From the NCBI GenBank assembly GCA_963799485.1, contig CAWCXJ010000013.1, forward strand, positions 64,001 to 128,000: a stretch of 64,000 nt of DNA, in the 5' to 3' direction. Position 1 is the first letter of the stretch, and each line of letters begins with the position of its first letter. This document shows positions 1-64,000 of this stretch, piece after piece. The DNA comes from an uncultured Trueperaceae bacterium (GTDB lineage: Bacteria; Deinococcota; Deinococci; Deinococcales; Trueperaceae). Made by a program: the position numbers and the translations under genes. Below the pieces are notes generated by a model. The model made no database searches. It saw only the letters and a list, made by a program, of their open reading frames with translations, and was not told the origin of the DNA.

Positions 1-496
1 ACGGCACACCGGTCGTCATCGCCCCCGAGCCTGCCGCAACCAAGAGCCCGTCGGCGTGTCCGTGATAGTTCCCGGCGAACTTGACGATGTAGTCGCGTCC
101 GGTTGCGCCCCTTGCCACCCGCAGGGCGCTCATCGTCGCTTCGGTGCCCGAATTGACGAAGCGCACCCGTTCGCACCCCGGATAGCGTTTTAAGACCTCT
201 TCAGCCAAAGCAACTTCGCGGCCCGTCGGCGCGCCGAACGAAGTCCCGTCCGCCGCTGCATTTTGTACCGCCGCCACGACCGCCGGGTGCGCGTGCCCTA
301 AAATCATCGGCCCCCACGAGCCGATGGCGTCTAGATAGGTGTTGCCGTCGGCGTCGGTCAGCGTTACGCCTTTGGCCTTGGTGATAAACCGGGGTGTCCC
401 GCCAACTGAGCCGAAGGCGCGAACCGGCGAGTTGACGCCGCCCGGAATCAGCTTTGCGGCTTGGGCAAACAGGGCTTCTGAAGCGTGTGTATCCAT
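1..496 (-). CDS. hemL: Glutamate-1-semialdehyde 2,1-aminomutase, 5' part (runs off window start)
   Basis: Manual minus-strand translation from ATG at 496: [28 protein letters not shown]...GTSFGAPT...[19 protein letters not shown]...[10 protein letters not shown]; not in the ORF track. Confidence 0.95.
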
Positions 497-579
497 CCGC
501 TTATGCTGGCACGGCGGCGGCTCTAAAAGGGCGTGTCAGCCTACTTGAAAGGCTCGAGGGTGTGCGACCAGCTTCAAAG

Positions 580-1821
580 TCAGGTTGCTGAAGCCGGCAC
601 AATCTGACGACGCAGAAATACGAGCCCTGCTAGCCCAGCAACAACATAGGCCACACCCTGCACATTGATGACCGGCACGATGCCTAGCGGGTCGCCGAAC
701 ACCGCTGCGAGTGTAAGGCCCGCAAGGTTGAGCAGCGCCATCGTCGTTCCGTACGCCCCGAATACGCGACCCCGGTACCGGTCTTCAACGTTGATCTGAA
801 AGAGGGTAAGTAGCCCCGCCTGGAGTGCAGACACGGGAAGACCGGCCAAGGCAATCAGCAGGAGCGCGAGGGTGACGCCGGACAGAAAAAAAGGGTAGTT
901 GAAAATAACCAGGTCGATGACGCCGAGTCCAAGTGCGCCCCAGCCGAGCAGCCAAAACGGTTTGAAGCGGTCAGCAAGCCCACTTATCAGTATGCCCCCA
1001 ATGATACCGCCGACCGCCTGTGCCGACATCAGCCAACCGACCATGACCGCTTCTCCCCGCAGGACATCGGTGACGAAAGGGATAAAAAGTGCGGACATGA
1101 CTCCTTCACCGACCGAGGTGATGGCGATGATGACAAAGAGCAGCGTCACTACGCGGTTTTGTTGGACGAGTCTGAGACCCTCGAGCCACTCTCTCCACAC
1201 GCCGCTCAGCCCACTAAATACCACCGGTGACTCTGTGGGCGGTTCTGGTACTTCTGCCGGGCGAGGATTTAACCGAACAAGGGCCACACAGCCAGCAGCG
1301 ACGAGAAAAGACGCCGCGTCGAGGAGGACAACGCCTTGCAGCCCTACAAAGCCCATCACGACGCCACCCAGCGCTGGCCCAATCAGGCGTGCCAGGTTGT
1401 CGTTGAGGGCGTTGAGCGCGTTGGCTGGAGCGAGCTGAGGTTCTTCGACCACAGTCGGTAAAAATGCGTTCTCAGCCGGGATGAAAAAGCGGCTGACGGC
1501 GGCCTGTATGAAAGCGACCGGGTAGACGAGCCAGAGCCAACCAGTTGTAGGAACGAGAGCTAAAGGCAGCACCCCGGCAAACAGCAGCAGGTTCGTGACG
1601 ACCATTGTGCGTTGCCGGTTCCAGCGGTCGACGAAGATGCCTGCGACCGAACCGAGCAAGATACGGGGCACGGTTCCTACCATGAACGTCAACCCGGTCG
1701 CCAGCGTAGAACCAGTGGTTTCGTAGACATACACGGGCAGACCAATCTGGAGGGCCCAACTCCCGATCATCGAGACGAGCCCACCCCACCAGAGCAGTGC
1801 GAAGTTGCGGTTGGCAAGCAT
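580..1821 (-). CDS. MFS transporter (H+ antiporter / macrolide-efflux-like)
   Basis: NRNFALLWWGGLVS start, motif A GIFVDRWNRQR, about 12 TM segments, RGRVFG; start uncertain (ORF extends to 1950). Confidence 0.85.
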   Translation of the reverse strand: MLANRNFALLWWGGLVSMIGSWALQIGLPVYVYETTGSTLATGLTFMVGTVPRILLGSVAGIFVDRWNRQRTMVVTNLLLFAGVLPLALVPTTGWLWLVYPVAFIQAAVSRFFIPAENAFLPTVVEEPQLAPANALNALNDNLARLIGPALGGVVMGFVGLQGVVLLDAASFLVAAGCVALVRLNPRPAEVPEPPTESPVVFSGLSGVWREWLEGLRLVQQNRVVTLLFVIIAITSVGEGVMSALFIPFVTDVLRGEAVMVGWLMSAQAVGGIIGGILISGLADRFKPFWLLGWGALGLGVIDLVIFNYPFFLSGVTLALLLIALAGLPVSALQAGLLTLFQINVEDRYRGRVFGAYGTTMALLNLAGLTLAAVFGDPLGIVPVINVQGVAYVVAGLAGLVFLRRQIVPASAT

Positions 1822-1980
1822 TAAGGTAAGGGGTGGGGCGGTTGGCTTTGCGAGACTTTGAGTTGCACGTTGGGCCTGTCTCCTCCGGGCCGCATCTTGC
1901 AAACGTGCTTGGTGACGTTGGTGTGCCTCGGAGTCCCTAAACCAGCGCATGACCTTAGCGTCGGTGTTATCCTACTGCAA

Positions 1981-2652
1981 ATGAAAGACGCAAATTCAGA
2001 TAGGACGTCCAACGAAGGTTTTTGGACTGTGACCAATATAGAGCAAGCGAAACTGCTTACCGACGCTACGAGTAAAGCATTTTTCAAGCCGTTTTTAGCA
2101 AGGGAATGCACCGTAAGCCGCGCAGCTGAGGAAGTGGGTTGCAACGTCAACACCATGCTCTACCGGGTCAAGACGTTTGTCCGGGTTGGGTTACTCGAGG
2201 TCGCCCACATAGAAAAGCGGGTAGGACGGCCTATCAGGCACTACCGCTCGGTTCATGACGCGTATCTGATTCCTGATGGCGTCACGCCTTACGCCGACCT
2301 TGAAGAGCGGTTGTTAAGGCAGATTCGACCCTTTTGGGAGACGCTGATGCGGTCACTTGCCCGCGCCTACCGCGAGCGAGGTCTGGGCGGGCAGTACCTG
2401 CAACGCACCACCACAGGCGTAGTCACGACAAGCTTGGCGACCCAAGGCGAGGGAGATGGCTTAGCTGACTTCTGGTCGGCTCTGTCGCCTGTCTACTCGG
2501 ATATGACACTCGACTTGACGCCAGCAGAGGCTGAAGCACTGGCACATCGTTTGCTAAGGATTCTAGCAGAAGCATCCCAAAATATCGCTACAAAAGAGCT
2601 GAAGGGGAGTCGGCAGTACGTTTTGCAGGTCGCTCTAGTACCTTCTGAATAG
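1981..2652 (+). CDS. Winged-helix (ArsR-like) transcriptional regulator, divergent from the MFS gene
   Basis: TVSRAAEEVG..NTMLYRVKTF..GLLEV...GRPIRHY helix-turn-helix/wing pattern. Confidence 0.7.
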   Translation: MKDANSDRTSNEGFWTVTNIEQAKLLTDATSKAFFKPFLARECTVSRAAEEVGCNVNTMLYRVKTFVRVGLLEVAHIEKRVGRPIRHYRSVHDAYLIPDGVTPYADLEERLLRQIRPFWETLMRSLARAYRERGLGGQYLQRTTTGVVTTSLATQGEGDGLADFWSALSPVYSDMTLDLTPAEAEALAHRLLRILAEASQNIATKELKGSRQYVLQVALVPSE

Positions 2653-2773
2653 CTGAAAAACGATCATAGGCTAACGACCATAGACTATAGAAGCTGTGCA
2701 GCGTCTAGATCATCTTTTTGCAAGCGCGTCACATATTTGCTACCTGACGGGCTTGTTAAACTGCGCTAAACCC

Positions 2774-3664
2774 ATGGAAACCATCACTTTCATCCAGCAG
2801 CTCGCCTCCCCGACGCTCGACCATTTTTTTCGCTTGATGAGCGGGCTGGGTAGCACGAGGGCGTATATCGTGCTGCTCCTCGGCGCGTATCTGGCGCTCG
2901 ACGCCCGCTTGGGGCAGCGTCTGGGCATCTTCGTCCTGGTCGGCTTTTATCTCAACTTTCATCTCAAAGGGCTCGTCGGTACCGAAAGGCCGTTTTTAAT
3001 CGACCCGAGTGTCGCGCGTACACCCGAGGCGGTTCCGACAAGCGGGCCGGGATTTCCGAGCGGTCACGCACAGCTCAGTGTCACGTTTTGGGGCTACGCG
3101 GCGTGGTGGCTCTCGCGCCGCTGGTTTTGGGCAGTGGCGCTTCTGGTGGTCGCGCTGATTTCACTCTCGAGGCTCTACCTGGGGATGCATTTTCTCGTCG
3201 ACGTGGTGGGTGGCCTCGCTATCGGCGCGGTCTATACGGCGGCGGCAGCCTTTGCCGAACCGTTCTGGCTGAGTTTGCGGAGCGTTTCCAAACCCCTGCG
3301 GGCCGCCGTAGGCTTTTTTACGCCGCTCGCGCTGCTGCTCGCGTTGCCTCCGCCGGGCCTCGAGGCCGGCCTTATCATGGGGGCTTTGGCCGCCTTCGGC
3401 AGCGCGCCGCTGCTTATGCCCTACACGCCGCCCCAAGGTCTGTGGCGGCGTCTGCTGGTCGCTGTAATCGGGATTGCACTGGTATTTGCGGCGCTGAGCG
3501 CCTCGAGCCTGCTGCTTACCGAAGCGGTTAAACGCAGCGCGCTGGGCGGCTTTTTTCGCTACGTCTTTATCGCCTATATCGGTCTTTACCTGACGCCGTG
3601 GTTCGCGCAGGCCGTGCGGCTTGCGCCGAAACCGCTTGGGACAAACGCCGATGCGAAAAGTTAA
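2774..3664 (+). CDS. PAP2-family membrane phosphatase
   Basis: K-x6-RP, PSGH and SRLYLGMHFLVDV motifs; TM segments. Confidence 0.9.
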   Translation: METITFIQQLASPTLDHFFRLMSGLGSTRAYIVLLLGAYLALDARLGQRLGIFVLVGFYLNFHLKGLVGTERPFLIDPSVARTPEAVPTSGPGFPSGHAQLSVTFWGYAAWWLSRRWFWAVALLVVALISLSRLYLGMHFLVDVVGGLAIGAVYTAAAAFAEPFWLSLRSVSKPLRAAVGFFTPLALLLALPPPGLEAGLIMGALAAFGSAPLLMPYTPPQGLWRRLLVAVIGIALVFAALSASSLLLTEAVKRSALGGFFRYVFIAYIGLYLTPWFAQAVRLAPKPLGTNADAKS

Positions 3665-4469
3665 ATTGACGCTCGAGTACGACGGCAGCGACTTTTACGG
3701 CTGGCAAGTCCAGGCCAAAACCGGCGCGCGCAGCCCGAAGGAACGCGTTTTACGCACGGTGCAGGGAACGCTCGAGGCTGCCTTGTCCGACGTTCCCGGC
3801 GCGGTTCCCAGAGTAATGGCGGCGGGCCGTACCGACGCGGGTGTTCACGCGCTGGCGATGACCGCACACTACCTGACTGCAGACACCGTTCCTATCTCCA
3901 AAACCGCCGCCGCCTTAAACGCCCGTCTGCCCGGTGACGTGCGCGTCTTAAACGCCGAAACCGCGTCGCCGGACTTCGAAGCGCAGTTTGGCTGTCTTTA
4001 CCGCCGCTACGAATACCGTTTACGGCAACTGCACGGCGAGCGGGGTCTTGCCGGGTCGGCGCTCGAGCGTAAACGAATCCTCTTTTTGCCCCAACGCCTC
4101 GACGTGGGCGCGATGCAGGCAGCCGCGCCGCAATTTGAAGGCACCCGCGATTTTGCGGCGCTGGCAACCCAGGAGACGCGGGGGACGGTGCGAACGCTCT
4201 ACCGCTGCCGCCTGAGTATTCACGGGGCCGACCTGTGCCTGCACGTCGCCGCCGACGGCTTTTTACGCAACATGGTGCGGGCGCTCGTCGGGACGCTCCT
4301 CTGGGTCGGCGAAGGCAAGCTGAACCCTGAAGCAGTTCCGGCGCTTTTGGCGACGAAAGACCGCCGCCGGATGGGGCCGAACGTGCCGCCGCACGGTCTT
4401 TACTTTGCCGAAGCCGGGTACACGCCGTGGGTCGCCGAGCGTAGCCCTGCCGAGTCGTTTGACCGCTAG
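3651..4469 (+). CDS. truA: tRNA pseudouridine(38-40) synthase
   Basis: LEYDGSDFYGWQ, AGRTDAGVHA, FLRNMVR, PPHGLY. Confidence 0.95.
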   Translation: MRKVKLTLEYDGSDFYGWQVQAKTGARSPKERVLRTVQGTLEAALSDVPGAVPRVMAAGRTDAGVHALAMTAHYLTADTVPISKTAAALNARLPGDVRVLNAETASPDFEAQFGCLYRRYEYRLRQLHGERGLAGSALERKRILFLPQRLDVGAMQAAAPQFEGTRDFAALATQETRGTVRTLYRCRLSIHGADLCLHVAADGFLRNMVRALVGTLLWVGEGKLNPEAVPALLATKDRRRMGPNVPPHGLYFAEAGYTPWVAERSPAESFDR

Positions 4470-4529
4470 GCTCGAGCTGCGGGCTCAGAAAGTCGGGTTG
4501 CTGCCCTTCACGCTGTGACAAAATAGCTT

Positions 4530-6026
4530 ATGACAAAATATCTGCTGGTTTGGCTGGCTTTCGCCGGGGTAGCCTTTGCCCGCCCCCCCGAAGGCACGGT
4601 TTTTTACGAGATATTCGTGCGTTCGTTTCAAGACAGTAACGGCGACGGCGTTGGTGACTTGCAGGGCGCAACCGAAAGACTCGACTACCTGCAAGCTTTG
4701 GGTGTCGGCGGCGTCTGGCTGATGCCGCTCCACCCTTCACCGAGTTACCACGGCTACGACGTGACCGACTATAAAGAGGTCAATCCCGACTACGGCACGC
4801 TCTCCGACTTCAAGGCGTTTTTGGCCGCCGCTCATGAGCGCGGCATAGACGTTATTTTAGATTTGGTCGTCAACCACACCTCGTCGCAGCACCCGTGGTT
4901 TTTACAGGCCGAGGCGGGCAATCCCAAATACCGTAGATTCTACAATTTTTCCGAAACCGACCCCGGTTGGCGCGGGCTGGGCGGCCCTGCTTGGCACGAG
5001 GCCCCGGACGGCTCGTACTACCTGGGGCTTTTCTGGAGCGAGATGCCCGACCTCAACTACCGCAACCCGGCGGTGATGCGGGAGATGGAGGACGTGGCGC
5101 GGTACTGGTTAGAGTTAGGCGTAGACGGCTTCCGGGTAGACGCGGTTCAGCACATCATCGAGAGTCCAACCGGAAGCGTCGCCAACACGCCCGAGAATAT
5201 CGCGTGGGTCGGGCAGTTTGAGGACTTCATCCACTCGGTCAAGCCCGACGCCTACTTAGTCGGCGAAACCTGGACGGACACTGAAACCATCGCCCGCTAC
5301 TTTGAACGCGCCGGGCTCGACTACGCGTTTAACTATCCACTTTTTACGGCCTTGATAAACGCCGTGCAAGACCGCGACCCGGCGGGACTCGAGGCTGTAC
5401 TAACCCAGGACAAGGCGCTCTATCCGCCCACAGCGCGGCAGGCGACGTTTATCTCGAACCACGACCAGATTCGGCCCGGTACGGCGCTGGGCTTTTTACG
5501 GCGCGACGAGGCGCGGCTCAAGCTCGCTGCCGGACTCCTGTTGACCCTGCCGGGAACGCCCTTTATCTATTACGGCGAAGAACTCGGCCTGCCAAACGGC
5601 CCCGGCGACGCCGACGAGGAGAAACGCACGCCGATGCTGTGGGACGGCTCGGAAAATTTCGGCTTTACGACCGGCACGCCCTGGTACGCGTTTAGCAGCG
5701 ACGACGAAACCTTGACTGTTGCCGCTCAAGCCGCCGACCCGGACTCTGTTTTGAACTGGTACAAAAAACTCATCACTTTGCGTAAGGCGCATCCGGCACT
5801 TTTACGGGGAACGCTTACGTTGACCTCACCAGAAAACCCCGAGGTACTCGAGTTCCGCCGTAAAACCAAAGGCGAAACGGTCGTCGTTTTTGCCAACTTC
5901 GACGACGAAACCCAGATAGCTACTGCCGAGTATGCCGGAGCGACGGACTTGCTGACTGGGCAGACGGTAGGGGAGACGCTTACCTTGGGAGAGTTGGGCG
6001 TGGCGGTGCTCGAGCTTCCTGACTAG
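4530..6026 (+). CDS. Secreted GH13 alpha-amylase family glycosidase
   Basis: Signal peptide; DSNGDGVGD, YHGYDVTDY, VVNHTS, GFRVDA, VGE and SNHD catalytic motifs. Confidence 0.9.
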   Translation: MTKYLLVWLAFAGVAFARPPEGTVFYEIFVRSFQDSNGDGVGDLQGATERLDYLQALGVGGVWLMPLHPSPSYHGYDVTDYKEVNPDYGTLSDFKAFLAAAHERGIDVILDLVVNHTSSQHPWFLQAEAGNPKYRRFYNFSETDPGWRGLGGPAWHEAPDGSYYLGLFWSEMPDLNYRNPAVMREMEDVARYWLELGVDGFRVDAVQHIIESPTGSVANTPENIAWVGQFEDFIHSVKPDAYLVGETWTDTETIARYFERAGLDYAFNYPLFTALINAVQDRDPAGLEAVLTQDKALYPPTARQATFISNHDQIRPGTALGFLRRDEARLKLAAGLLLTLPGTPFIYYGEELGLPNGPGDADEEKRTPMLWDGSENFGFTTGTPWYAFSSDDETLTVAAQAADPDSVLNWYKKLITLRKAHPALLRGTLTLTSPENPEVLEFRRKTKGETVVVFANFDDETQIATAEYAGATDLLTGQTVGETLTLGELGVAVLELPD

Positions 6027-6046
6027 ACAGCCTGCGGTAAAAAGGA

Positions 6047-6385
6047 GTGTGCAGCGTGGCGTTACTAAAAGGTGTTATCAAAGAAATAGCGATGATTTTT
6101 ATCGCTGCTTGGCTTGTGCTGGGTTCCCTGGCCGTTCCGAACAAAGTCGCTGACCGGGTGGAATTGGCTCAGGTCAGGCTCGGTTATCCGGTTTGTTTTG
6201 TCGTGCAGGACTCGAGCGGCCTAGCTATCGGGTTACCGGATAGCCCTCCGTTTCCTTACCCTTTAGGCTTTGGAAGTCCCTGGGACAATCCTGCTCGGTT
6301 CTTGTGGGGCAACTTCTGGCTTTCGCTCATTTTGGTATGCGCCGCTGTAAGACTCGCGCTTTACGCACTCAACCGATACAGCTAA
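6047..6385 (+). CDS. Hypothetical small membrane protein
   Basis: AAGGAG RBS; two hydrophobic segments; GYP motif. Confidence 0.55.
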   Translation: MCSVALLKGVIKEIAMIFIAAWLVLGSLAVPNKVADRVELAQVRLGYPVCFVVQDSSGLAIGLPDSPPFPYPLGFGSPWDNPARFLWGNFWLSLILVCAAVRLALYALNRYS

Positions 6386-7197
6386 TCATGAGCGGTCTCG
6401 AGCCCCACCTCCCGCTCTTCACTTCTACTAAACCACCGCACAAACACCGTCCCGATGGCAATCAGCATGACCGTCATGTACACCACGCCCATAATCACTC
6501 CGGCAAGCTGCTGGTCTTGCATAGCCGACGTCCCAATCGCCTGCGAAGTGCGTTCGTACCACGGGTAGATCAGGCCGGTCGCAAAAGAAAAAACGCTCGA
6601 GAACGGGTTGTGCGTAAAAATCAGTACGACGAGATAGATAAGTTGCACTTTGTATGACGGGCTCGGGAGCGCGTCCGGTAGCGGATTCATTACGGGCCAC
6701 CACATCAAGACTGCTGCGCCGAAAATCGCAAAATACGTGTAGTAGTGCAGCAAATCGTTTGTAAACATCAAGGTTTTAAGCAGTGCGGGGACGTGAATAA
6801 TTAAAAAGGCCAGGTTGAAGTGGATAACATTGACGACCGGGCGCGTAAAAAACCGTAAAATCGGTTTGATGACGGGGTGGAGCGCCACGGGCGCAATCAG
6901 CCAGCCGGGAATCCCGAGTAAAAAAATTGGCGCGACGACGAAGATAACGAGCATCATCGTCAGCATGTGCGCCGAGAGCAAGAACAATTCGCCGATGGTG
7001 TGGAGCGGTGAGACGAAAATCAGCGTGAGGAGCGTCATGCTGAAGTAGAACAGCAGCGCTTTCATGGTCGGGTAGGTTTCGCCGGGAAAAAAGCGTCGCC
7101 GCAAGGGGCCGGTGCCGAGCGCGTAAAAGAGCACGGCGACGAGCGTCAGCGCTACCGGGAGGGGCTCGAGCCGCCACAAGTTCATCAAGTCGCCCAT
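6382..7197 (-). CDS. ctaG: Cytochrome c oxidase assembly protein (CtaG / Caa3_CtaG family)
   Basis: SPLH...LSAHM, WWPV and DQQLAGVIM motifs; multi-TM. Confidence 0.8.
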   Translation of the reverse strand: MGDLMNLWRLEPLPVALTLVAVLFYALGTGPLRRRFFPGETYPTMKALLFYFSMTLLTLIFVSPLHTIGELFLLSAHMLTMMLVIFVVAPIFLLGIPGWLIAPVALHPVIKPILRFFTRPVVNVIHFNLAFLIIHVPALLKTLMFTNDLLHYYTYFAIFGAAVLMWWPVMNPLPDALPSPSYKVQLIYLVVLIFTHNPFSSVFSFATGLIYPWYERTSQAIGTSAMQDQQLAGVIMGVVYMTVMLIAIGTVFVRWFSRSEEREVGLETAHD

Positions 7198-7326
7198 ACA
7201 CTATTCTACATTCTACGGTGCTGCGGGCGGGAAGTTTGTCCCCTGATTCTCGCTTGTAAAGTCGGTAAATTTTGCCGGACGTTCAGGTTCTGACCTTTAC
7301 CTTTTTGCCTCTTACACCTTCGTCTC

Positions 7327-8085
7327 CTACCCCTTCGTCTCTGTCGTTGCGGGTTCGGGTACCTCCCCCCCGTGCGCGGCGTCGCTATAATAAGCGTCGA
7401 TCTCACCGGGAATATCTGCTGTTTCGTCTACGACCTTAAAGAGTTCCAGGTCTTTTTCGCGGATGGTGCCGTGTTCCAAAAGCGTTCCCTGCAACCAATC
7501 CAGCAGTCCTTGCCAGTAGCTGCGGCCCACCAGGTAAACCGGAAACGGCAAAATCTTTTTGGTCTGAATGAGCGTCAAGGCCTCGAACAGCTCGTCGATG
7601 GTGCCGAAACCGCCCGGAAACACTACGAACGCCGAAGAATATTTGACCAGCATCACCTTACGGACGAAAAAGTAACGGAACTTCACCTCGTCGGTCTGGT
7701 ACGGGTTCGGCGCTTGCTCAAAGGGCAAATCGACGTTGAGGCCGATGCTGCGCCCGCCCGCCTCATACGCGCCCTTGTTCCCCGCCTCCATTACACCGGG
7801 GCCGCCGCCGGTTATAACGGTGTAGCCGCCCCGGGCCAAAAGCTGCGCGAGCGCTTCGGCCTGGGCGTAGTAGCGGTGGCCTTCTTTAAGGCGCGCCGAA
7901 CCGAAAATCGTCACGGCTTTGGTCACGCCGCTCATCTCTTCAAACCCTTGAACGAATTCGCCCATGATCCGAAAAAGCCGCCACGACTCACCTGCGAGCG
8001 CATCTATAACGTACTGCTGTTCGGGCCTGCCGACAATCGGCGTCGCTTGGCCTCTGGGGTTGTCCGGTCTCAGGTCATCTGGCAT
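7327..8085 (-). CDS. LOG-family (TIGR00730-like) nucleotide monophosphate nucleosidase
   Basis: IFGSAR, TGGGPGVMEA, FFVRK, PGGFGTIDE; TAGACT 5 nt before ATG 8085. Confidence 0.9.
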   Translation of the reverse strand: MPDDLRPDNPRGQATPIVGRPEQQYVIDALAGESWRLFRIMGEFVQGFEEMSGVTKAVTIFGSARLKEGHRYYAQAEALAQLLARGGYTVITGGGPGVMEAGNKGAYEAGGRSIGLNVDLPFEQAPNPYQTDEVKFRYFFVRKVMLVKYSSAFVVFPGGFGTIDELFEALTLIQTKKILPFPVYLVGRSYWQGLLDWLQGTLLEHGTIREKDLELFKVVDETADIPGEIDAYYSDAAHGGEVPEPATTETKG

Positions 8086-8116
8086 TTGCCAGTCTACCGC
8101 GCGCCGAGCCTGAAGG

Positions 8117-8755
8117 TTAATCCTCACTCACCGGATAGCGGCGGCTGCCGGTAACCGCCACAACAACGAGCAGCAGGTAAAACACGCCGACGAGACCCGC
8201 GACCACCGCGCCCGAAACCGGGCCGATAGAGGCTTCTGCAAGCGCACCCCGGCTGTCTTGATGCATCACCGTCAGCTTGCCCCACCACGCCAGAGTGAGC
8301 GCGGTGTAGACCCACAAATAGGTGCGCCGGAGCCGCCAGCCGAGCGCGGCGAGCTGCGACACGGGGCTTTCGGGTTCGCGCAGGTCGTCTAGCAGCGTCT
8401 TTTCCCAGTCCGGTTCGGGCGCGCCACCCAACGCTTCGGCGAAAAAGCCCAGCTCGAGCAACCTCACGCGTCGGTGCGCCGTCTCATAGATGCGAAACCG
8501 CCGGGCCTCGAGGTTCAAAAAAAAGAGCGTCAAGACCATCGCGAAGATAAATACGACGTGGGACACCGCCGGATTACCGAGGGCGAAGGTCACAATCCCG
8601 GCGGTGGTGACGACGGCCCAGTTGGTTGTCGTGTCGAGCCGCACCCGGTACGAGGTCATCCGGCCCAGTTCGCCGCGGTAGAGGTGAATCAGGCTGTTCG
8701 TCTCGTTGCTGTCTCTTTGAACGTCCTGGCTTTTGTCCTGAGCTGATGGCGTCAC
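8117..8755 (-). CDS. DUF2270-family membrane protein
   Basis: HLYRGELGRMTSYRVRLDTTTNWAV, EARRFR, RLRRTY. Confidence 0.85.
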   Translation of the reverse strand: MTPSAQDKSQDVQRDSNETNSLIHLYRGELGRMTSYRVRLDTTTNWAVVTTAGIVTFALGNPAVSHVVFIFAMVLTLFFLNLEARRFRIYETAHRRVRLLELGFFAEALGGAPEPDWEKTLLDDLREPESPVSQLAALGWRLRRTYLWVYTALTLAWWGKLTVMHQDSRGALAEASIGPVSGAVVAGLVGVFYLLLVVVAVTGSRRYPVSED

Positions 8756-8831
8756 GCTTACCAGTATGGCCTGCCGAGCTTTTTACTGCGAGTCTTTTAC
8801 TGTCTGTACGGACACGCGGTAAAGTAGCAGG

Positions 8832-9275
8832 GTGAACGACCGGAACCGCTACGCCTACACCCTCCGGGTTAGGCCGGACGAAATCGACGAACTCGGACAC
8901 GTGAACAACACCGTGTACCTGCGTTACGCCGAGGACGTGGCGCGGGCCCACTCGGACGCGCTCGGTCTGACCTTGAAGGTCTATAAAGAACTCGGCGTCG
9001 TACCGGTCGTGCGGCGGCACACCATCACCTACTTTCAGAGCGCGGTGTTGGGCGACGAGATAACCGTAAGCACCTGCGTCGAGGCGTTTAAGGGTGCGCG
9101 GGCCGGTCGGACGACCAAGCTGGAGCGTCAAGGCGGCGTCCTCCTTGCCGAGGTCGAAACCGAATGGGTCTGGATTACCGTAACGCGGGGCCGCCCGACG
9201 CGCGTACCGCAAAAGGTCTTGGAGGCCTTCGGGCTGGGCAACGAGGTTCACACCGGTCAGATTAAGGGTTGGTGA
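8832..9275 (+). CDS. Acyl-CoA thioesterase (hotdog, 4HBT-like)
   Basis: EIDELGHVNNTVYLRY motif. Confidence 0.88.
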   Translation: MNDRNRYAYTLRVRPDEIDELGHVNNTVYLRYAEDVARAHSDALGLTLKVYKELGVVPVVRRHTITYFQSAVLGDEITVSTCVEAFKGARAGRTTKLERQGGVLLAEVETEWVWITVTRGRPTRVPQKVLEAFGLGNEVHTGQIKGW

Positions 9276-9326
9276 AGCTTTGCTTTCAGCCCTTCTGTTA
9301 GACTGGCGGCAGTTTCTAACGGGAGG

Positions 9327-10040
9327 TTGTCCTTGCTGCGTACTTACGTTTTACCTTTGGTCTGCCTGCTGCTCTTAAGCGCCTGCGCGCCGACATTTTT
9401 GGGCCGTACCCCGACCCCGGCTGCTCCCGGCGTGCGCGAAACGAGCCTCAGCGCGGGGTATCCGTTCGGGCTGACCGAGCCGCCGCCTAGAGGTGCGGAG
9501 TACGGTGTCGACCCGGCTTACTGGCCCGTCCCCTTGCCGCTAGGCCTCCGCATCGCCTACGGCAGAAGTGAAACGTTAGAAACGAACCTCGAGCTGATGA
9601 CCATAATCGCCAGTTTTGGAGCGCGTTACGGCGTCAAAAAACGTTTTAGAGAAGCGCCTGTAGAACTCGCGTTCGATTACGGCGGCTCGCTTTACCTTTC
9701 AAATGTCGGTGTCGATGCGGGCATCTTGGCGGCTGTGCCGCTCGGAGACGCCAAACTTTACGGCGGGTTGCGCGGTTTCGGGTCTTATGCGTTTGGCAAA
9801 TATCTCGTGGGTGGCGACCTCGGGGATGAAAGCCTTAACGAATTCGGTGGTGCGGTGGCGCTGACTGTAGGTAGCGAGGTGCCCCTAAAAGCCAGTCAAA
9901 GTGTGATGCTCGAGCTGACCTTGCTCACCAATCTCTACAACGGCATTACCGACTGCGGCATTTTTGCTCCTGAAGGTTGCGTGCTTTCGTCCCAACCAGT
10001 AGGGTTCTCGCTGGTTCCGGCGGTTACGTTTAACTTCTAA
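9327..10040 (+). CDS. Hypothetical lipoprotein / outer-membrane protein
   Basis: GGAGG RBS, LSAC lipobox, beta-strand pattern, C-terminal Phe. Confidence 0.6.
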   Translation: MSLLRTYVLPLVCLLLLSACAPTFLGRTPTPAAPGVRETSLSAGYPFGLTEPPPRGAEYGVDPAYWPVPLPLGLRIAYGRSETLETNLELMTIIASFGARYGVKKRFREAPVELAFDYGGSLYLSNVGVDAGILAAVPLGDAKLYGGLRGFGSYAFGKYLVGGDLGDESLNEFGGAVALTVGSEVPLKASQSVMLELTLLTNLYNGITDCGIFAPEGCVLSSQPVGFSLVPAVTFNF

Positions 10041-12334
10041 GACCGTAAATACGCCACCGTGACGCCGTGCCCACCTTCATACGGCGGCGCATCTTCGTAG
10101 CGCTCGACCCGTTTTTCGTTTTTGAGGTAGGTTCTTACCGCGTCGCGGAGCGTCCCTGTCCCTTTGCCGTGCAAGATGCGGACGCGCGGAGATTTAAGCG
10201 CGTGGGCCTCGAGCACAAAATCGCGCACCTTTTCTAAAGCCGGTTCAACCCGTTCGGCGCGGATGTTGAGTTCGTCGTCGAAACGCGTCGGGGCGGTGTA
10301 GCCTGACTGCTTTTTGACTTTCGGTTGTGCCTGGAGCTTGACGCTGCTTTTCGGCACCGTTACTTTGAGCAGCCCGAGTTGCACGACCACTTCACTTCCG
10401 CGTACCTCGACAATGGGCCCTTTGGCTCCGTACGACTCGACGTAAACGGTTGCACCGGGCTCAAGCGTCGGTTTTTTACGCTCTGAAGGCAGCGGAATCT
10501 TCTGCGCCGCCGGAATTTTCGGTTTGACGTTGCGCCTAAGTTGTTGCAGTTCGTTTAATGCCTGCGAACGTCCCTCAGGATCGCTTGTTGCAGTCCGCTT
10601 GAGCTCTTTGGCACGCTGCAAGGTGTCTTGCAACAGTTCGTCGGCCCGTTCGGCAGCGGCGGCTAGAACCGCGTCCTCGCGGCCCCGTAATTTTTCAATC
10701 TGTTCGCGTAGCACAGCGGCTTCGCGGGCGGCTTCGTCGCGGCCTTGTTCCAGCTGCACCTGGCCCTGCGCCAGCTCGTCGCGCTGCCGCTCCAAAGTCT
10801 GGAGGAGGGTCTCCAAGGCCGCCCCTTCCGGCCCTAGAATCTCTTGCGCCCGCAGCAGCAGTTCATCGGCCAGCCCCAAGCGTTCGGCAATGGCGAGCGC
10901 GTAACTCCGGCCCGGTTGCCCGACGACGAGTTCAAAGCGGGGGGCGAGGTTCGCTACGTCGAAACTCATCGCGGCGTTTTGCACGCCGTCGGTCTCTGAA
11001 GCAAATACCTTTAAGGGGGCCAGGTGCGTGTTGATAAGGCCACGTGCGCCGCTCTTTAAGATGCGCTCGAGAATCGCCCGCGACAACGCCGCACCTTCAT
11101 CGGGGTCGGTACCGGAACCGAGTTCGTCGATGAGCACCAGCACGTCCGGTGCGGCCCGCTCGGAGATCGCCTTGAGGTTTTTCAGGTGCCCCGCATACGT
11201 CGATAAACTCGCCTCGATACTCTGCTCGTCGCCGACGTCGCTCAGGAGCGCCGTAAAGTGCGGCAACGTAGGTTTGTCCTCGGCGGCCACGAAAAGCCCG
11301 CTGTGCGCCATGACTGCCGCCAGCCCGAGCGTCTTTAGGAGCACCGTTTTACCCCCGGCGTTCGGGCCGGTGACGATTAACAGGCGGCGTTCGTCGTCCA
11401 GCGCTACGGTGTTGGGTACACATCCACTGATGAGCGGGTGACGCGCACCCATCAGTTTGACCGTACCGTCCGTGCTAAAACTCGGCTGCGTAAGCCGCCA
11501 GTCTTTTGCCAGCCGTGCGCTCGCCGCCACCAGGTCAAGTTCGGCCAGGGTCTCCAACGTTTCGTCCAGACCCGGTTCAAACGCTAAGCGCTGCCCGAGC
11601 GAAATCAAGATGCGCCGCACCTCGTCGCGTTCTTCAAACTCCAGGAGCGCCAGCTCGTTGTTCAGCGGTACGATACTTTGCGGTTCGACGAAAACCGTCG
11701 CGCCCGAGTCCGAGGTGTCCAAAACGATACCCGGCACCCGCGACTGTGACGAGGCCCGCACCGGAATTACATAACGGTCGCGCCGCAGCGTGATGAGGTT
11801 GTCCTGGACGAACTCGGCGTAGCGGCCCAACAGCTCTTGCAGGCGGTCGCGGATACGGCCCCGGAGCGGATTCAGGCGGCGGCGGATTTCGCGGAGTTTG
11901 GGCGTCGCGTCGTCGCGGACGCGTCCGTCCGGGTCGAGCTGTTCGCGCACCAAACGCAGCGCCCCGTCGAAACTACCGAGTTGCCGTGCCAGTTCGGACA
12001 AGGCCGGGCGCTCAGACGCCAGGATGCTCCGTTTGACCGTGCCCGACGCGTCCATCGTGTAGGCGATTTCTAGCAGCTCGAGCCCCTCCAACACCCGTCC
12101 GTCCCGCACGCGCTCCAGCAGAGGCCGGATATCGTGAACGCCGCCCAAAGACAGGTCGGAGCCTGAGAGCGCCTCGGCGGTGCGCACCCACGCCCGTTCC
12201 GTTTCAAAACGGCTTAGCTCCGGCGAAACGGCGAGCGCCCGCTCTACGCCCAAGGACGAGGCGGCGCGCTCACTGAGCGCCGCTTGGATGCGGGGAAAGT
12301 CGAGCTTTTGCAGCGTGGTGGCGGTGACGTTCAC
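10037..12334 (-). CDS. mutS2: Endonuclease MutS2
   Basis: TGPNAGGKT Walker A, DELGSGTDP, PGRSYAL, C-terminal Smr ILHGKGTG; start GTG 12334 or TTG 12340. Confidence 0.95.
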   Translation of the reverse strand: MNVTATTLQKLDFPRIQAALSERAASSLGVERALAVSPELSRFETERAWVRTAEALSGSDLSLGGVHDIRPLLERVRDGRVLEGLELLEIAYTMDASGTVKRSILASERPALSELARQLGSFDGALRLVREQLDPDGRVRDDATPKLREIRRRLNPLRGRIRDRLQELLGRYAEFVQDNLITLRRDRYVIPVRASSQSRVPGIVLDTSDSGATVFVEPQSIVPLNNELALLEFEERDEVRRILISLGQRLAFEPGLDETLETLAELDLVAASARLAKDWRLTQPSFSTDGTVKLMGARHPLISGCVPNTVALDDERRLLIVTGPNAGGKTVLLKTLGLAAVMAHSGLFVAAEDKPTLPHFTALLSDVGDEQSIEASLSTYAGHLKNLKAISERAAPDVLVLIDELGSGTDPDEGAALSRAILERILKSGARGLINTHLAPLKVFASETDGVQNAAMSFDVANLAPRFELVVGQPGRSYALAIAERLGLADELLLRAQEILGPEGAALETLLQTLERQRDELAQGQVQLEQGRDEAAREAAVLREQIEKLRGREDAVLAAAAERADELLQDTLQRAKELKRTATSDPEGRSQALNELQQLRRNVKPKIPAAQKIPLPSERKKPTLEPGATVYVESYGAKGPIVEVRGSEVVVQLGLLKVTVPKSSVKLQAQPKVKKQSGYTAPTRFDDELNIRAERVEPALEKVRDFVLEAHALKSPRVRILHGKGTGTLRDAVRTYLKNEKRVERYEDAPPYEGGHGVTVAYLRS

Positions 12335-12525
12335 AAACAAAAATTATACCGGTTTGGGCGGCGAGACTTATAGCGAGAAGCTACGCTTGGAACGCTACGC
12401 TGCCGGTGTCGTCGGCCTTAAGGTCAAGTCTGGAGAAGGGCTCAAGGTTCTCGGCGACTTTTCAAAAACACAACCGCGCCTAAAGAGCTTCTGCCCGACA
12501 AAACCTCACCTCTTTCGTTCAGAAG

Positions 12526-13458
12526 CTACGCGTGCCCGGTTCGCAAAATTTCCCGCAGCTCTAAGGTCAACACCTGCACCGCTACCCCCGGCGACGCATA
12601 CGCCGCTAACGCCGCCTCACACCGCTCGAGCGCCGCCAATCCCGCTGCATACGCCCCGCCGGGCCATTCGCTCAGGCGGGCGCGGAGAAGCTCGGAAACG
12701 CTGAAGCGGGCGTCTTCCGACCAGGCTTTCTCTAAAGCGTCGGCCCGTTCAAACGCCTCTTCCAGACCTTTGGGCAGCGCCAGCAGGTAGTCGTGCACGA
12801 CGCTGAGCTGCGCGGAAAACGCGTCCGGATGTTCAGCAGCCTCCAAAAGTTCGCCGATACGCCCGAGCCTGGCTGCCGGGTGCGGTTCAGGCAGGGCGAT
12901 AGGGGCGTCAACCGCGCCGAAACGAACCGTCACGCTCCTCGAGACAATCGTCGGCAACACGCTTTCCACGCTCGGCGCGATAAGAATTACGACCGCATAC
13001 GAGGGCGGTTCTTCTAAAAACTTGAGAAAGGCGTTGGCGGCGGCGGGGCTCAGCAGGTCGGCTCCGTCGATGATGCCGACGCGTTTGGCGAAGCGGGGAC
13101 GGGCCTCGAGCCAGGTGCTTAGGGGTGTATCGGGGCTGTCTTCGCGCGCTACGAGGTCGCCGATACGGAGCTGCGGACGGCGGCTGCGGCGGCCCGTTTT
13201 GGTCTCTAACACCGGGGCGAGTTCGCGCAGGTCGGGGTGGTCGCCCGCAGTGAAAAGCCGGCAGCTCTCGCATTCGCCGCACGGCTCTGCGGCTGCATTC
13301 AGGCAGTTGAGCAGCTGCGCGTACCAGCGCGCAACCACCCTTCGTCCGACACGCGGCGGGCCGACAAAAAGGAGTGTATGCGCGCGCCCGTTTACGCCAA
13401 GACCGCGCAGGGTCGCCCGCGCCTCGTCGTGACCGATAAGGGCCGGGGAAGTGCTCAA
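12526..13458 (-). CDS. holB: DNA polymerase III subunit delta'
   Basis: Zn motif C..PCGECESC, HPD, AANAFLKFLEEPP, TIVSRS; TTG start just after the upstream stop. Confidence 0.88.
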   Translation of the reverse strand: MSTSPALIGHDEARATLRGLGVNGRAHTLLFVGPPRVGRRVVARWYAQLLNCLNAAAEPCGECESCRLFTAGDHPDLRELAPVLETKTGRRSRRPQLRIGDLVAREDSPDTPLSTWLEARPRFAKRVGIIDGADLLSPAAANAFLKFLEEPPSYAVVILIAPSVESVLPTIVSRSVTVRFGAVDAPIALPEPHPAARLGRIGELLEAAEHPDAFSAQLSVVHDYLLALPKGLEEAFERADALEKAWSEDARFSVSELLRARLSEWPGGAYAAGLAALERCEAALAAYASPGVAVQVLTLELREILRTGHA

Positions 13459-13459
13459 G

Positions 13460-14206
13460 CTAGCGGCCCTTGCCGAGCCGCGCCGCCAGCGACAAAGGGT
13501 AATCGGCGTCTTTGACAAGTCGCTGCACCATGCCGACGTCGAAAGGCACCCGGTAATGCTCCAAGGTGCGCGCGTCTTCGTCGTAAACGGCGTAGGAGGC
13601 GAGCGGAATCCCGTCCCGAGGTTGCCCGACCGAGCCCGGGTTAAAGAGCACTCGAGCGTTCGGCGGGATGCGGTAACTTGTTTTTTCTCTTGTTAAGGGA
13701 ATGCTCCGGGAGAGTTTTCGTCTACCGTGTTCGGTAAACAAGTAGATGATCGGGACGTGGGTATGGCCGAAAAAGAGCAGCGGGCGCGACATCCGGGGCG
13801 GCTCGTTCCGGGCGCGCTCGAGCGAATCGACGTAATCCCACGAACCGGCCAAGGTGCTGTGAACGGCCTCCCAGGTTTCCCCGAAGGCGTAGCGGGGCAG
13901 CTGCGCCAAAAAGCTCCGGGCAGGGACGCTCAGCCGGGTTCGCTGTTGGTCCAAAACCTCGGTGACGACGCTCCGAAAAGTGCCGTCGCCGGTGGGCTCG
14001 AGTAAAATCGCGTCGTGGTTACCCAAAATTCCTGCTGTCAGGGGCAGCGTCCGGAGCAGCGTTACGACCTCTTCGGGTTGCGGGTAGTAACCTACCGCGT
14101 CGCCTAAAAAGATGACCTGTTGCCAGTTCTGCGTTTCGGCGTGTTGTAAAACCGCCGTAAGTGCGACGGCGTTGGCGTGGACGTCGCTAAGGAGCAGATA
14201 ACGCAT
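13460..14206 (-). CDS. Calcineurin-like metallophosphoesterase
   Basis: SDVHAN, GDAVGY, GNHD, GHTH, NPGSVGQPRD. Confidence 0.92.
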   Translation of the reverse strand: MRYLLLSDVHANAVALTAVLQHAETQNWQQVIFLGDAVGYYPQPEEVVTLLRTLPLTAGILGNHDAILLEPTGDGTFRSVVTEVLDQQRTRLSVPARSFLAQLPRYAFGETWEAVHSTLAGSWDYVDSLERARNEPPRMSRPLLFFGHTHVPIIYLFTEHGRRKLSRSIPLTREKTSYRIPPNARVLFNPGSVGQPRDGIPLASYAVYDEDARTLEHYRVPFDVGMVQRLVKDADYPLSLAARLGKGR

Positions 14207-14282
14207 GTTCTGCTACTTTATCAGGTTGACAGGCGCGCGCAGTCGTCACGTGCCTGCCAGCGGCGCGGGCTATACTTGAGAG

Positions 14283-15404
14283 GTGACGCGCGCTCTCTGC
14301 CGGAAGCTTTTGTGGACTGTTTTAGGGACTGTGCTGCTCTTTGGGAGTAGCGCGCACGCCCAGATCGTCGTCCCCGACTTCGGGGTGCAGGGTGACGTAC
14401 CCGCTGTTATGGTCGAGCGCTTTATGAAGATTTTCCGGCAACAGCTCGGACTCCGCACGGGTTTAAGCGTGTTGCCGGGGACGACCGCCGCACAGACTTT
14501 GGTGGGCCGTTTGGAACCCGACGTCGCCGCCGCGATTGCTACTCTGGGCGGCGGTCGCTACAGCGTTTCCGGCGAGGTTATCGCGCGCGATACGGGCCTT
14601 AGCGAGACCAACTACACCGTCAACTTGCTCGTTATCGACGCGCGCACGCGCCGCACCTCCGACCTTTTCAGTCAACCTTTGGAACGTACCGACGTGCCCG
14701 CCGCCGTCGCCACGCTGACGCGGGCAGTCGGCGCGTTCGTCAACCCGGCGAGTTTGCCCGCGCGCGGCTCGGCAAGTTTGTTTATCACCAGTGAGCCGGG
14801 TGACGCTTCGGTTTATCTAAACGGCGTCGAGGTCGGGACGACCGCCAACCCGCTCTTGCCGCTTGCCCCCGGACGTTACGAAGTCGAGGTGCGTAAAGAG
14901 GGCTTTTTACCCGAGAGCGATACGGTCGCCCTCGAGATGGACGAAACGCAGTTTTTGGCCTTTTCGCTCACCGAGATTCGCGGCGGCAGTATCCTGGTCA
15001 GCAGTGTGCCCACAGCCGAAGTGTTGCTCGACGGTCGCAGCGTCGGGCAGACCCCGCTGACGACCCAGGCAGAGCCGGGAGTACGCACGCTCCGCCTGAC
15101 CCGGCCGGGTTTTAGGCCGACTGTACAGTCGGTTACGGTGCGCAACTTTTTCGTCTCGCGGGTGCCGGAAGTAAGGCTCGAGCCCAACTATCAAAACCTC
15201 GTCTTCTGGACGCCTTTGACCGGCTTTAGCGTAACGGTCGACGGGGTGGCGCGGCCCCGCAACTTCGCCCCCAACTTGCAACCGGGCATACACCGGGCCG
15301 TCTTGTCGCGGGGCGGCGTCGATATCCCCTTTACCTTCGAGCTGCCGCGCCCCGGCGTCTTTGAACTCGACGTACAAACGCGTGAACTCACCAGGCTCGA
15401 GTAG
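14283..15404 (+). CDS. Secreted PEGA-domain protein
   Basis: Signal peptide; repeated SEPGDASVYLNG..G / SVPTAEVLLDG..GQTP PEGA units. Confidence 0.82.
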   Translation: MTRALCRKLLWTVLGTVLLFGSSAHAQIVVPDFGVQGDVPAVMVERFMKIFRQQLGLRTGLSVLPGTTAAQTLVGRLEPDVAAAIATLGGGRYSVSGEVIARDTGLSETNYTVNLLVIDARTRRTSDLFSQPLERTDVPAAVATLTRAVGAFVNPASLPARGSASLFITSEPGDASVYLNGVEVGTTANPLLPLAPGRYEVEVRKEGFLPESDTVALEMDETQFLAFSLTEIRGGSILVSSVPTAEVLLDGRSVGQTPLTTQAEPGVRTLRLTRPGFRPTVQSVTVRNFFVSRVPEVRLEPNYQNLVFWTPLTGFSVTVDGVARPRNFAPNLQPGIHRAVLSRGGVDIPFTFELPRPGVFELDVQTRELTRLE

Positions 15405-15534
15405 CGCCGGGTCATTAGCGACAATCCAAAGACGACCTCCTAAAGAAAATCTCGTCACAGGCGCTTCGCGAGCTTTCGCGCCAAGCTTGTCTTGAACACA
15501 TCGTTCAGACGCTCTTTCGCTAAAGCCGGTTGCT

Positions 15535-16557
15535 TCAGCCTAAATAATGTGTCAGCAACGTCAAAGACGCCTCTACGTCACGTTTGGCGACCATTTCGGT
15601 GACGGTGTGAACATAACGCGACGGAATGGAAAGCGTCAGGCTGGCGACGCCGGCGCGTGAACGTTGTACCGCGCCGGCGTCGGTACCGCCCAGCGGCAGC
15701 AGTTCAAACTGATAGGGAACCCCTTGTGCTTCAGCCAGGGCGACAAATTCATCGAGTAGCCAACGCGTACTGATCGACGCCGAATCCATGACCTTGAGCG
15801 CCACCCCGCCGCCCAACTGCGTGACGCGCTGCTCGCTCGGTGTACCCGGAATATCGACAGCGAGCGTGGTGTCGAGGGCGACGCCGATGTCGGGTTTTAC
15901 GGCGAAGGCTGCGGTCTGGGCGCCGCGCAACCCGACCTCTTCTTGGACGCTGAAAACGGCGTAGACGTCGTGTTTGGGATTCTCGAGCGTTTTCAAGAGT
16001 TCGACCAGGATAAAACAGTTGACCCGGTCGTCCAGCGCTTTGCCGGTCACGACCGCGCCCAAGTCGACGAACGGTTGCCGTAAAGTCAGCGGATCGCCGA
16101 GCCGTACTTTTTCTTTTACGGTCTCGGCGGGGAGGCCGGTATCGACGATAAACTCGGGAAGCTTCGGAACCTTTTCGCGTTCTTCGGGACTCGAGATATG
16201 CACCGGTTTGACGCCGGGGTTCATCACCCCGACGAGCGCGCCGCTGCCGGCGTGAACTGTCACCTGCCGGGCAAAGAGGTTGCGCGTATCGAAGCCGCCG
16301 ACGTTTTGCACCCGTAAAAAACCGTCTTCGTCGATAAAGCGCACGTAAAAGCCGATTTCGTCCATGTGCGCGGCGAGCATGACCCGCTTCGCGCCGTCTT
16401 GTGCTGCTTTCTTGTGGGCGATAAGGTTGCCCATCGTATCGGTCTCGAGGCTGTCTACTACACCCTCCAACTCGGCGCTGAGCAGCTCACGGATACCCTC
16501 TTCCCGGCCCGGCACCCCGGCAGCTTCGGAGAGCCTTTTGAGCAGGTCGTAATCCAT
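15535..16557 (-). CDS. M42-family metallo-aminopeptidase
   Basis: AHMDEIG, GKALDDR, QEEVGLRGA, RYVHT; ATG overlaps the upstream stop (TAATG). Confidence 0.92.
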   Translation of the reverse strand: MDYDLLKRLSEAAGVPGREEGIRELLSAELEGVVDSLETDTMGNLIAHKKAAQDGAKRVMLAAHMDEIGFYVRFIDEDGFLRVQNVGGFDTRNLFARQVTVHAGSGALVGVMNPGVKPVHISSPEEREKVPKLPEFIVDTGLPAETVKEKVRLGDPLTLRQPFVDLGAVVTGKALDDRVNCFILVELLKTLENPKHDVYAVFSVQEEVGLRGAQTAAFAVKPDIGVALDTTLAVDIPGTPSEQRVTQLGGGVALKVMDSASISTRWLLDEFVALAEAQGVPYQFELLPLGGTDAGAVQRSRAGVASLTLSIPSRYVHTVTEMVAKRDVEASLTLLTHYLG

Positions 16558-17324
16558 TACAGCTTGCCTTTTAGATACGTCGCCGAGTTGCGGACGCTCG
16601 CCACCGGGTCTTTGGGGTTGTCGTGTTCGACGACGAACCACGCAGCCCCGGCAGCCTCGGCAGCGGGGAGCAGCGTGTCCCACGAGAGAGTTCCCGAACC
16701 GACGTCGGCCCAGCCGTCCTCGTCCTCGTTTTCGCCGGGCGGCGCAATGTCCTTGACGTGAACACGTTCGACGCGGCCCGAAAAGGTTTGGAGCAGGTCG
16801 AGCGGGTCTCGGTCGCCGCGAACGACCCAGGCAAGGTCGAGTTCCAACCCGAGAGATTCCCCGGCACCCTCTACGAGCCACTCGAGCGCAGGCCGACCCG
16901 CAATCATTTTCATCTCGAAGTCGTGGTTGTGATAGAGGAGCTTCATGCCGCTCTCCTCGAGCTTCTTGGCGTGTTCACCGAGGCGCACGCCCAAATCCTG
17001 CCAGCCTTGGGCGTCTTCCGAACGTGCACCGGGGTCGATCCACGGGACGATAATCGTGTCGTTCCCCACGGCCTTATTGAAAGCAATTACACCGTCCGGG
17101 TCGTTTTCCAAATCGGTGAGGGCGACGTGGCTCGAGGAGACCGTCAGGCCGTGTTTTTCCAGTAGCGCGTTAAGTTCGTCGGCAGTGACCCCCTGTGTTC
17201 CGACCGTTTCGATACCGTCGTAACCCGCGTCGGCAACCTCGCCTAAAATCTCGCCTAACGGCAGCTCGAGGTTGCGCAAACTGTACATCTGCACGGCTAA
17301 CTTGGGTGATTGAACGTTACTCAT
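16557..17324 (-). CDS. Sugar phosphate isomerase/epimerase (AP endonuclease 2 TIM barrel)
   Basis: QMYSLR, YHNHDFE, LDLAW, HVKD, VEHD. Confidence 0.88.
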   Translation of the reverse strand: MSNVQSPKLAVQMYSLRNLELPLGEILGEVADAGYDGIETVGTQGVTADELNALLEKHGLTVSSSHVALTDLENDPDGVIAFNKAVGNDTIIVPWIDPGARSEDAQGWQDLGVRLGEHAKKLEESGMKLLYHNHDFEMKMIAGRPALEWLVEGAGESLGLELDLAWVVRGDRDPLDLLQTFSGRVERVHVKDIAPPGENEDEDGWADVGSGTLSWDTLLPAAEAAGAAWFVVEHDNPKDPVASVRNSATYLKGKL

Positions 17325-18420
17325 CTAAAATCCCTTCGACAAGCCCGAGTGGGAGCGGCGCGGGGCGCTCGGCGCGGCTTGAAAGCGTCAGCGTCCGTTC
17401 GGCTTCGGCAGCTTCTAAAATACTCTGCATCGCGTCGAGCACATGATACGCCAGCGCGCCGCTCGCCCGGTGGGGCCGCCCGCTCATCATGGCCTGCGCC
17501 ATATCCGCGACGCCCAAGCCGCGGCTGTTTTCGGTATAGCCGTGCGTCAGCGGCAAGGTCGTCCACTCGGACGCATCGGCGCGTTTTATCCGCACCGGCC
17601 CGCCGAAGGTATTGGGGTCGGGCACCGAGAGCGTGCCTTCGGTACCGTAAATCTCGATGCGCGGCAACTCCGACGCCCACACGTCGAACGAGGTCATCAG
17701 CGTCCCGACCGCGCCCGACTCAAAGCTCAAGAGCGCGCTGATATGCGTCGGCGTCGTCACCGGAATCTTCGTGCCGAAGTTGGGCTGACTCGTCACCAGG
17801 CGTTCTGAAAAGGTCGTTTTGGCAGTGCTGGCGACCTTGTGAACCGGGCCTAAAAGATGCACGAGCGCCGTGAGATAGTACGGCCCGAGGTCGAACAGCG
17901 GCCCGGCCCCCGGCATATAAAAAAAAGTCGGGTCGGGATGCCACATCTCCATGCCGCGACTCAGCATAAAGGCAGTTGCGCCGACGGGCTCGCCGATCCA
18001 GCCGTCGTCGATGAGTTTACGGCTTGTTTGCAGGCCCGCACCTAAAAAGGTGTCGGGCGCGCAGCCGACGCGCAAATTCTGCCGTTCAGCAGCGTCCAAC
18101 ACGGGTTTGGCGTCTTCGCGCACGGTGCCGAGCGGTTTTTCGCTGTAGACCGCCTTGCCCGCCGCTAGAATCTGCCGGCTCACCGCGGCGTGAACGTTCG
18201 GAATCGTCAGGTTGACCACGAGTTTGACCTCGGGGTCGGCCAAGAGCGCGTCAACCGTAAGGGCTTTTTCGACGCCGAACTCGGCGGCTCTGGCCTCGGC
18301 ACGGGGCAGCTCGAGGTCGGCTACTGCCGCGACCCTAAACGCCTGAAAGAACTTGGCGGCGTTGAGATACTGACTGCTGACGTTGCCCGCGCCGATAATA
18401 CCGACGGCTATAGGGTTCAT
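17317..18420 (-). CDS. Gfo/Idh/MocA oxidoreductase
   Basis: GIIGAGNVS, YSEKP, CAPDTFLG, WHPDP, DLGPYY. Confidence 0.92.
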   Translation of the reverse strand: MNPIAVGIIGAGNVSSQYLNAAKFFQAFRVAAVADLELPRAEARAAEFGVEKALTVDALLADPEVKLVVNLTIPNVHAAVSRQILAAGKAVYSEKPLGTVREDAKPVLDAAERQNLRVGCAPDTFLGAGLQTSRKLIDDGWIGEPVGATAFMLSRGMEMWHPDPTFFYMPGAGPLFDLGPYYLTALVHLLGPVHKVASTAKTTFSERLVTSQPNFGTKIPVTTPTHISALLSFESGAVGTLMTSFDVWASELPRIEIYGTEGTLSVPDPNTFGGPVRIKRADASEWTTLPLTHGYTENSRGLGVADMAQAMMSGRPHRASGALAYHVLDAMQSILEAAEAERTLTLSSRAERPAPLPLGLVEGILDE

Positions 18421-18565
18421 AAAATGATAGCGCCTCCTTCAAATAAGCTTTACGGGAGCCTAACAGATTGCCTTGTAGCAAGGCAAGACAGGTGGGGCAA
18501 CGCCTGACCAAGCGTCCCTGCACGCACACTCCGCCGGGCGCTCGCTGATTTAAGTTTTGACCCTC

Positions 18566-18593
18566 CAAAGCGTTTACACTAAAGCGTTTGCAT
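18566..18593. promoter_or_regulatory. Two tandem LacI-like operator candidates upstream of the Gfo/Idh/MocA operon
   Basis: Minus strand TGCAAACGCTTT and TGTAAACGCTTT resemble the TGxAAxCGnTT LacI/GalR consensus. Confidence 0.4.
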
Positions 18594-18645
18594 CCGGGTC
18601 GTAAACACCGCCCGGTCGCCCCGGACAACCTGCCGAACTCGCCCC

Positions 18646-18695
18646 GGCGTATGTACTTCTGGCATATGTGCTTCTGGCGTAATGTACTTCTGGCA
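18646..18695. repeat. About 15-bp tandem repeat x3 (GGC[G/A]TATGT[A/G]CTTCT)
   Basis: ggcgtatgtacttct ggcatatgtgcttct ggcgtaatgtacttct ggca. Confidence 0.85.
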
Positions 18696-18907
18696 AGCGC
18701 CGGACCGAGCTACGTGACCGGTAAAACGCTCGCGGTGACGGGCGGGATGGGGGGTGAGCCTTAAAGCTCAGTTGCCGTCCCGGTAAACCTTTTTTCTGGC
18801 CGCGAGCCCTGGCGCTGCAAATAGCAAAGAGCAGTGAGCTCGAGGCTTGTACGCAAAAGCTTGCCTAGACGGACTATCCGTAACCCACTTCCTTTACACT
18901 AAAGCTA

Positions 18908-20371
18908 GTGAAGTACGCCGTAAACCTTGTTTGTACCGCGACGCTTTTATGGACGTTGTGGTCTGGCGCAACTGCCCAAAATCCCGCTCAAAATATCGAC
19001 GAAGACGTCAACGTGTACTTCGGTTTTGCCGGTGAAATCGTTGCCGACGCGTGGAACCCGCTGCGCGTCACGCTCCGCGACAGTGAGCGCGCCGAACTGC
19101 TGCTCGAGCTAGACGTCGGCAGTTTACGGCGTGGCCCCGTCTCGTTTCGCTACAGCGCGGAGCTGGCGGGCGGGCGCGGGCTCTACACCTTTGAAGACGA
19201 CGTGTATCTTCCGGCGTGGCGCAGCTTCAGCTGGCTGGTGCGAACTCCGGACAAGGTTGTGGCGAGCGGCAGCGTGCCGCGCTACCGGGCCGACGCCAGA
19301 CCCCTGCAACTGGTTCAGGGGCCCCAGGCGGGTGCGGGTACCCCATTTTTTGCCGAGGGTGCCAGAATCGTCGAGGTTACGGGGGCCGACCTGCCCGAAC
19401 GCGCCGCAGCCTATAACGGCGTCGAGAGCATCTTGCTCTTGCCGCAAACCGCGCCGCCGACGCCCGCTGCGCTGGTTGCGGCAGCTACCGCCGGCAGCGC
19501 CGTTTTGCTCGGTGGCGAGTTGGGACAAGCTTACGCAGATATTTCGGCGTTGGCTGAGGCCGGGGTGCAACCGCTGGGCGCAGGGACGATAAACCGCCTT
19601 GCTGAAGTTGACCGCACTTCGGTGCAGCGGGCGTTGCAGTACCCTCGGCTCGAGCCCGACGCGCTCCTCGCTACGCTGACAGGTGATGAACTGACGCAGG
19701 CACCCGCGGGACAGAGTGCGACCTGGATTACGCTGCGCGCCGCTGCTTACGCTCTCGCACTGCTCCTTTTACTCCGTTTCGGCGGTGGGCCGGGGGTGCT
19801 GGCGGCGCTGCTCCTCGCCGGCAGCCTGTCGCTCGCGGCGTGGCGTACCCGTCCGGCTGAGCCGCTGCTGCGCCGCGACCGGAGCGTCGTGCTGAGCCGC
19901 GGAGCCCTCGCGCTCCGCACCGACCTGCACTATCTGTTCAGCTTTCCGGGCGGCGCTGCCGACGTGCTTTACGCCGCGCACCCGCTGCCGGTTAGAAGCG
20001 TGGCCGGCTACCGGGCAGGGCCGGAGAACCTCGAGGTCGATCTGCCCACTTACGGCAGCGCGCTCCTTGCCGGCAGACCGCAGCTCGAGCCCGCCGTTCT
20101 AAACTGGGAAGGTGAAGCTGTCGTCAACGAAAGCCAAAACCCTCTGACCGACGTTTTTGTCACCTGGGGCGGTGCAAATACCGGCAGGATCGGGACAGTC
20201 TCGAGAAGTGGACGACAGGGCGACGTGGGGCCGGGCGAAACGCTCACGATAGGCTCCGGCAGTCTGACGGTTCCGGAGCTTTATACGGGCCTCGAGCCGC
20301 TCTTGCCGCCGGGGAGTGTCCTCGCCCGCGACGGCGGTACGGTCTATATTTTGCTGCCTAAAACGCCTTGA
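18908..20371 (+). CDS. Hypothetical secreted/membrane-anchored protein
   Basis: 487-aa ORF with signal peptide and an internal TM hairpin. Confidence 0.7.
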   Translation: MKYAVNLVCTATLLWTLWSGATAQNPAQNIDEDVNVYFGFAGEIVADAWNPLRVTLRDSERAELLLELDVGSLRRGPVSFRYSAELAGGRGLYTFEDDVYLPAWRSFSWLVRTPDKVVASGSVPRYRADARPLQLVQGPQAGAGTPFFAEGARIVEVTGADLPERAAAYNGVESILLLPQTAPPTPAALVAAATAGSAVLLGGELGQAYADISALAEAGVQPLGAGTINRLAEVDRTSVQRALQYPRLEPDALLATLTGDELTQAPAGQSATWITLRAAAYALALLLLLRFGGGPGVLAALLLAGSLSLAAWRTRPAEPLLRRDRSVVLSRGALALRTDLHYLFSFPGGAADVLYAAHPLPVRSVAGYRAGPENLEVDLPTYGSALLAGRPQLEPAVLNWEGEAVVNESQNPLTDVFVTWGGANTGRIGTVSRSGRQGDVGPGETLTIGSGSLTVPELYTGLEPLLPPGSVLARDGGTVYILLPKTP

Positions 20372-20403
20372 CCGTTCCGGCAAGCTGTTGACGAGGTTTA
20401 CCG

Positions 20404-20823
20404 CTAAAGCAGCAGCTGAAAGTGATGCGACGAGATAACAAAGCCTTCGCGCAGGTAAAACTTGTGCGCCCGAAAACGCTGCACGCCCGAGTCGAGATGA
20501 AGCTGCGCGCAGCCCGCCTCTCTTGCTAAAGCCTTGAGATAATCCAGCAGCGCCTTGCTGTAATCCTTGGAACGGGCTGCTTCGCTCGTTACCAAGTCGT
20601 AAACGTGCAGGTATTTGCCGTAGGCAAACGCCTCGCTCAGCCAGAACCCGGCAACGGCGACGACCCGGCTTTCGTCTTGGACAAAGGCAAGTTGATAGTC
20701 TTGGGTCTCGAGGCGCTTTAGCTGAGGTAGAAACTCGGCCTCTTCCAGGTGCGTCCGCAACTCTTTTAGCACCGTAAAACAAGCGCGTTTTTCGGCGTCG
20801 GTTTGGGCGAGTTTGATGTTCAT
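20404..20823 (-). CDS. GNAT N-acetyltransferase
   Basis: DLVT..ARSK, LHLDSGVQRFRAHKFY; AGGAG RBS before ATG 20823. Confidence 0.88.
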   Translation of the reverse strand: MNIKLAQTDAEKRACFTVLKELRTHLEEAEFLPQLKRLETQDYQLAFVQDESRVVAVAGFWLSEAFAYGKYLHVYDLVTSEAARSKDYSKALLDYLKALAREAGCAQLHLDSGVQRFRAHKFYLREGFVISSHHFQLLL

Positions 20824-20967
20824 ACGGTCTCCTGTAGCAGGTATCATCTGGTCGGCAACGCTCTCAATTTGGGTTTTTTCGACTAGCACGCACATTCTGC
20901 GATGATAGCTGTGTCAATCTTTTGTGAAAATGTCATTTGATAGCGCCTGAACGTGCTAGCTTGACCC

Positions 20968-21654
20968 ATGATATTACTGCCTGAAGAGCCGCATTTTGAA
21001 CCTTGGCAGGTGACGTCGTTGCGGGCGTTTGTCGGGTTGATTCAAGCTGAGCTTCCCGGAGATAGGCCGGGTGTTGTGGCGATTGACGGGCGCAGCGCCA
21101 ACGGTAAATCAACGCTCGCAGCACGTTTGAGCCGAGAAGTTACCGGTTCGGTCGTCGTGCATACGGATGACGTTCCCGCGAGCGCTGCTTGGCCGGGTAG
21201 AGATATCTATTCACCTTCTACAAATGCAGCACCCTCTTTTTTCGATTGGGCAGAGCGGGTACGGGAGACTGTTTTGAAACCTGCACGTGCCGGAAATACC
21301 GTAAAGTACCGTCCTCCATCTTGGACAGATTGGCTACGAGACGAGGGCGCTTTTATAGATGTGCCGCTGGGTTGTAGCCTGCTGATTTTTGAAGGTGTCG
21401 GTGCCGCCCGCCGAGAATTGACAGACTTAATTGACGTAGCGGTGTGGGTGCAATCAGATATTGAGAAGGCCAAAGCGAGAGGCATCATCCGTGATGGCGA
21501 TAATGTGGAAGCCGTTACCCTTTGGGAAAAGTGGATGGCTGAAGAGTTTCCTTTTTTAGCTGGGCAGCGGCCTTGGGAAAGGGCAAACTTCGTCGTTTGC
21601 GGTACGCCCGAACTCGAGCACGACCCCACCACAGAAGTTGTCGTCGCAGCTTGA
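20968..21654 (+). CDS. Uridine-kinase-like P-loop protein
   Basis: AIDGRSANGKST, VHTDD, EGVGA, RPWERA; AT-richer than its flanks. Confidence 0.75.
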   Translation: MILLPEEPHFEPWQVTSLRAFVGLIQAELPGDRPGVVAIDGRSANGKSTLAARLSREVTGSVVVHTDDVPASAAWPGRDIYSPSTNAAPSFFDWAERVRETVLKPARAGNTVKYRPPSWTDWLRDEGAFIDVPLGCSLLIFEGVGAARRELTDLIDVAVWVQSDIEKAKARGIIRDGDNVEAVTLWEKWMAEEFPFLAGQRPWERANFVVCGTPELEHDPTTEVVVAA

Positions 21655-21734
21655 AAGCTGCCTTGTTTTCCAGCGCTGTCACCTCAGTCTGGGTTCTGCG
21701 TCCTGTCTACGCAAACCCTGTCCAAACGTAAGTG

Positions 21735-22190
21735 CTAGAGGCGTTTCGTCATAAACACGCTGTTCGGGTCGTCGGTGTAGTCGGCGAAAGGGCCACACGC
21801 CGTAAAACCGTAGCGCAAATATAGGGCTCTCGCCGGTGCGAACGCAGGCATCGCGCCTGTTTCCAGATATAAACGGGCGTACCCGCGCTTTTCGGCCTCT
21901 TCGAGGATGTGCTCGAGCAACCTCTTTCCGACACCCCGACCCCGGTGCGCCGCCGCGGTACGCATCGATTTGACCTCACCTGTGTTTGCGCCCAGTTCCT
22001 TGAGCGCCCCGCACCCGAGCAGTTCGTCACCTTCCCAAGCCGTCCAGAAGGTGACGTCAGGCGCGCGGAGCGCCTCCAGCCCGAGCGCGTGGATACTTTC
22101 AGGCGGCGTGATTTCGTGCATATGCTCGAGGTGTTCCCGGAGCAACGCAGCAATCTTTTCGCCCTTCAGGTCGTCTTGGCAGATGTGCAT
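21735..22190 (-). CDS. GNAT N-acetyltransferase
   Basis: [29 protein letters not shown]. Confidence 0.9.
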
Positions 22191-22220
22191 AGGCGCTCCT
22201 AAAGCCGTCGCCGGGCAGCG

Positions 22221-23769
22221 CTAGGAGAGCTGCCGATATGCGCCCAGCGTTAAAAAAGGCGCGAAGGTGTCGTCCAACACGAGTGCGTCGAGCAGCGCAG
22301 CGGCGTCTTTTAACTCTGGTGAAGCCGTCAAGCTTCCCTATTTCTTCATCTCGGAGGTTGCGGTAGTGCGTTTCGGAGAAGGTTTCACCGGACGCCAGTT
22401 TCGCCCCGTGCTTGAGCCACTGCCACAGCTGCGCCCGCGAGATTTCGGCGGTCGCCGCGTCCTCCATGAGGTTGAAAATGGCCACCGCGCCGGTTCCCGA
22501 AAGCCACGCGCTGAGGTACTGCAGCGCCACACTGATGTTGTTGCGTGCGCCCGCTTCGGTAATTTCGCCCCCCGGCACCTCGGCGTTGATGAGCGCGGCG
22601 GCGTCCGGCTGCACGTCGTCTCGCTGCCGGTCTTTCTGGTTGGGGCGTTCGTTTAGCACGGCGTCGAATTCAGCCTGCGCGACGCCGATGAGGTCGGGGT
22701 GCGCGACCCAGGTCCCGTCGCAACCTGCGCGGGCTTCGCGGCGTTTGTCTTCACGAACTTTTTCCAGCGCCTCTTCGGTTACCGCCGGGTCGCGGCGGTT
22801 GGGGATAAACGCCGCCATCCCGCCCACCGCGTGTGCGCTGCGCCGGTGACAGGTCTTAATCAGCAGCTCGGTGTACGCGTGCATAAAGGGAACGCCCATC
22901 GTGATCTGCGCGCGGTCGGGCAACACCTTGTCGGCGCGTTCCCGAAAAGTTTTGATAAACGAGAAGATATAGTCCCAGCGGCCCGCGTTGAGACCGGCGG
23001 CGTGCTCGCGCAGTTCGTACAAGATTTCGTCCATCTCGAAAGCGGCGGGGAGCGTCTCGATCAGGACGGTGGCGCGCACCGTCCCGACAGGAATTTCCAG
23101 ATAGTTCTGGGCGAAAATAAAGACTTCGTTCCAGAACCGGGCCTCGAGGTGAGACTCGAGCTTCGGAATGTAAAAATACGGGCCGCTCCCGCGCCCTAGC
23201 AGTTCGGCGGCGCTGTGAAAAAAGTAAAGCCCGAAGTCGAACAGACTTCCCGATATCGCTTCGTCACCTGCCGTGGCGTGTTTTTCGTTTAAGTGCAGAC
23301 CGCGCGGGCGCACGACCAAGGTCGCTGTTTGGTCGTTTAGCGCGTAGGTTTTGCCTCCGGTCGTAAGCTTTAGGGTCTTTCTCACGGCGTCGTAAAGGCT
23401 GACCTGCGCGCCGACGATGTTCGCCCACGTCGGTGACAGCGAGTCTTCGATATCGGCCATAAAAACTTTTGCGGGCGAATTGAGCGCGTTGATGATCATC
23501 TTCGCTTCGGCGGGGCCGGTAATCTCGACGCGGCGGTCGTCGAGGTCGGCGGGGGCTGGTGCGACTTGCCAATCACCGCTGCGGATATGTTCGGTTTCAG
23601 GCAAAAAGCCCGGCAGCCGACCTTCGTTAAAGGTGCGCTGGCGGTGGGTGCGCTGCGCCAACAGGTTTTGCCGTTTGGCCTCGAACGCCTCGTGAAGCGC
23701 ACTGAGAAAAGTTAGCGCTTCAGCGTTTAGGATATGACCGGCGTCACTGGCTTGAACGCTCAGGGGCAT
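22221..23769 (-). CDS. aceB: Malate synthase A, with an apparent +1 frameshift near 22310-22340
   Basis: [44 protein letters not shown]; the expected C-terminus (..[28 protein letters not shown]) lies in the +1 frame and ends at 22221. Confidence 0.92.
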
Positions 23770-23837
23770 CTAAGAACTCCTTTTTGGTGGGTTGGGCGCA
23801 GGCGTGTTTAAGGCGGGGCCGGGTACGGCTCGAGCGT

Positions 23838-23864
23838 AAAAAGGGGAGGGTATAAGCCTCTCCC
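23838..23864 (-). terminator. Intrinsic terminator after msrA
   Basis: Minus strand GGGAGAGG-CTTATA-CCCTCCCC-TTTTT. Confidence 0.6.
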
Positions 23865-23891
23865 TACCCCTCGTCTGATTTTACGGTGCCG

Positions 23892-24392
23892 CTAGGCGTC
23901 GACCGTCAGGTAGCTGCCGAAATAGATACGGTGGCAGGTATACCCGCCCGGATTTTTGACGAGGTAGTCCTGATGGTAGCCTTCGGCGGGCCAGAACTGC
24001 GTCAAGGGCTCCAGGGTCGTTACGACTTTGTTGGACCAGCGCCCCGAGTTGTTGACGATCTCGATCATCTCTTCGGCGGTGCGTTTTTCTTCTTCGTCTT
24101 GGTAGAAAATGGCCGAGCGGTAAGACGCGCCTCTATCGTTGCCCTGACGGTTTAGCGTGGTCGGGTCGTGAACCTGAAAGAAAAAGTCGAGCAGCCGCTG
24201 GTAACTAGTCACGTCCGGGTCGTAGGTGATTTTTAGCGCCTCGGCGTGACCGGGGTGACGCCCATAGGTCGGGTTGTCGTTTTCTCCGCCGGTATAACCG
24301 ACCTCGGTATCTAAGACACCGGGTTGTTTGCGGATGAGGTCTTCAAGACCCCAGAAACAGCCACCTGCCAAGATTGCGGTACGTTCTGTCAT
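23892..24392 (-). CDS. msrA: Peptide-methionine (S)-S-oxide reductase
   Basis: [36 protein letters not shown]. Confidence 0.96.
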
Positions 24393-24582
24393 AGATTTGA
24401 CTCCTTCACGGGTTAAGTTTACCCGTTTACGGGCAAACCGGCGGCGTCTCGGTGACAGGCTTTAACGCCGGCGTAACCGTTTTTGCCTTTATGCCTCAGT
24501 TGTACCCTGGTACGCCGATATTCGGTATTCGGCAACTGAAACTGCCCTGCGCCTAAAAAATCTCAGATGTTACAAAAAAGAC

Positions 24583-24611
24583 TTTACAACCGTGTGCAAG
24601 GTGTGTAAAAT
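24583..24611 (+). promoter_or_regulatory. Sigma70-type promoter
   Basis: TTTACA-17 bp-TAAAAT; predicted +1 at about 24618. Confidence 0.7.
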
Positions 24612-24617
24612 GAGCTC

Positions 24618-24647
24618 GTGATATACGTTTTCGCTCGAGCTAGCTGA
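24618..24647 (+). CDS. Candidate leaderless leader peptide MIYVFARAS
   Basis: GTG at the predicted +1; TGA at 24645-47 directly before the hairpins. Confidence 0.45.
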
Positions 24648-24650
24648 CCT

Positions 24651-24708
24651 GCGGTACGTTTTAACGTATCGCTCTCCCGACCGGCCCCCACGTGGTGCGG
24701 TCTTTTTT
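24651..24708 (+). terminator. Hairpin plus intrinsic terminator in the aminotransferase 5' leader (attenuator-like)
   Basis: GCGGTACGTT/AACGTATCGC stem, then GACCG..CCA-CG-TGG..CGGTC-TTTTTT. Confidence 0.6.
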
Positions 24709-24771
24709 ATTGCTACTTTTTTACCTCTACTTTATCGGCGGGCTGCTCGGCCTAAACAGAAAAGGTGTGAC

Positions 24772-25935
24772 ATGAACGCTCCCCAACCCGTGCTGCTCTT
24801 GACCCCCGGCCCTACCCCCCTGCACCCCCGGGCTAGCGCAGCCCTGTCGTGGCCGATGATCGGTCACATGGACCCGGAGGTTTTCGCCTACAACGACCGG
24901 GTGGCGCGCGACCTCAAGGTGCTTTACGGCGCAAACGACGACGCGTTTACCGCGCTCTTGTCCGGCACGGGTTCCTTGGGGATGGAGGCGGGCTTTGCCA
25001 ACTTGCTCGAGCGGGGCGACCGGGCGCTCGTTTTATCGAACGGCGTGTTCGGCGAGCGGATGGCGGAGATGGCGTTGCGGCTCGGCGCGGAGGTAAGTGT
25101 GCTGCGCGCGCCGCTCGGCAGTCCGGTGGAGGTCGGTGAGGTGCGGCGGGCGGCCCGTGAGCTGCAGCCGAAACTCATCTCGGTCGTTCACGGCGAGACG
25201 AGTACAGGTGTGCTGAACCCGGTGCCTGAAATCGGTCAGGTCGCCCGCGAGGTCGGCGCGCTCTATTCGGTGGACGCGGTGACAACCGTCGGGATGTTGC
25301 CCTTTAACGCCTCGGCGTGGGGGATCGATTACGCCTATACGGGTTCGCAAAAGTGTTTGTCAGCCCCGCCCGGACTCGCCCCGGTGATGTTCAGCCGCCG
25401 CGCGGTGGAGGTTATCGCGGCGCGCAAGACGCCGGTCGGTACCTGGTACGGCGACGCGCTCGGGATGCTCGGCTACTGGGGTGAGGGGCCGGTGCGGAGC
25501 TACCATCACACCGTTCCGGTACAACTGCACTGGGCGACCGGCGAGGCGATTCGGGCAGTTTTAGAAGAGGGTATTCCGGCGCGGGCGGCGCGGGCGCGGG
25601 CGCTCGAGGACGCCGCCCTCTACGCCCTCTCCGCGCTCGGGTTTCGAGCTTTCGTCCCCGAGGCGTACCGTTTACCGACGGTTTTAGCCGTAGAACTTCC
25701 TGAAGGTTTCGACGACGCCGGTGTCCGGGCTGCGCTCCGCGAACGCTACCGCATCAGCGTCACCGGCGGGCTCGGCGCGACGGCGGGTAAAATCTGGCGA
25801 CTCGGTTTGATGGGCGAAAGCGCCCACGCCGCGCACTACGCGCGGCTGATGGACGCGTTATCAGAGATTCTGGGCGCGCCCGAACTCAAACGCCGTTTCG
25901 ACGAGGCGACCCTGGGGGCGGCGGTTGTCCGCTGA
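24772..25935 (+). CDS. Class-V PLP aminotransferase (alanine/serine--glyoxylate type)
   Basis: [41 protein letters not shown]. Confidence 0.92.
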
Positions 25936-26515
25936 CCCGGACGCTCAAGCTTTAGACCCGCAGTTTTTAGAGGCGGTGAGCACGCACACGCCGAACGACC
26001 GGGTGCGCGCTCAGGCGGCGGCTGCCGGGATGGATTTGGACGCGTTACGAGAGCGCGAGCCGCTGACCTACGCGGCGCTGAACGCGGTTTTACTGGTGCG
26101 TACCGACGCGCGGCTTGCTTCTCAGGTGAACGCGGTACTCGCACAGGTCGCGCCGCACGCACAGCTTTTTACGGTGCCGCTGACAAATCCGCAGACCAAT
26201 ACCGAGCTGCGCGTTTTTCCGCCTCTGCAAAAAGAGTGGACAGCCCTCGACGACGCGTTAGGGGTGTTTGCGGGGACACAACCGGGTAGCCTCTTCTACC
26301 GCACGGTCAGCGACCGCTCGGGTGCGCGCCGTGAACTGGCGTGGCCCCTCGAGCCTAAAGCCTGGCAGGCCGGAACCGCGCTCGTCGGCCCTTTCGCCGA
26401 CGAGGCGGAAGCAAACGCCTGGGGACAAGTTCACGCCGACCCGCGCGCCGGGTTTGTCTTCGACGCCCTGCCCTATGCGGGCGCGTGGTACTGCGACGTA
26501 TTTAAGGGCGACTGA
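25925..26515 (+). CDS. Hypothetical protein
   Basis: 196-aa ORF overlapping the aminotransferase stop; genome-like codon usage. Confidence 0.65.
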
Positions 26516-26639
26516 CTGCCGACTCGGCGCGGGTGTAACGAACCCTGCCGGGAGCGGTAACTGCGTGGCTGAGGCGATAAGCCTACAGGCCGTATACTCG
26601 GGTCTATGACGCAAGCTGCTGAAGCCACCTCAACCTCAC

Positions 26640-27645
26640 GTGCCGACCGAAAAACGCAACCGTGTTTTTTCCGGGGTGCAACCGACCGGCGACCTTCATC
26701 TGGGCACCTACCTGGGCGCGCTCAAAGGCTGGGTCGCGCGCCAAGACGAAGCGGAAAATATCTTCTGCGTCGTTGACCTGCACGCGCTGACGGTACCTGA
26801 AGCCGTAAATCCGGCGGTTTTACGGGAGAAGTCCTTAGAGGTCGCCGCCCTTTACCTTGCCGCCGGTCTCGACCCGAAAAAAAACCTGATCTTTATCCAG
26901 TCGCACGTCCGTGAACACAGCGAACTCGCGTGGATTTTGAACTGTCTGACGCCGCTCGGCTGGCTTTACCGGATGACGCAGTTCAAATCGAAATCCGAAG
27001 GGCGTGAGAGCGTCGGCTCGGGGCTCTTGACCTATCCGACGCTTGATGGCCGCCGACATCTTGCTCTACGACACCACTTCCGTTCCGGTAGGTGACGATC
27101 AGCGCCAGCACGTAGAACTTACCCGTGACGTCGCCACGCGCTTTAACAACATGTTCGGCGACGTTTTTACCTTGCCGAACGCGACCATCCCCGAAGAGGG
27201 CGCACGCGTCATGGGATTCGACGACCCCGCCGTAAAAATGAGCAAAAGCCTCGCGGTGACGCGTCCGGGGCACGCGGTCAACCTGTTGGACGACGAAAAG
27301 ACCATCAAAAAAGCGGTGATGTCGGCGGTGACCGACTCGGGGCGTGATACCCGGTTTGCCACTGCCTCGCCGGGAGTCAAAAACCTCTTGTCGCTCTACA
27401 AAGTCCTGACGAATACGCCGATGTCCGACATCGAAGCGAAATTTGACGCTCAGGGTTACGGGACGCTCAAAAAGGCGCTGCTCGGCGAGATTCTAGCGAC
27501 GCTCCAACCTTTACAAGCACGCTACGCCGAGATTACGGCAGATGAGGCGGGCTTAAAACGCATTTTAGCAAGTAGCGCCGAGCGCGCCCGCGACATCGCC
27601 TCAAAGACGACCGCACGCGTCCGTGACGCGACAGGTCTGGGCTGA
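26640..27645 (+). CDS. trpS: Tryptophan--tRNA ligase, split by a +1 frameshift near 27042
   Basis: [17 protein letters not shown] and YPTL in ORF1; [14 protein letters not shown] and KMSKS in ORF2. Confidence 0.9.
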
Positions 27646-28517
27646 GCGTACTGTTTCTCTTTCTGGACGGTGTGGGGCTCGGCACGTCCGACGCTGCGGT
27701 GAACCCTTTTACGGCGGCACAGACGCCGTTTCTCTCGTCCTTGCTGGGTGGCCCCCTGAGCGCCGAACGAACCGTCATCGACACGCCTCAGCTGCAGTTT
27801 CGGCCTCTCTCGGCGACGCTTTCGCACGCGGGTTTGCCGCAATCGGCGACAGGCCAAACGACGCTCCTAACGGGTCAGAACGGGGCCGAACTGATGGGGC
27901 GGCACTACGGGCCGTGGCCGGGGCCGACGCTCAAACGGGCGCTGGGTAAAGGCACAATCTTCTCCGAAGTCGTCTCTGCGGGGGGCCGCGTAGGGCTTGC
28001 CAACGCCTTTCCGCCCGGTTACTTTCGTGCGCTCACTGAAGGCAAGCAAAAGGTCAACGTCCCGGTCTATGCAGCGCAGCAAGCAGGGGTCAGGCTCCTG
28101 ACGCAAGCTGATTATGACGCTGGCAACGCCGTCAGTGCCGATTTAGACGGACAGTATTTAGGTGTACCGCAACCGCTCGCCGAAGCCGGGGCGCAGCTCG
28201 CGCGACTCGCTGCGGGCAATGACCTGACCTTTTTCGATTTCTGGCTCTCCGACACAGCAGGCCACCGCTGGACGTTTGACGAAGCGGTCAAGCTTACCGA
28301 AAAACTCGACGGGTTTCTGGCAGGCGTCGTTCCGGCGCTCGGCAGCACGACGCTGGTGCTAACGTCCGACCACGGGAACCTCGAGGATAAGTCCACCCGT
28401 TCACACACCCGCAACCCGGTACCGCTGCTGGTAATAGGTCCTTACGCCGCTACCTTCGCCGGAGCCACAAGTCTGCTGGACGTGACTCCGGCCTTACGCG
28501 TTGCCCTGGAGCTCTAA
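27642..28517 (+). CDS. Alkaline-phosphatase-superfamily metalloenzyme (phosphoglycerate-mutase/phosphopentomutase-like), probable CTG start
   Basis: LFLFLDGVGLG, PQSATGQT, D.AGH, TSDHGNLED, HTRNPVP; in-frame TGA at 27624. Confidence 0.82.
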   Translation: MSVLFLFLDGVGLGTSDAAVNPFTAAQTPFLSSLLGGPLSAERTVIDTPQLQFRPLSATLSHAGLPQSATGQTTLLTGQNGAELMGRHYGPWPGPTLKRALGKGTIFSEVVSAGGRVGLANAFPPGYFRALTEGKQKVNVPVYAAQQAGVRLLTQADYDAGNAVSADLDGQYLGVPQPLAEAGAQLARLAAGNDLTFFDFWLSDTAGHRWTFDEAVKLTEKLDGFLAGVVPALGSTTLVLTSDHGNLEDKSTRSHTRNPVPLLVIGPYAATFAGATSLLDVTPALRVALEL

Positions 28518-29671
28518 CCGCCTAGAAGCCTCGGCAAGATGATAATCGCCGCCTCGTACCACGCGCCGATAACGAGCAGTAAAAACGCTATCGGCAGCAT
28601 CATCGTGAGTTTGCGAAACGCCAGCCTGAACCCGGCCAGACCGCCCCGGATGAGCGTGACGAGGAGCATCCCGCCGCCTGCGGTGACGAGTACATACGCC
28701 ATCAGTTCGATAAGGATAAGTACGGCGATAGAGAGCAGCGTCGCCGGGTCGCTCTGGGTTAAAAAACCAAACGGCACGCCGAGCGCGAGAAAACGGGCAC
28801 CGTTCAGGATATACGCGAGTACCCCGAACGAGATAAAGGCGACCCCGTAAGTCGTCACGACCGCGCCCATGACGAAGTTTTGGTAGAGCGTCGCGGCGGC
28901 GGCCCGCGCGACGTTACCGCTTTCGTACGCTTGCGCCGCGCCGAGCTGCGACACGCCCTCTTCGACGAGCTGGGTAACGGTCTGGGCGCAGACGGGCGGG
29001 AGGTTCGCGCCCGTAAAAACGCCGAGCCCGAAAAGTCCGTAGAGGAGCGAGATGGTGACAATCGTCAGGCGGCGGTGTTCGCGTAAATAACCCCAGCCCT
29101 CGGCGAGCCAGCGGCGAAAAAACGATGGGCGCACGAGCAGATAGATAAATAGAAGGCTGAAGGCCGCAAAAATCCAGGCAGCGACCGGCCCTTGCAGCGC
29201 GGCGGGAATGGTCGGGGTCTGAACGTTTGTCTGGACGCCGACGTTTGCTATTTGCCAGCGCCCGTCTTGATTTTTTAGGTTGACCTCGAGTACTGCCAAA
29301 CGCTCCCCCGGAAACGTCACCGGGTAGGTGTAGCGGCGCGCCTCCGGGGTGCTGTCACGTTCGACCCGGTTCTCAAAGTTGACGGTGGTACCCGCCGGCG
29401 GCGCAGGGTTGTTCAGCAGCGTCGGCAGTTGGCGGCAGACCGCTTCGGGAGAAAGCGAAGAGAGCGTCACCGGGTCAAACGGTTCGCGTGCCAGCCACGC
29501 GCGCACGGCGTTGTCCGCGACTGCTGCGGGGGCGCGCGTTTGTCCGGCTTGAGCGGTCGGCGCGGCGGGAGTTTGCTGCGGCAGCGTTTGAGATTGCCCT
29601 GCGGCGGTGGGTGCTCCCTGAACTGCGCTCAAGGCCGTGAACAGCAGCAACGCTAAAAAAAGTCGCCTCAT
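28514..29671 (-). CDS. Membrane protein with a SpoIIM-like C-terminal domain
   Basis: Signal peptide at ATG 29671 overlapping the pyrE stop; IELMAY..AGGG, GAWYEA. Confidence 0.7.
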   Translation of the reverse strand: MRRLFLALLLFTALSAVQGAPTAAGQSQTLPQQTPAAPTAQAGQTRAPAAVADNAVRAWLAREPFDPVTLSSLSPEAVCRQLPTLLNNPAPPAGTTVNFENRVERDSTPEARRYTYPVTFPGERLAVLEVNLKNQDGRWQIANVGVQTNVQTPTIPAALQGPVAAWIFAAFSLLFIYLLVRPSFFRRWLAEGWGYLREHRRLTIVTISLLYGLFGLGVFTGANLPPVCAQTVTQLVEEGVSQLGAAQAYESGNVARAAAATLYQNFVMGAVVTTYGVAFISFGVLAYILNGARFLALGVPFGFLTQSDPATLLSIAVLILIELMAYVLVTAGGGMLLVTLIRGGLAGFRLAFRKLTMMLPIAFLLLVIGAWYEAAIIILPRLLGG

Positions 29672-30207
29672 ACTTCCTCTAACGGTACACCGTCGCGGCA
29701 CAAGGGGCACGCGTCTGGTGTGTGGGTGGGAAACTCGAGGCTCAAAAGCGAACGCGGCGCGAGCGGCGAACCGAGGCGGTCGATGATGCAGCCTACGTCG
29801 GCACATTCGGCCCCTTCCGCTTCGGCGGCGCGAATCGCCTTGCGCAGCGACCCGCCGGTCGTAATTACGTCCTCGACGGCTAAAAACCGCTCGCCCGGAG
29901 AGATTTTGAACGCGTCCCGGATGAGCATCCGGTTTTTGCTGAACTTTTCGGCAAAGATAGCCCGGCACCCGAGCGCGCGGGCAACCGTATGCGCTAAAAC
30001 CACCCCGCCCATCGCCGGGCCGAGCACGAAGTCGGGTTCTAAACCCCGAAACTTGGCGGCGAGCGCGGCCCCGAGCGCTTCGGCGCGTTCCGGGTGCTGA
30101 AAGACGGTGGTCGATTGCAAAAACTTGGGGGAGTGGCGGCCCGAGGCGAGTAAAAAGTGCCCCTCGAGAAGTCCGCCGCTCTGCCGGTAAAGGTCTAGTA
30201 CGTCCAT
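29668..30207 (-). CDS. pyrE: Orotate phosphoribosyltransferase
   Basis: EGHFLLASGRHS, GPAMGG, VEDVITTGGS. Confidence 0.95.
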   Translation of the reverse strand: MDVLDLYRQSGGLLEGHFLLASGRHSPKFLQSTTVFQHPERAEALGAALAAKFRGLEPDFVLGPAMGGVVLAHTVARALGCRAIFAEKFSKNRMLIRDAFKISPGERFLAVEDVITTGGSLRKAIRAAEAEGAECADVGCIIDRLGSPLAPRSLLSLEFPTHTPDACPLCRDGVPLEEV

Positions 30208-30330
30208 GTTCGCCCAGCATACCGCGGCGACCCCGCCAACCGGAGCTCCCGGGTAGATGTTTCATAAGCCGGCGTGTTGTGAAGTGTACTGCAAACGAGT
30301 GTGCGACCTGTATCCGGTAAACTGGGTTGG

Positions 30331-30828
30331 ATGAAACGGGTGGAGTGGTGGGGGAACGCGGCGCAGCGCACCCTGATGGCACTTTTCCCATGTCTGGCCC
30401 GACCCGACGATACGCTGGCCCAAAACACACTTTCCGAAGCCGAATTCAGGCTCTACCGGCAGATGGACGTGCGCGACCGTGCCCACGCTTGCGCCGTGGC
30501 GCGCCGGCTTTCGGCGCTCTACCCGGACGCGTCGGACGTACTGCGCCGCGCCGCGCTGCTTCACGACGTCGGCAAAGCCGGATACGTCTACAGGCCGTGG
30601 CAGCGTATTTTCGTCGCGCTCTACACGCCGCGCACGGTGCCCGCGACGCCGCGCCTGTCAGGACTTAAGGGGGCGTGGCAGTTGCGGCGGCATCACGACC
30701 GTTACGGGGCCGAGGCCATCTTGAGCGCCGGGGGAGACGCCCGCGTCGCCGAACTCGTCGCGCGTCACCACCGGCCCGGAACCGACGCCGAGGCGGCCCG
30801 GCTGATGGAGATCGATGCCCGCTTTTAA
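30331..30828 (+). CDS. HD-domain protein
   Basis: DRAHA, AALLHDVGK, ARHH. Confidence 0.82.
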   Translation: MKRVEWWGNAAQRTLMALFPCLARPDDTLAQNTLSEAEFRLYRQMDVRDRAHACAVARRLSALYPDASDVLRRAALLHDVGKAGYVYRPWQRIFVALYTPRTVPATPRLSGLKGAWQLRRHHDRYGAEAILSAGGDARVAELVARHHRPGTDAEAARLMEIDARF

Positions 30829-32119
30829 CCAACGGGAGGCGCTCGGCGCACAGCTCGAGTGGCTTTTTGCCCGGCAACGTTTCGGAATCAAGCTCGGTCT
30901 AAAGCGGGTTCGGGCACTTCTGGAAAGGCTGGGGCATCCTGAAGACGCTTTTACGGTCGTTCTCGTCGGCGGTACCAACGGCAAGGGGAGCTGTGCGGCG
31001 ACTCTCGCCGCCATCTTAGGAGCTGACGGACGCCCCACGGGGCTTTTTACGAGCCCGCACCTGACGCACTTCAGCGAGCGGTTTCAGGTGGACGGCGCGC
31101 CGGTTTCAGAGGCTGAACTGCTCACCGGGCTAGCGGCTGTGCGCCCGCACGCGGAGGCTTTGGGCGCGACCTTTTTTGAAATCGTCACGGCGCTCGGTTG
31201 TGTTTTGTTCGCCCGGCGTGGTGTCGAGGCGGCTGTCATGGAGGTCGGTCTCGGGGGGCGCTTCGACGCGACGAACGCCCTTTCACCGCGCCTGAGCGTG
31301 ATTACCGGCGTGGCGCTCGACCACACCGACGTTCTGGGCGACACTCTGGGAAAAATCGCTGCGGAAAAAGCAGGCATCATGCGTTCTGGAATCCAGGCGC
31401 TGACGGGCGGGTCGGGTGAAGCCCTGGACGTTTTACGGGGCGCGGCAGGCGAGCTGGGCGCGCCGCTCTGGGTACTCGGTGATGAAATCGCGCTTACGGC
31501 AACCGCTTTGGGTTGGTCGGGGGTGCGGTGCCAGGTCGAGAGTCCGCTCGGAAGCGTTGAGGTCACGACGCCGCTTTTAGGACTGCACCAGGCCCGTAAC
31601 GTCGCGCTGGCGGTGGCTGCCGCGCAGCAGTTGGGGGTCTCCGGCGGAGCGATTCGGGAGGGTGTCGCACGAACCCGCTGGGCAGGCAGGCTCGAGCCCC
31701 TCGTTTACCAGAACCGGACATTTTTACTCGACGGCGCGCACAATCCGCAGGCGGCCTCTGCGCTCGCCGACGCTTTAGGGCGTCTGGACGCTGCGCCTGT
31801 TACTTTTATCTTCGGCGCTGCGGCGGACAAAGACCTGCGTGGCCTTGTCGAAGCATTAGCGCCGGCTGCGTCGCAAGTCATCGTCACTCGCGCCGCGCTG
31901 AGCCCCAGGGCCGCTGCACCGGAAACCCTGGCTGAGCTGTGGCTACCCTATGCTTACCCTGTTCACCGCGCAGATATGCCGAAAGATGCACTCGAGCAAG
32001 GGCTTGCACATACGCCACAAGGTGCGGTTATCGCCGTTGCGGGCAGTCTTTACCTCATCGGTGAGATGCGTCCGCTGCTTTTAGCAGAAGAAACCGAGCC
32101 GTGGGCGCGGTGGCAGTAA
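30815..32119 (+). CDS. folC: Folylpolyglutamate synthase/dihydrofolate synthase
   Basis: GTNGKGS, TSPHL, EVGLGGRFDATN, DGAHNP, GSLYL. Confidence 0.95.
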   Translation: MPAFNQREALGAQLEWLFARQRFGIKLGLKRVRALLERLGHPEDAFTVVLVGGTNGKGSCAATLAAILGADGRPTGLFTSPHLTHFSERFQVDGAPVSEAELLTGLAAVRPHAEALGATFFEIVTALGCVLFARRGVEAAVMEVGLGGRFDATNALSPRLSVITGVALDHTDVLGDTLGKIAAEKAGIMRSGIQALTGGSGEALDVLRGAAGELGAPLWVLGDEIALTATALGWSGVRCQVESPLGSVEVTTPLLGLHQARNVALAVAAAQQLGVSGGAIREGVARTRWAGRLEPLVYQNRTFLLDGAHNPQAASALADALGRLDAAPVTFIFGAAADKDLRGLVEALAPAASQVIVTRAALSPRAAAPETLAELWLPYAYPVHRADMPKDALEQGLAHTPQGAVIAVAGSLYLIGEMRPLLLAEETEPWARWQ

Positions 32120-32206
32120 GACAGCAACAAAACTACGGAAGTAAAGTTTTCACAAGCGGAGTGTTTTCACAACACTTAAAGCCGCCGCAAGGGCTTATGA
32201 AGTAGC

Positions 32207-33103
32207 ATGAACGCTGTGCAAGCAGTTGACAGAGCTACCTCGAGCCTCACTTTCGGCTACCCTGTCCCGAACGGAATTCGGGGCGCGGGCGGGTTTGTCT
32301 GGAAGTGGCCCGGCACGGCGCTGATGGGTATTCTCAACCTTACGCCGGACAGTTTTTCCGACGGAGGCGCGTTTGACCGTCCGGACGCGGCCTTAAACCA
32401 CGCCCGCACCCTGATAGAGGACGGCGCGCAAGTTCTCGACCTCGGCGGCGAATCGACCCGGCCCGGTGCGGAACCTGTGAGCGCCGAGACTGAACTGAAC
32501 CGGGTGCTGCCCGTTTTACGCGAGTTGCGCGGTGCGGGTGTGCTGCTGAGTGTAGACACCTACAAACCCGAAGTCGCTGCCGAAGCGCTCAGGGCCGGGG
32601 CGCACCTCATCAACGACGTGTCGGGGCTCCGCAATCCGACGATGGTGCAGGTCTGCGCGGCGGCGGGGGCACCCGTTATCATCATGCACATGCAGGGAAC
32701 GCCCGAAACGATGCAGCAAAACCCGCATTACGACGATGTAAAGCTCGAGGTTCACACGTACCTGAAAAAGGCGGCAGCGCAGGCACTCGCTGCGGGCGTG
32801 CCGTCGGTGATGCTCGACCCCGGTATCGGCTTTGGCAAGACGTTGGAACACAACCTGACGCTCCTTCGGAATCTACCCGACCTTGTTGCTTTGGGCCATC
32901 CGGTTCTGCTGGGCGCGTCGCGTAAAGGTCTGATTCGGGCGCTGACAGGGGACGCCGTAAAAGTTTCAGCTGCTGAACGCGACCCCGGCAGTGTGGCGCT
33001 GCACCTCTGGGGCGCTCTAGCGGGGGTGGCGCTGGTGCGGGTTCACAACGTGCGGGCGCACAAGCAGGCGCTCGCGGTCTGGAACGCGTTAAATGAAAGC
33101 TGA
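32207..33103 (+). CDS. folP: Dihydropteroate synthase
   Basis: MGILNLTPDSFSDGG, GGESTRPG, DPGIGFGK, SRK, RVH. Confidence 0.96.
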   Translation: MNAVQAVDRATSSLTFGYPVPNGIRGAGGFVWKWPGTALMGILNLTPDSFSDGGAFDRPDAALNHARTLIEDGAQVLDLGGESTRPGAEPVSAETELNRVLPVLRELRGAGVLLSVDTYKPEVAAEALRAGAHLINDVSGLRNPTMVQVCAAAGAPVIIMHMQGTPETMQQNPHYDDVKLEVHTYLKKAAAQALAAGVPSVMLDPGIGFGKTLEHNLTLLRNLPDLVALGHPVLLGASRKGLIRALTGDAVKVSAAERDPGSVALHLWGALAGVALVRVHNVRAHKQALAVWNALNES

Positions 33104-33461
33104 GGAGCTGGACAGGATCGTTCTGGTAGGGCTCGAGTTTCACGCCCGGCACGGCGTTTTTGACACCGAAACGCACTTCGGCGCACGCTTTGTTGTCGAT
33201 GTTGAACTCCTGCTGCCCTTGTCGGGTGCTGACGACCTCGCTGCGACGGTCGATTACAGCGCTGTGTACGACCTTGTTCGGGCTCAGGTCACGGAGACGC
33301 GGTTTTACCTTATCGAGGCGCTCGCCCACAAACTCGCCCAGACACTTTTAGAGGCGCAACCGCTCGTGCAAGCCGTCGTGGTGCGCGTGCATAAACCCCA
33401 CGCGCCGCTTCCGGGTATCGTCCGCGACGTTTTTGCCGAGGTGCGGCGTGAACGTGATTAG
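33093..33461 (+). CDS. folB: Dihydroneopterin aldolase
   Basis: FHARHGV, TVDY, LIEALA, KP.AP. Confidence 0.93.
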   Translation: MKAEELDRIVLVGLEFHARHGVFDTETHFGARFVVDVELLLPLSGADDLAATVDYSAVYDLVRAQVTETRFYLIEALAHKLAQTLLEAQPLVQAVVVRVHKPHAPLPGIVRDVFAEVRRERD

Positions 33462-33870
33462 ACTGGCTCGGGACGCGCCGCTCGGCCCACTGGTCGAGGC
33501 AGCTCGAGCTGAAGGCTTCAGGTTTTTAGAACGGCTAAAGCTCGAGCTTTCTGCAGGGGACTTCGACAAACCGGGCGCTGTCTTGTTCGGCTTTAGGGGC
33601 GCTGAACTTAGAGGCGTCGTCGGCCTGACGCCCGACCCATACCCCGACGCCGGGCCGGATACCGGGCGACTTCGGCATTATGTGTTGCCCCGCTACCGTC
33701 GTATGGGTGTCGGGCAAGCGTTGGTCGCGTCTACTGCTAGGGCAGCTTTACGGCATTACCGCGTTTTGCGTTTGCGGACGAATACACCCGAAGCCGCCCG
33801 CTTTTACGAAACGCTGGGGTTTGCCTGTGTAAACGAACCCCATGCGACGCACATTTTAGCGTTTCGGTGA
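33454..33870 (+). CDS. GNAT N-acetyltransferase inside the fol operon
   Basis: DPY, GRLRHYVLP.YRRMGVG, LRLRT, FYETLGF; overlaps folB and folK. Confidence 0.8.
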   Translation: MIRLARDAPLGPLVEAARAEGFRFLERLKLELSAGDFDKPGAVLFGFRGAELRGVVGLTPDPYPDAGPDTGRLRHYVLPRYRRMGVGQALVASTARAALRHYRVLRLRTNTPEAARFYETLGFACVNEPHATHILAFR

Positions 33871-34376
33871 ACGACCCTGGCACCGCCTACATCGCCCTTG
33901 GCAGCAACCTTTACGACCCGCCGGCGCAGCTTCGGCGGGCGCGGCGTGCTCTGGGCGCGTTAGGGGAGATTACGGGGGCCTCGAGCCTCTACCGCACGCT
34001 TCCGCTAGGTGGCCCACCGGGACAGGAAGACTACCTCAACGCGGTCATTGCGCTTAAACCTGTTACCCATGACCCGCACGGCTTGCTTGCTGAAATCTTG
34101 GGGCTCGAGGCCGACCAAGGCCGCACGAGACGCGTCCGCTGGGCTGCCCGCACGCTGGACCTCGACCTGCTCGCGTGGGGCGACCGGGTGCTGAACACGC
34201 CGTCCCTTACGCTGCCTCATCCACGGCTGCTGGAACGGGCGTTCGTTCTGGCTCCCTTGTGCGACCTCGCCCCCGCATGGCGTCATCCTGTCACCGGAGA
34301 AGTTGCCTGCACGCGCCTAGCCGGACTCGATGTTTCAGGTATCACTCGTACCGCGCTCAGTTGGGATGAAATCTAG
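33867..34376 (+). CDS. folK: 2-amino-4-hydroxy-6-hydroxymethyldihydropteridine diphosphokinase
   Basis: IALGSN, YLNAV, RTLDLDLL, PHPR..ERAFVL. Confidence 0.95.
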   Translation: MNDPGTAYIALGSNLYDPPAQLRRARRALGALGEITGASSLYRTLPLGGPPGQEDYLNAVIALKPVTHDPHGLLAEILGLEADQGRTRRVRWAARTLDLDLLAWGDRVLNTPSLTLPHPRLLERAFVLAPLCDLAPAWRHPVTGEVACTRLAGLDVSGITRTALSWDEI

Positions 34377-34403
34377 GCGACAGGCGCGGTAGACTGCTCT
34401 TTC

Positions 34404-35093
34404 ATGCGCGTTTTTGCGATTGCCGACCCTCACCTTTCACGCGCCGACCCCAAACCCATGACGATTTTCGGCGACGGCTGGGCCGGACACCCGGAGCGTT
34501 TCTTTGCGGGCTGGCGCGAAACTGTCTCCGAGGGTGACCTCGTACTCGTCCCCGGCGACGTGTCGTGGGCGATGACTTTGGCGGGCGCACTCCCCGACCT
34601 TACCGACCTCGCCGCACTGCCGGGGCAAAAGGTGCTTTTGCGCGGTAACCACGATTACTGGTGGTCGTCGGTTTCCAAACTCCGCGCCGCGTTGCCGGCG
34701 GGAATGTTCGCGGTGCAAAACGACGCGCTGCGTTTGGGCTCGGTGGTCGTCGCCGGAACACGCGGCTGGGTCATGCCGGGGAGCAGCGACTTCAGCGCCG
34801 AAGACGAAAAGATTTACGGGCGCGAACTCGGACGGCTCAAGCTTTCACTCGCTGCCGCCGAAAAACTCAGACGCCCCGGCGACCGCTTTATCGTCATGCT
34901 GCACTATCCGCCGACGAACCTGCGGCTCGAGCCCTCCGGTTTTACCGAACTCTTAGCGGCTGCCGGGGCCGACGCGGTGGTGTTCGGGCATCTTCACGGC
35001 GAACGCCGCGCGGTAGCGCGTATCGGTGAAACTCCGGCCTACCTGGTTTCTGCCGATACGCTGGGATTCATACCCAAGCCGATTTTGACGTAG
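34404..35093 (+). CDS. Metallophosphoesterase
   Basis: DPHL, PGDVSWA, GNHDYWW, LHYPP, GHLH. Confidence 0.9.
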   Translation: MRVFAIADPHLSRADPKPMTIFGDGWAGHPERFFAGWRETVSEGDLVLVPGDVSWAMTLAGALPDLTDLAALPGQKVLLRGNHDYWWSSVSKLRAALPAGMFAVQNDALRLGSVVVAGTRGWVMPGSSDFSAEDEKIYGRELGRLKLSLAAAEKLRRPGDRFIVMLHYPPTNLRLEPSGFTELLAAAGADAVVFGHLHGERRAVARIGETPAYLVSADTLGFIPKPILT

Positions 35094-35102
35094 AAGCTTC
35101 TC

Positions 35103-35594
35103 CTAAAGCTCGAGCTTTTCCGCCCAAGCGCCCAAAAGCTCAGCCAGCTCGCGCTGCTCTTTATCCGTCAGTCCGGCTAAAAGTTCGTTTTCGGTCGCCA
35201 AATGGGTTACGACCACCTCATCAACGAGTGTTCTACCCGCCGGGGTTAGCCCAACTAGCGTGCCGCGCCTGTCGTCGGGGTCGGGTAAGCGCTCGACCCA
35301 GCCGCGTTTTTCGAGCAAATCTATCCGGTGCGTCGTTGCCCCTGACGACAACATCATCTCTTGTTGCAGCCGGGTCGGGTTGAGCGTAAACGGTTCGCCG
35401 CTGCGCCGCAAGGTCGCGAGCAGGTCGAAGGTGCTGCCTTGCAGGTCGTAGCGCCTGAAGTTGGCCTCGAGCCGCCTTTCTACCTGCTTTGCCAACCGCG
35501 CCAACCGCCCAAGCACCCCCATCGCCGAAACGTCCAAATCAGGACGTTCCCGCTGCCACTGCGCCAGCACTCTACTCACCTCGTCTTTTGCCAC
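35103..35594 (-). CDS. MarR regulator, UrtR (PecS/HucR-like) subfamily
   Basis: QWQRERPDLD, FDLLATLRRSG, DDRRG. Confidence 0.88.
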   Translation of the reverse strand: MAKDEVSRVLAQWQRERPDLDVSAMGVLGRLARLAKQVERRLEANFRRYDLQGSTFDLLATLRRSGEPFTLNPTRLQQEMMLSSGATTHRIDLLEKRGWVERLPDPDDRRGTLVGLTPAGRTLVDEVVVTHLATENELLAGLTDKEQRELAELLGAWAEKLEL

Positions 35595-35621
35595 ACGCCA
35601 TTTTACCTCACTATGGAGCTT

Positions 35622-35662
35622 CTTGACATCAAGTTTTACATAAAGTATCTTTATATCAAGAT
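35622..35662. promoter_or_regulatory. Two palindromic MarR operator candidates
   Basis: CTTGACATCAAG (35622-33) and ATCTTTATATCAAGAT (35647-62) between the divergent MarR and EamA genes. Confidence 0.65.
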
Positions 35663-36548
35663 GAGTATAACAGATCTTTTATTGACTGCCTCAACGCCTG
35701 TCGTTTGGGGAAGTACCTATCTGGTCACGACGGAACTTTTGCCTCCCGGTCGCCCTCTGCTGGCAGGTACCCTCCGCGCGCTGCCGGTAGGTTTGGTGCT
35801 TGTGCTGCTCTGCCGTAAACGGCCCCAAGGCCGCTGGTTGTGGCGTGTAGGCGTGCTCGGGTTTTTTAACATCGGGCTCTTTTTCACGTTTTTGTTTGTT
35901 GGTGCTTACCGTCTACCCGGGGGCGTGGCGGCAACACTCGGTGCGGTGGGGCCGCTGCTTGTCGCTGTTCTGGCGTGGTTCTGGTTGGGTCAAAAACCGG
36001 ACGCCGCAACGCTGCTGGCGGGCGTTATCGGCGTTATCGGCGTAGGTTTCTTGGTGCTCGGCCCCACCGCTGCGCTCGACCCGTTGGGTGTGGCGGCGGC
36101 GTCTGGCGGGGCGCTCAGCTTCGCGGTGGGGGTCGTGTTGACGAAACGTTGGGGCAAACCCGATGTACCTATGCTGCTCTTTACAGCCTGGCAACTTGTA
36201 GTGGGCGGCCTTTTTTTGGGGCTGCTCTCGCTTACGTTCGAGGGAACGCCGCCGCGCCTCACGACCCCTAACCTGCTGGGTTTTCTCTACTTGGGGGGTG
36301 TAGGGACGGGTTTGGCTTACGCACTGTGGTTTCGCGGCACCGAAAAGATAGGTGTGTCCGTCATTTTCCTCAGCTTGCTCAGCCCTGTGGTCGCGGCGCT
36401 GCTCGGCTACGGAGTACTTGCCCAAAGTTTCAGCGTGTGGCAAGGTTTCGGCGTTCTGCTCATCTTGGGTAGCGTGATAGCCGGGCAGTTGGGGGCGCGG
36501 TTTCTGAAGCGGTGCCTATCCAAGCTAGGGTTTGGGTTCCGGAACTGA
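35661..36548 (+). CDS. EamA/DMT transporter (PecM-like)
   Basis: WGSTYLVTTELLP, AYRLPGGVAA, TAWQL..GG; about 10 TM. Confidence 0.88.
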   Translation: MSITDLLLTASTPVVWGSTYLVTTELLPPGRPLLAGTLRALPVGLVLVLLCRKRPQGRWLWRVGVLGFFNIGLFFTFLFVGAYRLPGGVAATLGAVGPLLVAVLAWFWLGQKPDAATLLAGVIGVIGVGFLVLGPTAALDPLGVAAASGGALSFAVGVVLTKRWGKPDVPMLLFTAWQLVVGGLFLGLLSLTFEGTPPRLTTPNLLGFLYLGGVGTGLAYALWFRGTEKIGVSVIFLSLLSPVVAALLGYGVLAQSFSVWQGFGVLLILGSVIAGQLGARFLKRCLSKLGFGFRN

Positions 36549-36640
36549 GCCGCTTTTCATACTCATAATGGCTCTCGGGGCCGTACGACTTGAGTTCTGC
36601 TGCGGTTCGCCAGATTTGTGCCGCGCCCCTACTGTAGTTT

Positions 36641-37777
36641 ATGCCTGCGTTCTACGCTAAGCCCGTGCCGACTTCCTTGTTACCTACACGGTCTGCTGAC
36701 GATAAAACCGCCCACGATATGTCTTTCCTGGTTGTTTTTTTGCTGCTGTTCTCCTGGGTCGGGATCGCCTCGGTTATCGGGCTTCAGCTGCTCGCGCCGA
36801 CTCTAACAAAAACGTATGCGCTCTACCCTCTGCTTTTAAGCACTGTCGTCTTGGGGCTGCCGCACGGCGCGTTCGATCACCTCGTGCCCTCACGCCTAAA
36901 GCTTTCCTGGGGACGCCACCCGTTCTGGCTGAGCGTTTATCTGCTCGGCTATCTTGCGCTCGCTAGTCTTTACTTTTACCTTTGGCTGCTCGCTCCGGCG
37001 GTCGCCTTCGCCGGTTTTTTGCTCCTCACCGTGTTTCATTGGGGAGAGGGCGACCTGCGTTTTCTGGAGTTTTTTCTCGGCTTTGCAAGGCCGAGCCGCA
37101 TCGGGGCCTCCCTGACGCTTCTGGTGCGGGGCGGGCTGCCTATCGTACTCCCCGTACTGGCGTTTCCGGAAACTGCTGAAAGCTTGTTTCACTACGCGGC
37201 GCTGGGGCTCGGGCTCGGGCGCACTACGCTTGACCTCTCTTCAGGTTGGCTGGCGACGTCCCTAGCCGTCAGTCTCGGGCTCGCCCTTCTGGGTTACCTC
37301 TTAAACGCCGTGCGCGCCGCGCCGAACGTCGCCGTACTGGGCATAGACGTTTTCGAGCTGCTCCTGCTTACGGGGTTATTTACCCTTGTTCCGGCGTATC
37401 TGGCGATAGGGGTCTATTTTACCCTCTGGCACTCACCGCGTCACCTCGCACGTCTACTTATGCTGGACGCCCGCGCTGCGCGACCCCTACTGCAGCGGAC
37501 GGGGCGGCTGGCCTTAGACGTGCTGCCGCTGACGCTGGTCGCGCTCGCGCTACTCGGCGGGCTTTATCTCGTGAGCGCTCCCAGAGTTGAAACGCTCGAG
37601 GGCTTTGTCGCGCTTTACCTCGTTTTGATCAGCGCACTTACCCTGCCTCATGCGGTTGTCGTGGCTCTGCTCGATGTCTGGAGACCAGCTATACCCCAAA
37701 CGGCTCGCGGGCACAAAAAAACCTCCCGCCGAGGGGAGGTCGCAAGGTTGGCAGGTAAGGCTAAAAACGCAGATTGA
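36641..37777 (+). CDS. Brp/Blh-family beta-carotene 15,15'-dioxygenase
   Basis: Conserved His motifs GLPHGAFDH, FHWGEGD, WHSPRH, LTLPH; multi-TM; start uncertain. Confidence 0.88.
   Translation: MPAFYAKPVPTSLLPTRSADDKTAHDMSFLVVFLLLFSWVGIASVIGLQLLAPTLTKTYALYPLLLSTVVLGLPHGAFDHLVPSRLKLSWGRHPFWLSVYLLGYLALASLYFYLWLLAPAVAFAGFLLLTVFHWGEGDLRFLEFFLGFARPSRIGASLTLLVRGGLPIVLPVLAFPETAESLFHYAALGLGLGRTTLDLSSGWLATSLAVSLGLALLGYLLNAVRAAPNVAVLGIDVFELLLLTGLFTLVPAYLAIGVYFTLWHSPRHLARLLMLDARAARPLLQRTGRLALDVLPLTLVALALLGGLYLVSAPRVETLEGFVALYLVLISALTLPHAVVVALLDVWRPAIPQTARGHKKTSRRGEVARLAGKAKNAD
37715..37740 (-). terminator. Intrinsic terminator after the SLH gene
   Basis: Minus strand ACCTCCC...GGGAGGT followed by a T run. 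Confidence 0.65.
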
Positions 37778-38684
37778 TCCCGCTCGAGAGTTCCGCATCT
37801 ACGTTACTGACCGGCGCAAAGCTGTATGAGGTTATCAGCTGCACAAAAAGTCCGACGCGCGGCGTAACTGCGTACTCGCCGCCGAAAGGTGTCTCGAGTA
37901 ACAGTGAATCGCCGCCGGACCGCATCGTCCCGCCAAACCCCAGCCCCCCGTAAACTTTGAGCTCATCGACGAGCAGTTCGGCTTTGGTCAGGATGTCGGC
38001 GCTAAACCGCAGTTCGCCGCTGCCCCCGTTGAAGGTGAGCCGCGCAGCCGGCCCGACCGGGCCGATCAGCCCGTCGTAACCGGTTTGGACGCTTAAGTAA
38101 ACGTCGCCCGCAGTCGAGATGACCCCCGGCGAAATCCCGACGAAAAACGGGTATTCAGGGCGGGCGCTAAAACGAATATCGACGAGTCTGAGTCCGGTGA
38201 CGGGCGTGCTGCTTGGCTGGGCCGCAGTTTCACCCGCGGGTGTGGTCAAGGCTGCTACGTCGCTGTCGTTTTGCCCCGGCGGTACCGTCTCGAGGTTGAG
38301 CGCGGTCTCGAGCGCCGAGATGCGCGTCTCGAGCCGCCTGGTATAGGCGAGTGAGGAGGCGTTACGAAGCGCATTCTCGACCGTTCCGAGCCGGTCGGAA
38401 AGGGCTTTGGCTGTTCCGCCACTCGTCGGAATGTCGCCGCTCGCATACTCCAGCAGCCGCGCCGCAATAACCGAGACTTCGTAGCGCGTCGCCGCGCGCG
38501 TCCCGTCAAAGCGTCCATCCGGATACCCCGTCACGATACCTAAGTCCGCGAGTTCACGAACCGAATCAAAGGCCCAGTGGGTCTCAGGCAGGTCGTAAAA
38601 GGGCGCGTTTTGCGCCAGCGCGGGTGCCAAAAAAGTCGCGCCTACCGCGAGCGCGATAAGCTGCAACCTCAACCTTGTCGTCAT
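37761..38684 (-). CDS. S-layer homology domain protein with coiled coil and C-terminal beta-barrel-like region
   Basis: Signal peptide, DLPETHWA, GYPDGRFDG..ATRYE, terminal Phe. Confidence 0.85.
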   Translation of the reverse strand: MTTRLRLQLIALAVGATFLAPALAQNAPFYDLPETHWAFDSVRELADLGIVTGYPDGRFDGTRAATRYEVSVIAARLLEYASGDIPTSGGTAKALSDRLGTVENALRNASSLAYTRRLETRISALETALNLETVPPGQNDSDVAALTTPAGETAAQPSSTPVTGLRLVDIRFSARPEYPFFVGISPGVISTAGDVYLSVQTGYDGLIGPVGPAARLTFNGGSGELRFSADILTKAELLVDELKVYGGLGFGGTMRSGGDSLLLETPFGGEYAVTPRVGLFVQLITSYSFAPVSNVDAELSSGINLRF

Positions 38685-38744
38685 CGAAACACCTCCGGGT
38701 CAAGATTACGCTACGTTAGCCTCCCGTAAGTGTGACGCACATGA

Positions 38745-39161
38745 TTAAGCGCGTGCGACCGGCAGCGCGGCTTTCGGTATTGTTAAACCCGGCGGCAAGG
38801 GTTGCCGCTCCCCGGCCTCCTGAACGAGCGTGTGATAGTGCGTGACGGCGTCCTCACCCTGTGCCCAGCAGAGATAAACGACCTCAGCGCCGAGTTTGCC
38901 GGGAAAATCGACGACGCCGTGCTCGAGGTCTTTGACAAATACGCCCAAGCGGTCGAGTTCGGCCTTGGTCAGCTGCGCGCTCTCTACGATAAACGTCAGT
39001 TCGGCGCTGAGCTGCTGCGCGCGGAGGCTCTCCGGACGGAGCCCCGCGCGTTCACGTTGCAGCCGCTGCACGTCCCTGAGCGCCCCTTGCAGGTCGCGGA
39101 GCAGCGGGTCGACGACGCCGAGAAGGCCGGTCGCTTGGGACGGCGTAAAAAGTTTGTACAT
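38745..39161 (-). CDS. DUF2203-family protein
   Basis: LFTPSQA, VKDLEHGVVDFP, YLCW..GE...HYH. Confidence 0.85.
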   Translation of the reverse strand: MYKLFTPSQATGLLGVVDPLLRDLQGALRDVQRLQRERAGLRPESLRAQQLSAELTFIVESAQLTKAELDRLGVFVKDLEHGVVDFPGKLGAEVVYLCWAQGEDAVTHYHTLVQEAGERQPLPPGLTIPKAALPVARA

Positions 39162-39287
39162 CCTCCACCACCTTTCGTACTACGTTTACTATAGCTGCCA
39201 GGGTCTTACAAAGATGTCACACCTTATACAAAACCTGAGCGCAACCGTATCAAGTCCTGTAAAAACCGAGGTGATAGACTCGGGGGC

Positions 39288-40565
39288 GTGAGCCTTTTTG
39301 AAACGCGGCCTCTAGCCGAACGCGTCCGCCCTCGCAGCCTGGAAAAATTTGTCGGTCAGACGCATCTGCTCGGCGACGGCAAACCCCTGAGCGTCGCCGT
39401 AAAACGTCACAACCTGCGTTCGCTGCTGCTCTGGGGGCCGCCCGGTGTCGGCAAAACGACGCTGGCGCAGCTTTTGGCCGACGCGAGCGGCGCGCGTTTT
39501 GTCGGGCTCTCGGCAGTTACGGCGGGGGTTAAAGAGATTCGCGCGGTTGCGGCAGAAGCTGCGTCGGCGCGAGGCGTGGGCACCGCGACGCTACTCTTTT
39601 TAGATGAAGTTCACCGCTTTAACAAGGCGCAGCAGGATTTGCTGTTGCCGTTCGTCGAGGACGGTACGCTGCTCTTTATCGGCGCGACGACTGAAAACCC
39701 GTCGTTCGAGGTCAACGGGGCGTTGCGCTCCCGGCTTCAGCTCTTCGTCCTGCACGCGCTCTCTGAAAAAGAACTCGTCACCCTGCTGGAGCGTGCGCTG
39801 GTTCACCCGGACGGATTTAACGGCGCGCTGTCGGTCACGCCCGATGCCCTGACGATGCTGGCAGGGTGGGCCGACGGCGACGGAAGGCGGGCGTTGGGAG
39901 CGCTCGAGACCGCCGCGCCTTACGCTGAAAACGGGAGGCTGGACGCCCCGCAAATCAAAGACGCCCTGCAAGCCAAGGGTTTGGCGTTCGACAAGGGTGG
40001 TGAGCATTTCTACAACCTCACGAGCGCGCTGCACAAGTCCGTGCGCGGTTGCGACCCCGACGCGTCGCTCTACTGGCTCGCGCGCCTCCTGAGCGGCGGG
40101 GCCGACCTCATGTACGTCGCCCGCAGGCTTGTCCGCATCGCCTCCGAAGATGTCGGGCTCGCCGACCCGAACGCCCTGCGGCTGGCCCTCGCCGCCCGCG
40201 ACGCCGCGCAGTTTTTGGGCGTTCCCGAAGGTGAACTCGCCCTCGCCGAGGCCACGGTCTATCTGGCTGTCGCACCTAAATCGAACGCTGTTTATACCGC
40301 TTGGAAAGCAGCCAGGGCCGACGCTGAACGTTTCGCGGCTGCCGAAGTCCCCCTCCATCTCAGAAATGCTCCTACGGGTCTGCTGAAACGCCTCGGTTAC
40401 GGAAAGGGCTACCGCTACTATTTCGACGACCCTGAGGCAAGTTTTAAGCAGCCGTACCTCCCGGATGAGGTGCGGGGCAGGTATTACACGGCGGACGGAG
40501 AAGGCTGGGAGCAAAAGGTGCGGGAGCGGTTGGCAAAGTTTACGGCGCTTAAAAAAGCCCGTTAA
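39288..40565 (+). CDS. rarA: Replication-associated recombination protein A
   Basis: [46 protein letters not shown]. Confidence 0.95.
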
Positions 40566-40759
40566 CGTATCTGTTTGGTATCAAGCACGGCTGAAGTCGG
40601 TTTACGGCGCACGCTCGCGCCTACCTCAACGTTGAGGTTTGGCGAAAACCTGATGTTTGCACGGTTCAAGCTTGGTAACTACGCCTGTTTACACCGGCAG
40701 GGAGGCTCGCGGACGTTTTGGCAGATGGTATCTGCTTTCGACCCTTGACTAAAGTTTGA

Positions 40760-41509
40760 CTAAAGGTTATAAACCTGCCGTGCGTTCGCGTCGAGGTGAG
40801 GCTCGAGTCCTGCTAGCTCAACACCGCGCAACTCGGCTAAAAACGCGGCGGTGTAACGCACATTTCCCGGCACGTTGCGCCGTCCGCGCCTGGGTTCCGG
40901 CGACAAATACGGGCTGTCGGTTTCGACGAGCAACCGGTCTTCGGGGATTTTTAGGGCGGCGGCTTGCAGGTTCTTGGCGCTTTTGTAGGTCAGGTTTCCG
41001 GCAAACGAAACGTGCCAGCCCAGCTCCAGGCCCGCGCGCAACAGTCCTTCGTGTGCGTTAAAGCAGTGCAAGATGCCCTGCGTGTGACCGGCTGCCAAGA
41101 GGGCGTCTCGAGCTGCAACTGACGCGGTTTCCTCACCTTGTTTGTCCCTGACGTGTAAAACGAGCGGTTTTTTGAGATGCTTGGCAAGCTCGGCGTGCCA
41201 GAAAAAGACTTCACGTTGCACCTCCAGAGCAACTTTGTCCCAATAGGTATCGAACCCGGTCTCGCCGATACCGACGACTTTGGGGTGCTCGGCGAGCTGT
41301 TCGATGGCGGCCCTAACTGCCGGGGTCGCCTCGTCTGCACTGTTCGGGTGAACGCCCAAAACCGCCCGGACGTTTTCGAAAGTTTGGGCCAGTTCCAAGG
41401 TGCGGCGGCAACTCGCCTCATCCGTACCGACGCTGACGATAGCGGCGAGGCCGGGGTCAACCGCGTCGGGTACATTACACGCGTCGAGGTGGCAGTGCGT
41501 ATCGATCAT
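40760..41509 (-). CDS. tatD: TatD-family hydrolase
   Basis: IDTHCH, GVHP, IGETG, HCF, ETDSPY. Confidence 0.92.
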   Translation of the reverse strand: MIDTHCHLDACNVPDAVDPGLAAIVSVGTDEASCRRTLELAQTFENVRAVLGVHPNSADEATPAVRAAIEQLAEHPKVVGIGETGFDTYWDKVALEVQREVFFWHAELAKHLKKPLVLHVRDKQGEETASVAARDALLAAGHTQGILHCFNAHEGLLRAGLELGWHVSFAGNLTYKSAKNLQAAALKIPEDRLLVETDSPYLSPEPRRGRRNVPGNVRYTAAFLAELRGVELAGLEPHLDANARQVYNL

Positions 41510-41604
41510 GCGCCCAAGCATAACGTGCTTACGCTGCGCTGACACACGCCCGCTAAACTTACCGCAAGTACGCCGCAAGCCGCATTTTTTACGCTATGAC
41601 TATG

Positions 41605-41741
41605 ACCTCGACCCCGACACCGCCCCCCCTCCGGCGTCTTTCCCCTCACCTTGTTCGGCCTTGCCGCCTTAAGCTGCGCTTAAGGTTCGGCCCGAATAGT
41701 GGAAGGCGAGGAGGCGTTTTGTGCGCTTGTCAAGTGCAGGT
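41605..41741 (+). ncRNA. Candidate structured RNA (long irregular hairpin with a large internal bubble)
   Basis: Manual pairing 41633-41718 with apical CCTTAAGC/GCTTAAGG; G-U pairs favour the + strand. Confidence 0.3.
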
Positions 41742-41747
41742 GACCCT

Positions 41748-42097
41748 ATGATCTACCGTTCACGTTATCTCGACCGCTTGTCGTTTTCGCCCCTGGGTTA
41801 TCGCCAGACGCGTCGTCCGCAATCCGCTACCCGCCCTCAGCCGACAGTGAACCGCACAGTGAACCGCATAATGAAGCCGGACGCGAAAGCTTCAGTGAGA
41901 CCTTGGAGGGAGCAGTAGCCGTACCTGCCCAGCCGGGTCAGCGCGCGCATCTCGGCGAGTGCGCCGTTTACCTCTCGAGCCGTGAACTCCGTGAGGTCGT
42001 CGCGCGTTGCGAAAAGACTATTACGAGTGGGCAGGCGCAGATCGAGGATTACGAGGCGTTTGTCATCTGTCAGCAAGAGCTGAGCAGTCGGCTGTAA
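41748..42097 (+). CDS. Hypothetical small protein, probably frameshifted
   Basis: The frame ending ..EDYEAFVICQQELSSRL* is open back to 41744 with no ATG; the ATG at 41748 is in another frame. Confidence 0.4.
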
Positions 42098-42117
42098 CTG
42101 AGGAGGTAAACTAACGG

Positions 42118-42741
42118 GTGATCCGTACAAGAACCTTTACCCTGTTTTTATGCTTGATTCTGGGCGTTTTATTAAACGCCTGCGCGCCCGGACTCAGCCG
42201 GGTTCCCAACGCCGCCGAGGGTGTTGCGTCGTGGTACGGCCCCGGTTTCGACGGTAAACAAACTGCTAGCGGCGAAGTATTTGATACCAGCAAACTAACG
42301 GCGGCGCACCGGACGCTGCCCTTTAATACCCTTTTGCGCGTGACGAACTTGGAAAATAACCGGGTCGTCGTCGTGCGGGTCAACGACCGGGGGCCGTTTG
42401 TCGGTGGACGCATCCTGGATTTATCGCTTGCGGCAGCAGAAAAGCTCGATATGGTGGGGAGCGGGACGGCAAGGGTGAGGCTCGAGCTGCTCTCCGAGAT
42501 GCCCGCTGCGAGCTGGCGTGTCGGCTTGTCGCCTGAGGTGGCAGGTTACGACGTCCTTTCAAGGCTTCACCGCCCCGGTGAGTTGCTGCTCCTTAAAAGT
42601 GCTGGACAGTCTGTGCTGCTCCGCGTCGTCGGCGGTTTGCCCGACGCCCTGGAAACCGACCTGCTCCTCTCCCGCCCGGTTTACGACGCGCTCGATTTAG
42701 GCGCGCTGACCGTCGAGCCGGTGTCGGTGGGGCAACCCTGA
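42118..42741 (+). CDS. rlpA: Septal ring lytic transglycosylase RlpA-family lipoprotein
   Basis: LNAC lipobox, ASWYG, TAAHRTLPF, VNDRGPF, DLS. Confidence 0.9.
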   Translation: MIRTRTFTLFLCLILGVLLNACAPGLSRVPNAAEGVASWYGPGFDGKQTASGEVFDTSKLTAAHRTLPFNTLLRVTNLENNRVVVVRVNDRGPFVGGRILDLSLAAAEKLDMVGSGTARVRLELLSEMPAASWRVGLSPEVAGYDVLSRLHRPGELLLLKSAGQSVLLRVVGGLPDALETDLLLSRPVYDALDLGALTVEPVSVGQP

Positions 42742-42818
42742 GAGCAATGAGTGCCGAGCAATGAGCAATGAGAGAAAAAGCTTTTCCTCGCTGCTCATTG
42801 CTTTTTAATCATTGTTCT
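42741..42818. repeat. GAGCAAT heptamer-based imperfect palindrome between convergent genes (likely bidirectional terminator)
   Basis: agagcaatga..gagcaatgagcaatgag / tgctcattgct..tcattgttct. Confidence 0.6.
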
Positions 42819-42822
42819 CAGC

Positions 42823-43617
42823 TCACTGCTGCTCTACATGTTTACGGCACGCCGCCGCAATCTCTCGGGCCAGTCCGCTCACGTCTTTGTCTGCGGCGAT
42901 GGCGCTAATTAGCGCCGACCCGACCACTACGCCGTCGGCAACGGCAGCGACCGGGCGGGCCGTGGCTGCGCTCGAGACCCCGAAGCCCACCACCACCGGC
43001 AATGAACTGACCTCTTTGATGCGCCGCACAAGTTCGGGAACCTCGTGCGGCAAGGCAGTCCGGGCACCCGTTACGCCCGTCACCGAGACTGCGTAGATAA
43101 AGCCCCGGCACGCAGCAGTGACGGTCTCGAGCCGCGCTTTAGTCGAAGTCGGCGCAACCAAGAAAACGGTATCGAAATCAAGCTCTCGAGCCGCCGGAAT
43201 CAAGGTTTCCGCCTCTTCCGGGGGCAAGTCGGGCAAGATTACGCCGTCCGCTCCGGCAGCTTGCAAAGCCCGTAAAAACCCGGCCTCACCTGTTTTATAG
43301 CAGTAAACCGGGTTGTAGTAGGTCATCAGTACAATCGCCTTGTCGCTCGTTTCGCGCAGTTTACCGATGAGCTCAAACGTCTTTTTTGTCGTCATTCCTT
43401 GCCGTAAAACCTGTTCGGACGAACGCTGAATGGTGGGGCCGTCACCCAACGGGTCGGAATAGGGGAGACCGACCTCGAGCACGTCGGCAACTTCCAGCAA
43501 GGTTTTAGCGTGGTCTAAAAACCTGGCTTCATCGGGAAACCCCGCCGTCAGATACGGAACGAACGCGGCCCGACCCTCTTTTTTCGCTTGTGCAAACGCC
43601 TTCTCAATTCTGCCCAC
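42823..43617 (-). CDS. trpA: Tryptophan synthase alpha chain
   Basis: [29 protein letters not shown]. Confidence 0.96.
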
Positions 43618-44830
43618 GGGTCTCCTCCTGCATCTTCAACACACGCATCGCTTCCGAAACGTCTTTGTCACCGCGCCCGGAGAGGTTGACGACGATGATC
43701 TCTTCGGGTTTCATCTCGGGTGCGAGGTTTACGGCGTAGGAGACGGCGTGCGCGGTCTCGAGGGCGGGAATAATCCCTTCAATCCGGCTCAGCAGCCCGA
43801 ACGCTTCTAAAGCTTGCGCGTCGTCTACACCGATGTATTCAGCAATCCCGGCGTCCGCATAATAAGAGTGTTCCGGCCCGACGCCCGGATAATCGAGGCC
43901 TGCCGACACCGAGTGCGCCGGGGTAATCTGCCCGTCGTCGTCCGACATCAGGTACATCAGTGCGCCGTGCAGCACGCCCTTTTTGCCTGCGGTGATGCTC
44001 GCGGCGTGTGCGCCCGAAGCCATTCCGTGACCTGCTGCTTCGACGCCAACCATCCGGGGACGCTCGTTTTCCGGCAAGTACGCATAAGGCGCAAACAGCC
44101 CAATCGCATTTGAACCGCCGCCCACACACGCGACGATAGCGTTGGGGATACGGCGACCTTCAAGTTCTTCTAGTTGCGCCATCGTCTCAAAGCCGATCAC
44201 ACTCTGAAAATCGCGTACCATCATCGGATATGGGTGCGGCCCGACAACCGAACCGATGATATAAAACGTATCGCGCACGTTCGTCACCCAATCGCGGATG
44301 GCCTCGTTCGTGGCATCTTTAAGCGTTTTGGTGCCGCTCGTAACTTCGCGTACCTCGGCACCTAAAAGTCTCATCCGAAAGACGTTTAGAGCTTGCCGCC
44401 GAATATCCTCTGCGCCCATGTAGACGACGCAACTCAGACCGAATAGCGCCGCCGCCGTCGCCGTCGCTACGCCGTGCTGACCCGCGCCGGTCTCGGCAAT
44501 GACGCGCTCTTTGCCCATCCGTTTGGCTAACAGCGCCTGCCCGATGGTGTTGTTGATTTTGTGTGCGCCGGTGTGGTTCAGGTCTTCACGCTTCAGGTAA
44601 ATCTTCGCGCCGCCCGCGTGCCGCGTTAGGTTTTGGGCTAGGTAGAGCACGCTGGGCCGTCCGACAAACGTCTTCAGGTAAAACTCGAAGGTTTTCTTGA
44701 ATTCAGGGTCAGCCATCGCCCCCAAATAGGCGGCGGTAAGGTCGTCGAGCGCCGGAATCAGCGTTTCGGGGACGAAGCGTCCGCCGTATTCGCCGAAACG
44801 CCCTCGAGCGTTAGGTAGTGGAAAAAGCAT
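43604..44830 (-). CDS. trpB: Tryptophan synthase beta chain
   Basis: [32 protein letters not shown]. Confidence 0.97.
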
Positions 44831-44884
44831 AGAGCCTCCGAAGATTAGACTAGATTTTTAGTTAAGGGAAAGGTCAGAACAAGA

Positions 44885-44983
44885 TTAAGGACGCCACCAG
44901 CGTTGGTGGTGCCATTTGAAGCTGCGCGGGGTACGGCTTCGCTTGGGTAGCGAGCGGGTACAAATGCGCGAATGAGACTTCAT
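44885..44983 (-). CDS. trpL: trp leader peptide MKSHSRICTRSLPKRSRTPRSFKWHHQRWWRP
   Basis: 32-aa uORF with three Trp codons (tandem WW near the end), 54 nt upstream of trpB; TAGACT 6 nt before its ATG. Confidence 0.75.
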   Translation of the reverse strand: MKSHSRICTRSLPKRSRTPRSFKWHHQRWWRP

Positions 44984-45043
44984 AAAAAGAGTCTAAGCGA
45001 AAACTTAACAGATTGCTAGCTTTGAGTGCTTACAAATTGGATG

Positions 45044-45613
45044 CTAAGAACGAAACTTCCTTGCATCCGTCAGCAACCATTCCAGCATGTCCCAGTTGTT
45101 AAGCCTGGTAGTTTCGTTTCCCGTGCTTTTTCTAACTTCAAGTAAAAATGCACCTAACAGAGCCATGATATCTTTAGCTTTCATCTCGTTGCTGGTACTA
45201 ATTTGCTGTTCTTGTTGATAAAAATACTGCATTAGGTTGTTGTACGCTCTTACAACTTCATCGGAGCCGACCAACGATAAACGGAAAGCTTGTTTACGAT
45301 AATCTAGTGAGAGTAGTTTTTCGGCTGCATAGTCGCTTTTGTCTACATCAACCGCTTTTCCTTTGCCAGCTTTTTCTCTTCTGATTTTCAGCTCTACTTC
45401 CCAAGCTTTATCAGACATGAGTAAGAGAATAAATGGCTCGAGTATTTGGTTGTAAGCTTCGATCCTGTCTTCGCGTAGCTTGTCTTCTAAAACGAGCCTT
45501 CTTTCAATACGTGACCGAATTTGCCAACCTAGTCCAGTAAGGACAAGTACAAGAATCGGTGTAGCAATTGCGCCGATTGCAGTTAGGTAATCAAGCCAGC
45601 TAGGCTGTCCCAT
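45044..45613 (-). CDS. Hypothetical low-GC protein with an N-terminal TM anchor
   Basis: MGQPSWLDYLTAIGAIATPILVLVL..; clearly AT-rich relative to its flanks. Confidence 0.75.
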   Translation of the reverse strand: MGQPSWLDYLTAIGAIATPILVLVLTGLGWQIRSRIERRLVLEDKLREDRIEAYNQILEPFILLLMSDKAWEVELKIRREKAGKGKAVDVDKSDYAAEKLLSLDYRKQAFRLSLVGSDEVVRAYNNLMQYFYQQEQQISTSNEMKAKDIMALLGAFLLEVRKSTGNETTRLNNWDMLEWLLTDARKFRS

Positions 45614-45614
45614 G

Positions 45615-45824
45615 CTAAGGAATCTGAAAGTGCTGCCACGCTTCGTCTTCTTCTTGACGCTCCCAACCTTCAGCAAGCGCCGCTTCGCTGAGGAGCGCCG
45701 TATCGTCTGCACTTTCGGCCTCGAGTACCGTCACCAGTGCGCGGGCAGGGTGAGACAGCTTGAGTGGTTCCAAGAGCCGAATCTGTCCGTTTTCGTCGAT
45801 GACAGCTTCTACCGTTTTATGCAT
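45615..45824 (-). CDS. Small antitoxin-like protein
   Basis: TVEAVIDENGQIRLLEP..RALVTVL..ALLSEAALAEGW..EEDEAW; recalled resemblance to antitoxins upstream of PemK/MazF toxins. Confidence 0.6.
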   Translation of the reverse strand: MHKTVEAVIDENGQIRLLEPLKLSHPARALVTVLEAESADDTALLSEAALAEGWERQEEDEAWQHFQIP

Positions 45825-45827
45825 CTG

Positions 45828-45991
45828 CTATTCTCCTTCTCTAAAAACTTCTTTTTCTCTAAAAACTTCTTTCAGCGGCAAAACCCAGACCGGAACGACC
45901 TCTTCACCCTCGAGCCTGCCCTCCCCCGAATCATTCGGATACTGTCCAAGCTCCGGTAAACCGTCGTCGTGCGCGTCTGCGGGTTAGGCAT
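45828..45991 (-). pseudogene. C-terminal remnant of a Uma2 (DUF820) endonuclease
   Basis: NPQTRTTTVYRSLDSIRMI / frameshift / GEGRLEGEEVVPVWVLPLKEVF; 18-bp duplication at the 3' end. Confidence 0.6.
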
Positions 45992-46032
45992 AACGCCCTG
46001 AGTCAGGCGGTTTCTGCAAGCCGGGCTTGACT

Positions 46033-46467
46033 TTACGCGAGGCCCGTCTGTTCGCGCACCTGCCGCTTGAGCCGACCCATAATCGCCGTCATTCCGCGCA
46101 GCCGTAAGGGGGAGATGACCTCGCCGAGTTTGAGGTCTTCGTAAAAGTTGTCGGGTGTTCTCAGCACCTCGTCGGGGGAGAGGCCGTTCAAGCCTTCGGA
46201 TAAAACCCCGGCAAAACCGCGTGTGGTCGGCGCTTCGGGCGGCGCGTCGAAAAAAAACCGGACGTGTTCGTTTTCGATTTCGGTGGCGATAAAAAAAGGC
46301 GTCTGGCATTCGTGGACACGCTCAAGGTCTCCGTTTGCAAAATTTTCGGGTAGCGGTGGGACTTTTTTGGAATACTCGAGTAGTAGCTGGAGCCGGAGCT
46401 GTTTGGGAGCGCTTTGAAAGGTCTGGACAATCGTCTGTAGCTTTTCGGGAACTGTGGTTTGACTCAT
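46033..46467 (-). CDS. sufE: SufE-family Fe-S assembly protein
   Basis: VHECQTP, EAPTTRGFAG, SPLRLRGM. Confidence 0.9.
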   Translation of the reverse strand: MSQTTVPEKLQTIVQTFQSAPKQLRLQLLLEYSKKVPPLPENFANGDLERVHECQTPFFIATEIENEHVRFFFDAPPEAPTTRGFAGVLSEGLNGLSPDEVLRTPDNFYEDLKLGEVISPLRLRGMTAIMGRLKRQVREQTGLA

Positions 46468-46551
46468 GCCCTACTATAAAACCGCTCTCCTGGCCTTTAC
46501 GTGCCGTGCGCGGCAAAATCTCGACGGGAGGTGGGTGGTATTCTGGCCCCT

Positions 46552-47832
46552 ATGCAGGTTTTTCCGGACACCCTTCCCATTTTACCAAAACCCCCTATCG
46601 ACGCGTCGCTCGAAGTTCCCGGTTCAAAAAGCTTGACGAACCGCGCGCTGGCGGTTGCCGCACTAGCCGACGGCATCACGACCCTGAGCGGTTGTTTAAT
46701 AGCCGAAGACAGCGCGGTGATGATGACGGCGCTGCAAAAGCTGGGGCTCGAGGTCACGGCTCGCGGCACCACCGTGACCGTTTCCGGGCGTGGCGGAGAG
46801 ATACCCGCACGCGCGGCGCAGCTCGATTTGCGGCTTTCCGGTACCTCGATTCGTTTTTTGACGGCGCTCGTCGCGCTGGGCGAGGGCCGATACGTTTTGG
46901 ACGGTAACGCGCGGATGCGTGAGCGGCCGATTCAGGATTTGCTCAGTGCGCTTTCGGCGCTCGGCGTCCGGGCACAGACGCAGTTTGAAACAGGTTGTCC
47001 GCCGGTCGTCGTCGAAGCCGCCGGAATACGTGGCGGCGACACAGAGGTTTCCGGGAACAGTTCGTCGCAGTATCTGTCGGCGCTCCTCATGGCGGCCCCT
47101 TACGCGGCGGAGCCCGTAACGCTTTTGGTCACGGGCGAGTTGCAATCAAAACCCTTCATCGACATGACCTTGAAATTGATGGCGGACTTTGGCGTAACGG
47201 TTGAGCGCGAAGGTTATACCCGTTTTACGGTGCCGACGGGCGTCTACACGGCCCGCACTTTTGAGGTTGAAGGGGACGCGATGGCGGCGGGTTACCTCTG
47301 GGCGGCGGCAGCGATTACGGGTGGGCGTGTCCGGGTAGAGAACGTCGGTAGGGGGTCGGTGCAGGGCGACAAACGCCTTGCCGACGTGCTCGGGCAGATG
47401 GGGTGCCGCGTCACCTGGACGGACGAGAGCTGTGAAGTCGCCCGGCCCGAAACTCTGCGCGGCGGCACCTTCGACCTCAACAGTATGAGCGACCAGGCGC
47501 AGACGCTCGCGGTCGTCGCGCTTTTTGCCGACAGTCCGACTCGCATCGAAAACGTCTGGAACTTGCGGCTTAAAGAAACCGACCGCTTGAAGGCGCTCGC
47601 TACAGAACTCACCAAGCTCGGCGCGCGGGTCGAAGAAGGCCATGACTTTCTGGTCGTCTATCCTCTCGCTGCCGAGGCTGCCAGGCCCGCGCGAATCGAT
47701 ACTTACGGCGACCACCGTATGGCGATGGCGTTTGCGCTTGCCGGACTTCGGCTGCCCGGTGTGGTTATCCGCGACCCGGCTTGCGTCACCAAGACGTTTC
47801 CCGAGTACTTTCAGGTTTTGGCGTCGTTGTGA
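46552..47832 (+). CDS. aroA: 3-phosphoshikimate 1-carboxyvinyltransferase
   Basis: PGSKSLTNR, SSQYLSALL, KETDR, DHRMAM, KTFP. Confidence 0.96.
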   Translation: MQVFPDTLPILPKPPIDASLEVPGSKSLTNRALAVAALADGITTLSGCLIAEDSAVMMTALQKLGLEVTARGTTVTVSGRGGEIPARAAQLDLRLSGTSIRFLTALVALGEGRYVLDGNARMRERPIQDLLSALSALGVRAQTQFETGCPPVVVEAAGIRGGDTEVSGNSSSQYLSALLMAAPYAAEPVTLLVTGELQSKPFIDMTLKLMADFGVTVEREGYTRFTVPTGVYTARTFEVEGDAMAAGYLWAAAAITGGRVRVENVGRGSVQGDKRLADVLGQMGCRVTWTDESCEVARPETLRGGTFDLNSMSDQAQTLAVVALFADSPTRIENVWNLRLKETDRLKALATELTKLGARVEEGHDFLVVYPLAAEAARPARIDTYGDHRMAMAFALAGLRLPGVVIRDPACVTKTFPEYFQVLASL

Positions 47833-47869
47833 CCTCTATATGATTCCCCTGCCCGCTATGATGCTTGAT

Positions 47870-48517
47870 GTGGAAACCGCCGCGCAGGTCATTACCCTGG
47901 ACGGCCCCGCCGCGTCGGGTAAATCGAGCGTGGCGCGGCTGGTCGCCGAGGCGCTCGGAGTGCCGCACGTCTCGAGTGGCCTCCTTTACCGGGCGGCAAC
48001 GTATCTGGCTCAGTCGGGCGGCGTTCCCCTTACCGACGAGGCGGGAATTGTAGAACTTCTCGGCAGCTTGAGAGTAGGGCTCGAGACCCGCATCGGCCTG
48101 CCCAACCGCGTCACGGTCGGTGGGGACGTTTTGCCTAACGAACGCCTTCACAGCGACGCCGTGGACGCCGGCGTCTCCGAGGTCGCGCGGCAGCCGCAAG
48201 TACGGGCCTGGGTCGACGCACGGCTCCGCGAACTTACCGGCAAGTTCGTCGTCGAAGGGCGCGATATGGGGACGGCGGTCTTTCCGGACGCGGCGCACAA
48301 GTTTTATCTCGACGCACCCGCCGAGGTGCGGGCAGCGCGGCGCACGGGGGAGCGGCGCGCCGACCTCGCGGGCGTCGCCGAGGCGCTCAGACGCCGCGAC
48401 GCGCTCGACGCGGTTCAGCTCCGTCCGGCGGGTGACGCGCGGCATATCGATACGGGCGGCCTCGACCTGAGGGGAGTCGTCGCGGAAGTTTTACGGGCGC
48501 TCGGTGAAAGCCGCTGA
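47870..48517 (+). CDS. cmk: Cytidylate kinase
   Basis: DGPAASGKS, SGLLYRA, EGRDMGT.VFP; start 47858 or 47870. Confidence 0.93.
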   Translation: METAAQVITLDGPAASGKSSVARLVAEALGVPHVSSGLLYRAATYLAQSGGVPLTDEAGIVELLGSLRVGLETRIGLPNRVTVGGDVLPNERLHSDAVDAGVSEVARQPQVRAWVDARLRELTGKFVVEGRDMGTAVFPDAAHKFYLDAPAEVRAARRTGERRADLAGVAEALRRRDALDAVQLRPAGDARHIDTGGLDLRGVVAEVLRALGESR

Positions 48518-49395
48518 TGGCGGGGTTTTCGCTTTCGGCGTGCGACCTTCGCCGCGTGATTGTTACGAGCAGCCGCTACAAACCGCAAGCGCACGTGCTC
48601 GTTTCCGAAACGGCGGCGCAGCTCCGCGACTGCGGCGCGACCGTCGTCGAGGACGCGGACGGCACGCTGCACCTCGCCGATATCGAAGCCGACCTGGTGA
48701 TCGTCATCGGGGGCGACGGCACGCTGCTGTCGGCGGCGCGGCGGCTCGTCGGCAGCCGTACCCCGACGCTGGGCGTCAACCTCGGCAAGCTCGGGTTTTT
48801 GGCCGAACACAGCGTCGCCGACTTGCGCGCATATCTGGCAGGCGAAGATGTCAACGGCTGGCAACTCAACCCCAAGATGATGCTCGAGGCGACTCTCGCC
48901 GCCAACGCGAACGGGGATGAGGCGCACACCTATTACGCCTTAAACGAAGTGACCATCGCCCAGGGTGTCATGACCCGGCTGATTCACATCGATATGGACG
49001 TCAACGGGGCGCACGCCTCGCAGTACCGCGCCGACGGCCTGATCATCTCGACGCCGGTCGGTTCGACCTCGTATTCGCTGTCGCTCGGCGGGCCGATCTT
49101 GAGTCAGGGGCTGCGGGCTTTTGTCGTCACGCCGTACGCGCCGCACGCGCTGACAAACCGCCCGATTGTCCTCGAGGGCTCGTCGCAGGTGGGCTTCCGG
49201 GTCTCGAGCCCGGTCGACGAACTCGCGCTTATCGTCGATTCACACGAGCGCTATCCGTTACGCCCCGGCGACCGTTTTACGGTGTGCGCCGCGCCTACCG
49301 ACTTTATGCTGATCTCGTCGGGCAAACGCAGCTACTTCGATATCTTGCGTACCAAACTCGGTTGGGGCAGCTCGCCGCAGCTGAGCGAAGTTTGA
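48517..49395 (+). CDS. nadK: NAD(+) kinase
   Basis: GGDGTLL, GKLGFL, ALNE, DGLIISTPVGSTSY. Confidence 0.95.
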   Translation: MAGFSLSACDLRRVIVTSSRYKPQAHVLVSETAAQLRDCGATVVEDADGTLHLADIEADLVIVIGGDGTLLSAARRLVGSRTPTLGVNLGKLGFLAEHSVADLRAYLAGEDVNGWQLNPKMMLEATLAANANGDEAHTYYALNEVTIAQGVMTRLIHIDMDVNGAHASQYRADGLIISTPVGSTSYSLSLGGPILSQGLRAFVVTPYAPHALTNRPIVLEGSSQVGFRVSSPVDELALIVDSHERYPLRPGDRFTVCAAPTDFMLISSGKRSYFDILRTKLGWGSSPQLSEV

Positions 49396-49407
49396 GCGGC
49401 CCTGCTT

Positions 49408-49962
49408 TTAGAACCCTACGAACGGCAGGCTCAAACCCACCCGCACGCGCGGGCTCAAGCGCCCTTCTTGTAAAGCGTCACCTGCCGGCCAGAGGTAATC
49501 CGTTCCGGCCTCGGCAAACGCACTGATGAGCGAAAAGCCGATCACACCAAGGCGAAAATCTGCTCCGGCGACCCCACCTACGCCGAGATACGCGCCGGGG
49601 TCGGTACCGTCTAAAAACAGCGTGGAGTTGATCAGCCGGTAGCGCGGCCCTGCACCCGCGTAGAGCGCAGCGTTCGCGCTTGCCAAGAAGGTGCCCACAC
49701 CGCCCCGCAGCGTGTAGGTTACGTCGGCAAACCCGTCTATGTTCAGCTCACGGTCGAGTAGTAGCGGCAGCGGATAGACCGACGCCCCGACCCGCAACCC
49801 GACGCGGCGGGCAAAGAGGTTTTCAGGGCCGAGCTCGAGACTCAGGGGAACCCGCGCCAACGTGTTTAGGAGTGCAGGTGCACCATCTCCCAAGACCTGC
49901 GCTTTAGCCGGAAAGCCCGTAAAATAGAGTAGTACGGTGAACAAGATGCCGTAACGTTTCAT
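49408..49962 (-). CDS. Hypothetical exported beta-barrel-like protein
   Basis: GGAGG RBS, signal peptide, alternating beta pattern, terminal Phe. Confidence 0.6.
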   Translation of the reverse strand: MKRYGILFTVLLYFTGFPAKAQVLGDGAPALLNTLARVPLSLELGPENLFARRVGLRVGASVYPLPLLLDRELNIDGFADVTYTLRGGVGTFLASANAALYAGAGPRYRLINSTLFLDGTDPGAYLGVGGVAGADFRLGVIGFSLISAFAEAGTDYLWPAGDALQEGRLSPRVRVGLSLPFVGF

Positions 49963-50020
49963 CCAAACCTCCGGGGTTCAGCTTAAAAACCCAAGCTTAA
50001 CGCCCGCTGAGCAGCGCCTG

Positions 50021-51523
50021 TCAGCTGCGCGGTTCGGGCGCCTGCCAGATGCTGCCCAAACCCAAACCGACGAGCCCCCACACGAGCGTATCGACGTTGG
50101 GGGTGGCAAACCAGACCATGCCGTAAATCAGGTAGGTCACGAGCGCCAGCAGCGTCGCTAGCGAGACGGGCGTGCGGGCGCTAAAAAGTGCCCAGCCGGT
50201 GCTCAGCAAAAATGCGATAAAAAGAATGAGAACCGGGATACCGCTGGCAAACCCGATATCCAGAAAGTAGTTGTGTACCCGGTAGGGCTTGACAGGTTGC
50301 AGCTCGAGCGTCCCTGATTTGGGTGCACGGTAAAGCGCCAGATTGCCCAGCCGAAACGCCCGCGCCGCCGTTTTAGGCGGTAAAAATTCGGTGAGCATCT
50401 CGTCGGCTTGCGCGGGCGTCGCAAAAAACCAGGCGGCGTTGCCGAACGCGTCGATCCCGTAGCCGGTCAGGGGCCGCTCTAAGATCGCCTTGACCCCGAC
50501 CTGCCAGAAGATGAGGCGGTGGCTCGCCGCGGGGTCGGTACCTTGCACGGCGCTCCCAAGCCGGTCGAGCCGCGCCCGTGCGTGCGGTGAGGTCAGTAGC
50601 GGCACAGCACCCGCAAGCAGCATCACCCCGCCCATAAGGAGCAGGTAGCGTGTGCGCCGTTGCCGCCGGAGCCAAACGACGCCAAACACCGAGAGGCTCA
50701 GCAAGGCTGCCAGCAGCCCCGCCCGCCCGCCGCTCGCCACCAGGCACATCGTCAAAAAGCCGATAATCAACCCGTCGAGTAAGCGCAAGCGGCGAGCTAA
50801 AAGCCGCCACACGACCCAAAATACGAGTACCACTGCAAGGTAGGCCGCTACGTAGCTCTGATGCCCCATCGTCGCCTGGACGTTGTTGCCGACGCGGGCG
50901 GTCGGATCGATAAGCCTTAAGGGGGTGACGCCGTAAGCCTCGAGCAGCGCCCACAGACCTGCCAAACTCGCCCCCAACGCGACCAGGTGATAAATCCAGC
51001 TGAGTTTAAGTAGCCGGCTCGCGCTCAGCGCCGCCGCAATAAGCGTGAGCGCGTACCAGGCGTTTTCCAAAAGCCGAAAGAGGATGCTCTCATAACGCGC
51101 CGGAATCAGCGGCAGCGACAAGCCGAGCGGGGCCGGGTTGAGCAGGCTCACCACGAAAGACGCCGCCACAAAAAGCAGCAACCACGAGAGCGGCCTGCGT
51201 AGTGGTGAGGTGCGGCTCAGCACGCTGCTCTCGGCCCGCCGCACGAGTAGATATGCCTGCCGCGCGCCGATAACCCAGAGCGCCACGAACACCAGCAATT
51301 TGGGCAACAAAACCTCGGCAAAACCGTTTTCCGGAAACGTGATCACACTTTTCGGAACCAGTGCCAAGACCTCTTTGGGTACGATTGCCAGTGGAAACGC
51401 CAGAAACAGCAGACCCCAAAAGAGTTTGTGCAGCCGCCGCCGTGCGCGTAGGGCCGACGACTTGGGTTTCGTCACCGCGCGCGGCGCGCCTGCCGAAACC
51501 AAGGTATTGGGGTTATCGACCAT
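50021..51523 (-). CDS. O-antigen ligase (Wzy_C) family protein
   Basis: ATMGH, SGGRAG, R..FW, PLTGYG, RVHN; multi-TM. Confidence 0.8.
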   Translation of the reverse strand: MVDNPNTLVSAGAPRAVTKPKSSALRARRRLHKLFWGLLFLAFPLAIVPKEVLALVPKSVITFPENGFAEVLLPKLLVFVALWVIGARQAYLLVRRAESSVLSRTSPLRRPLSWLLLFVAASFVVSLLNPAPLGLSLPLIPARYESILFRLLENAWYALTLIAAALSASRLLKLSWIYHLVALGASLAGLWALLEAYGVTPLRLIDPTARVGNNVQATMGHQSYVAAYLAVVLVFWVVWRLLARRLRLLDGLIIGFLTMCLVASGGRAGLLAALLSLSVFGVVWLRRQRRTRYLLLMGGVMLLAGAVPLLTSPHARARLDRLGSAVQGTDPAASHRLIFWQVGVKAILERPLTGYGIDAFGNAAWFFATPAQADEMLTEFLPPKTAARAFRLGNLALYRAPKSGTLELQPVKPYRVHNYFLDIGFASGIPVLILFIAFLLSTGWALFSARTPVSLATLLALVTYLIYGMVWFATPNVDTLVWGLVGLGLGSIWQAPEPRS

Positions 51524-51555
51524 CTGCTACCCCCGAAACCGACTAAAGCGCACGC

Positions 51556-52929
51556 CTAAACACGGGCCTTGTCACTCGGGTGTATAGAGGCAGTTTCAGC
51601 AGCGTCGCCGTTTGTGCTCGGAGCCTCGAGTCCGAACGCTTTATGTACCGCTCTGAGCGCCGCAACCGCGTGCTCCGCCCCGATAACGACTGTGATCCGC
51701 ACCTCGCTGGTGGTGATCATCTCGATATTTGCGCCCGCCCCGGCAACCGCCTCAAACATCCGGCCTGCCAGCCCCGGCGTCGAACCGAGCGCGATGCCGA
51801 CGACCGAAAGCTTGGCGATGTTCGGGTCGGCGTGCGCTTCACCACCTAGCCGAGCGAGTATCGGCCTGACGGCCTCGAGCGCATCCTCGGCAGCATCTTT
51901 ACCGACCGTAAAGGCCATCTGCTGGCGGTTGCCTCCCGGCACACCCTGAATGATGGTGTCCGCGTTGACCCCCGCCGTGCCGAGTGCGCTAAAGACCTGT
52001 GCGGCGACGCCGGGCGCGTCAGGGACGCCTAACAGGTCGATACGGGTGTGATTGCGGTCGAGTGCGACCCCGGTTACAGGTTTGTCGGTTTTCACACCCT
52101 TCTCCTCTTTACGCTCTGTTAACGGTTGCGCCGGCTTCTCTGTACCGACCAGTGTACCAGCAGCATATGAAAACGATGAGCGGACGTGAATCCGCACCCC
52201 GTAGCGGCGTGCGTACCAGACGCTGCGCGGGTGCAAAACCTTGGCCCCGAGCGACGCGAGCTCTAACATCTCATCGTAATCGATACGGTCAAGTTTCGTC
52301 GCGGTCGGGATGAGGTGCGGGTCGGTCGTGTAGACGCCGTCGGTGTCGGTATAGATTTCGCATTCCGGTGCGCCTAAAGCCGCTGCGACCGCGACCGCCG
52401 TCGTATCCGAGCCGCCGCGTCCGAGCGTGGTAATCATGCCGGCCTCGTCTACCCCCTGAAACCCTGCGACCACCACGACGTCAACCGTCTCGAGCGCTTC
52501 TAGCAGTGCCCCGGGGTCGACTTCGATAATGCGTGCGCCGCCGCTTGCGTTGTCCGTTAAAAATCCAGCCTGCGCCCCGGTAAACGAACGCGCCTTAAGC
52601 CCCAAACGGTGCAGCGTCATGGCCAGGAGCGCCACCGACTGCTGTTCCCCGGTCGCCATCAGCATATCGAGTTCGCGCCGGTCGGGTCGGGGCGTAATCT
52701 CTTTGGCGAGCGAGACGAGTGCGTCGGTGGTGCGGCCCATCGCCGAGACCGTTACCGCGACCTTACGCCCCGCCGCTACCGTCCGGGCGATACGCGCCGC
52801 CACCTTGCGGATACGTTCTAAATCTCCGACGCTGGTACCGCCGTACTTTTGCACTGCAATGTTCTTTATAGTTATGTTCTTTACAGTGATGTTTTTTGCG
52901 GTGACGCCTTGCGCCGCGATATCTGCCAT
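51556..52929 (-). CDS. lysC: Aspartate kinase
   Basis: VQKYGGTSV, SAMG, TLGRGGSD, two ACT domains, TSEVRI. Confidence 0.95.
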   Translation of the reverse strand: MADIAAQGVTAKNITVKNITIKNIAVQKYGGTSVGDLERIRKVAARIARTVAAGRKVAVTVSAMGRTTDALVSLAKEITPRPDRRELDMLMATGEQQSVALLAMTLHRLGLKARSFTGAQAGFLTDNASGGARIIEVDPGALLEALETVDVVVVAGFQGVDEAGMITTLGRGGSDTTAVAVAAALGAPECEIYTDTDGVYTTDPHLIPTATKLDRIDYDEMLELASLGAKVLHPRSVWYARRYGVRIHVRSSFSYAAGTLVGTEKPAQPLTERKEEKGVKTDKPVTGVALDRNHTRIDLLGVPDAPGVAAQVFSALGTAGVNADTIIQGVPGGNRQQMAFTVGKDAAEDALEAVRPILARLGGEAHADPNIAKLSVVGIALGSTPGLAGRMFEAVAGAGANIEMITTSEVRITVVIGAEHAVAALRAVHKAFGLEAPSTNGDAAETASIHPSDKARV

Positions 52930-52954
52930 AAAACTCCCTTGACCCTACTCCCGT

Positions 52955-52978
52955 AAAACCTGGGCGTGGGCGCTCAGG
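52955..52978 (-). terminator. Terminator-like hairpin in the aspartate kinase 5' leader
   Basis: Minus strand CCTGAGCG-CCCA-CGCCCAGG-TTTT, about 25 nt before the ATG. Confidence 0.45.
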
Positions 52979-53287
52979 CAACCTGCTTATTCTATGACAG
53001 GTAGAGGTTTTGTAGACCTTACCCGTAAAAACATGAGCGGCGGCAACTTGTGGAAATGCCAAAGCCGTAAGCGGCGACGCCTATCGCCTCAGCGGTTAAA
53101 CTTGCTGTACTCACCGTACTTCGACCTTCAGCGGCCGATAAGACCGTTAAACTACCTCGAAGCGCGTGCTGAACACCTTCTTTGCAAATAGGCCGAACGG
53201 TTGAGCGTAGTGCACCCGTAGTCGTGGGCCGACCCAAAGGTGATAAGGCTTGCTGAGTTGTGCGGCTGGAAACGTCAGGCTACGGTC

Positions 53288-53896
53288 ATGGCTAAGCTCC
53301 TCCCTGAATTTTTTCGCCGTGATGACGAGCAGCCCGACGGACTTTTTTACGCCGAGCCCCGCTTTACGACCCACCTGGGGCCGGCAGCCTCGCGCGCCGC
53401 CGCCGCGCGTTACGAAGAGCTGCTCCCGGCGGGCGAGCACATCCTCGACCTGATGGCGGGGTACGTGTCGCATCTGCCGGGGGTGTTTAGGCGGGTTACG
53501 GGGTTGGGACTCAACTCCGATGAGCTAGGGCACAACCCGCGTCTCGACGACTACTTGGTGCTAGACCTCAACCGACCAGGATTTTTGCCCTTTATCGATG
53601 CGACGTTCGGTGGTGCTGTCTGCACCGAAGGCGTCCCGTACCTGACGCAGCCGCTGGTAACATTTGCCGAAACCGGTCGCAGTCTGAAGCGCGGCGCACC
53701 TTTTATCGTGACGTTTTCAAACCGGATGTTCGAAACCAAAGCGGTGTTGGCGTGGCGCTCTGCTGACGACGCGGCCCGTGTACGGCTGGCGCGGTCTTAC
53801 TTCGAGGCGACCGCAGCGTTCGGCGGTACGTACAGTATGCATTTCGAACCGGCGGACGGCGATCCGCTCTATGCGATCTGGGCTTTCAAGCGTTAG
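53288..53896 (+). CDS. Class I SAM-dependent methyltransferase
   Basis: D..FYAEPRF, ILDLM...SHLP, GLGLN, FSNRMF.TKA. Confidence 0.85.
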   Translation: MAKLLPEFFRRDDEQPDGLFYAEPRFTTHLGPAASRAAAARYEELLPAGEHILDLMAGYVSHLPGVFRRVTGLGLNSDELGHNPRLDDYLVLDLNRPGFLPFIDATFGGAVCTEGVPYLTQPLVTFAETGRSLKRGAPFIVTFSNRMFETKAVLAWRSADDAARVRLARSYFEATAAFGGTYSMHFEPADGDPLYAIWAFKR

Positions 53897-53923
53897 CAGA
53901 TTTTCATAAAGTAAACTTAGGGT

Positions 53924-55102
53924 GTGCGCGTTACGCTGCTTTCCAACGGTCACGGCGAAGATACGGTCGGCGCACTCCTCGCCGCGCAGTTGTGGGCGCT
54001 CGAGCCTGACCTCGCGCTGCAGGCGTTTCCTACCGTGGGGCTGGGCGACGCTTACGCCCGGGCCGGCGTCCCGCTCTTAGGGCCGCGCCGCGACCTGCCG
54101 AGCGGCGGCCTGCTGCTCCACAGTGGGCGCGCCTTCTGGGGCGACCTGCGCGCCGGTTTTATTACCCTTACCCGCCGTCAACTTTACGACCTCAGCAGCC
54201 TCGAGACCGATGTACTCATCGTAGTTGGCGACCTCTACGCCCTGCTGCTCGGCAATCTCGTCCGCACAAAATGCCGCTTTTACGTGCAGACGCTCGTCTC
54301 GAGCCGTCATTCGGGCCCTCAGCGCGTACCCGGCCCCACTTTCCGGCGTTACCCCAACCGTTACTTTATGGAGCGCTTTAGTACGCCTGAAAAGTTCCTG
54401 ATGCGCCGAAACGTTCATACCTACGTCCGCGACGCGCCTACTGCGGCCTCGCTGAGTTGCCCGGGGCTGGCGGTAAGTGCGCTGGGTAACCCGATGCTCG
54501 ACGCCATAGGGCCGGGTACGCCGCTGAAGTTGCCGCTAACCTCACCCGTAATCGCGCTGTTGCCAGGAACGCGGCGCTACAAGCTCGCCGCTCTGGAGAC
54601 GATGCTGGGGGCGCTGGCGGCCCTACCGGAAGCGACCGGGCTTGTCGCCTGGACGGACGCGTCGCCGCCGGACGGTCGCTGGCAGGTTGTAGAAGACGGT
54701 ATCTGGCGGCGTGGCGACCGTATTTGGCTTGTCCACGACCGTTTCACCGACGTGTTAAACGCAGCCGACCTGGTGCTGAGTACCGCCGGAACTGCGAGTG
54801 AGCAGGCAGCGGCGCGCGGGCGGCCCGTCGTGGCGTTTTCGGTCGCGCCGCTCTATACCGAGGCGTTTTTAGCCAATCAGCAGCGGCTTTTGGGTGCAGC
54901 GCTGACACGCTGCCGGCCCGACCCACGCACCCTGGCAGCGGCGCTGCGTACACTTTGGCAAGACCCCGAGCGCTACCGCGCCGCGTCCGAGGCGGGTAGG
55001 GTACGAATGGGTGAACCCGGCGGCGCTGCTGCTATCGCCGCCGACATTTTGCGGCGTGCGTCGGTAGCAGCTGAAGACCATGTACAAATATGTGGCGACT
55101 GA
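53924..55102 (+). CDS. Lipid-A-disaccharide-synthase-related glycosyltransferase (TIGR03492-like)
   Basis: SNGHGED, LPSGG, VGD, GNPMLD, LLPG.R, AGTASEQ, RMGEPG. Confidence 0.82.
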   Translation: MRVTLLSNGHGEDTVGALLAAQLWALEPDLALQAFPTVGLGDAYARAGVPLLGPRRDLPSGGLLLHSGRAFWGDLRAGFITLTRRQLYDLSSLETDVLIVVGDLYALLLGNLVRTKCRFYVQTLVSSRHSGPQRVPGPTFRRYPNRYFMERFSTPEKFLMRRNVHTYVRDAPTAASLSCPGLAVSALGNPMLDAIGPGTPLKLPLTSPVIALLPGTRRYKLAALETMLGALAALPEATGLVAWTDASPPDGRWQVVEDGIWRRGDRIWLVHDRFTDVLNAADLVLSTAGTASEQAAARGRPVVAFSVAPLYTEAFLANQQRLLGAALTRCRPDPRTLAAALRTLWQDPERYRAASEAGRVRMGEPGGAAAIAADILRRASVAAEDHVQICGD

Positions 55103-55268
55103 TACGTGGCGACTGGACGGCTATACCCACACAAATTAGAGGGTGCTTGGGAAACCCCCTACCTGTGGAAGGGTAGGGGGGTGAACGATAGAACAAAAGC
55201 AGTATACAACGGCTAAGTACGGGACAAATCGGTAGTGGCCTCATCCGAACTGATAAGCCAAGGGAAGG

Positions 55269-55490
55269 TTACCCCTCAAACACGCTGACCTTCGCTGCTG
55301 TGTCCGGCTTTTGTCCTGTACTTAGGTGCGCCGTAAGCTTTTCAGCGGCGGGGTTATAGAGCATCGCCGCGAGCCGCGCGGCTACTTCTTATTGCATGTT
55401 GGATAAGGCGTGGCTGTACACGTCCAGGGTAATCGCTACCGAGGTGTGACCTAAGCGTTTACTCACAACTTTGGGATGTACTCCGTTGCC
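55269..55490 (-). pseudogene. C-terminal remnant of a tyrosine recombinase/integrase
   Basis: Manual translation GNGVHPKVVSKRLGHTSVAITLDVYSHALSNMQ*EVAARL (box II LGH and catalytic Tyr), with an internal TAA. Confidence 0.85.
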
Positions 55491-55577
55491 TACCGGAAAC
55501 GAGCTGCGAGGGCCTATTACGCTGGCCCCTTTTGACGTGTGTTTTGTCAGATAGCGTCCCCGCAGTTTAGGTCAGCG

Positions 55578-55618
55578 CCGCTACCCGCGTCCGGTAGTGG
55601 GTGCGGGTAGCGGGTTTT
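55578..55618. terminator. Strong inverted repeat downstream of the dipeptidase gene
   Basis: CCGCTACCCGC...GCGGGTAGCGG followed by GTTTT. Confidence 0.5.
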
Positions 55619-55679
55619 CGTCTGCCACGGTATATAAACCTCTTTGGGACCATCCGACGCGTAACTGAAGCGTTGCCCG

Positions 55680-56723
55680 CTACTTAGGCAGCGCCTGCGC
55701 CAGAAACTTAAACCACGTTCCGCCCAAAAAGTCGGCTCGAGCCGCTTCCGGTACGGCCTCACCCAAGCGGGCGAAATCTGCGCCCCGGTAGAGCTCGGCG
55801 GGTACGTCCGCCACGCCGAAACCACCGTCGAAGTCGGTGCCGACAGCCACGCGGTGCCAGCCGATAAGCTCGGCGACGTGTTCGGCGTGGCGTTTTACGT
55901 CGTAGAGCGTCACGCGGTCTTTGGGGGACGTTTCGGTGACCTCGGCGTTTAGAAAAGCGTTGGCAATGACGAGCCCCACGACGCCTTTGGCTCCAAGCGC
56001 GCGGATCATCGCGTCGGAGAGGTGGCGGTCGGTCGGCACGAAGCGGCGGGCGTTCGAGTGACTGGCGATAACCTGGTCGGGGCCGGTCTCGAGCGCGTTC
56101 CAAAAGCTCTCTTCGGCAAGGTGGCTTGCGTCGAGCACGACCCCTTCTTGGCGCATGGCGTGCATGAGTTCCAACCCGAGTTCGGTCAGTGGCCCCGGCG
56201 CTTTGGTGCCGCCTGCGTAGCGTGTGCGCTGCCACGCCGGGCCTAAAATGCGGAGCCCCCGCGCCGTCCATTCGCCCAGGTCGTCCGGGGTGCGGAGCGG
56301 GTCGGCTCCTTCCATCAGGAGTACTAAACCCAGTGGCGTGTCACCCTTTGGCGTTTGGTAAGCCTGCAGATCGCTTTGGCTGCGGATGATGCGAACGAGT
56401 CCGGCGTCTTCCCAGCGTTCGTAAAGCTCGAGCTGACGCAGCGCCAGCACCCGCGCCTCGTCGGGTGTTTCGTAGGCGCGGCCTTTAAGGGAACCGCCTC
56501 TAGCGCTCATCCGCACCGCTGCCGCAGGTTGCACGTAGATCGTTGCAAAAACCAGGCCGACACCTCCGCTATGAAGCTCCGGTAAGGTGACGAGCGCGTC
56601 CTCATGTCCCTGACGGCGCAGCGCGTCTAGCGGCAAGGTGAGGTCGCGGCCTGCCGAGAGGACGTTGTAGGCGAGGTCGAGATGTCCGTCAATCAAAATG
56701 TCAACCGCAAGTTCATCACTCAT
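55680..56723 (-). CDS. Membrane dipeptidase (peptidase M19)
   Basis: DGHLD, MEGAD, DASH, ASHSN, GTDFDG. Confidence 0.9.
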   Translation of the reverse strand: MSDELAVDILIDGHLDLAYNVLSAGRDLTLPLDALRRQGHEDALVTLPELHSGGVGLVFATIYVQPAAAVRMSARGGSLKGRAYETPDEARVLALRQLELYERWEDAGLVRIIRSQSDLQAYQTPKGDTPLGLVLLMEGADPLRTPDDLGEWTARGLRILGPAWQRTRYAGGTKAPGPLTELGLELMHAMRQEGVVLDASHLAEESFWNALETGPDQVIASHSNARRFVPTDRHLSDAMIRALGAKGVVGLVIANAFLNAEVTETSPKDRVTLYDVKRHAEHVAELIGWHRVAVGTDFDGGFGVADVPAELYRGADFARLGEAVPEAARADFLGGTWFKFLAQALPK

Positions 56724-56731
56724 GACACGAA

Positions 56732-57037
56732 GTGTACCCGCTACGGCTACCGAAAGCGCTGCCGGACTCTACCGACGGCTCGAGGGGTTCTCGCTCGGTT
56801 CCGCCTCGCTCGATTTTAGAGGTTGGCGTGTCTATCTTTGCGGCGACCGGCGTGGTTATAGTGAGCTTCTTAATGATCTCGACCGCTTTGTCCGGTACCA
56901 GTCGGTGCTCGAGATACGGTGAACTTTCCAGCCGCGGCCTGGTCAGCTGCGCTTGGGATGAACACCTGCAGTCGGAAACAAGCCGCCGAACTCGGAAGGC
57001 AACCGGTAATCGAGGCTCACCTTGGCGCACCGAATAG
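56732..57037 (+). CDS. Possible small single-TM protein
   Basis: Hydrophobic ILEVGVSIFAATGVVIVSFLMISTAL followed by a Cys pair; start uncertain. Confidence 0.35.
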   Translation: MYPLRLPKALPDSTDGSRGSRSVPPRSILEVGVSIFAATGVVIVSFLMISTALSGTSRCSRYGELSSRGLVSCAWDEHLQSETSRRTRKATGNRGSPWRTE

Positions 57038-57240
57038 GCCCGGACCAGCCGGCCCCGAGCCGCGCAGTTTCGACCTGCCACAGCAACAGGCAGTAGGCGC
57101 TGAAGCCGTTTCGTCAACCCCTCATGAAAAAACCTTTATACTTGACGAGACCGGCTGCAACACTGTTTTTGCGACGTTGTTTTTGCGACATTGTTTGCTG
57201 AGCGCGACACGCGCGCCCAACCCAACTGAAAGGAGCCGCG

Positions 57241-57423
57241 ATGCTCTCGTTTGTCATTCCCGAAGACCCGCGCGTCCCCGACCCGAACGTTCCACCACGT
57301 CCGCCCGAAGACCCGAGCGAGCCGCCCCCCGTCGGCGACCCCGATTCGCAGGAACCGCCGATGAAAGAGCCCGACCCTCAAGAACCGCCGATTCGGGAGC
57401 CGCCGCCCCCGAATTATGCCTGA
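57241..57423 (+). CDS. Small Pro/Asp/Glu-rich disordered protein
   Basis: AAAGGAG RBS; repeated DP/EPP units. Confidence 0.7.
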   Translation: MLSFVIPEDPRVPDPNVPPRPPEDPSEPPPVGDPDSQEPPMKEPDPQEPPIREPPPPNYA

Positions 57424-57444
57424 GGGCGACCTCGAGTGGTTCCT

Positions 57445-57891
57445 AACGCTCTGACCGAGCCTCAGGTCGGCAGCCGTCATGAGCGCAGCGTAGGCCGTAC
57501 CGCCCGCCACCGGTACCGCCGCCGACTCTTCGAACGACAGGTTTTGCGGTTTGGGCGTAACGGCGGAAGCGGCGACCGCGTGGTACTCGGCGTTGGCTCC
57601 CCCGCGCGGGTCGGTCAGTTCGACGGCGTAGTACACTTCGTCGCCCTCGCTAAAGGTCTCTACGTTTGCCCCAACTTTCTCGACGACGCCCGCCACATCG
57701 AACCCGAGCAGCAGCGGCGGCTTAATCATCGCGCCGAACATGCCGGTGCGCAGGCCCAAATCTGCCGGGTTGACCGAGGTCGCGTAAACCTTGACGAGCA
57801 GGTCGCCCGGGCCGATTTCCGGTACAGGCCGCTCTTGCATCAACAGCTTGTCCGCTGAACCGAACGCTGTAAGGACAACTGCTTTCATCAT
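57445..57891 (-). pseudogene. Truncated MDR (quinone oxidoreductase / Zn-ADH family) gene, GroES-like domain only
   Basis: MKAVV..SVNPAD..GFDVAGVV..LSFEESAAVP..LRLGQSV, then similarity stops before the Rossmann GxxG motif. Confidence 0.8.
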
Positions 57892-57954
57892 TCCTCCGTT
57901 TAGACCTCGAGTATGGCTCGCTGCTTTCACCGCTTAAGACCGGTCTTATAGGGT

Positions 57955-58836
57955 TCAGGAGAACGCCTCCTGGTGCTCTGTTACCCACGCCTCGAGCGTT
58001 GTGAGCTGTACCGGAACCTGCTCGAGCGCCGCTTTTATGTCTACCTTTGAAGAGAACAGTTCGGGGTTTTCGTAAGCCGCGGCGTACCCTTGCGCTGCGC
58101 CCTGGCCCATCCCCGGAAACACGGCCTCGAGCTTTTCCCCGAACTCTTCTGCGGGCATCGCCCGAAAAGAAATCTCGCGGCCCAGCGCGCGGCTGAAACG
58201 TTCGGCGACCTCCTGCCCGTTCAGGCGTTCGGGGCCGCTGATCTTGAGGTTCAGCGGGGCCAAATCGGGGTGGGCAAACGCGTAGGCTACGAAGCTTCCG
58301 ACGTCTTCGGTCGCCAGCCACTGCAGCTTGACCGCGAGCGGCGTCGGGTAGGCAAACGTGTTCTTTTGCGTGATTTCCTCACGTGTCCACGGGCCTAGAA
58401 AGTTTTCCATGTAAGCCGTCGGTTGAAACACCACGTAAGGAACGCCGCTCGCGGTGATGATGTCCAGGACGTCGAGCCGCATATCGAACGCCGGGTTCAC
58501 GCCCCTCACAGGCGGAAGTTCACCGCTGGCGTTCCACACGATGAACTTGACGTCCGCCTCGACCGCCGCAGTCACCGCATTTTTTGCGTAGCTGAGGCCG
58601 TCGCCCGGGCGTTCGGTAAAAAACGGAACGTGCAAGAAAACGCCGCCGACACCCGCCGACGCCGCTGCCAGAGCGTCCGCGTCCGCCATGTCGCCCTTGA
58701 AAACGTCGGCACCGTCCAGACCCCGAACACGTTTCGGGTCCCTTGTCAACACGCGCACCGTATGGCCCGCGTCCAGCAACTTGCGCGCGACCGGGAACCC
58801 CTGCGAACCTGTCGCACCGTAACTCAGTAGCTTCAC
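57955..58836 (-). CDS. NmrA-family NAD(P)-binding protein
   Basis: YGATGSQG, PTAYMEN, DVG. Confidence 0.88.
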   Translation of the reverse strand: MKLLSYGATGSQGFPVARKLLDAGHTVRVLTRDPKRVRGLDGADVFKGDMADADALAAASAGVGGVFLHVPFFTERPGDGLSYAKNAVTAAVEADVKFIVWNASGELPPVRGVNPAFDMRLDVLDIITASGVPYVVFQPTAYMENFLGPWTREEITQKNTFAYPTPLAVKLQWLATEDVGSFVAYAFAHPDLAPLNLKISGPERLNGQEVAERFSRALGREISFRAMPAEEFGEKLEAVFPGMGQGAAQGYAAAYENPELFSSKVDIKAALEQVPVQLTTLEAWVTEHQEAFS

Positions 58837-58938
58837 GTTTGCCTCCTGAAGGAGCCTACCGCAAGCTGTTTAGAAAATAAAGTAGTTACATATTTTTAAG
58901 ATAGTTTCAAAAAATGAACTTCCTTGCTATGATGAGGT

Positions 58939-59289
58939 GTGAGTACCGTAACCGATACCCCGACCGACGCCTACGCCCAAAGAGTCAAGACCGACGTCCG
59001 CTGCACCGTCGAGCGTTCCGCCGAGGTTTTAAGCGGTAAGTGGACGACGCTCATCTTAAGAGATTTGCTCGGGGGCCCGAAGCGTTTTGGTGAACTGCGC
59101 CGCTCGCTGACCGGGGTAAGCCCCAAAACCCTGACGGACAGGCTTAAGAGCCTCGAGGCCGAGGGCGTCTTGACCCGGACGCTCTACCCGGAGATGCCGC
59201 CGCGTACCGAGTACCGCCTGACTGAAAAGGGTACGGCGCTTCGCCCGGTCATCGAAGCGATGGCGGCGTGGGGCGAGACCTGGACGTAA
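58939..59289 (+). CDS. HxlR-family transcriptional regulator
   Basis: C.VE, GKWT..ILRDL, RFGEL, PPRTEY.LT. Confidence 0.92.
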   Translation: MSTVTDTPTDAYAQRVKTDVRCTVERSAEVLSGKWTTLILRDLLGGPKRFGELRRSLTGVSPKTLTDRLKSLEAEGVLTRTLYPEMPPRTEYRLTEKGTALRPVIEAMAAWGETWT

Positions 59290-59322
59290 GAAATAGCGTC
59301 ACAGCGTAAGGGCCGATAGGGG

Positions 59323-60888
59323 TCAAGCCAGCCAAGCCACCTTGTGCGCGCGGATGTCCTCTACCGGCGGTAAGGTGCCGAGCCTGAAGCGCTCCTCGAT
59401 AACGCAGAGTTCGGCGTCCCGCTGCGCGCCGAGAACGGCCCGGAGTTTGCCCTTGTTCAAATAGTAGGCCAAAAATTCATGCGCTCCCAAGTCGCCGTCG
59501 ATAACGACCTCATCCCAGCTTTCGGCGTGCCCGACGTAGCGCAACCCGACGCCGTGCTGTTTCGTCCAGAAGAGCGGCACCCCCGTAAAAGCATCTTCCT
59601 GACCCGCCATACTGTGCGCCGCCGCTCGCCCGTGCTGCATCGCCAGCCGCCAGTGCTCGACGCGGACAGCTTCCCCCGTAAAAGGGTCGGGATAGCGGGC
59701 CAGGTCGCCCGCTGCGTAGACGGGGCCGTAATTACCCGTTAAACGCAAAAAACGGTCGACTGAAACGCTGCCGTCGTTGTTCAGCGCCACACCCACAATT
59801 TCCGGCACCTTCGGCCCGACGCCCACGCCGATAACCACGAGGTCGGCGGGCAAGTCGCGACCGTCTTCCAGCACAGCGTGCGTCACCCGGTCTTCGCCCG
59901 AAAGCTGTGCAACTTTTGTCCCGGAAACAAACGCGACGCCGTTCGCTTCATGAAGTTTTCTGAACATCTCGCCGACCTCACGCCCGAAAAGCCCCTCAAA
60001 CGGTACCTCGTCGGGCGTAACGACGGTGACCTCCAAACCCCTTTCACGGAGGCTCGCGGCACACTCCATCCCGATAAAACTCGCGCCGATGATGAGCGCC
60101 CGCGCGTCCTCCTGTGCTGCTGCCACGAGGTCTTGACTGTCTTGCAGCGTTCGCAGGTAAAACACACCGCCCAACTCGGCCCCGGGAACCGTCAGCGGTT
60201 TCGGTACACTCCCAGTTGCCAAGAGTAGCGCGTCGTAGTGCAGCGTGTCGCCGTCTTCAAACGTCAGCTGCTGCGCTGCCGGGTCGATCTGCGTGACGGT
60301 TTGGGTAAGCAACGCTACGCCGAGCGCGTCGTAAAACGACTCGCCCCGTAGCGGAATCCAGCCCATCGTCTTTTCACTGCTCAGATAGTCTTTACTCAGC
60401 AAGGTGCGGTCGTAGGGTAAACCCTCCCGACCGACAAGCACCACACGCCCGCGAAACCCGTCGCGGCGGAGCGTTTCGGCGGCAGCCGCGCCCGCCGCGC
60501 CCGCACCCACAATGACAAAGACGCGGGCATCGGTTTCGTCGAGGTTGACAGGCGCAGGGGACGCGGTTTCGGGGACATCATCAGGTAATTCGACCCAGAT
60601 TTCGTCGCCGCCGAGGGTTACCTCAAACTGCGGCAGGTCGTCCAAAGCAGGGGGCTCGAGCAGTTCCCCCGTCCGGGCCGAGAAACACGCGTGGTGCCAG
60701 GGGCAAACAATCCGCGCACCGCTCAGGACGCCCTCGGACAGCGGCGCGCCGTAGTGAGTGCAGCGTGCATAAAGGGCGCTGACGCGGCCCTCGGTGCGGG
60801 TCAGCAGCACCTCGGTGCCACCAACTTCTACCGCCTTCATGTCGCCGTCTTTGAGGTCGTTTTGCCGGGCTAAAAAGTGCTTGGTCAT
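59323..60888 (-). CDS. Rieske domain + FAD-dependent oxidoreductase (AIFM3-like)
   Basis: CTHYG / CPWHH Rieske motifs, GAGAAG, YDRTLLSK, GASFIG, EHW. Confidence 0.92.
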   Translation of the reverse strand: MTKHFLARQNDLKDGDMKAVEVGGTEVLLTRTEGRVSALYARCTHYGAPLSEGVLSGARIVCPWHHACFSARTGELLEPPALDDLPQFEVTLGGDEIWVELPDDVPETASPAPVNLDETDARVFVIVGAGAAGAAAAETLRRDGFRGRVVLVGREGLPYDRTLLSKDYLSSEKTMGWIPLRGESFYDALGVALLTQTVTQIDPAAQQLTFEDGDTLHYDALLLATGSVPKPLTVPGAELGGVFYLRTLQDSQDLVAAAQEDARALIIGASFIGMECAASLRERGLEVTVVTPDEVPFEGLFGREVGEMFRKLHEANGVAFVSGTKVAQLSGEDRVTHAVLEDGRDLPADLVVIGVGVGPKVPEIVGVALNNDGSVSVDRFLRLTGNYGPVYAAGDLARYPDPFTGEAVRVEHWRLAMQHGRAAAHSMAGQEDAFTGVPLFWTKQHGVGLRYVGHAESWDEVVIDGDLGAHEFLAYYLNKGKLRAVLGAQRDAELCVIEERFRLGTLPPVEDIRAHKVAWLA

Positions 60889-61206
60889 CAGCTCTCCTCG
60901 AGGTTGGATTGCCCCTGAGTCTAGCGAACAGCCCGCGTCAAAGCGTAGCGCCAAACCGCATTTGGGCTGCCCCGAGGTGCAGTGAGGTGCAGCTTGGCTT
61001 CGTTGCCACGGTTCAGATGAACTCGAGCAAACCAGAGCCGGTCAAGCTGAACACTTTCAAGCCGCAGGTAGCGGTCTCACTGCGGTCGGAGCGGGCCGGT
61101 TACACCCTCAACGCAAGAAAACCTGTTTGGCAAGCACCTTAGCGCGATACAGTAGTTTCTTGTAAGGCCGCTAACGCCTGTAATAACAGCTTCTGCTTTT
61201 TACGCC

Positions 61207-63543
61207 CTACCGCACTCCATCCGCTACCAACTCGGCAGAACCCGTAAGCATAAAGCGCACGACCTCCGCAGCGCTCAAGGGTTCGGCAAAGAGGTAACCC
61301 TGCCCGAACTCGCAACCGAGCGCCCGGAGCTGCTCGAGCTGCGCCGCCGTCTCGACCCCTTCGGCGGTGACTTTGAGGTTTAGTGAGCGCGCCAGAGCGA
61401 CGATGGTACGCACTAGCTCGGTACTCTCGGTACTCTCCGCCATCCGCTGCACGAACGAGCGGTCGATTTTAAGGACGTTTAGGGGAAAGTTTTGCAGATA
61501 TGAGAGTGACGAGTAACCGGTGCCGAAGTCGTCGATGTGAAGCTGCACACCCAGGGTATGAAGCTGCTCCAAGGTCTCTTTGACCGTCTCCGAGTAGGTA
61601 ATCAGGACACTTTCGGTCAGCTCGAGCTTCAAAGACTCGGGTCTGAACCCGGTTTGCCGCAAGGTCTGGGCCACCCGCGCCGCTAGGTCGGGCCGGGCGA
61701 AACCTTGGCCTGAGAGGTTGACGCTTAAAGTCAGCGGCGGGTCTGCGGGAAACGCGCCCTGCCACGCGAGCAGCTGCGTACACGCTTCACGTAAAACCCA
61801 AAGGTCGACGTCGGCGACCAGCCCCAGCTCTTCGGCTAGCGGCATAAATGCCTGCGGCGAAACGAGACCGTGAACCGGGTGCTGCCAGCGCACGAGCGCC
61901 TCAAATCCGATAGGCTGCCCTGTCTCGACGGAGGTGATGGGCTGATAATGCACCGCAAATTCACGCCGCTCAAGCGCGCCGCGCAGGTCGGTCTCGAGCG
62001 CCATGAGCGTCACGGCGTGTTCGCGCAGTTCGGCGGTAAAGATCTGATAGCCCGCTTTGCCGAGCGCCTTGGCGCGGTACATAGCGAGGTCGGCGTCGCG
62101 CAGGACGTCTTCGGGCCGGTCGTATCCTGCTGCTGACGGGACGATACCGATACTGACCGTGATCGGTATTTGTTTATCCGAAAGCGAAAAGGGACGTTTA
62201 AGGACGTTTTGAATACGTTCGGCAGTCCGGGCAGCGGCTTCGATGCTCGCATCCTCGAGCAAAATCGTAAACTCGTCGCCGCCAAGCCTTGCGACTGTAT
62301 CAGCAGGCCTCACGCACCCCTTGAGGCGTTCACCGAGGGCGATCAGGAGCGCGTCACCGGCGGCGTGACCGAGCGAATCGTTGATGACCTTGAAACGGTC
62401 GAAGTCGAGAAACAAGACCGCAAAGCCCCCCTCGAGGCGGCGGTTAAAGCGTTCTATGGCCTGCCCCAAACGGTCTTTGAACAACGCCCGGTTGGGTAGA
62501 CCCGTCAGCGCGTCGTGAAAGGCGTCGTGTTGCAGCTGTTCGTTGGCCTGTTCAAGCCACCCTTTGGCCTCTTCAAGTTCTTTGGTCCGCGCCTCGACCC
62601 GCAGCTCGAGGTCGTCGTGGGCGCGCCGCAGTTCGTGCTGCGCCTCGGTAAGAACCGTCACGTCTTGACCGTAACCGAGCATCATCTGAAACTCGCCCTG
62701 CGCGCCGTACACCGGGCTCAGGTTGCGCCAGTGATACTTGACTCCGGCAGGGGTGTGAAAAACCTCTTCCCACTGCACCTGCTCCCGCTCTGCAAGGGCC
62801 CGCTGGAAGTGTTCGCGTCTTTTGTCTGCTACAGACGGCTCGAGACCCCGGTAGGCGCAGTACTCAAAATCGTCTTTGCCGATCATCCACTCTCGGAGCG
62901 CAGGGTCTTTTATAGCGGTCGGGTTGAGAAAACGGTAGCGGTGGTCGGCGTCGAACACGACGATCTCGACGGGTACGCTGTTTAAGATATATTGATAATA
63001 CGCCGACTGTTCGGCTAACTCGGCCTCGATCTGTAGGCGGCTCGTGACGTCAGTGTTGGCAAAAATATAGCCGACGACCGCGCCGTTTTCATCCAGGTAC
63101 GGATAGAGCCTCGAGGTCGTGCGTTTGGCTGCGCCGTTCCGGGCGCGGTAGCGAAGCTCTATATCGCTAAACCCTTCGCCCTGTTCGACATAGGACAAGA
63201 GTGGTTCGACAAAGCTCGCCGAGGTGACCTCGAGCAGTTCGCTGTAATTTTGTCCGATCACCTCAGCGCCGTAACCGAAATCCTTTTCACACGCCCGGTT
63301 ACACGCCAGAATACGCCCCTCCAGATCTATTAAAAAGACTGCGTTCGGAGAGATTTCAACCGCCTGCTTGTACCAGTCGTCCGGCGGTGTGAGGTCCGCA
63401 CCTGGCTCGGCGTTCGGCTTAGGTTCGGACGTGTCCCGGCTCAGCTCAGCGACCAGGGTTTGCCACATGTCCGGGCTAGGGGGTGTTTCGGGATCAAGAC
63501 CGAGACGCTCGAGCAGAGATAAAAAAGAACGTGCAGCTGACAT
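61207..63543 (-). CDS. PAS-PAS-GGDEF-EAL c-di-GMP signalling protein
   Basis: Two PAS domains, HDALTGLPNR, RLGGDEF, FEALVRW, IDDFGTGYSS. Confidence 0.95.
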   Translation of the reverse strand: MSAARSFLSLLERLGLDPETPPSPDMWQTLVAELSRDTSEPKPNAEPGADLTPPDDWYKQAVEISPNAVFLIDLEGRILACNRACEKDFGYGAEVIGQNYSELLEVTSASFVEPLLSYVEQGEGFSDIELRYRARNGAAKRTTSRLYPYLDENGAVVGYIFANTDVTSRLQIEAELAEQSAYYQYILNSVPVEIVVFDADHRYRFLNPTAIKDPALREWMIGKDDFEYCAYRGLEPSVADKRREHFQRALAEREQVQWEEVFHTPAGVKYHWRNLSPVYGAQGEFQMMLGYGQDVTVLTEAQHELRRAHDDLELRVEARTKELEEAKGWLEQANEQLQHDAFHDALTGLPNRALFKDRLGQAIERFNRRLEGGFAVLFLDFDRFKVINDSLGHAAGDALLIALGERLKGCVRPADTVARLGGDEFTILLEDASIEAAARTAERIQNVLKRPFSLSDKQIPITVSIGIVPSAAGYDRPEDVLRDADLAMYRAKALGKAGYQIFTAELREHAVTLMALETDLRGALERREFAVHYQPITSVETGQPIGFEALVRWQHPVHGLVSPQAFMPLAEELGLVADVDLWVLREACTQLLAWQGAFPADPPLTLSVNLSGQGFARPDLAARVAQTLRQTGFRPESLKLELTESVLITYSETVKETLEQLHTLGVQLHIDDFGTGYSSLSYLQNFPLNVLKIDRSFVQRMAESTESTELVRTIVALARSLNLKVTAEGVETAAQLEQLRALGCEFGQGYLFAEPLSAAEVVRFMLTGSAELVADGVR

Positions 63544-64000
63544 GCCCAGCAGCTTAGCAGCGCAAATATCACAAAAGCCTTACAAACGTGCGTTCTTTGT
63601 AGTCTTCATGAGTTTCTTGACACCTACGTCGGCGTAGATAGTGAATTGCCCTTGCAGGTTACGCCAGTGTGCAACCGTCCGAGCGTGCTACCCAGTGCTG
63701 AGCGTTTGGTCTCACCGGGTTGGTACATTTTTCAAGTAGCTGCTTTCAAATATCTGCTTGTCTATATTGGTTTTACGCTCGTCGTTTTAGTGCAAGGTAA
63801 AAATGTTGTGCGCGTAGGAAAAACCCCTAAACGCTGCTCGAGTGGATGGTGCGCGCGGTATCAGGTAGTACACCGCTGAGCCAATATCTTCCAGATCAGC
63901 CCAGAACGGCGTTTGCTAACGAGCTGTAGCGGGTCAGAGCCCGGTAAAGCTTTTTACGGCGCTGCGTTGGCGGGTACAGCAGACCTAAAGCACATCTGCC

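What the first reader, a model, noticed from the sequence alone, without database searches (positions are those of the whole stretch)
553..63842. Highly iterated palindrome CTCGAG: a HIP1-like phenomenon outside cyanobacteria
Seen: CTCGAG occurs about 137 times by hand count, roughly one per 470 bp. About 20 are expected from base composition at my estimated ~61% GC, and the same-composition palindrome GAGCTC appears only about a dozen times. It is also intergenic (553, 4471, 18839, 23829, 57431, 57906, 60897, 61022), so Leu-Glu codon pairs cannot explain all of it. Established: restriction-type palindromes (this is the XhoI site, with the TaqI core TCGA) are usually avoided, and cyanobacterial HIP1 (GCGATCGC) is the classic exception, associated with methyltransferases and deletions. 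Inference: a methylase/repair-driven process creates or maintains these sites. It may already have been noted in related Deinococcota; I cannot check.
Basis: partly seen in the sequence, partly recalled or inferred. Interest (0 to 1): 0.75.

Follow-up and report, generated by a model that had tools for sequence, protein, structure and literature searches.

The report
Hyper-abundant CTCGAG palindrome in Truepera genome
The six-letter palindrome CTCGAG is the commonest six-letter word in this Truepera-like bacterium and in many of its relatives. It is kept far above chance inside and between genes, much like the unexplained HIP1 word of cyanobacteria, and is probably linked to a DNA-methylating enzyme.

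Summary
Observation confirmed. CTCGAG occurs 138 times in the window against 22 expected. Genome-wide there are 7252 sites, one per 504 bp, and it is the top hexamer (O/E 6.2).

The excess is not a codon or short-range effect:
- It holds in all three frames after synonymous shuffling (3.3x, 7.3x, 3.9x) and in non-coding DNA (6.3x).
- Sub-words outside full sites are not enriched.
- The core is extended to G-CTCGAG-C, the same build as HIP1.
- Sites are spaced more evenly than Poisson.
- They are retained between congeners (62-66%) far better than other palindromes (12-34%).

Across 364 genomes of the phylum the trait is patchy. It reaches one site per 117-190 bp in some lineages and is purged in the largest genus. 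In a third group CTCGAG is almost the only surviving TCGA context.

Published methylomes list active, RE-less CTCGAG m6A methyltransferases in three Deinococcota. In the window's family, 34 of 34 enriched genomes encode an Eco57I-family or TaqI_C-domain enzyme, against 27 of 94 others. G000's own candidate carries a stop codon, created inside a CTCGAG site.

The mechanism (selection or biased repair, strength about S=2) is unresolved. I found no publication. The scan has noted this phenomenon before on other DNA.

The parts
553..63842 (.). 138 dispersed CTCGAG sites, on average one per 464 bp of the window
   Evidence: 138 against 22 expected, with 0 of 100 shuffles reaching 138; 94 in frame 0, 10 in frame 1, 16 in frame 2, 18 outside called genes.
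4061..63514 (.). 32 of the 138 sites carry the extended palindrome GCTCGAGC
   Evidence: 32 against 3.0 expected (0 of 100 shuffles). Genome-wide there are 1755 copies, O/E 17.3, making it the top palindromic octamer. In intergenic DNA 282 of 990 sites carry the extension, against 72 expected.
4470..4477 (.). Example of an intergenic GCTCGAGC, between ORFs 3621-4469 and 4530-6026
18836..18844 (.). Intergenic GAGCTCGAG (a rare GAGCTC overlapping a CTCGAG), between divergent ORFs 17317-18420 (-) and 18908-20371 (+)
23828..23835 (.). Intergenic GCTCGAGC upstream of the malate synthase A gene (22099-23769, minus strand)
61022..61027 (.). Intergenic site between ORFs 59323-60954 (-) and 61207-63543 (-)
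38289..38333 (.). Three sites within 45 bp, inside ORF 37761-38684 (-); a local cluster
   Evidence: Genome-wide such closeness is under-represented: P(site) is 0.37 when another site lies within 30 bp, against 0.53 overall.
57906..57911 (-). Example of a frame-1 site (xCT CGA Gxx), which uses the rare Arg codon CGA, in ORF 57136-57930
   Evidence: Genome-wide CGA rises from about 5% to 44% of Arg codons in exactly this context.

Best explanation
CTCGAG, preferably as G-CTCGAG-C, is a highly iterated palindrome of this Truepera-like genome and of many other Deinococcota.

Shown:
- A force acting on the DNA word itself holds the sites at high and unusually even density. It is not acting on codons, dipeptides or short neighbour preferences.
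- It overrides synonymous codon choice in all three frames.
- It acts equally in spacers.
- It slightly raises the Leu-Glu dipeptide.
- It slows the loss of existing sites.

Inferred strength: a fixation bias of about S = 2 (odds of a Leu-Glu pair being CTCGAG are 7.7 times the neutral expectation). This predicts roughly 2.4-fold more gains and 3.4-fold fewer losses, close to what the ortholog comparison gives.

Inferred cause: the sites are targets of an orphan, restriction-less N6-adenine methyltransferase of the Eco57I (gamma) class that writes CTCGm6AG. Such enzymes have been measured in three other Deinococcota. The methylated sites would be kept either because they serve a DNA-maintenance function that needs closely and evenly spaced marks, or because methyl-directed repair or conversion favours them.

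In G000 the candidate enzyme gene has a very recent nonsense change, or a sequencing error, so the present density may be inherited rather than actively maintained.
For: Hexamer-level excess:
- 7252 sites; top hexamer; O/E 6.2.
- Sub-words outside full sites are not enriched: CTCGA/TCGAG O/E 0.89, TCGA 1.23.
- P(G | CTCGA) is 0.67, against 0.21-0.33 after A/G/T-TCGA.
- Pentamers counted outside sites predict 1510 against 14504 observed (both-strand counts).

Codon override:
- 5040 of 9448 Leu-Glu pairs (53%) are CTCGAG, against 12.9% from background codon shares.
- CGA is 44% of Arg codons in the CT|CGA|G context (n=710), against 4-5% elsewhere.
- TCG is 67% of Ser codons in the C|TCG|AG context (n=1346), against 14-29% elsewhere.
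- After CTC, Glu is GAG in 96% of 5261 cases.
- Observed against 20 synonymous shuffles: 5040/1522, 314/43 and 898/228 in the three frames.

Intergenic DNA: O/E 6.3.

Extension: G at -1 and C at +6 are each 53% in spacers (background 27%), and both are raised in every frame.

Evenness:
- Variance/mean is 0.87-0.95, against 1.6-2.2 for other abundant hexamers.
- Frame-0 sites are more even than random thinning of Leu-Glu positions: z = -5.0, -3.3, -3.4, -2.3.

Conservation against two congeners (265 and 249 ortholog pairs, 79-80% nucleotide identity):
- Site retention is 62% and 66%, against 12-34% for other palindromes.
- At conserved Leu-Glu, retention is 0.82, against 0.36-0.63 for 13 control dicodons.

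Methylation link:
- Blow 2016 S3 rows.
- An orphan Eco57I-type gene sits in conserved synteny, between a GT4 glycosyltransferase and M50 peptidase genes, in G000 and G001.
- It is intact in 7 of 7 relatives examined.
- In family f1, 34 of 34 genomes with index R>=2 have this type (26) or a TaqI_C-domain protein (17). Among genomes with R<2 the figures are 27 of 94 and 0 of 94.
Against: - G000's own candidate gene has an in-frame TGA at codon 74, between the SAM-binding motif and NPPF. Even so, G000's density (1984/Mb) equals that of G001, whose copy is intact (2059/Mb), and site losses are symmetric between them (59 against 56).
- The specificity of the Truepera-type enzyme is not known. Its C-terminal domain (M_Eco57I_C) differs from the TaqI_C domain of the types found in families f3 and f4.
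- The same type is present in 27 non-enriched, mostly high-GC genomes. In samples from G011, G013, G015 and G018, 0 of 19 Arg codons in context are CGA.
- In the most extreme family (f5) I found no conserved Eco57I-type, C5 or N6_N4 methyltransferase and no Vsr. One complete f5 genome has no PF01555 hit at all.
- The G029-type enzyme gives strong matches in only 6 of 26 genomes of its genus, although all 26 are enriched.
- Relatives are not independent, and I chose the R>=2 cut-off myself.
- The maximal-order Markov ratio is only 1.48.
- No kb-scale periodicity was found.
Confidence: 0.5

Rival explanations
1. Purely repair- or conversion-driven word with no function. A sequence-specific short-patch repair or methyl-directed biased gene conversion converts near-sites into CTCGAG and restores damaged sites. 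The excess would then be a by-product, like CCWGG under Dcm/Vsr in E. coli (recalled knowledge).
For: - The one-step synonymous neighbour CTCGAA is drained far more than other non-site spellings: 221 observed against about 798 expected among non-site Leu-Glu pairs (my arithmetic). Only 10% of Leu codons before GAA are CTC. Site-only selection under reversible mutation does not predict this.
- One enriched relative (G032, 13562 sites in 3.8 Mb) has a C5 methyltransferase directly followed by a Vsr gene.
- Blow 2016 S3 lists m5C CTCGAG enzymes paired with Vsr in Nocardia and Rhodopseudomonas.
- Elhai 2015 proposed such a model for HIP1 (passages seen).
Against: - No Vsr in G000 or in four other enriched genomes searched.
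- G000's only full-length C5 methyltransferases sit on two phage-like contigs.
- The documented Deinococcota enzymes make m6A, which has no deamination route.
- In spacers CTCGAA/TTCGAG is not specially depleted (O/E 0.85).
- A blind conversion process does not obviously give sub-Poisson spacing or the drop in site probability next to another site.
Confidence: 0.25
2. Methylation-independent function. CTCGAG is bound or read by a conserved protein (a nucleoid-associated, Chi-like or other self-recognition factor), and selection on that function keeps the density. Methyltransferases for the word would be acquired secondarily.
For: - Enrichment is broader than any single methyltransferase lineage.
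- It persists in f5 without a conserved candidate enzyme.
- It persists in G000 with a broken candidate.
- Even spacing and strong positional conservation suggest selection.
- In the Thermus-like genus g17, CTCGAG survives a near-total purge of other TCGA words. In G021, 34 of 35 TCGA in 40 kb lie in CTCGAG. Across g17, CTCGAC plus GTCGAG number 13-132 per genome against 1455-2803 CTCGAG.
Against: - No candidate reader protein was identified.
- The association with Eco57I-family or TaqI_C enzymes in f1 (34 of 34 against 27 of 94) would be a coincidence.
- HIP1, the closest precedent, is tied to methyltransferases (Elhai 2015 abstract).
Confidence: 0.15
3. Ordinary compositional, codon-pair or neighbour-dependent bias. 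The excess would come from preferred CTC and GAG codons, an abundant Leu-Glu dipeptide and overlapping short-range preferences, as two earlier notes of this scan concluded for other genomes.
For: - The maximal-order Markov O/E is only 1.48.
- 69% of sites are in the Leu-Glu frame.
- In high-GC relatives most of the raw excess is of this kind: order-2 O/E is 1.2-2.5, and the Leu-Glu ratio is 1.2-1.9.
Against: - Excess remains in both off-frames and in spacers.
- The rare CGA codon rises ninefold only in the exact context.
- Sub-words outside sites are not enriched, and positions 1 and 6 are coupled across five bases.
- The G...C extension appears in spacers.
- Retention is higher than for 13 control dicodons and about 200 same-composition hexamers per frame.
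- The maximal-order test is circular here, because 67% of all CTCGA pentamers lie inside full sites.
Confidence: 0.05
4. Copies of a short mobile or repeated element (REP/MITE-like) that carries CTCGAG.
For: High copy number and presence in spacers.
Against: - Beyond -1/+6 the flanks show only codon-like periodicity.
- The commonest 10-mer holds 231 of 7252 sites.
- Gaps are near-exponential, and every contig has one site per 482-662 bp.
Confidence: 0.01

Closest known systems
HIP1 (GCGATCGC) of cyanobacteria (Elhai 2015, PMC4390886; Xu, Lawrence and Durand 2018, PMC5861425; passages read)
   Same: - A GC-rich palindrome far above expectation, present in all frames and in spacers.
- Not explained by codon use.
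- More conserved between genomes than control palindromes.
- Built as G + hexamer core + C.
- Linked in the literature to orphan methyltransferases.
- GCTCGAGC at 480 copies per Mb lies within the 300-2700 per Mb that Elhai's Table 2 gives for HIP1.
   Different: - Different word, different phylum, and a 6-mer core that is itself the main unit.
- Octamer O/E is 17 here, against 55-228 for HIP1.
- The documented modification in relatives is m6A at the A, not m5C or m4C at the first C plus Dam-type GATC.
- No kb-scale periodicity was detected with my simple test.
Alternate HIPs of single cyanobacteria (e.g. GGCGCC, GCsGC, rCCGGy; Elhai 2015)
   Same: - A different palindrome takes the HIP role.
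- According to the paper, a methyltransferase for that word is present when the alternate HIP is frequent.
   Different: - Those are confined to cyanobacteria.
- CTCGAG is not mentioned in that paper (0 occurrences).
Orphan CTCGAG methyltransferases in the SMRT survey of Blow et al. 2016 (PMC4752239)
   Same: - S3 table rows list active type II m6A CTCGAG enzymes, with no endonuclease named, in three Deinococcota (M.Mhy14884I, M.Mch9957IV, M.Mru1279II).
- One of them is annotated as Eco57I family in S5.
   Different: - The main text discusses CTCGAG only for Nocardia, as clusters at the replication origin (2 passages).
- It does not report genome-wide hyperabundance.
- It has no Truepera (0 occurrences).
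- I could not match their genes to my loci by sequence.
Dcm/Vsr very-short-patch repair raising CCWGG in E. coli (recalled, not checked in a paper here)
   Same: A methyltransferase-linked repair bias that raises the frequency of the methylated word and lowers its one-off neighbours.
   Different: - That case needs m5C and a Vsr nuclease. G000 has no Vsr hit.
- The effect in E. coli is small compared with 6- to 30-fold here.
DNA uptake sequences (USS/DUS) and Chi sites (recalled)
   Same: Short words kept at about one per kb or denser across a genome, by a process tied to DNA transactions.
   Different: - Those are asymmetric and orientation-biased.
- CTCGAG is a palindrome.
- I tested no uptake or RecBCD/AddAB link.

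Membership tests
Highly iterated palindrome (HIP) phenomenon, as described by Elhai 2015 and Xu et al. 2018 | GC-rich palindromic oligomer far above composition-based expectation genome-wide | tested here: met
   CTCGAG O/E 6.2 and top hexamer. GCTCGAGC O/E 17.3 and top palindromic octamer.
Highly iterated palindrome (HIP) phenomenon, as described by Elhai 2015 and Xu et al. 2018 | Present in all three reading frames and in non-coding DNA, beyond codon and amino-acid effects | tested here: met
   Synonymous shuffles give 3.3x, 7.3x and 3.9x. Context-specific codon shifts. Spacers at 6.3x.
Highly iterated palindrome (HIP) phenomenon, as described by Elhai 2015 and Xu et al. 2018 | Single dispersed copies, not part of a longer repeat | tested here: met
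   Flank composition, 10-mer counts and gap distribution.
Highly iterated palindrome (HIP) phenomenon, as described by Elhai 2015 and Xu et al. 2018 | More conserved between genomes than control palindromes | tested here: met
   62% and 66% against 12-34%. The exception is frame 1, where 3 of 24 and 4 of 15 sites are retained.
Highly iterated palindrome (HIP) phenomenon, as described by Elhai 2015 and Xu et al. 2018 | Cognate methyltransferase for the word encoded in the genome | tested here: inconclusive
   An orphan Eco57I-type gene is present but carries an in-frame TGA, and its specificity is unknown. Published CTCGAG m6A enzymes exist in three other Deinococcota.
Highly iterated palindrome (HIP) phenomenon, as described by Elhai 2015 and Xu et al. 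2018 | Kilobase-scale periodic distribution (Xu et al. 2018) | tested here: not met
   Periodograms of 1-kb counts on the four largest contigs give p = 0.68, 0.53, 0.11 and 0.46. This is a simpler method than theirs. Spacing is, however, sub-Poisson.
HIP1 proper | The word GCGATCGC with GATC and CGATCG methyltransferases | tested here: not met
   Different word. CGATCG is strongly under-represented here (O/E 0.15).
Vsr-type very-short-patch repair system | Vsr endonuclease next to a C5 methyltransferase | tested here: not met
   No PF03852 hit in G000. Its two full-length C5 methyltransferases lie on phage-like contigs C2 and C3, and a third, partial PF00145 hit also lies on C3. The pair is present in one enriched relative, G032.
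XhoI/PaeR7I-type restriction-modification system | XhoI-family endonuclease (PF04555) and avoidance of the site | tested here: inconclusive
   No PF04555 hit in G000, but the family rang in none of the control genomes. The site is enriched, not avoided.
Gamma-class N6-adenine DNA methyltransferase (Eco57I family), for the candidate gene at G000:C6:26002-27645 | SAM-binding motif, NPPF/NPPY catalytic motif, C-terminal target-recognition domain, intact reading frame | tested here: inconclusive
   DPSFGGG and NPPF motifs plus PF07669 and PF22837 are present. The frame is broken by one TGA in G000 only.
REP/MITE-like repeated element | Conserved sequence beyond the core | tested here: not met

The most novel reading that the evidence does not exclude
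CTCGAG is a phylum-wide, adenine-methylated 'maintenance mark' of Deinococcota. G-CTCGAG-C sites are kept at a regulated, even density because a DNA-maintenance system reads them. Candidates are strand discrimination for MutH-less mismatch repair, or a self-versus-foreign check during recombination.

A single principle would then explain four patterns:
- hyperabundance in Trueperaceae and Meiothermus-like genera;
- one site per 117-190 bp in two uncultured lineages, where even Leu-Glu content is doubled;
- the exemption of CTCGAG from the TCGA purge in Thermus-like genomes;
- its removal in the Deinococcus-like genus, which would have lost or replaced the system.

Because Blow et al. measured a 99.5% methylated CTCGAG motif in the culturable Meiothermus ruber, the long-open HIP question would become testable outside cyanobacteria.
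Probability: 0.2. Interest if true: 0.85.

Novelty: new variant of a known kind. Interest (0 to 1): 0.68.

Why it matters
Highly iterated palindromes have been an unexplained feature of cyanobacterial genomes for three decades. They have been studied in one phylum with essentially one word.

This case offers a second, independent instance:
- It uses another word, in another phylum, with another documented methylation chemistry (m6A).
- Among 364 related genomes it ranges from purged, through neutral, to one site per 117 bp.

That natural gradient gives comparative power that HIP1 lacks. It allows a search for the genes that co-vary with the trait. It also allows gain and loss rates to be measured and selection to be told from biased repair.

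There are practical consequences too:
- XhoI sites are extremely dense in these genomes.
- Codon-pair statistics and gene finders trained on them are distorted.
- Frame-1 sites put a CGA codon one transition from a stop, as the broken methyltransferase gene itself illustrates.

Tried and rejected
- **Read support for the stop codon.** The best public runs hold at most 25% of the sampled words of the locus. Of the four laid, none has a contig over the stop codon; the nearest piece ends one base short. So there is no verdict on whether the TGA is real.
- **XhoI endonuclease family (PF04555).** No hit in G000, nor in five genomes of the genus that avoids the site. The family rang in no control genome, so this says little.
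- **M_Eco57I_C (PF22837).** No hits in five enriched and five non-enriched genomes of other lineages, and the control was again silent.
- **Search for a conserved methyltransferase in the extreme family f5.** Eco57I-family hits are many but not orthologous. The recurring ~500-aa class is HsdM-like. The C5 enzymes of three f5 genomes are unrelated beyond the catalytic core. N6_N4 enzymes are absent from one complete f5 genome. No Vsr was found.
- **The G024-type enzyme.** Found in 1 of 23 genomes of its family.
- **Solved-structure search with the G001 ortholog.** No match at E <= 0.01.
- **Periodicity.** None found.
- **Substitution spectrum at sites that differ between congeners.** The partner usually differs at 2-3 positions. 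Synonymous sites are about two-thirds randomised at this divergence, so no direction could be read.
- **A degenerate pattern for a GC-free index.** It was too short for the tool. I used the plain hexamer CTCGAC instead.
- **Literature.** Four searches for CTCGAG combined with over-representation, Meiothermus, Truepera, Deinococcus, Thermus or methylome terms found nothing on this phenomenon.

Full report
**1. Observation**

CTCGAG occurs 138 times in the 64-kb window. One hundred dinucleotide-preserving shuffles give 22.0 +/- 5.0 (largest 35). The same-composition palindrome GAGCTC occurs 10 times against 19.4 expected.

The window is G000:C13:64001-128000 of a 3,655,195-bp, 15-contig, 59% GC assembly. 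Genome-wide:
- There are 7252 sites, and CTCGAG is the most abundant hexamer of all.
- O/E is 6.23 by composition, 5.90 by order-1 Markov, 4.68 by order-2, and 1.48 by maximal order.
- Every contig carries one site per 482-662 bp.
- Gaps have mean 502, median 367, CV 0.935, and a maximum of 4667 bp.

The closest records for the window's aspartate kinase are titled Truepera sp. and Trueperaceae bacterium MAGs, at 81-84% identity.

**2. Not codons, dipeptides or short-range bias**

I called genes with a home-made ORF scorer (3382 genes, 84.5% coding), so the boundaries are approximate.

Sites fall 5040 in frame CTC|GAG, 314 in frame 1 and 898 in frame 2. Twenty shuffles of synonymous codons within genes give 1522, 43 and 228. 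Spacers hold 1008 sites, at 1.78/kb against 2.02/kb in genes. That is O/E 6.3 by spacer composition and 5.7 by order 2, and CTCGAG is the top spacer hexamer.

Codon choice depends on the exact context:
- 53% of 9448 Leu-Glu pairs are CTCGAG, against 12.9% from codon shares measured outside that context.
- The rare Arg codon CGA is 44% (n=710) between xCT and Gxx, against 4-5% elsewhere.
- Ser TCG is 67% (n=1346) between xxC and AGx, against 14-29% elsewhere.
- After CTC, Glu is GAG in 96% of 5261 cases. After every other codon but one it is 26-65%; after TTC it is 81%.
- Leu-Glu itself is 1.24 times its expectation (9448 against 7635), while Glu-Leu is 1.04 times (7964).

Two earlier notes of this scan judged similar excesses in other genomes to be neighbour-dependent bias, so I tested that rival directly:
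- Outside full sites the sub-words are not enriched: CTCGA and TCGAG O/E 0.89, CTCG 1.07, TCGA 1.23.
- 67% of all CTCGA pentamers are followed by G, against 21-33% for ATCGA, GTCGA and TTCGA.
- Pentamers counted outside sites predict 1510 hexamers against 14504 observed (both-strand counts).

The low maximal-order ratio is therefore circular. Positions 1 and 6 are coupled across the word.

**3. Anatomy**

The core is extended. In spacers G precedes and C follows in 53% of sites each (background 27%). GCTCGAGC makes up 282 of 990 spacer sites against 72 expected, and CCTCGAGG 28 against 72. The same preference appears in all three frames relative to codon-position backgrounds. GCTCGAGC has 1755 copies (480 per Mb), O/E 17.3, and is the top palindromic octamer; there are 32 in the window against 3 expected. 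This G + hexamer + C build mirrors HIP1 (G + CGATCG + C).

Beyond those positions the flanks are unique. The commonest 10-mer covers 231 of 7252 sites, so this is not a repeated element.

**4. Spacing**

- Counts in 1-10 kb bins have variance/mean 0.87-0.95. Three other abundant hexamer pairs give 1.6-2.2. No 5-kb bin is empty.
- Frame-0 sites are more even than random choices of the same number of Leu-Glu positions: variance/mean 1.06-1.11 against 1.22-1.33; z = -5.0, -3.3, -3.4, -2.3. The counts of 300 random draws reaching the observed value were 0, 0, 0 and 2.
- A Leu-Glu pair is CTCGAG with probability 0.37 when another site lies within 30 bp, 0.58-0.61 at 200-700 bp, and 0.53 overall.
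- I found no kb-scale periodicity (p = 0.11-0.68 on four contigs).

**5. Conservation and strength**

I compared G000 with 420 kb each of two congeners, G001 and G005. This gave 265 and 249 best-hit ortholog pairs, 84% amino-acid identity and 79-80% nucleotide identity.

- CTCGAG is retained at the aligned position in 62% and 66% of cases. Other palindromes score 12-34%, and the naive expectation is 25-27%.
- Frame 0 scores 0.65 and 0.66, rank 6 among 206 and 179 same-composition hexamers.
- Frame 2 scores 0.65 and 0.77, ranks 4 and 1.
- Frame 1 is low: 3 of 24 and 4 of 15.
- At Leu-Glu pairs conserved in both genomes, retention is 262 of 321 and 239 of 290 (0.82). Thirteen control dicodons give 0.36-0.63.

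Correcting for equilibrium frequency (my arithmetic), the memory term is 0.57-0.63 for CTCGAG against 0.18-0.48 for controls. Turnover is therefore about half as fast.

The odds of CTCGAG at Leu-Glu (0.534/0.466) are 7.7 times the neutral odds (0.129/0.871). This corresponds to a fixation bias of S of about 2. It predicts about 2.4-fold more gains and 3.4-fold fewer losses, which agrees roughly with the rates implied. It fits weak selection and biased conversion equally well.

**6. Distribution in the phylum**

The tool holds 364 genomes of the phylum, in six coded families. G333 is flagged as unpublished. It is one of the 128 f1 genomes in my tallies and one of the 34 enriched ones; removing it changes 34 to 33 and 26 to 25.

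I assign names to coded genera only by inference from genome size, GC and species number, not by any search. The index R = 2*CTCGAG/(CTCGAC+GTCGAG) uses as a GC- and codon-matched control.

| Group | Genomes | CTCGAG density | Index R or other measure |
|---|---|---|---|
| Family f5 | 19 of 19 | 4300-6800 per Mb (one per 147-233 bp) | R 9-54 in the genomes I computed; GAGCTC only 0-568 per genome |
| Genus g48: G149, G150 | 2 | one per 117 and 143 bp | R 75 and 86 |
| Genus g48: G151 | 1 | — | R 1.2 |
| Meiothermus-like genera g20, g56, g57 | — | 1390-3500 per Mb | R 3.4-19 in the genomes I computed |
| Window's genus g1 | — | 1675-2770 per Mb | R 2.2-4.6 |
| Largest genus g15 (Deinococcus-like) | 108 | 26-1372 sites per genome | R about 0.1-0.3 in the six I computed: the word is purged |
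| Thermus-like g17 | 32 | 1455-2803 sites per genome | CTCGAC plus GTCGAG only 13-132 |

In a 40-kb sample of G021, from g17, 34 of 35 TCGA tetramers lie inside CTCGAG. The word is exempt from a TCGA purge.

Forty-kb samples confirm the codon-level signature in enriched genomes. CGA in context is 43 of 46 in G022, 36 of 39 in G030, 14 of 19 in G012, 11 of 13 in G008, 9 of 11 in G029 and 7 of 8 in G001. In four high-GC family members together it is 0 of 19. In the three f5 samples Leu-Glu is 2.1-2.2 times its expectation and Glu-Leu is not raised.

**7. Methyltransferases**

*G000's repertoire.* G000 encodes:
- an Eco57I-family gene on C6;
- an MmeI-like enzyme;
- a type I HsdM;
- a 1084-aa N6_N4 protein;
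- two full-length C5 enzymes on contigs C2 and C3 among phage-like neighbours (phage-like by eye only), plus a third, partial PF00145 hit on C3.

It has no Vsr.

*The candidate gene.* The C6 gene has the motifs DPSFGGG and NPPF, and Pfam domains Eco57I plus M_Eco57I_C. In both G000 and G001 it lies between a GT4 glycosyltransferase and two M50 peptidase genes, with no nuclease beside it. In G000 an in-frame TGA replaces the Arg/Gln/Lys codon of the orthologs at codon 74. Seven of seven relatives examined have no internal stop.

G001 and G005 read GCT CGA GTC there, which is a frame-1 CTCGAG site. G000 reads GCT TGA GTC. The candidate gene was therefore hit in one of its own sites. The adjacent GT4 gene is also split in G000, so assembly error cannot be excluded. 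Public runs did not cover the codon.

*Published methylomes.* Blow et al. 2016 is the key outside fact. I saw two main-text passages and supplement rows, including all 13 CTCGAG rows of S3. Active type II m6A enzymes for CTCGAG, with no cognate endonuclease named, are listed for Marinithermus hydrothermalis (94.6% of sites), Meiothermus chliarophilus (94.1%) and Meiothermus ruber (99.5%). The first is annotated as Eco57I family in S5. I could not match these genes to my loci by sequence. The Eco57I-family genes I found in G029 (f4) and G024 (f3) carry a TaqI-like specificity domain. TaqI's word TCGA is the core of CTCGAG, and its target base is the same adenine (recalled).

*Association within family f1 (128 genomes).* 34 genomes have R >= 2.

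| | R >= 2 (34 genomes) | R < 2 (94 genomes) |
|---|---|---|
| G000-type enzyme | 26 | 27 |
| TaqI_C-domain protein | 17 | 0 |
| Either | 34 | 27 |

By genus, 15 of 15 enriched genera and 11 of 21 others have one or both. The pattern is 'necessary, not sufficient'. Relatives are not independent, and the cut-off is mine.

*Counter-evidence.*
- The G029-type enzyme is strong in only 6 of 26 genomes of its uniformly enriched genus.
- The G024-type is found in 1 of 23 genomes of its family.
- In f5 I found no conserved candidate.
- One enriched relative (G032) instead has a C5 methyltransferase directly followed by Vsr. Blow's S3 lists the same arrangement for m5C CTCGAG enzymes of Nocardia and Rhodopseudomonas.

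**8. Reading**

Shown: a word-specific, genome-wide fixation bias that creates, spaces and preserves G-CTCGAG-C sites.

Inferred: the link to adenine methylation of the word.

Open: whether the bias is selection for a function of closely spaced marks or a repair or conversion drive.
- For a directional process: the strong drain of the one-transition neighbour CTCGAA in genes (221 against about 798 expected among non-site spellings).
- For selection: the even spacing and the drop in site probability beside another site.
- Against a Vsr-type route in G000: the m6A chemistry documented in relatives, and the lack of Vsr.

**9. Novelty**

Elhai 2015 (abstract and 12 passages seen) treats only cyanobacteria and never mentions CTCGAG. 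Xu et al. 2018 (12 passages seen) likewise. Four full-text searches found no report of CTCGAG hyperabundance in Deinococcota. Subscription journals are not covered, and I did not open Elhai's supplements. For two recent HIP1 papers (bioRxiv 10.1101/2024.09.10.611283 and PMC13756078) I saw only the search listing.

The scan itself has noted the phenomenon before on other DNA, mostly in the extreme uncultured family. One of those notes carries the mark 'part of it fell', without saying which part.

This window adds:
- an intermediate-strength case in Trueperaceae;
- the phylum-wide gradient measured with a matched control;
- the G...C extension;
- the spacing and turnover estimates;
- the link to published CTCGAG m6A methylomes;
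- the methyltransferase association;
- the broken candidate gene.

Noticed in passing
G000 genome-wide (e.g. top octamers): A second, non-palindromic word is strongly over-represented: CCGTAAAA / TTTTACGG, with 1547 copies and O/E 22.8. It is often extended to CGCCGTAAAA (C 52% at -2, G 54% at -1). Flanks are unique, and it occurs in genes on both strands and in spacers (801 antisense, 444 sense, 302 intergenic). It is not explained. It may be an asymmetric methyltransferase or uptake-type word.
   Followed up: partly
G021, G025 samples (L066, L067, L072, L073) and all 32 genomes of genus g17 plus g59: In the Thermus-like genus almost all TCGA is purged except inside CTCGAG. In G021, 34 of 35 TCGA in 40 kb are CTCGAG. 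CTCGAC plus GTCGAG number 13-132 per genome in g17 (41 and 196 in the two g59 genomes), against 1455-2803 CTCGAG in g17. Nearly all of these genomes carry a ~400-430 aa TaqI_C-domain methyltransferase.
   Followed up: partly
Genus g15 (108 genomes): The largest genus of the phylum (Deinococcus-like by inference) purges CTCGAG. It has 26-1372 sites per genome, and R is about 0.1-0.3 in the six genomes computed. GAGCTC is equally rare. No XhoI-family nuclease was found in the five genomes searched, but the Pfam control was silent.
   Followed up: partly
Family f5 and genus g48: GAGCTC (the SacI word) is nearly absent: 0-30 copies in 4-5 Mb in most f5 genomes and in G149 and G150. These are the genomes with the highest CTCGAG density. 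G022 and G150 share a C5 methyltransferase at 59% identity over its full length, which is a possible GAGCTC system.
   Followed up: partly
G000:C6:26002-27645 (loci L001, L010): The orphan Eco57I-type methyltransferase gene is interrupted by a TGA that arose by a C-to-T change inside a frame-1 CTCGAG site (GCT CGA GTC in G001 and G005). The neighbouring GT4 glycosyltransferase is also split in G000 (296 + 110 aa against 400 aa in G001). This may reflect real decay or assembly error.
   Followed up: partly
G000 contigs C2 (19047-23006) and C3 (34389-38336); loci L004, L005: Two related phage-like cassettes each carry a C5 cytosine methyltransferase (64% identical, differing in the middle). Each lies between a small ParB-like ORF and a terminase-like ORF (likeness by eye only). 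These low-GC contigs still carry CTCGAG at one per 553 and 526 bp.
   Followed up: no
G032:C11:83962-85231 (loci L096, L101): A C5 methyltransferase is directly followed by a Vsr endonuclease gene, in a genome of family f2 with 13562 CTCGAG sites in 3.8 Mb. This is a possible m5C/VSP route to the same word.
   Followed up: partly
G000 genome-wide: Several other palindromes are strongly avoided, which suggests past or present restriction pressure: TTTAAA (22 sites, O/E 0.08), GGATCC (53 sites, 0.05), GCATGC (0.07), GGCGCC (0.09), CCATGG (0.09), GGGCCC (0.10).
   Followed up: no
window 10037-12340 (-): The window encodes MutS2 (TIGR01069, E 4e-226). It is of passing interest given the mismatch-repair models for HIPs. 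No link was tested.
   Followed up: no
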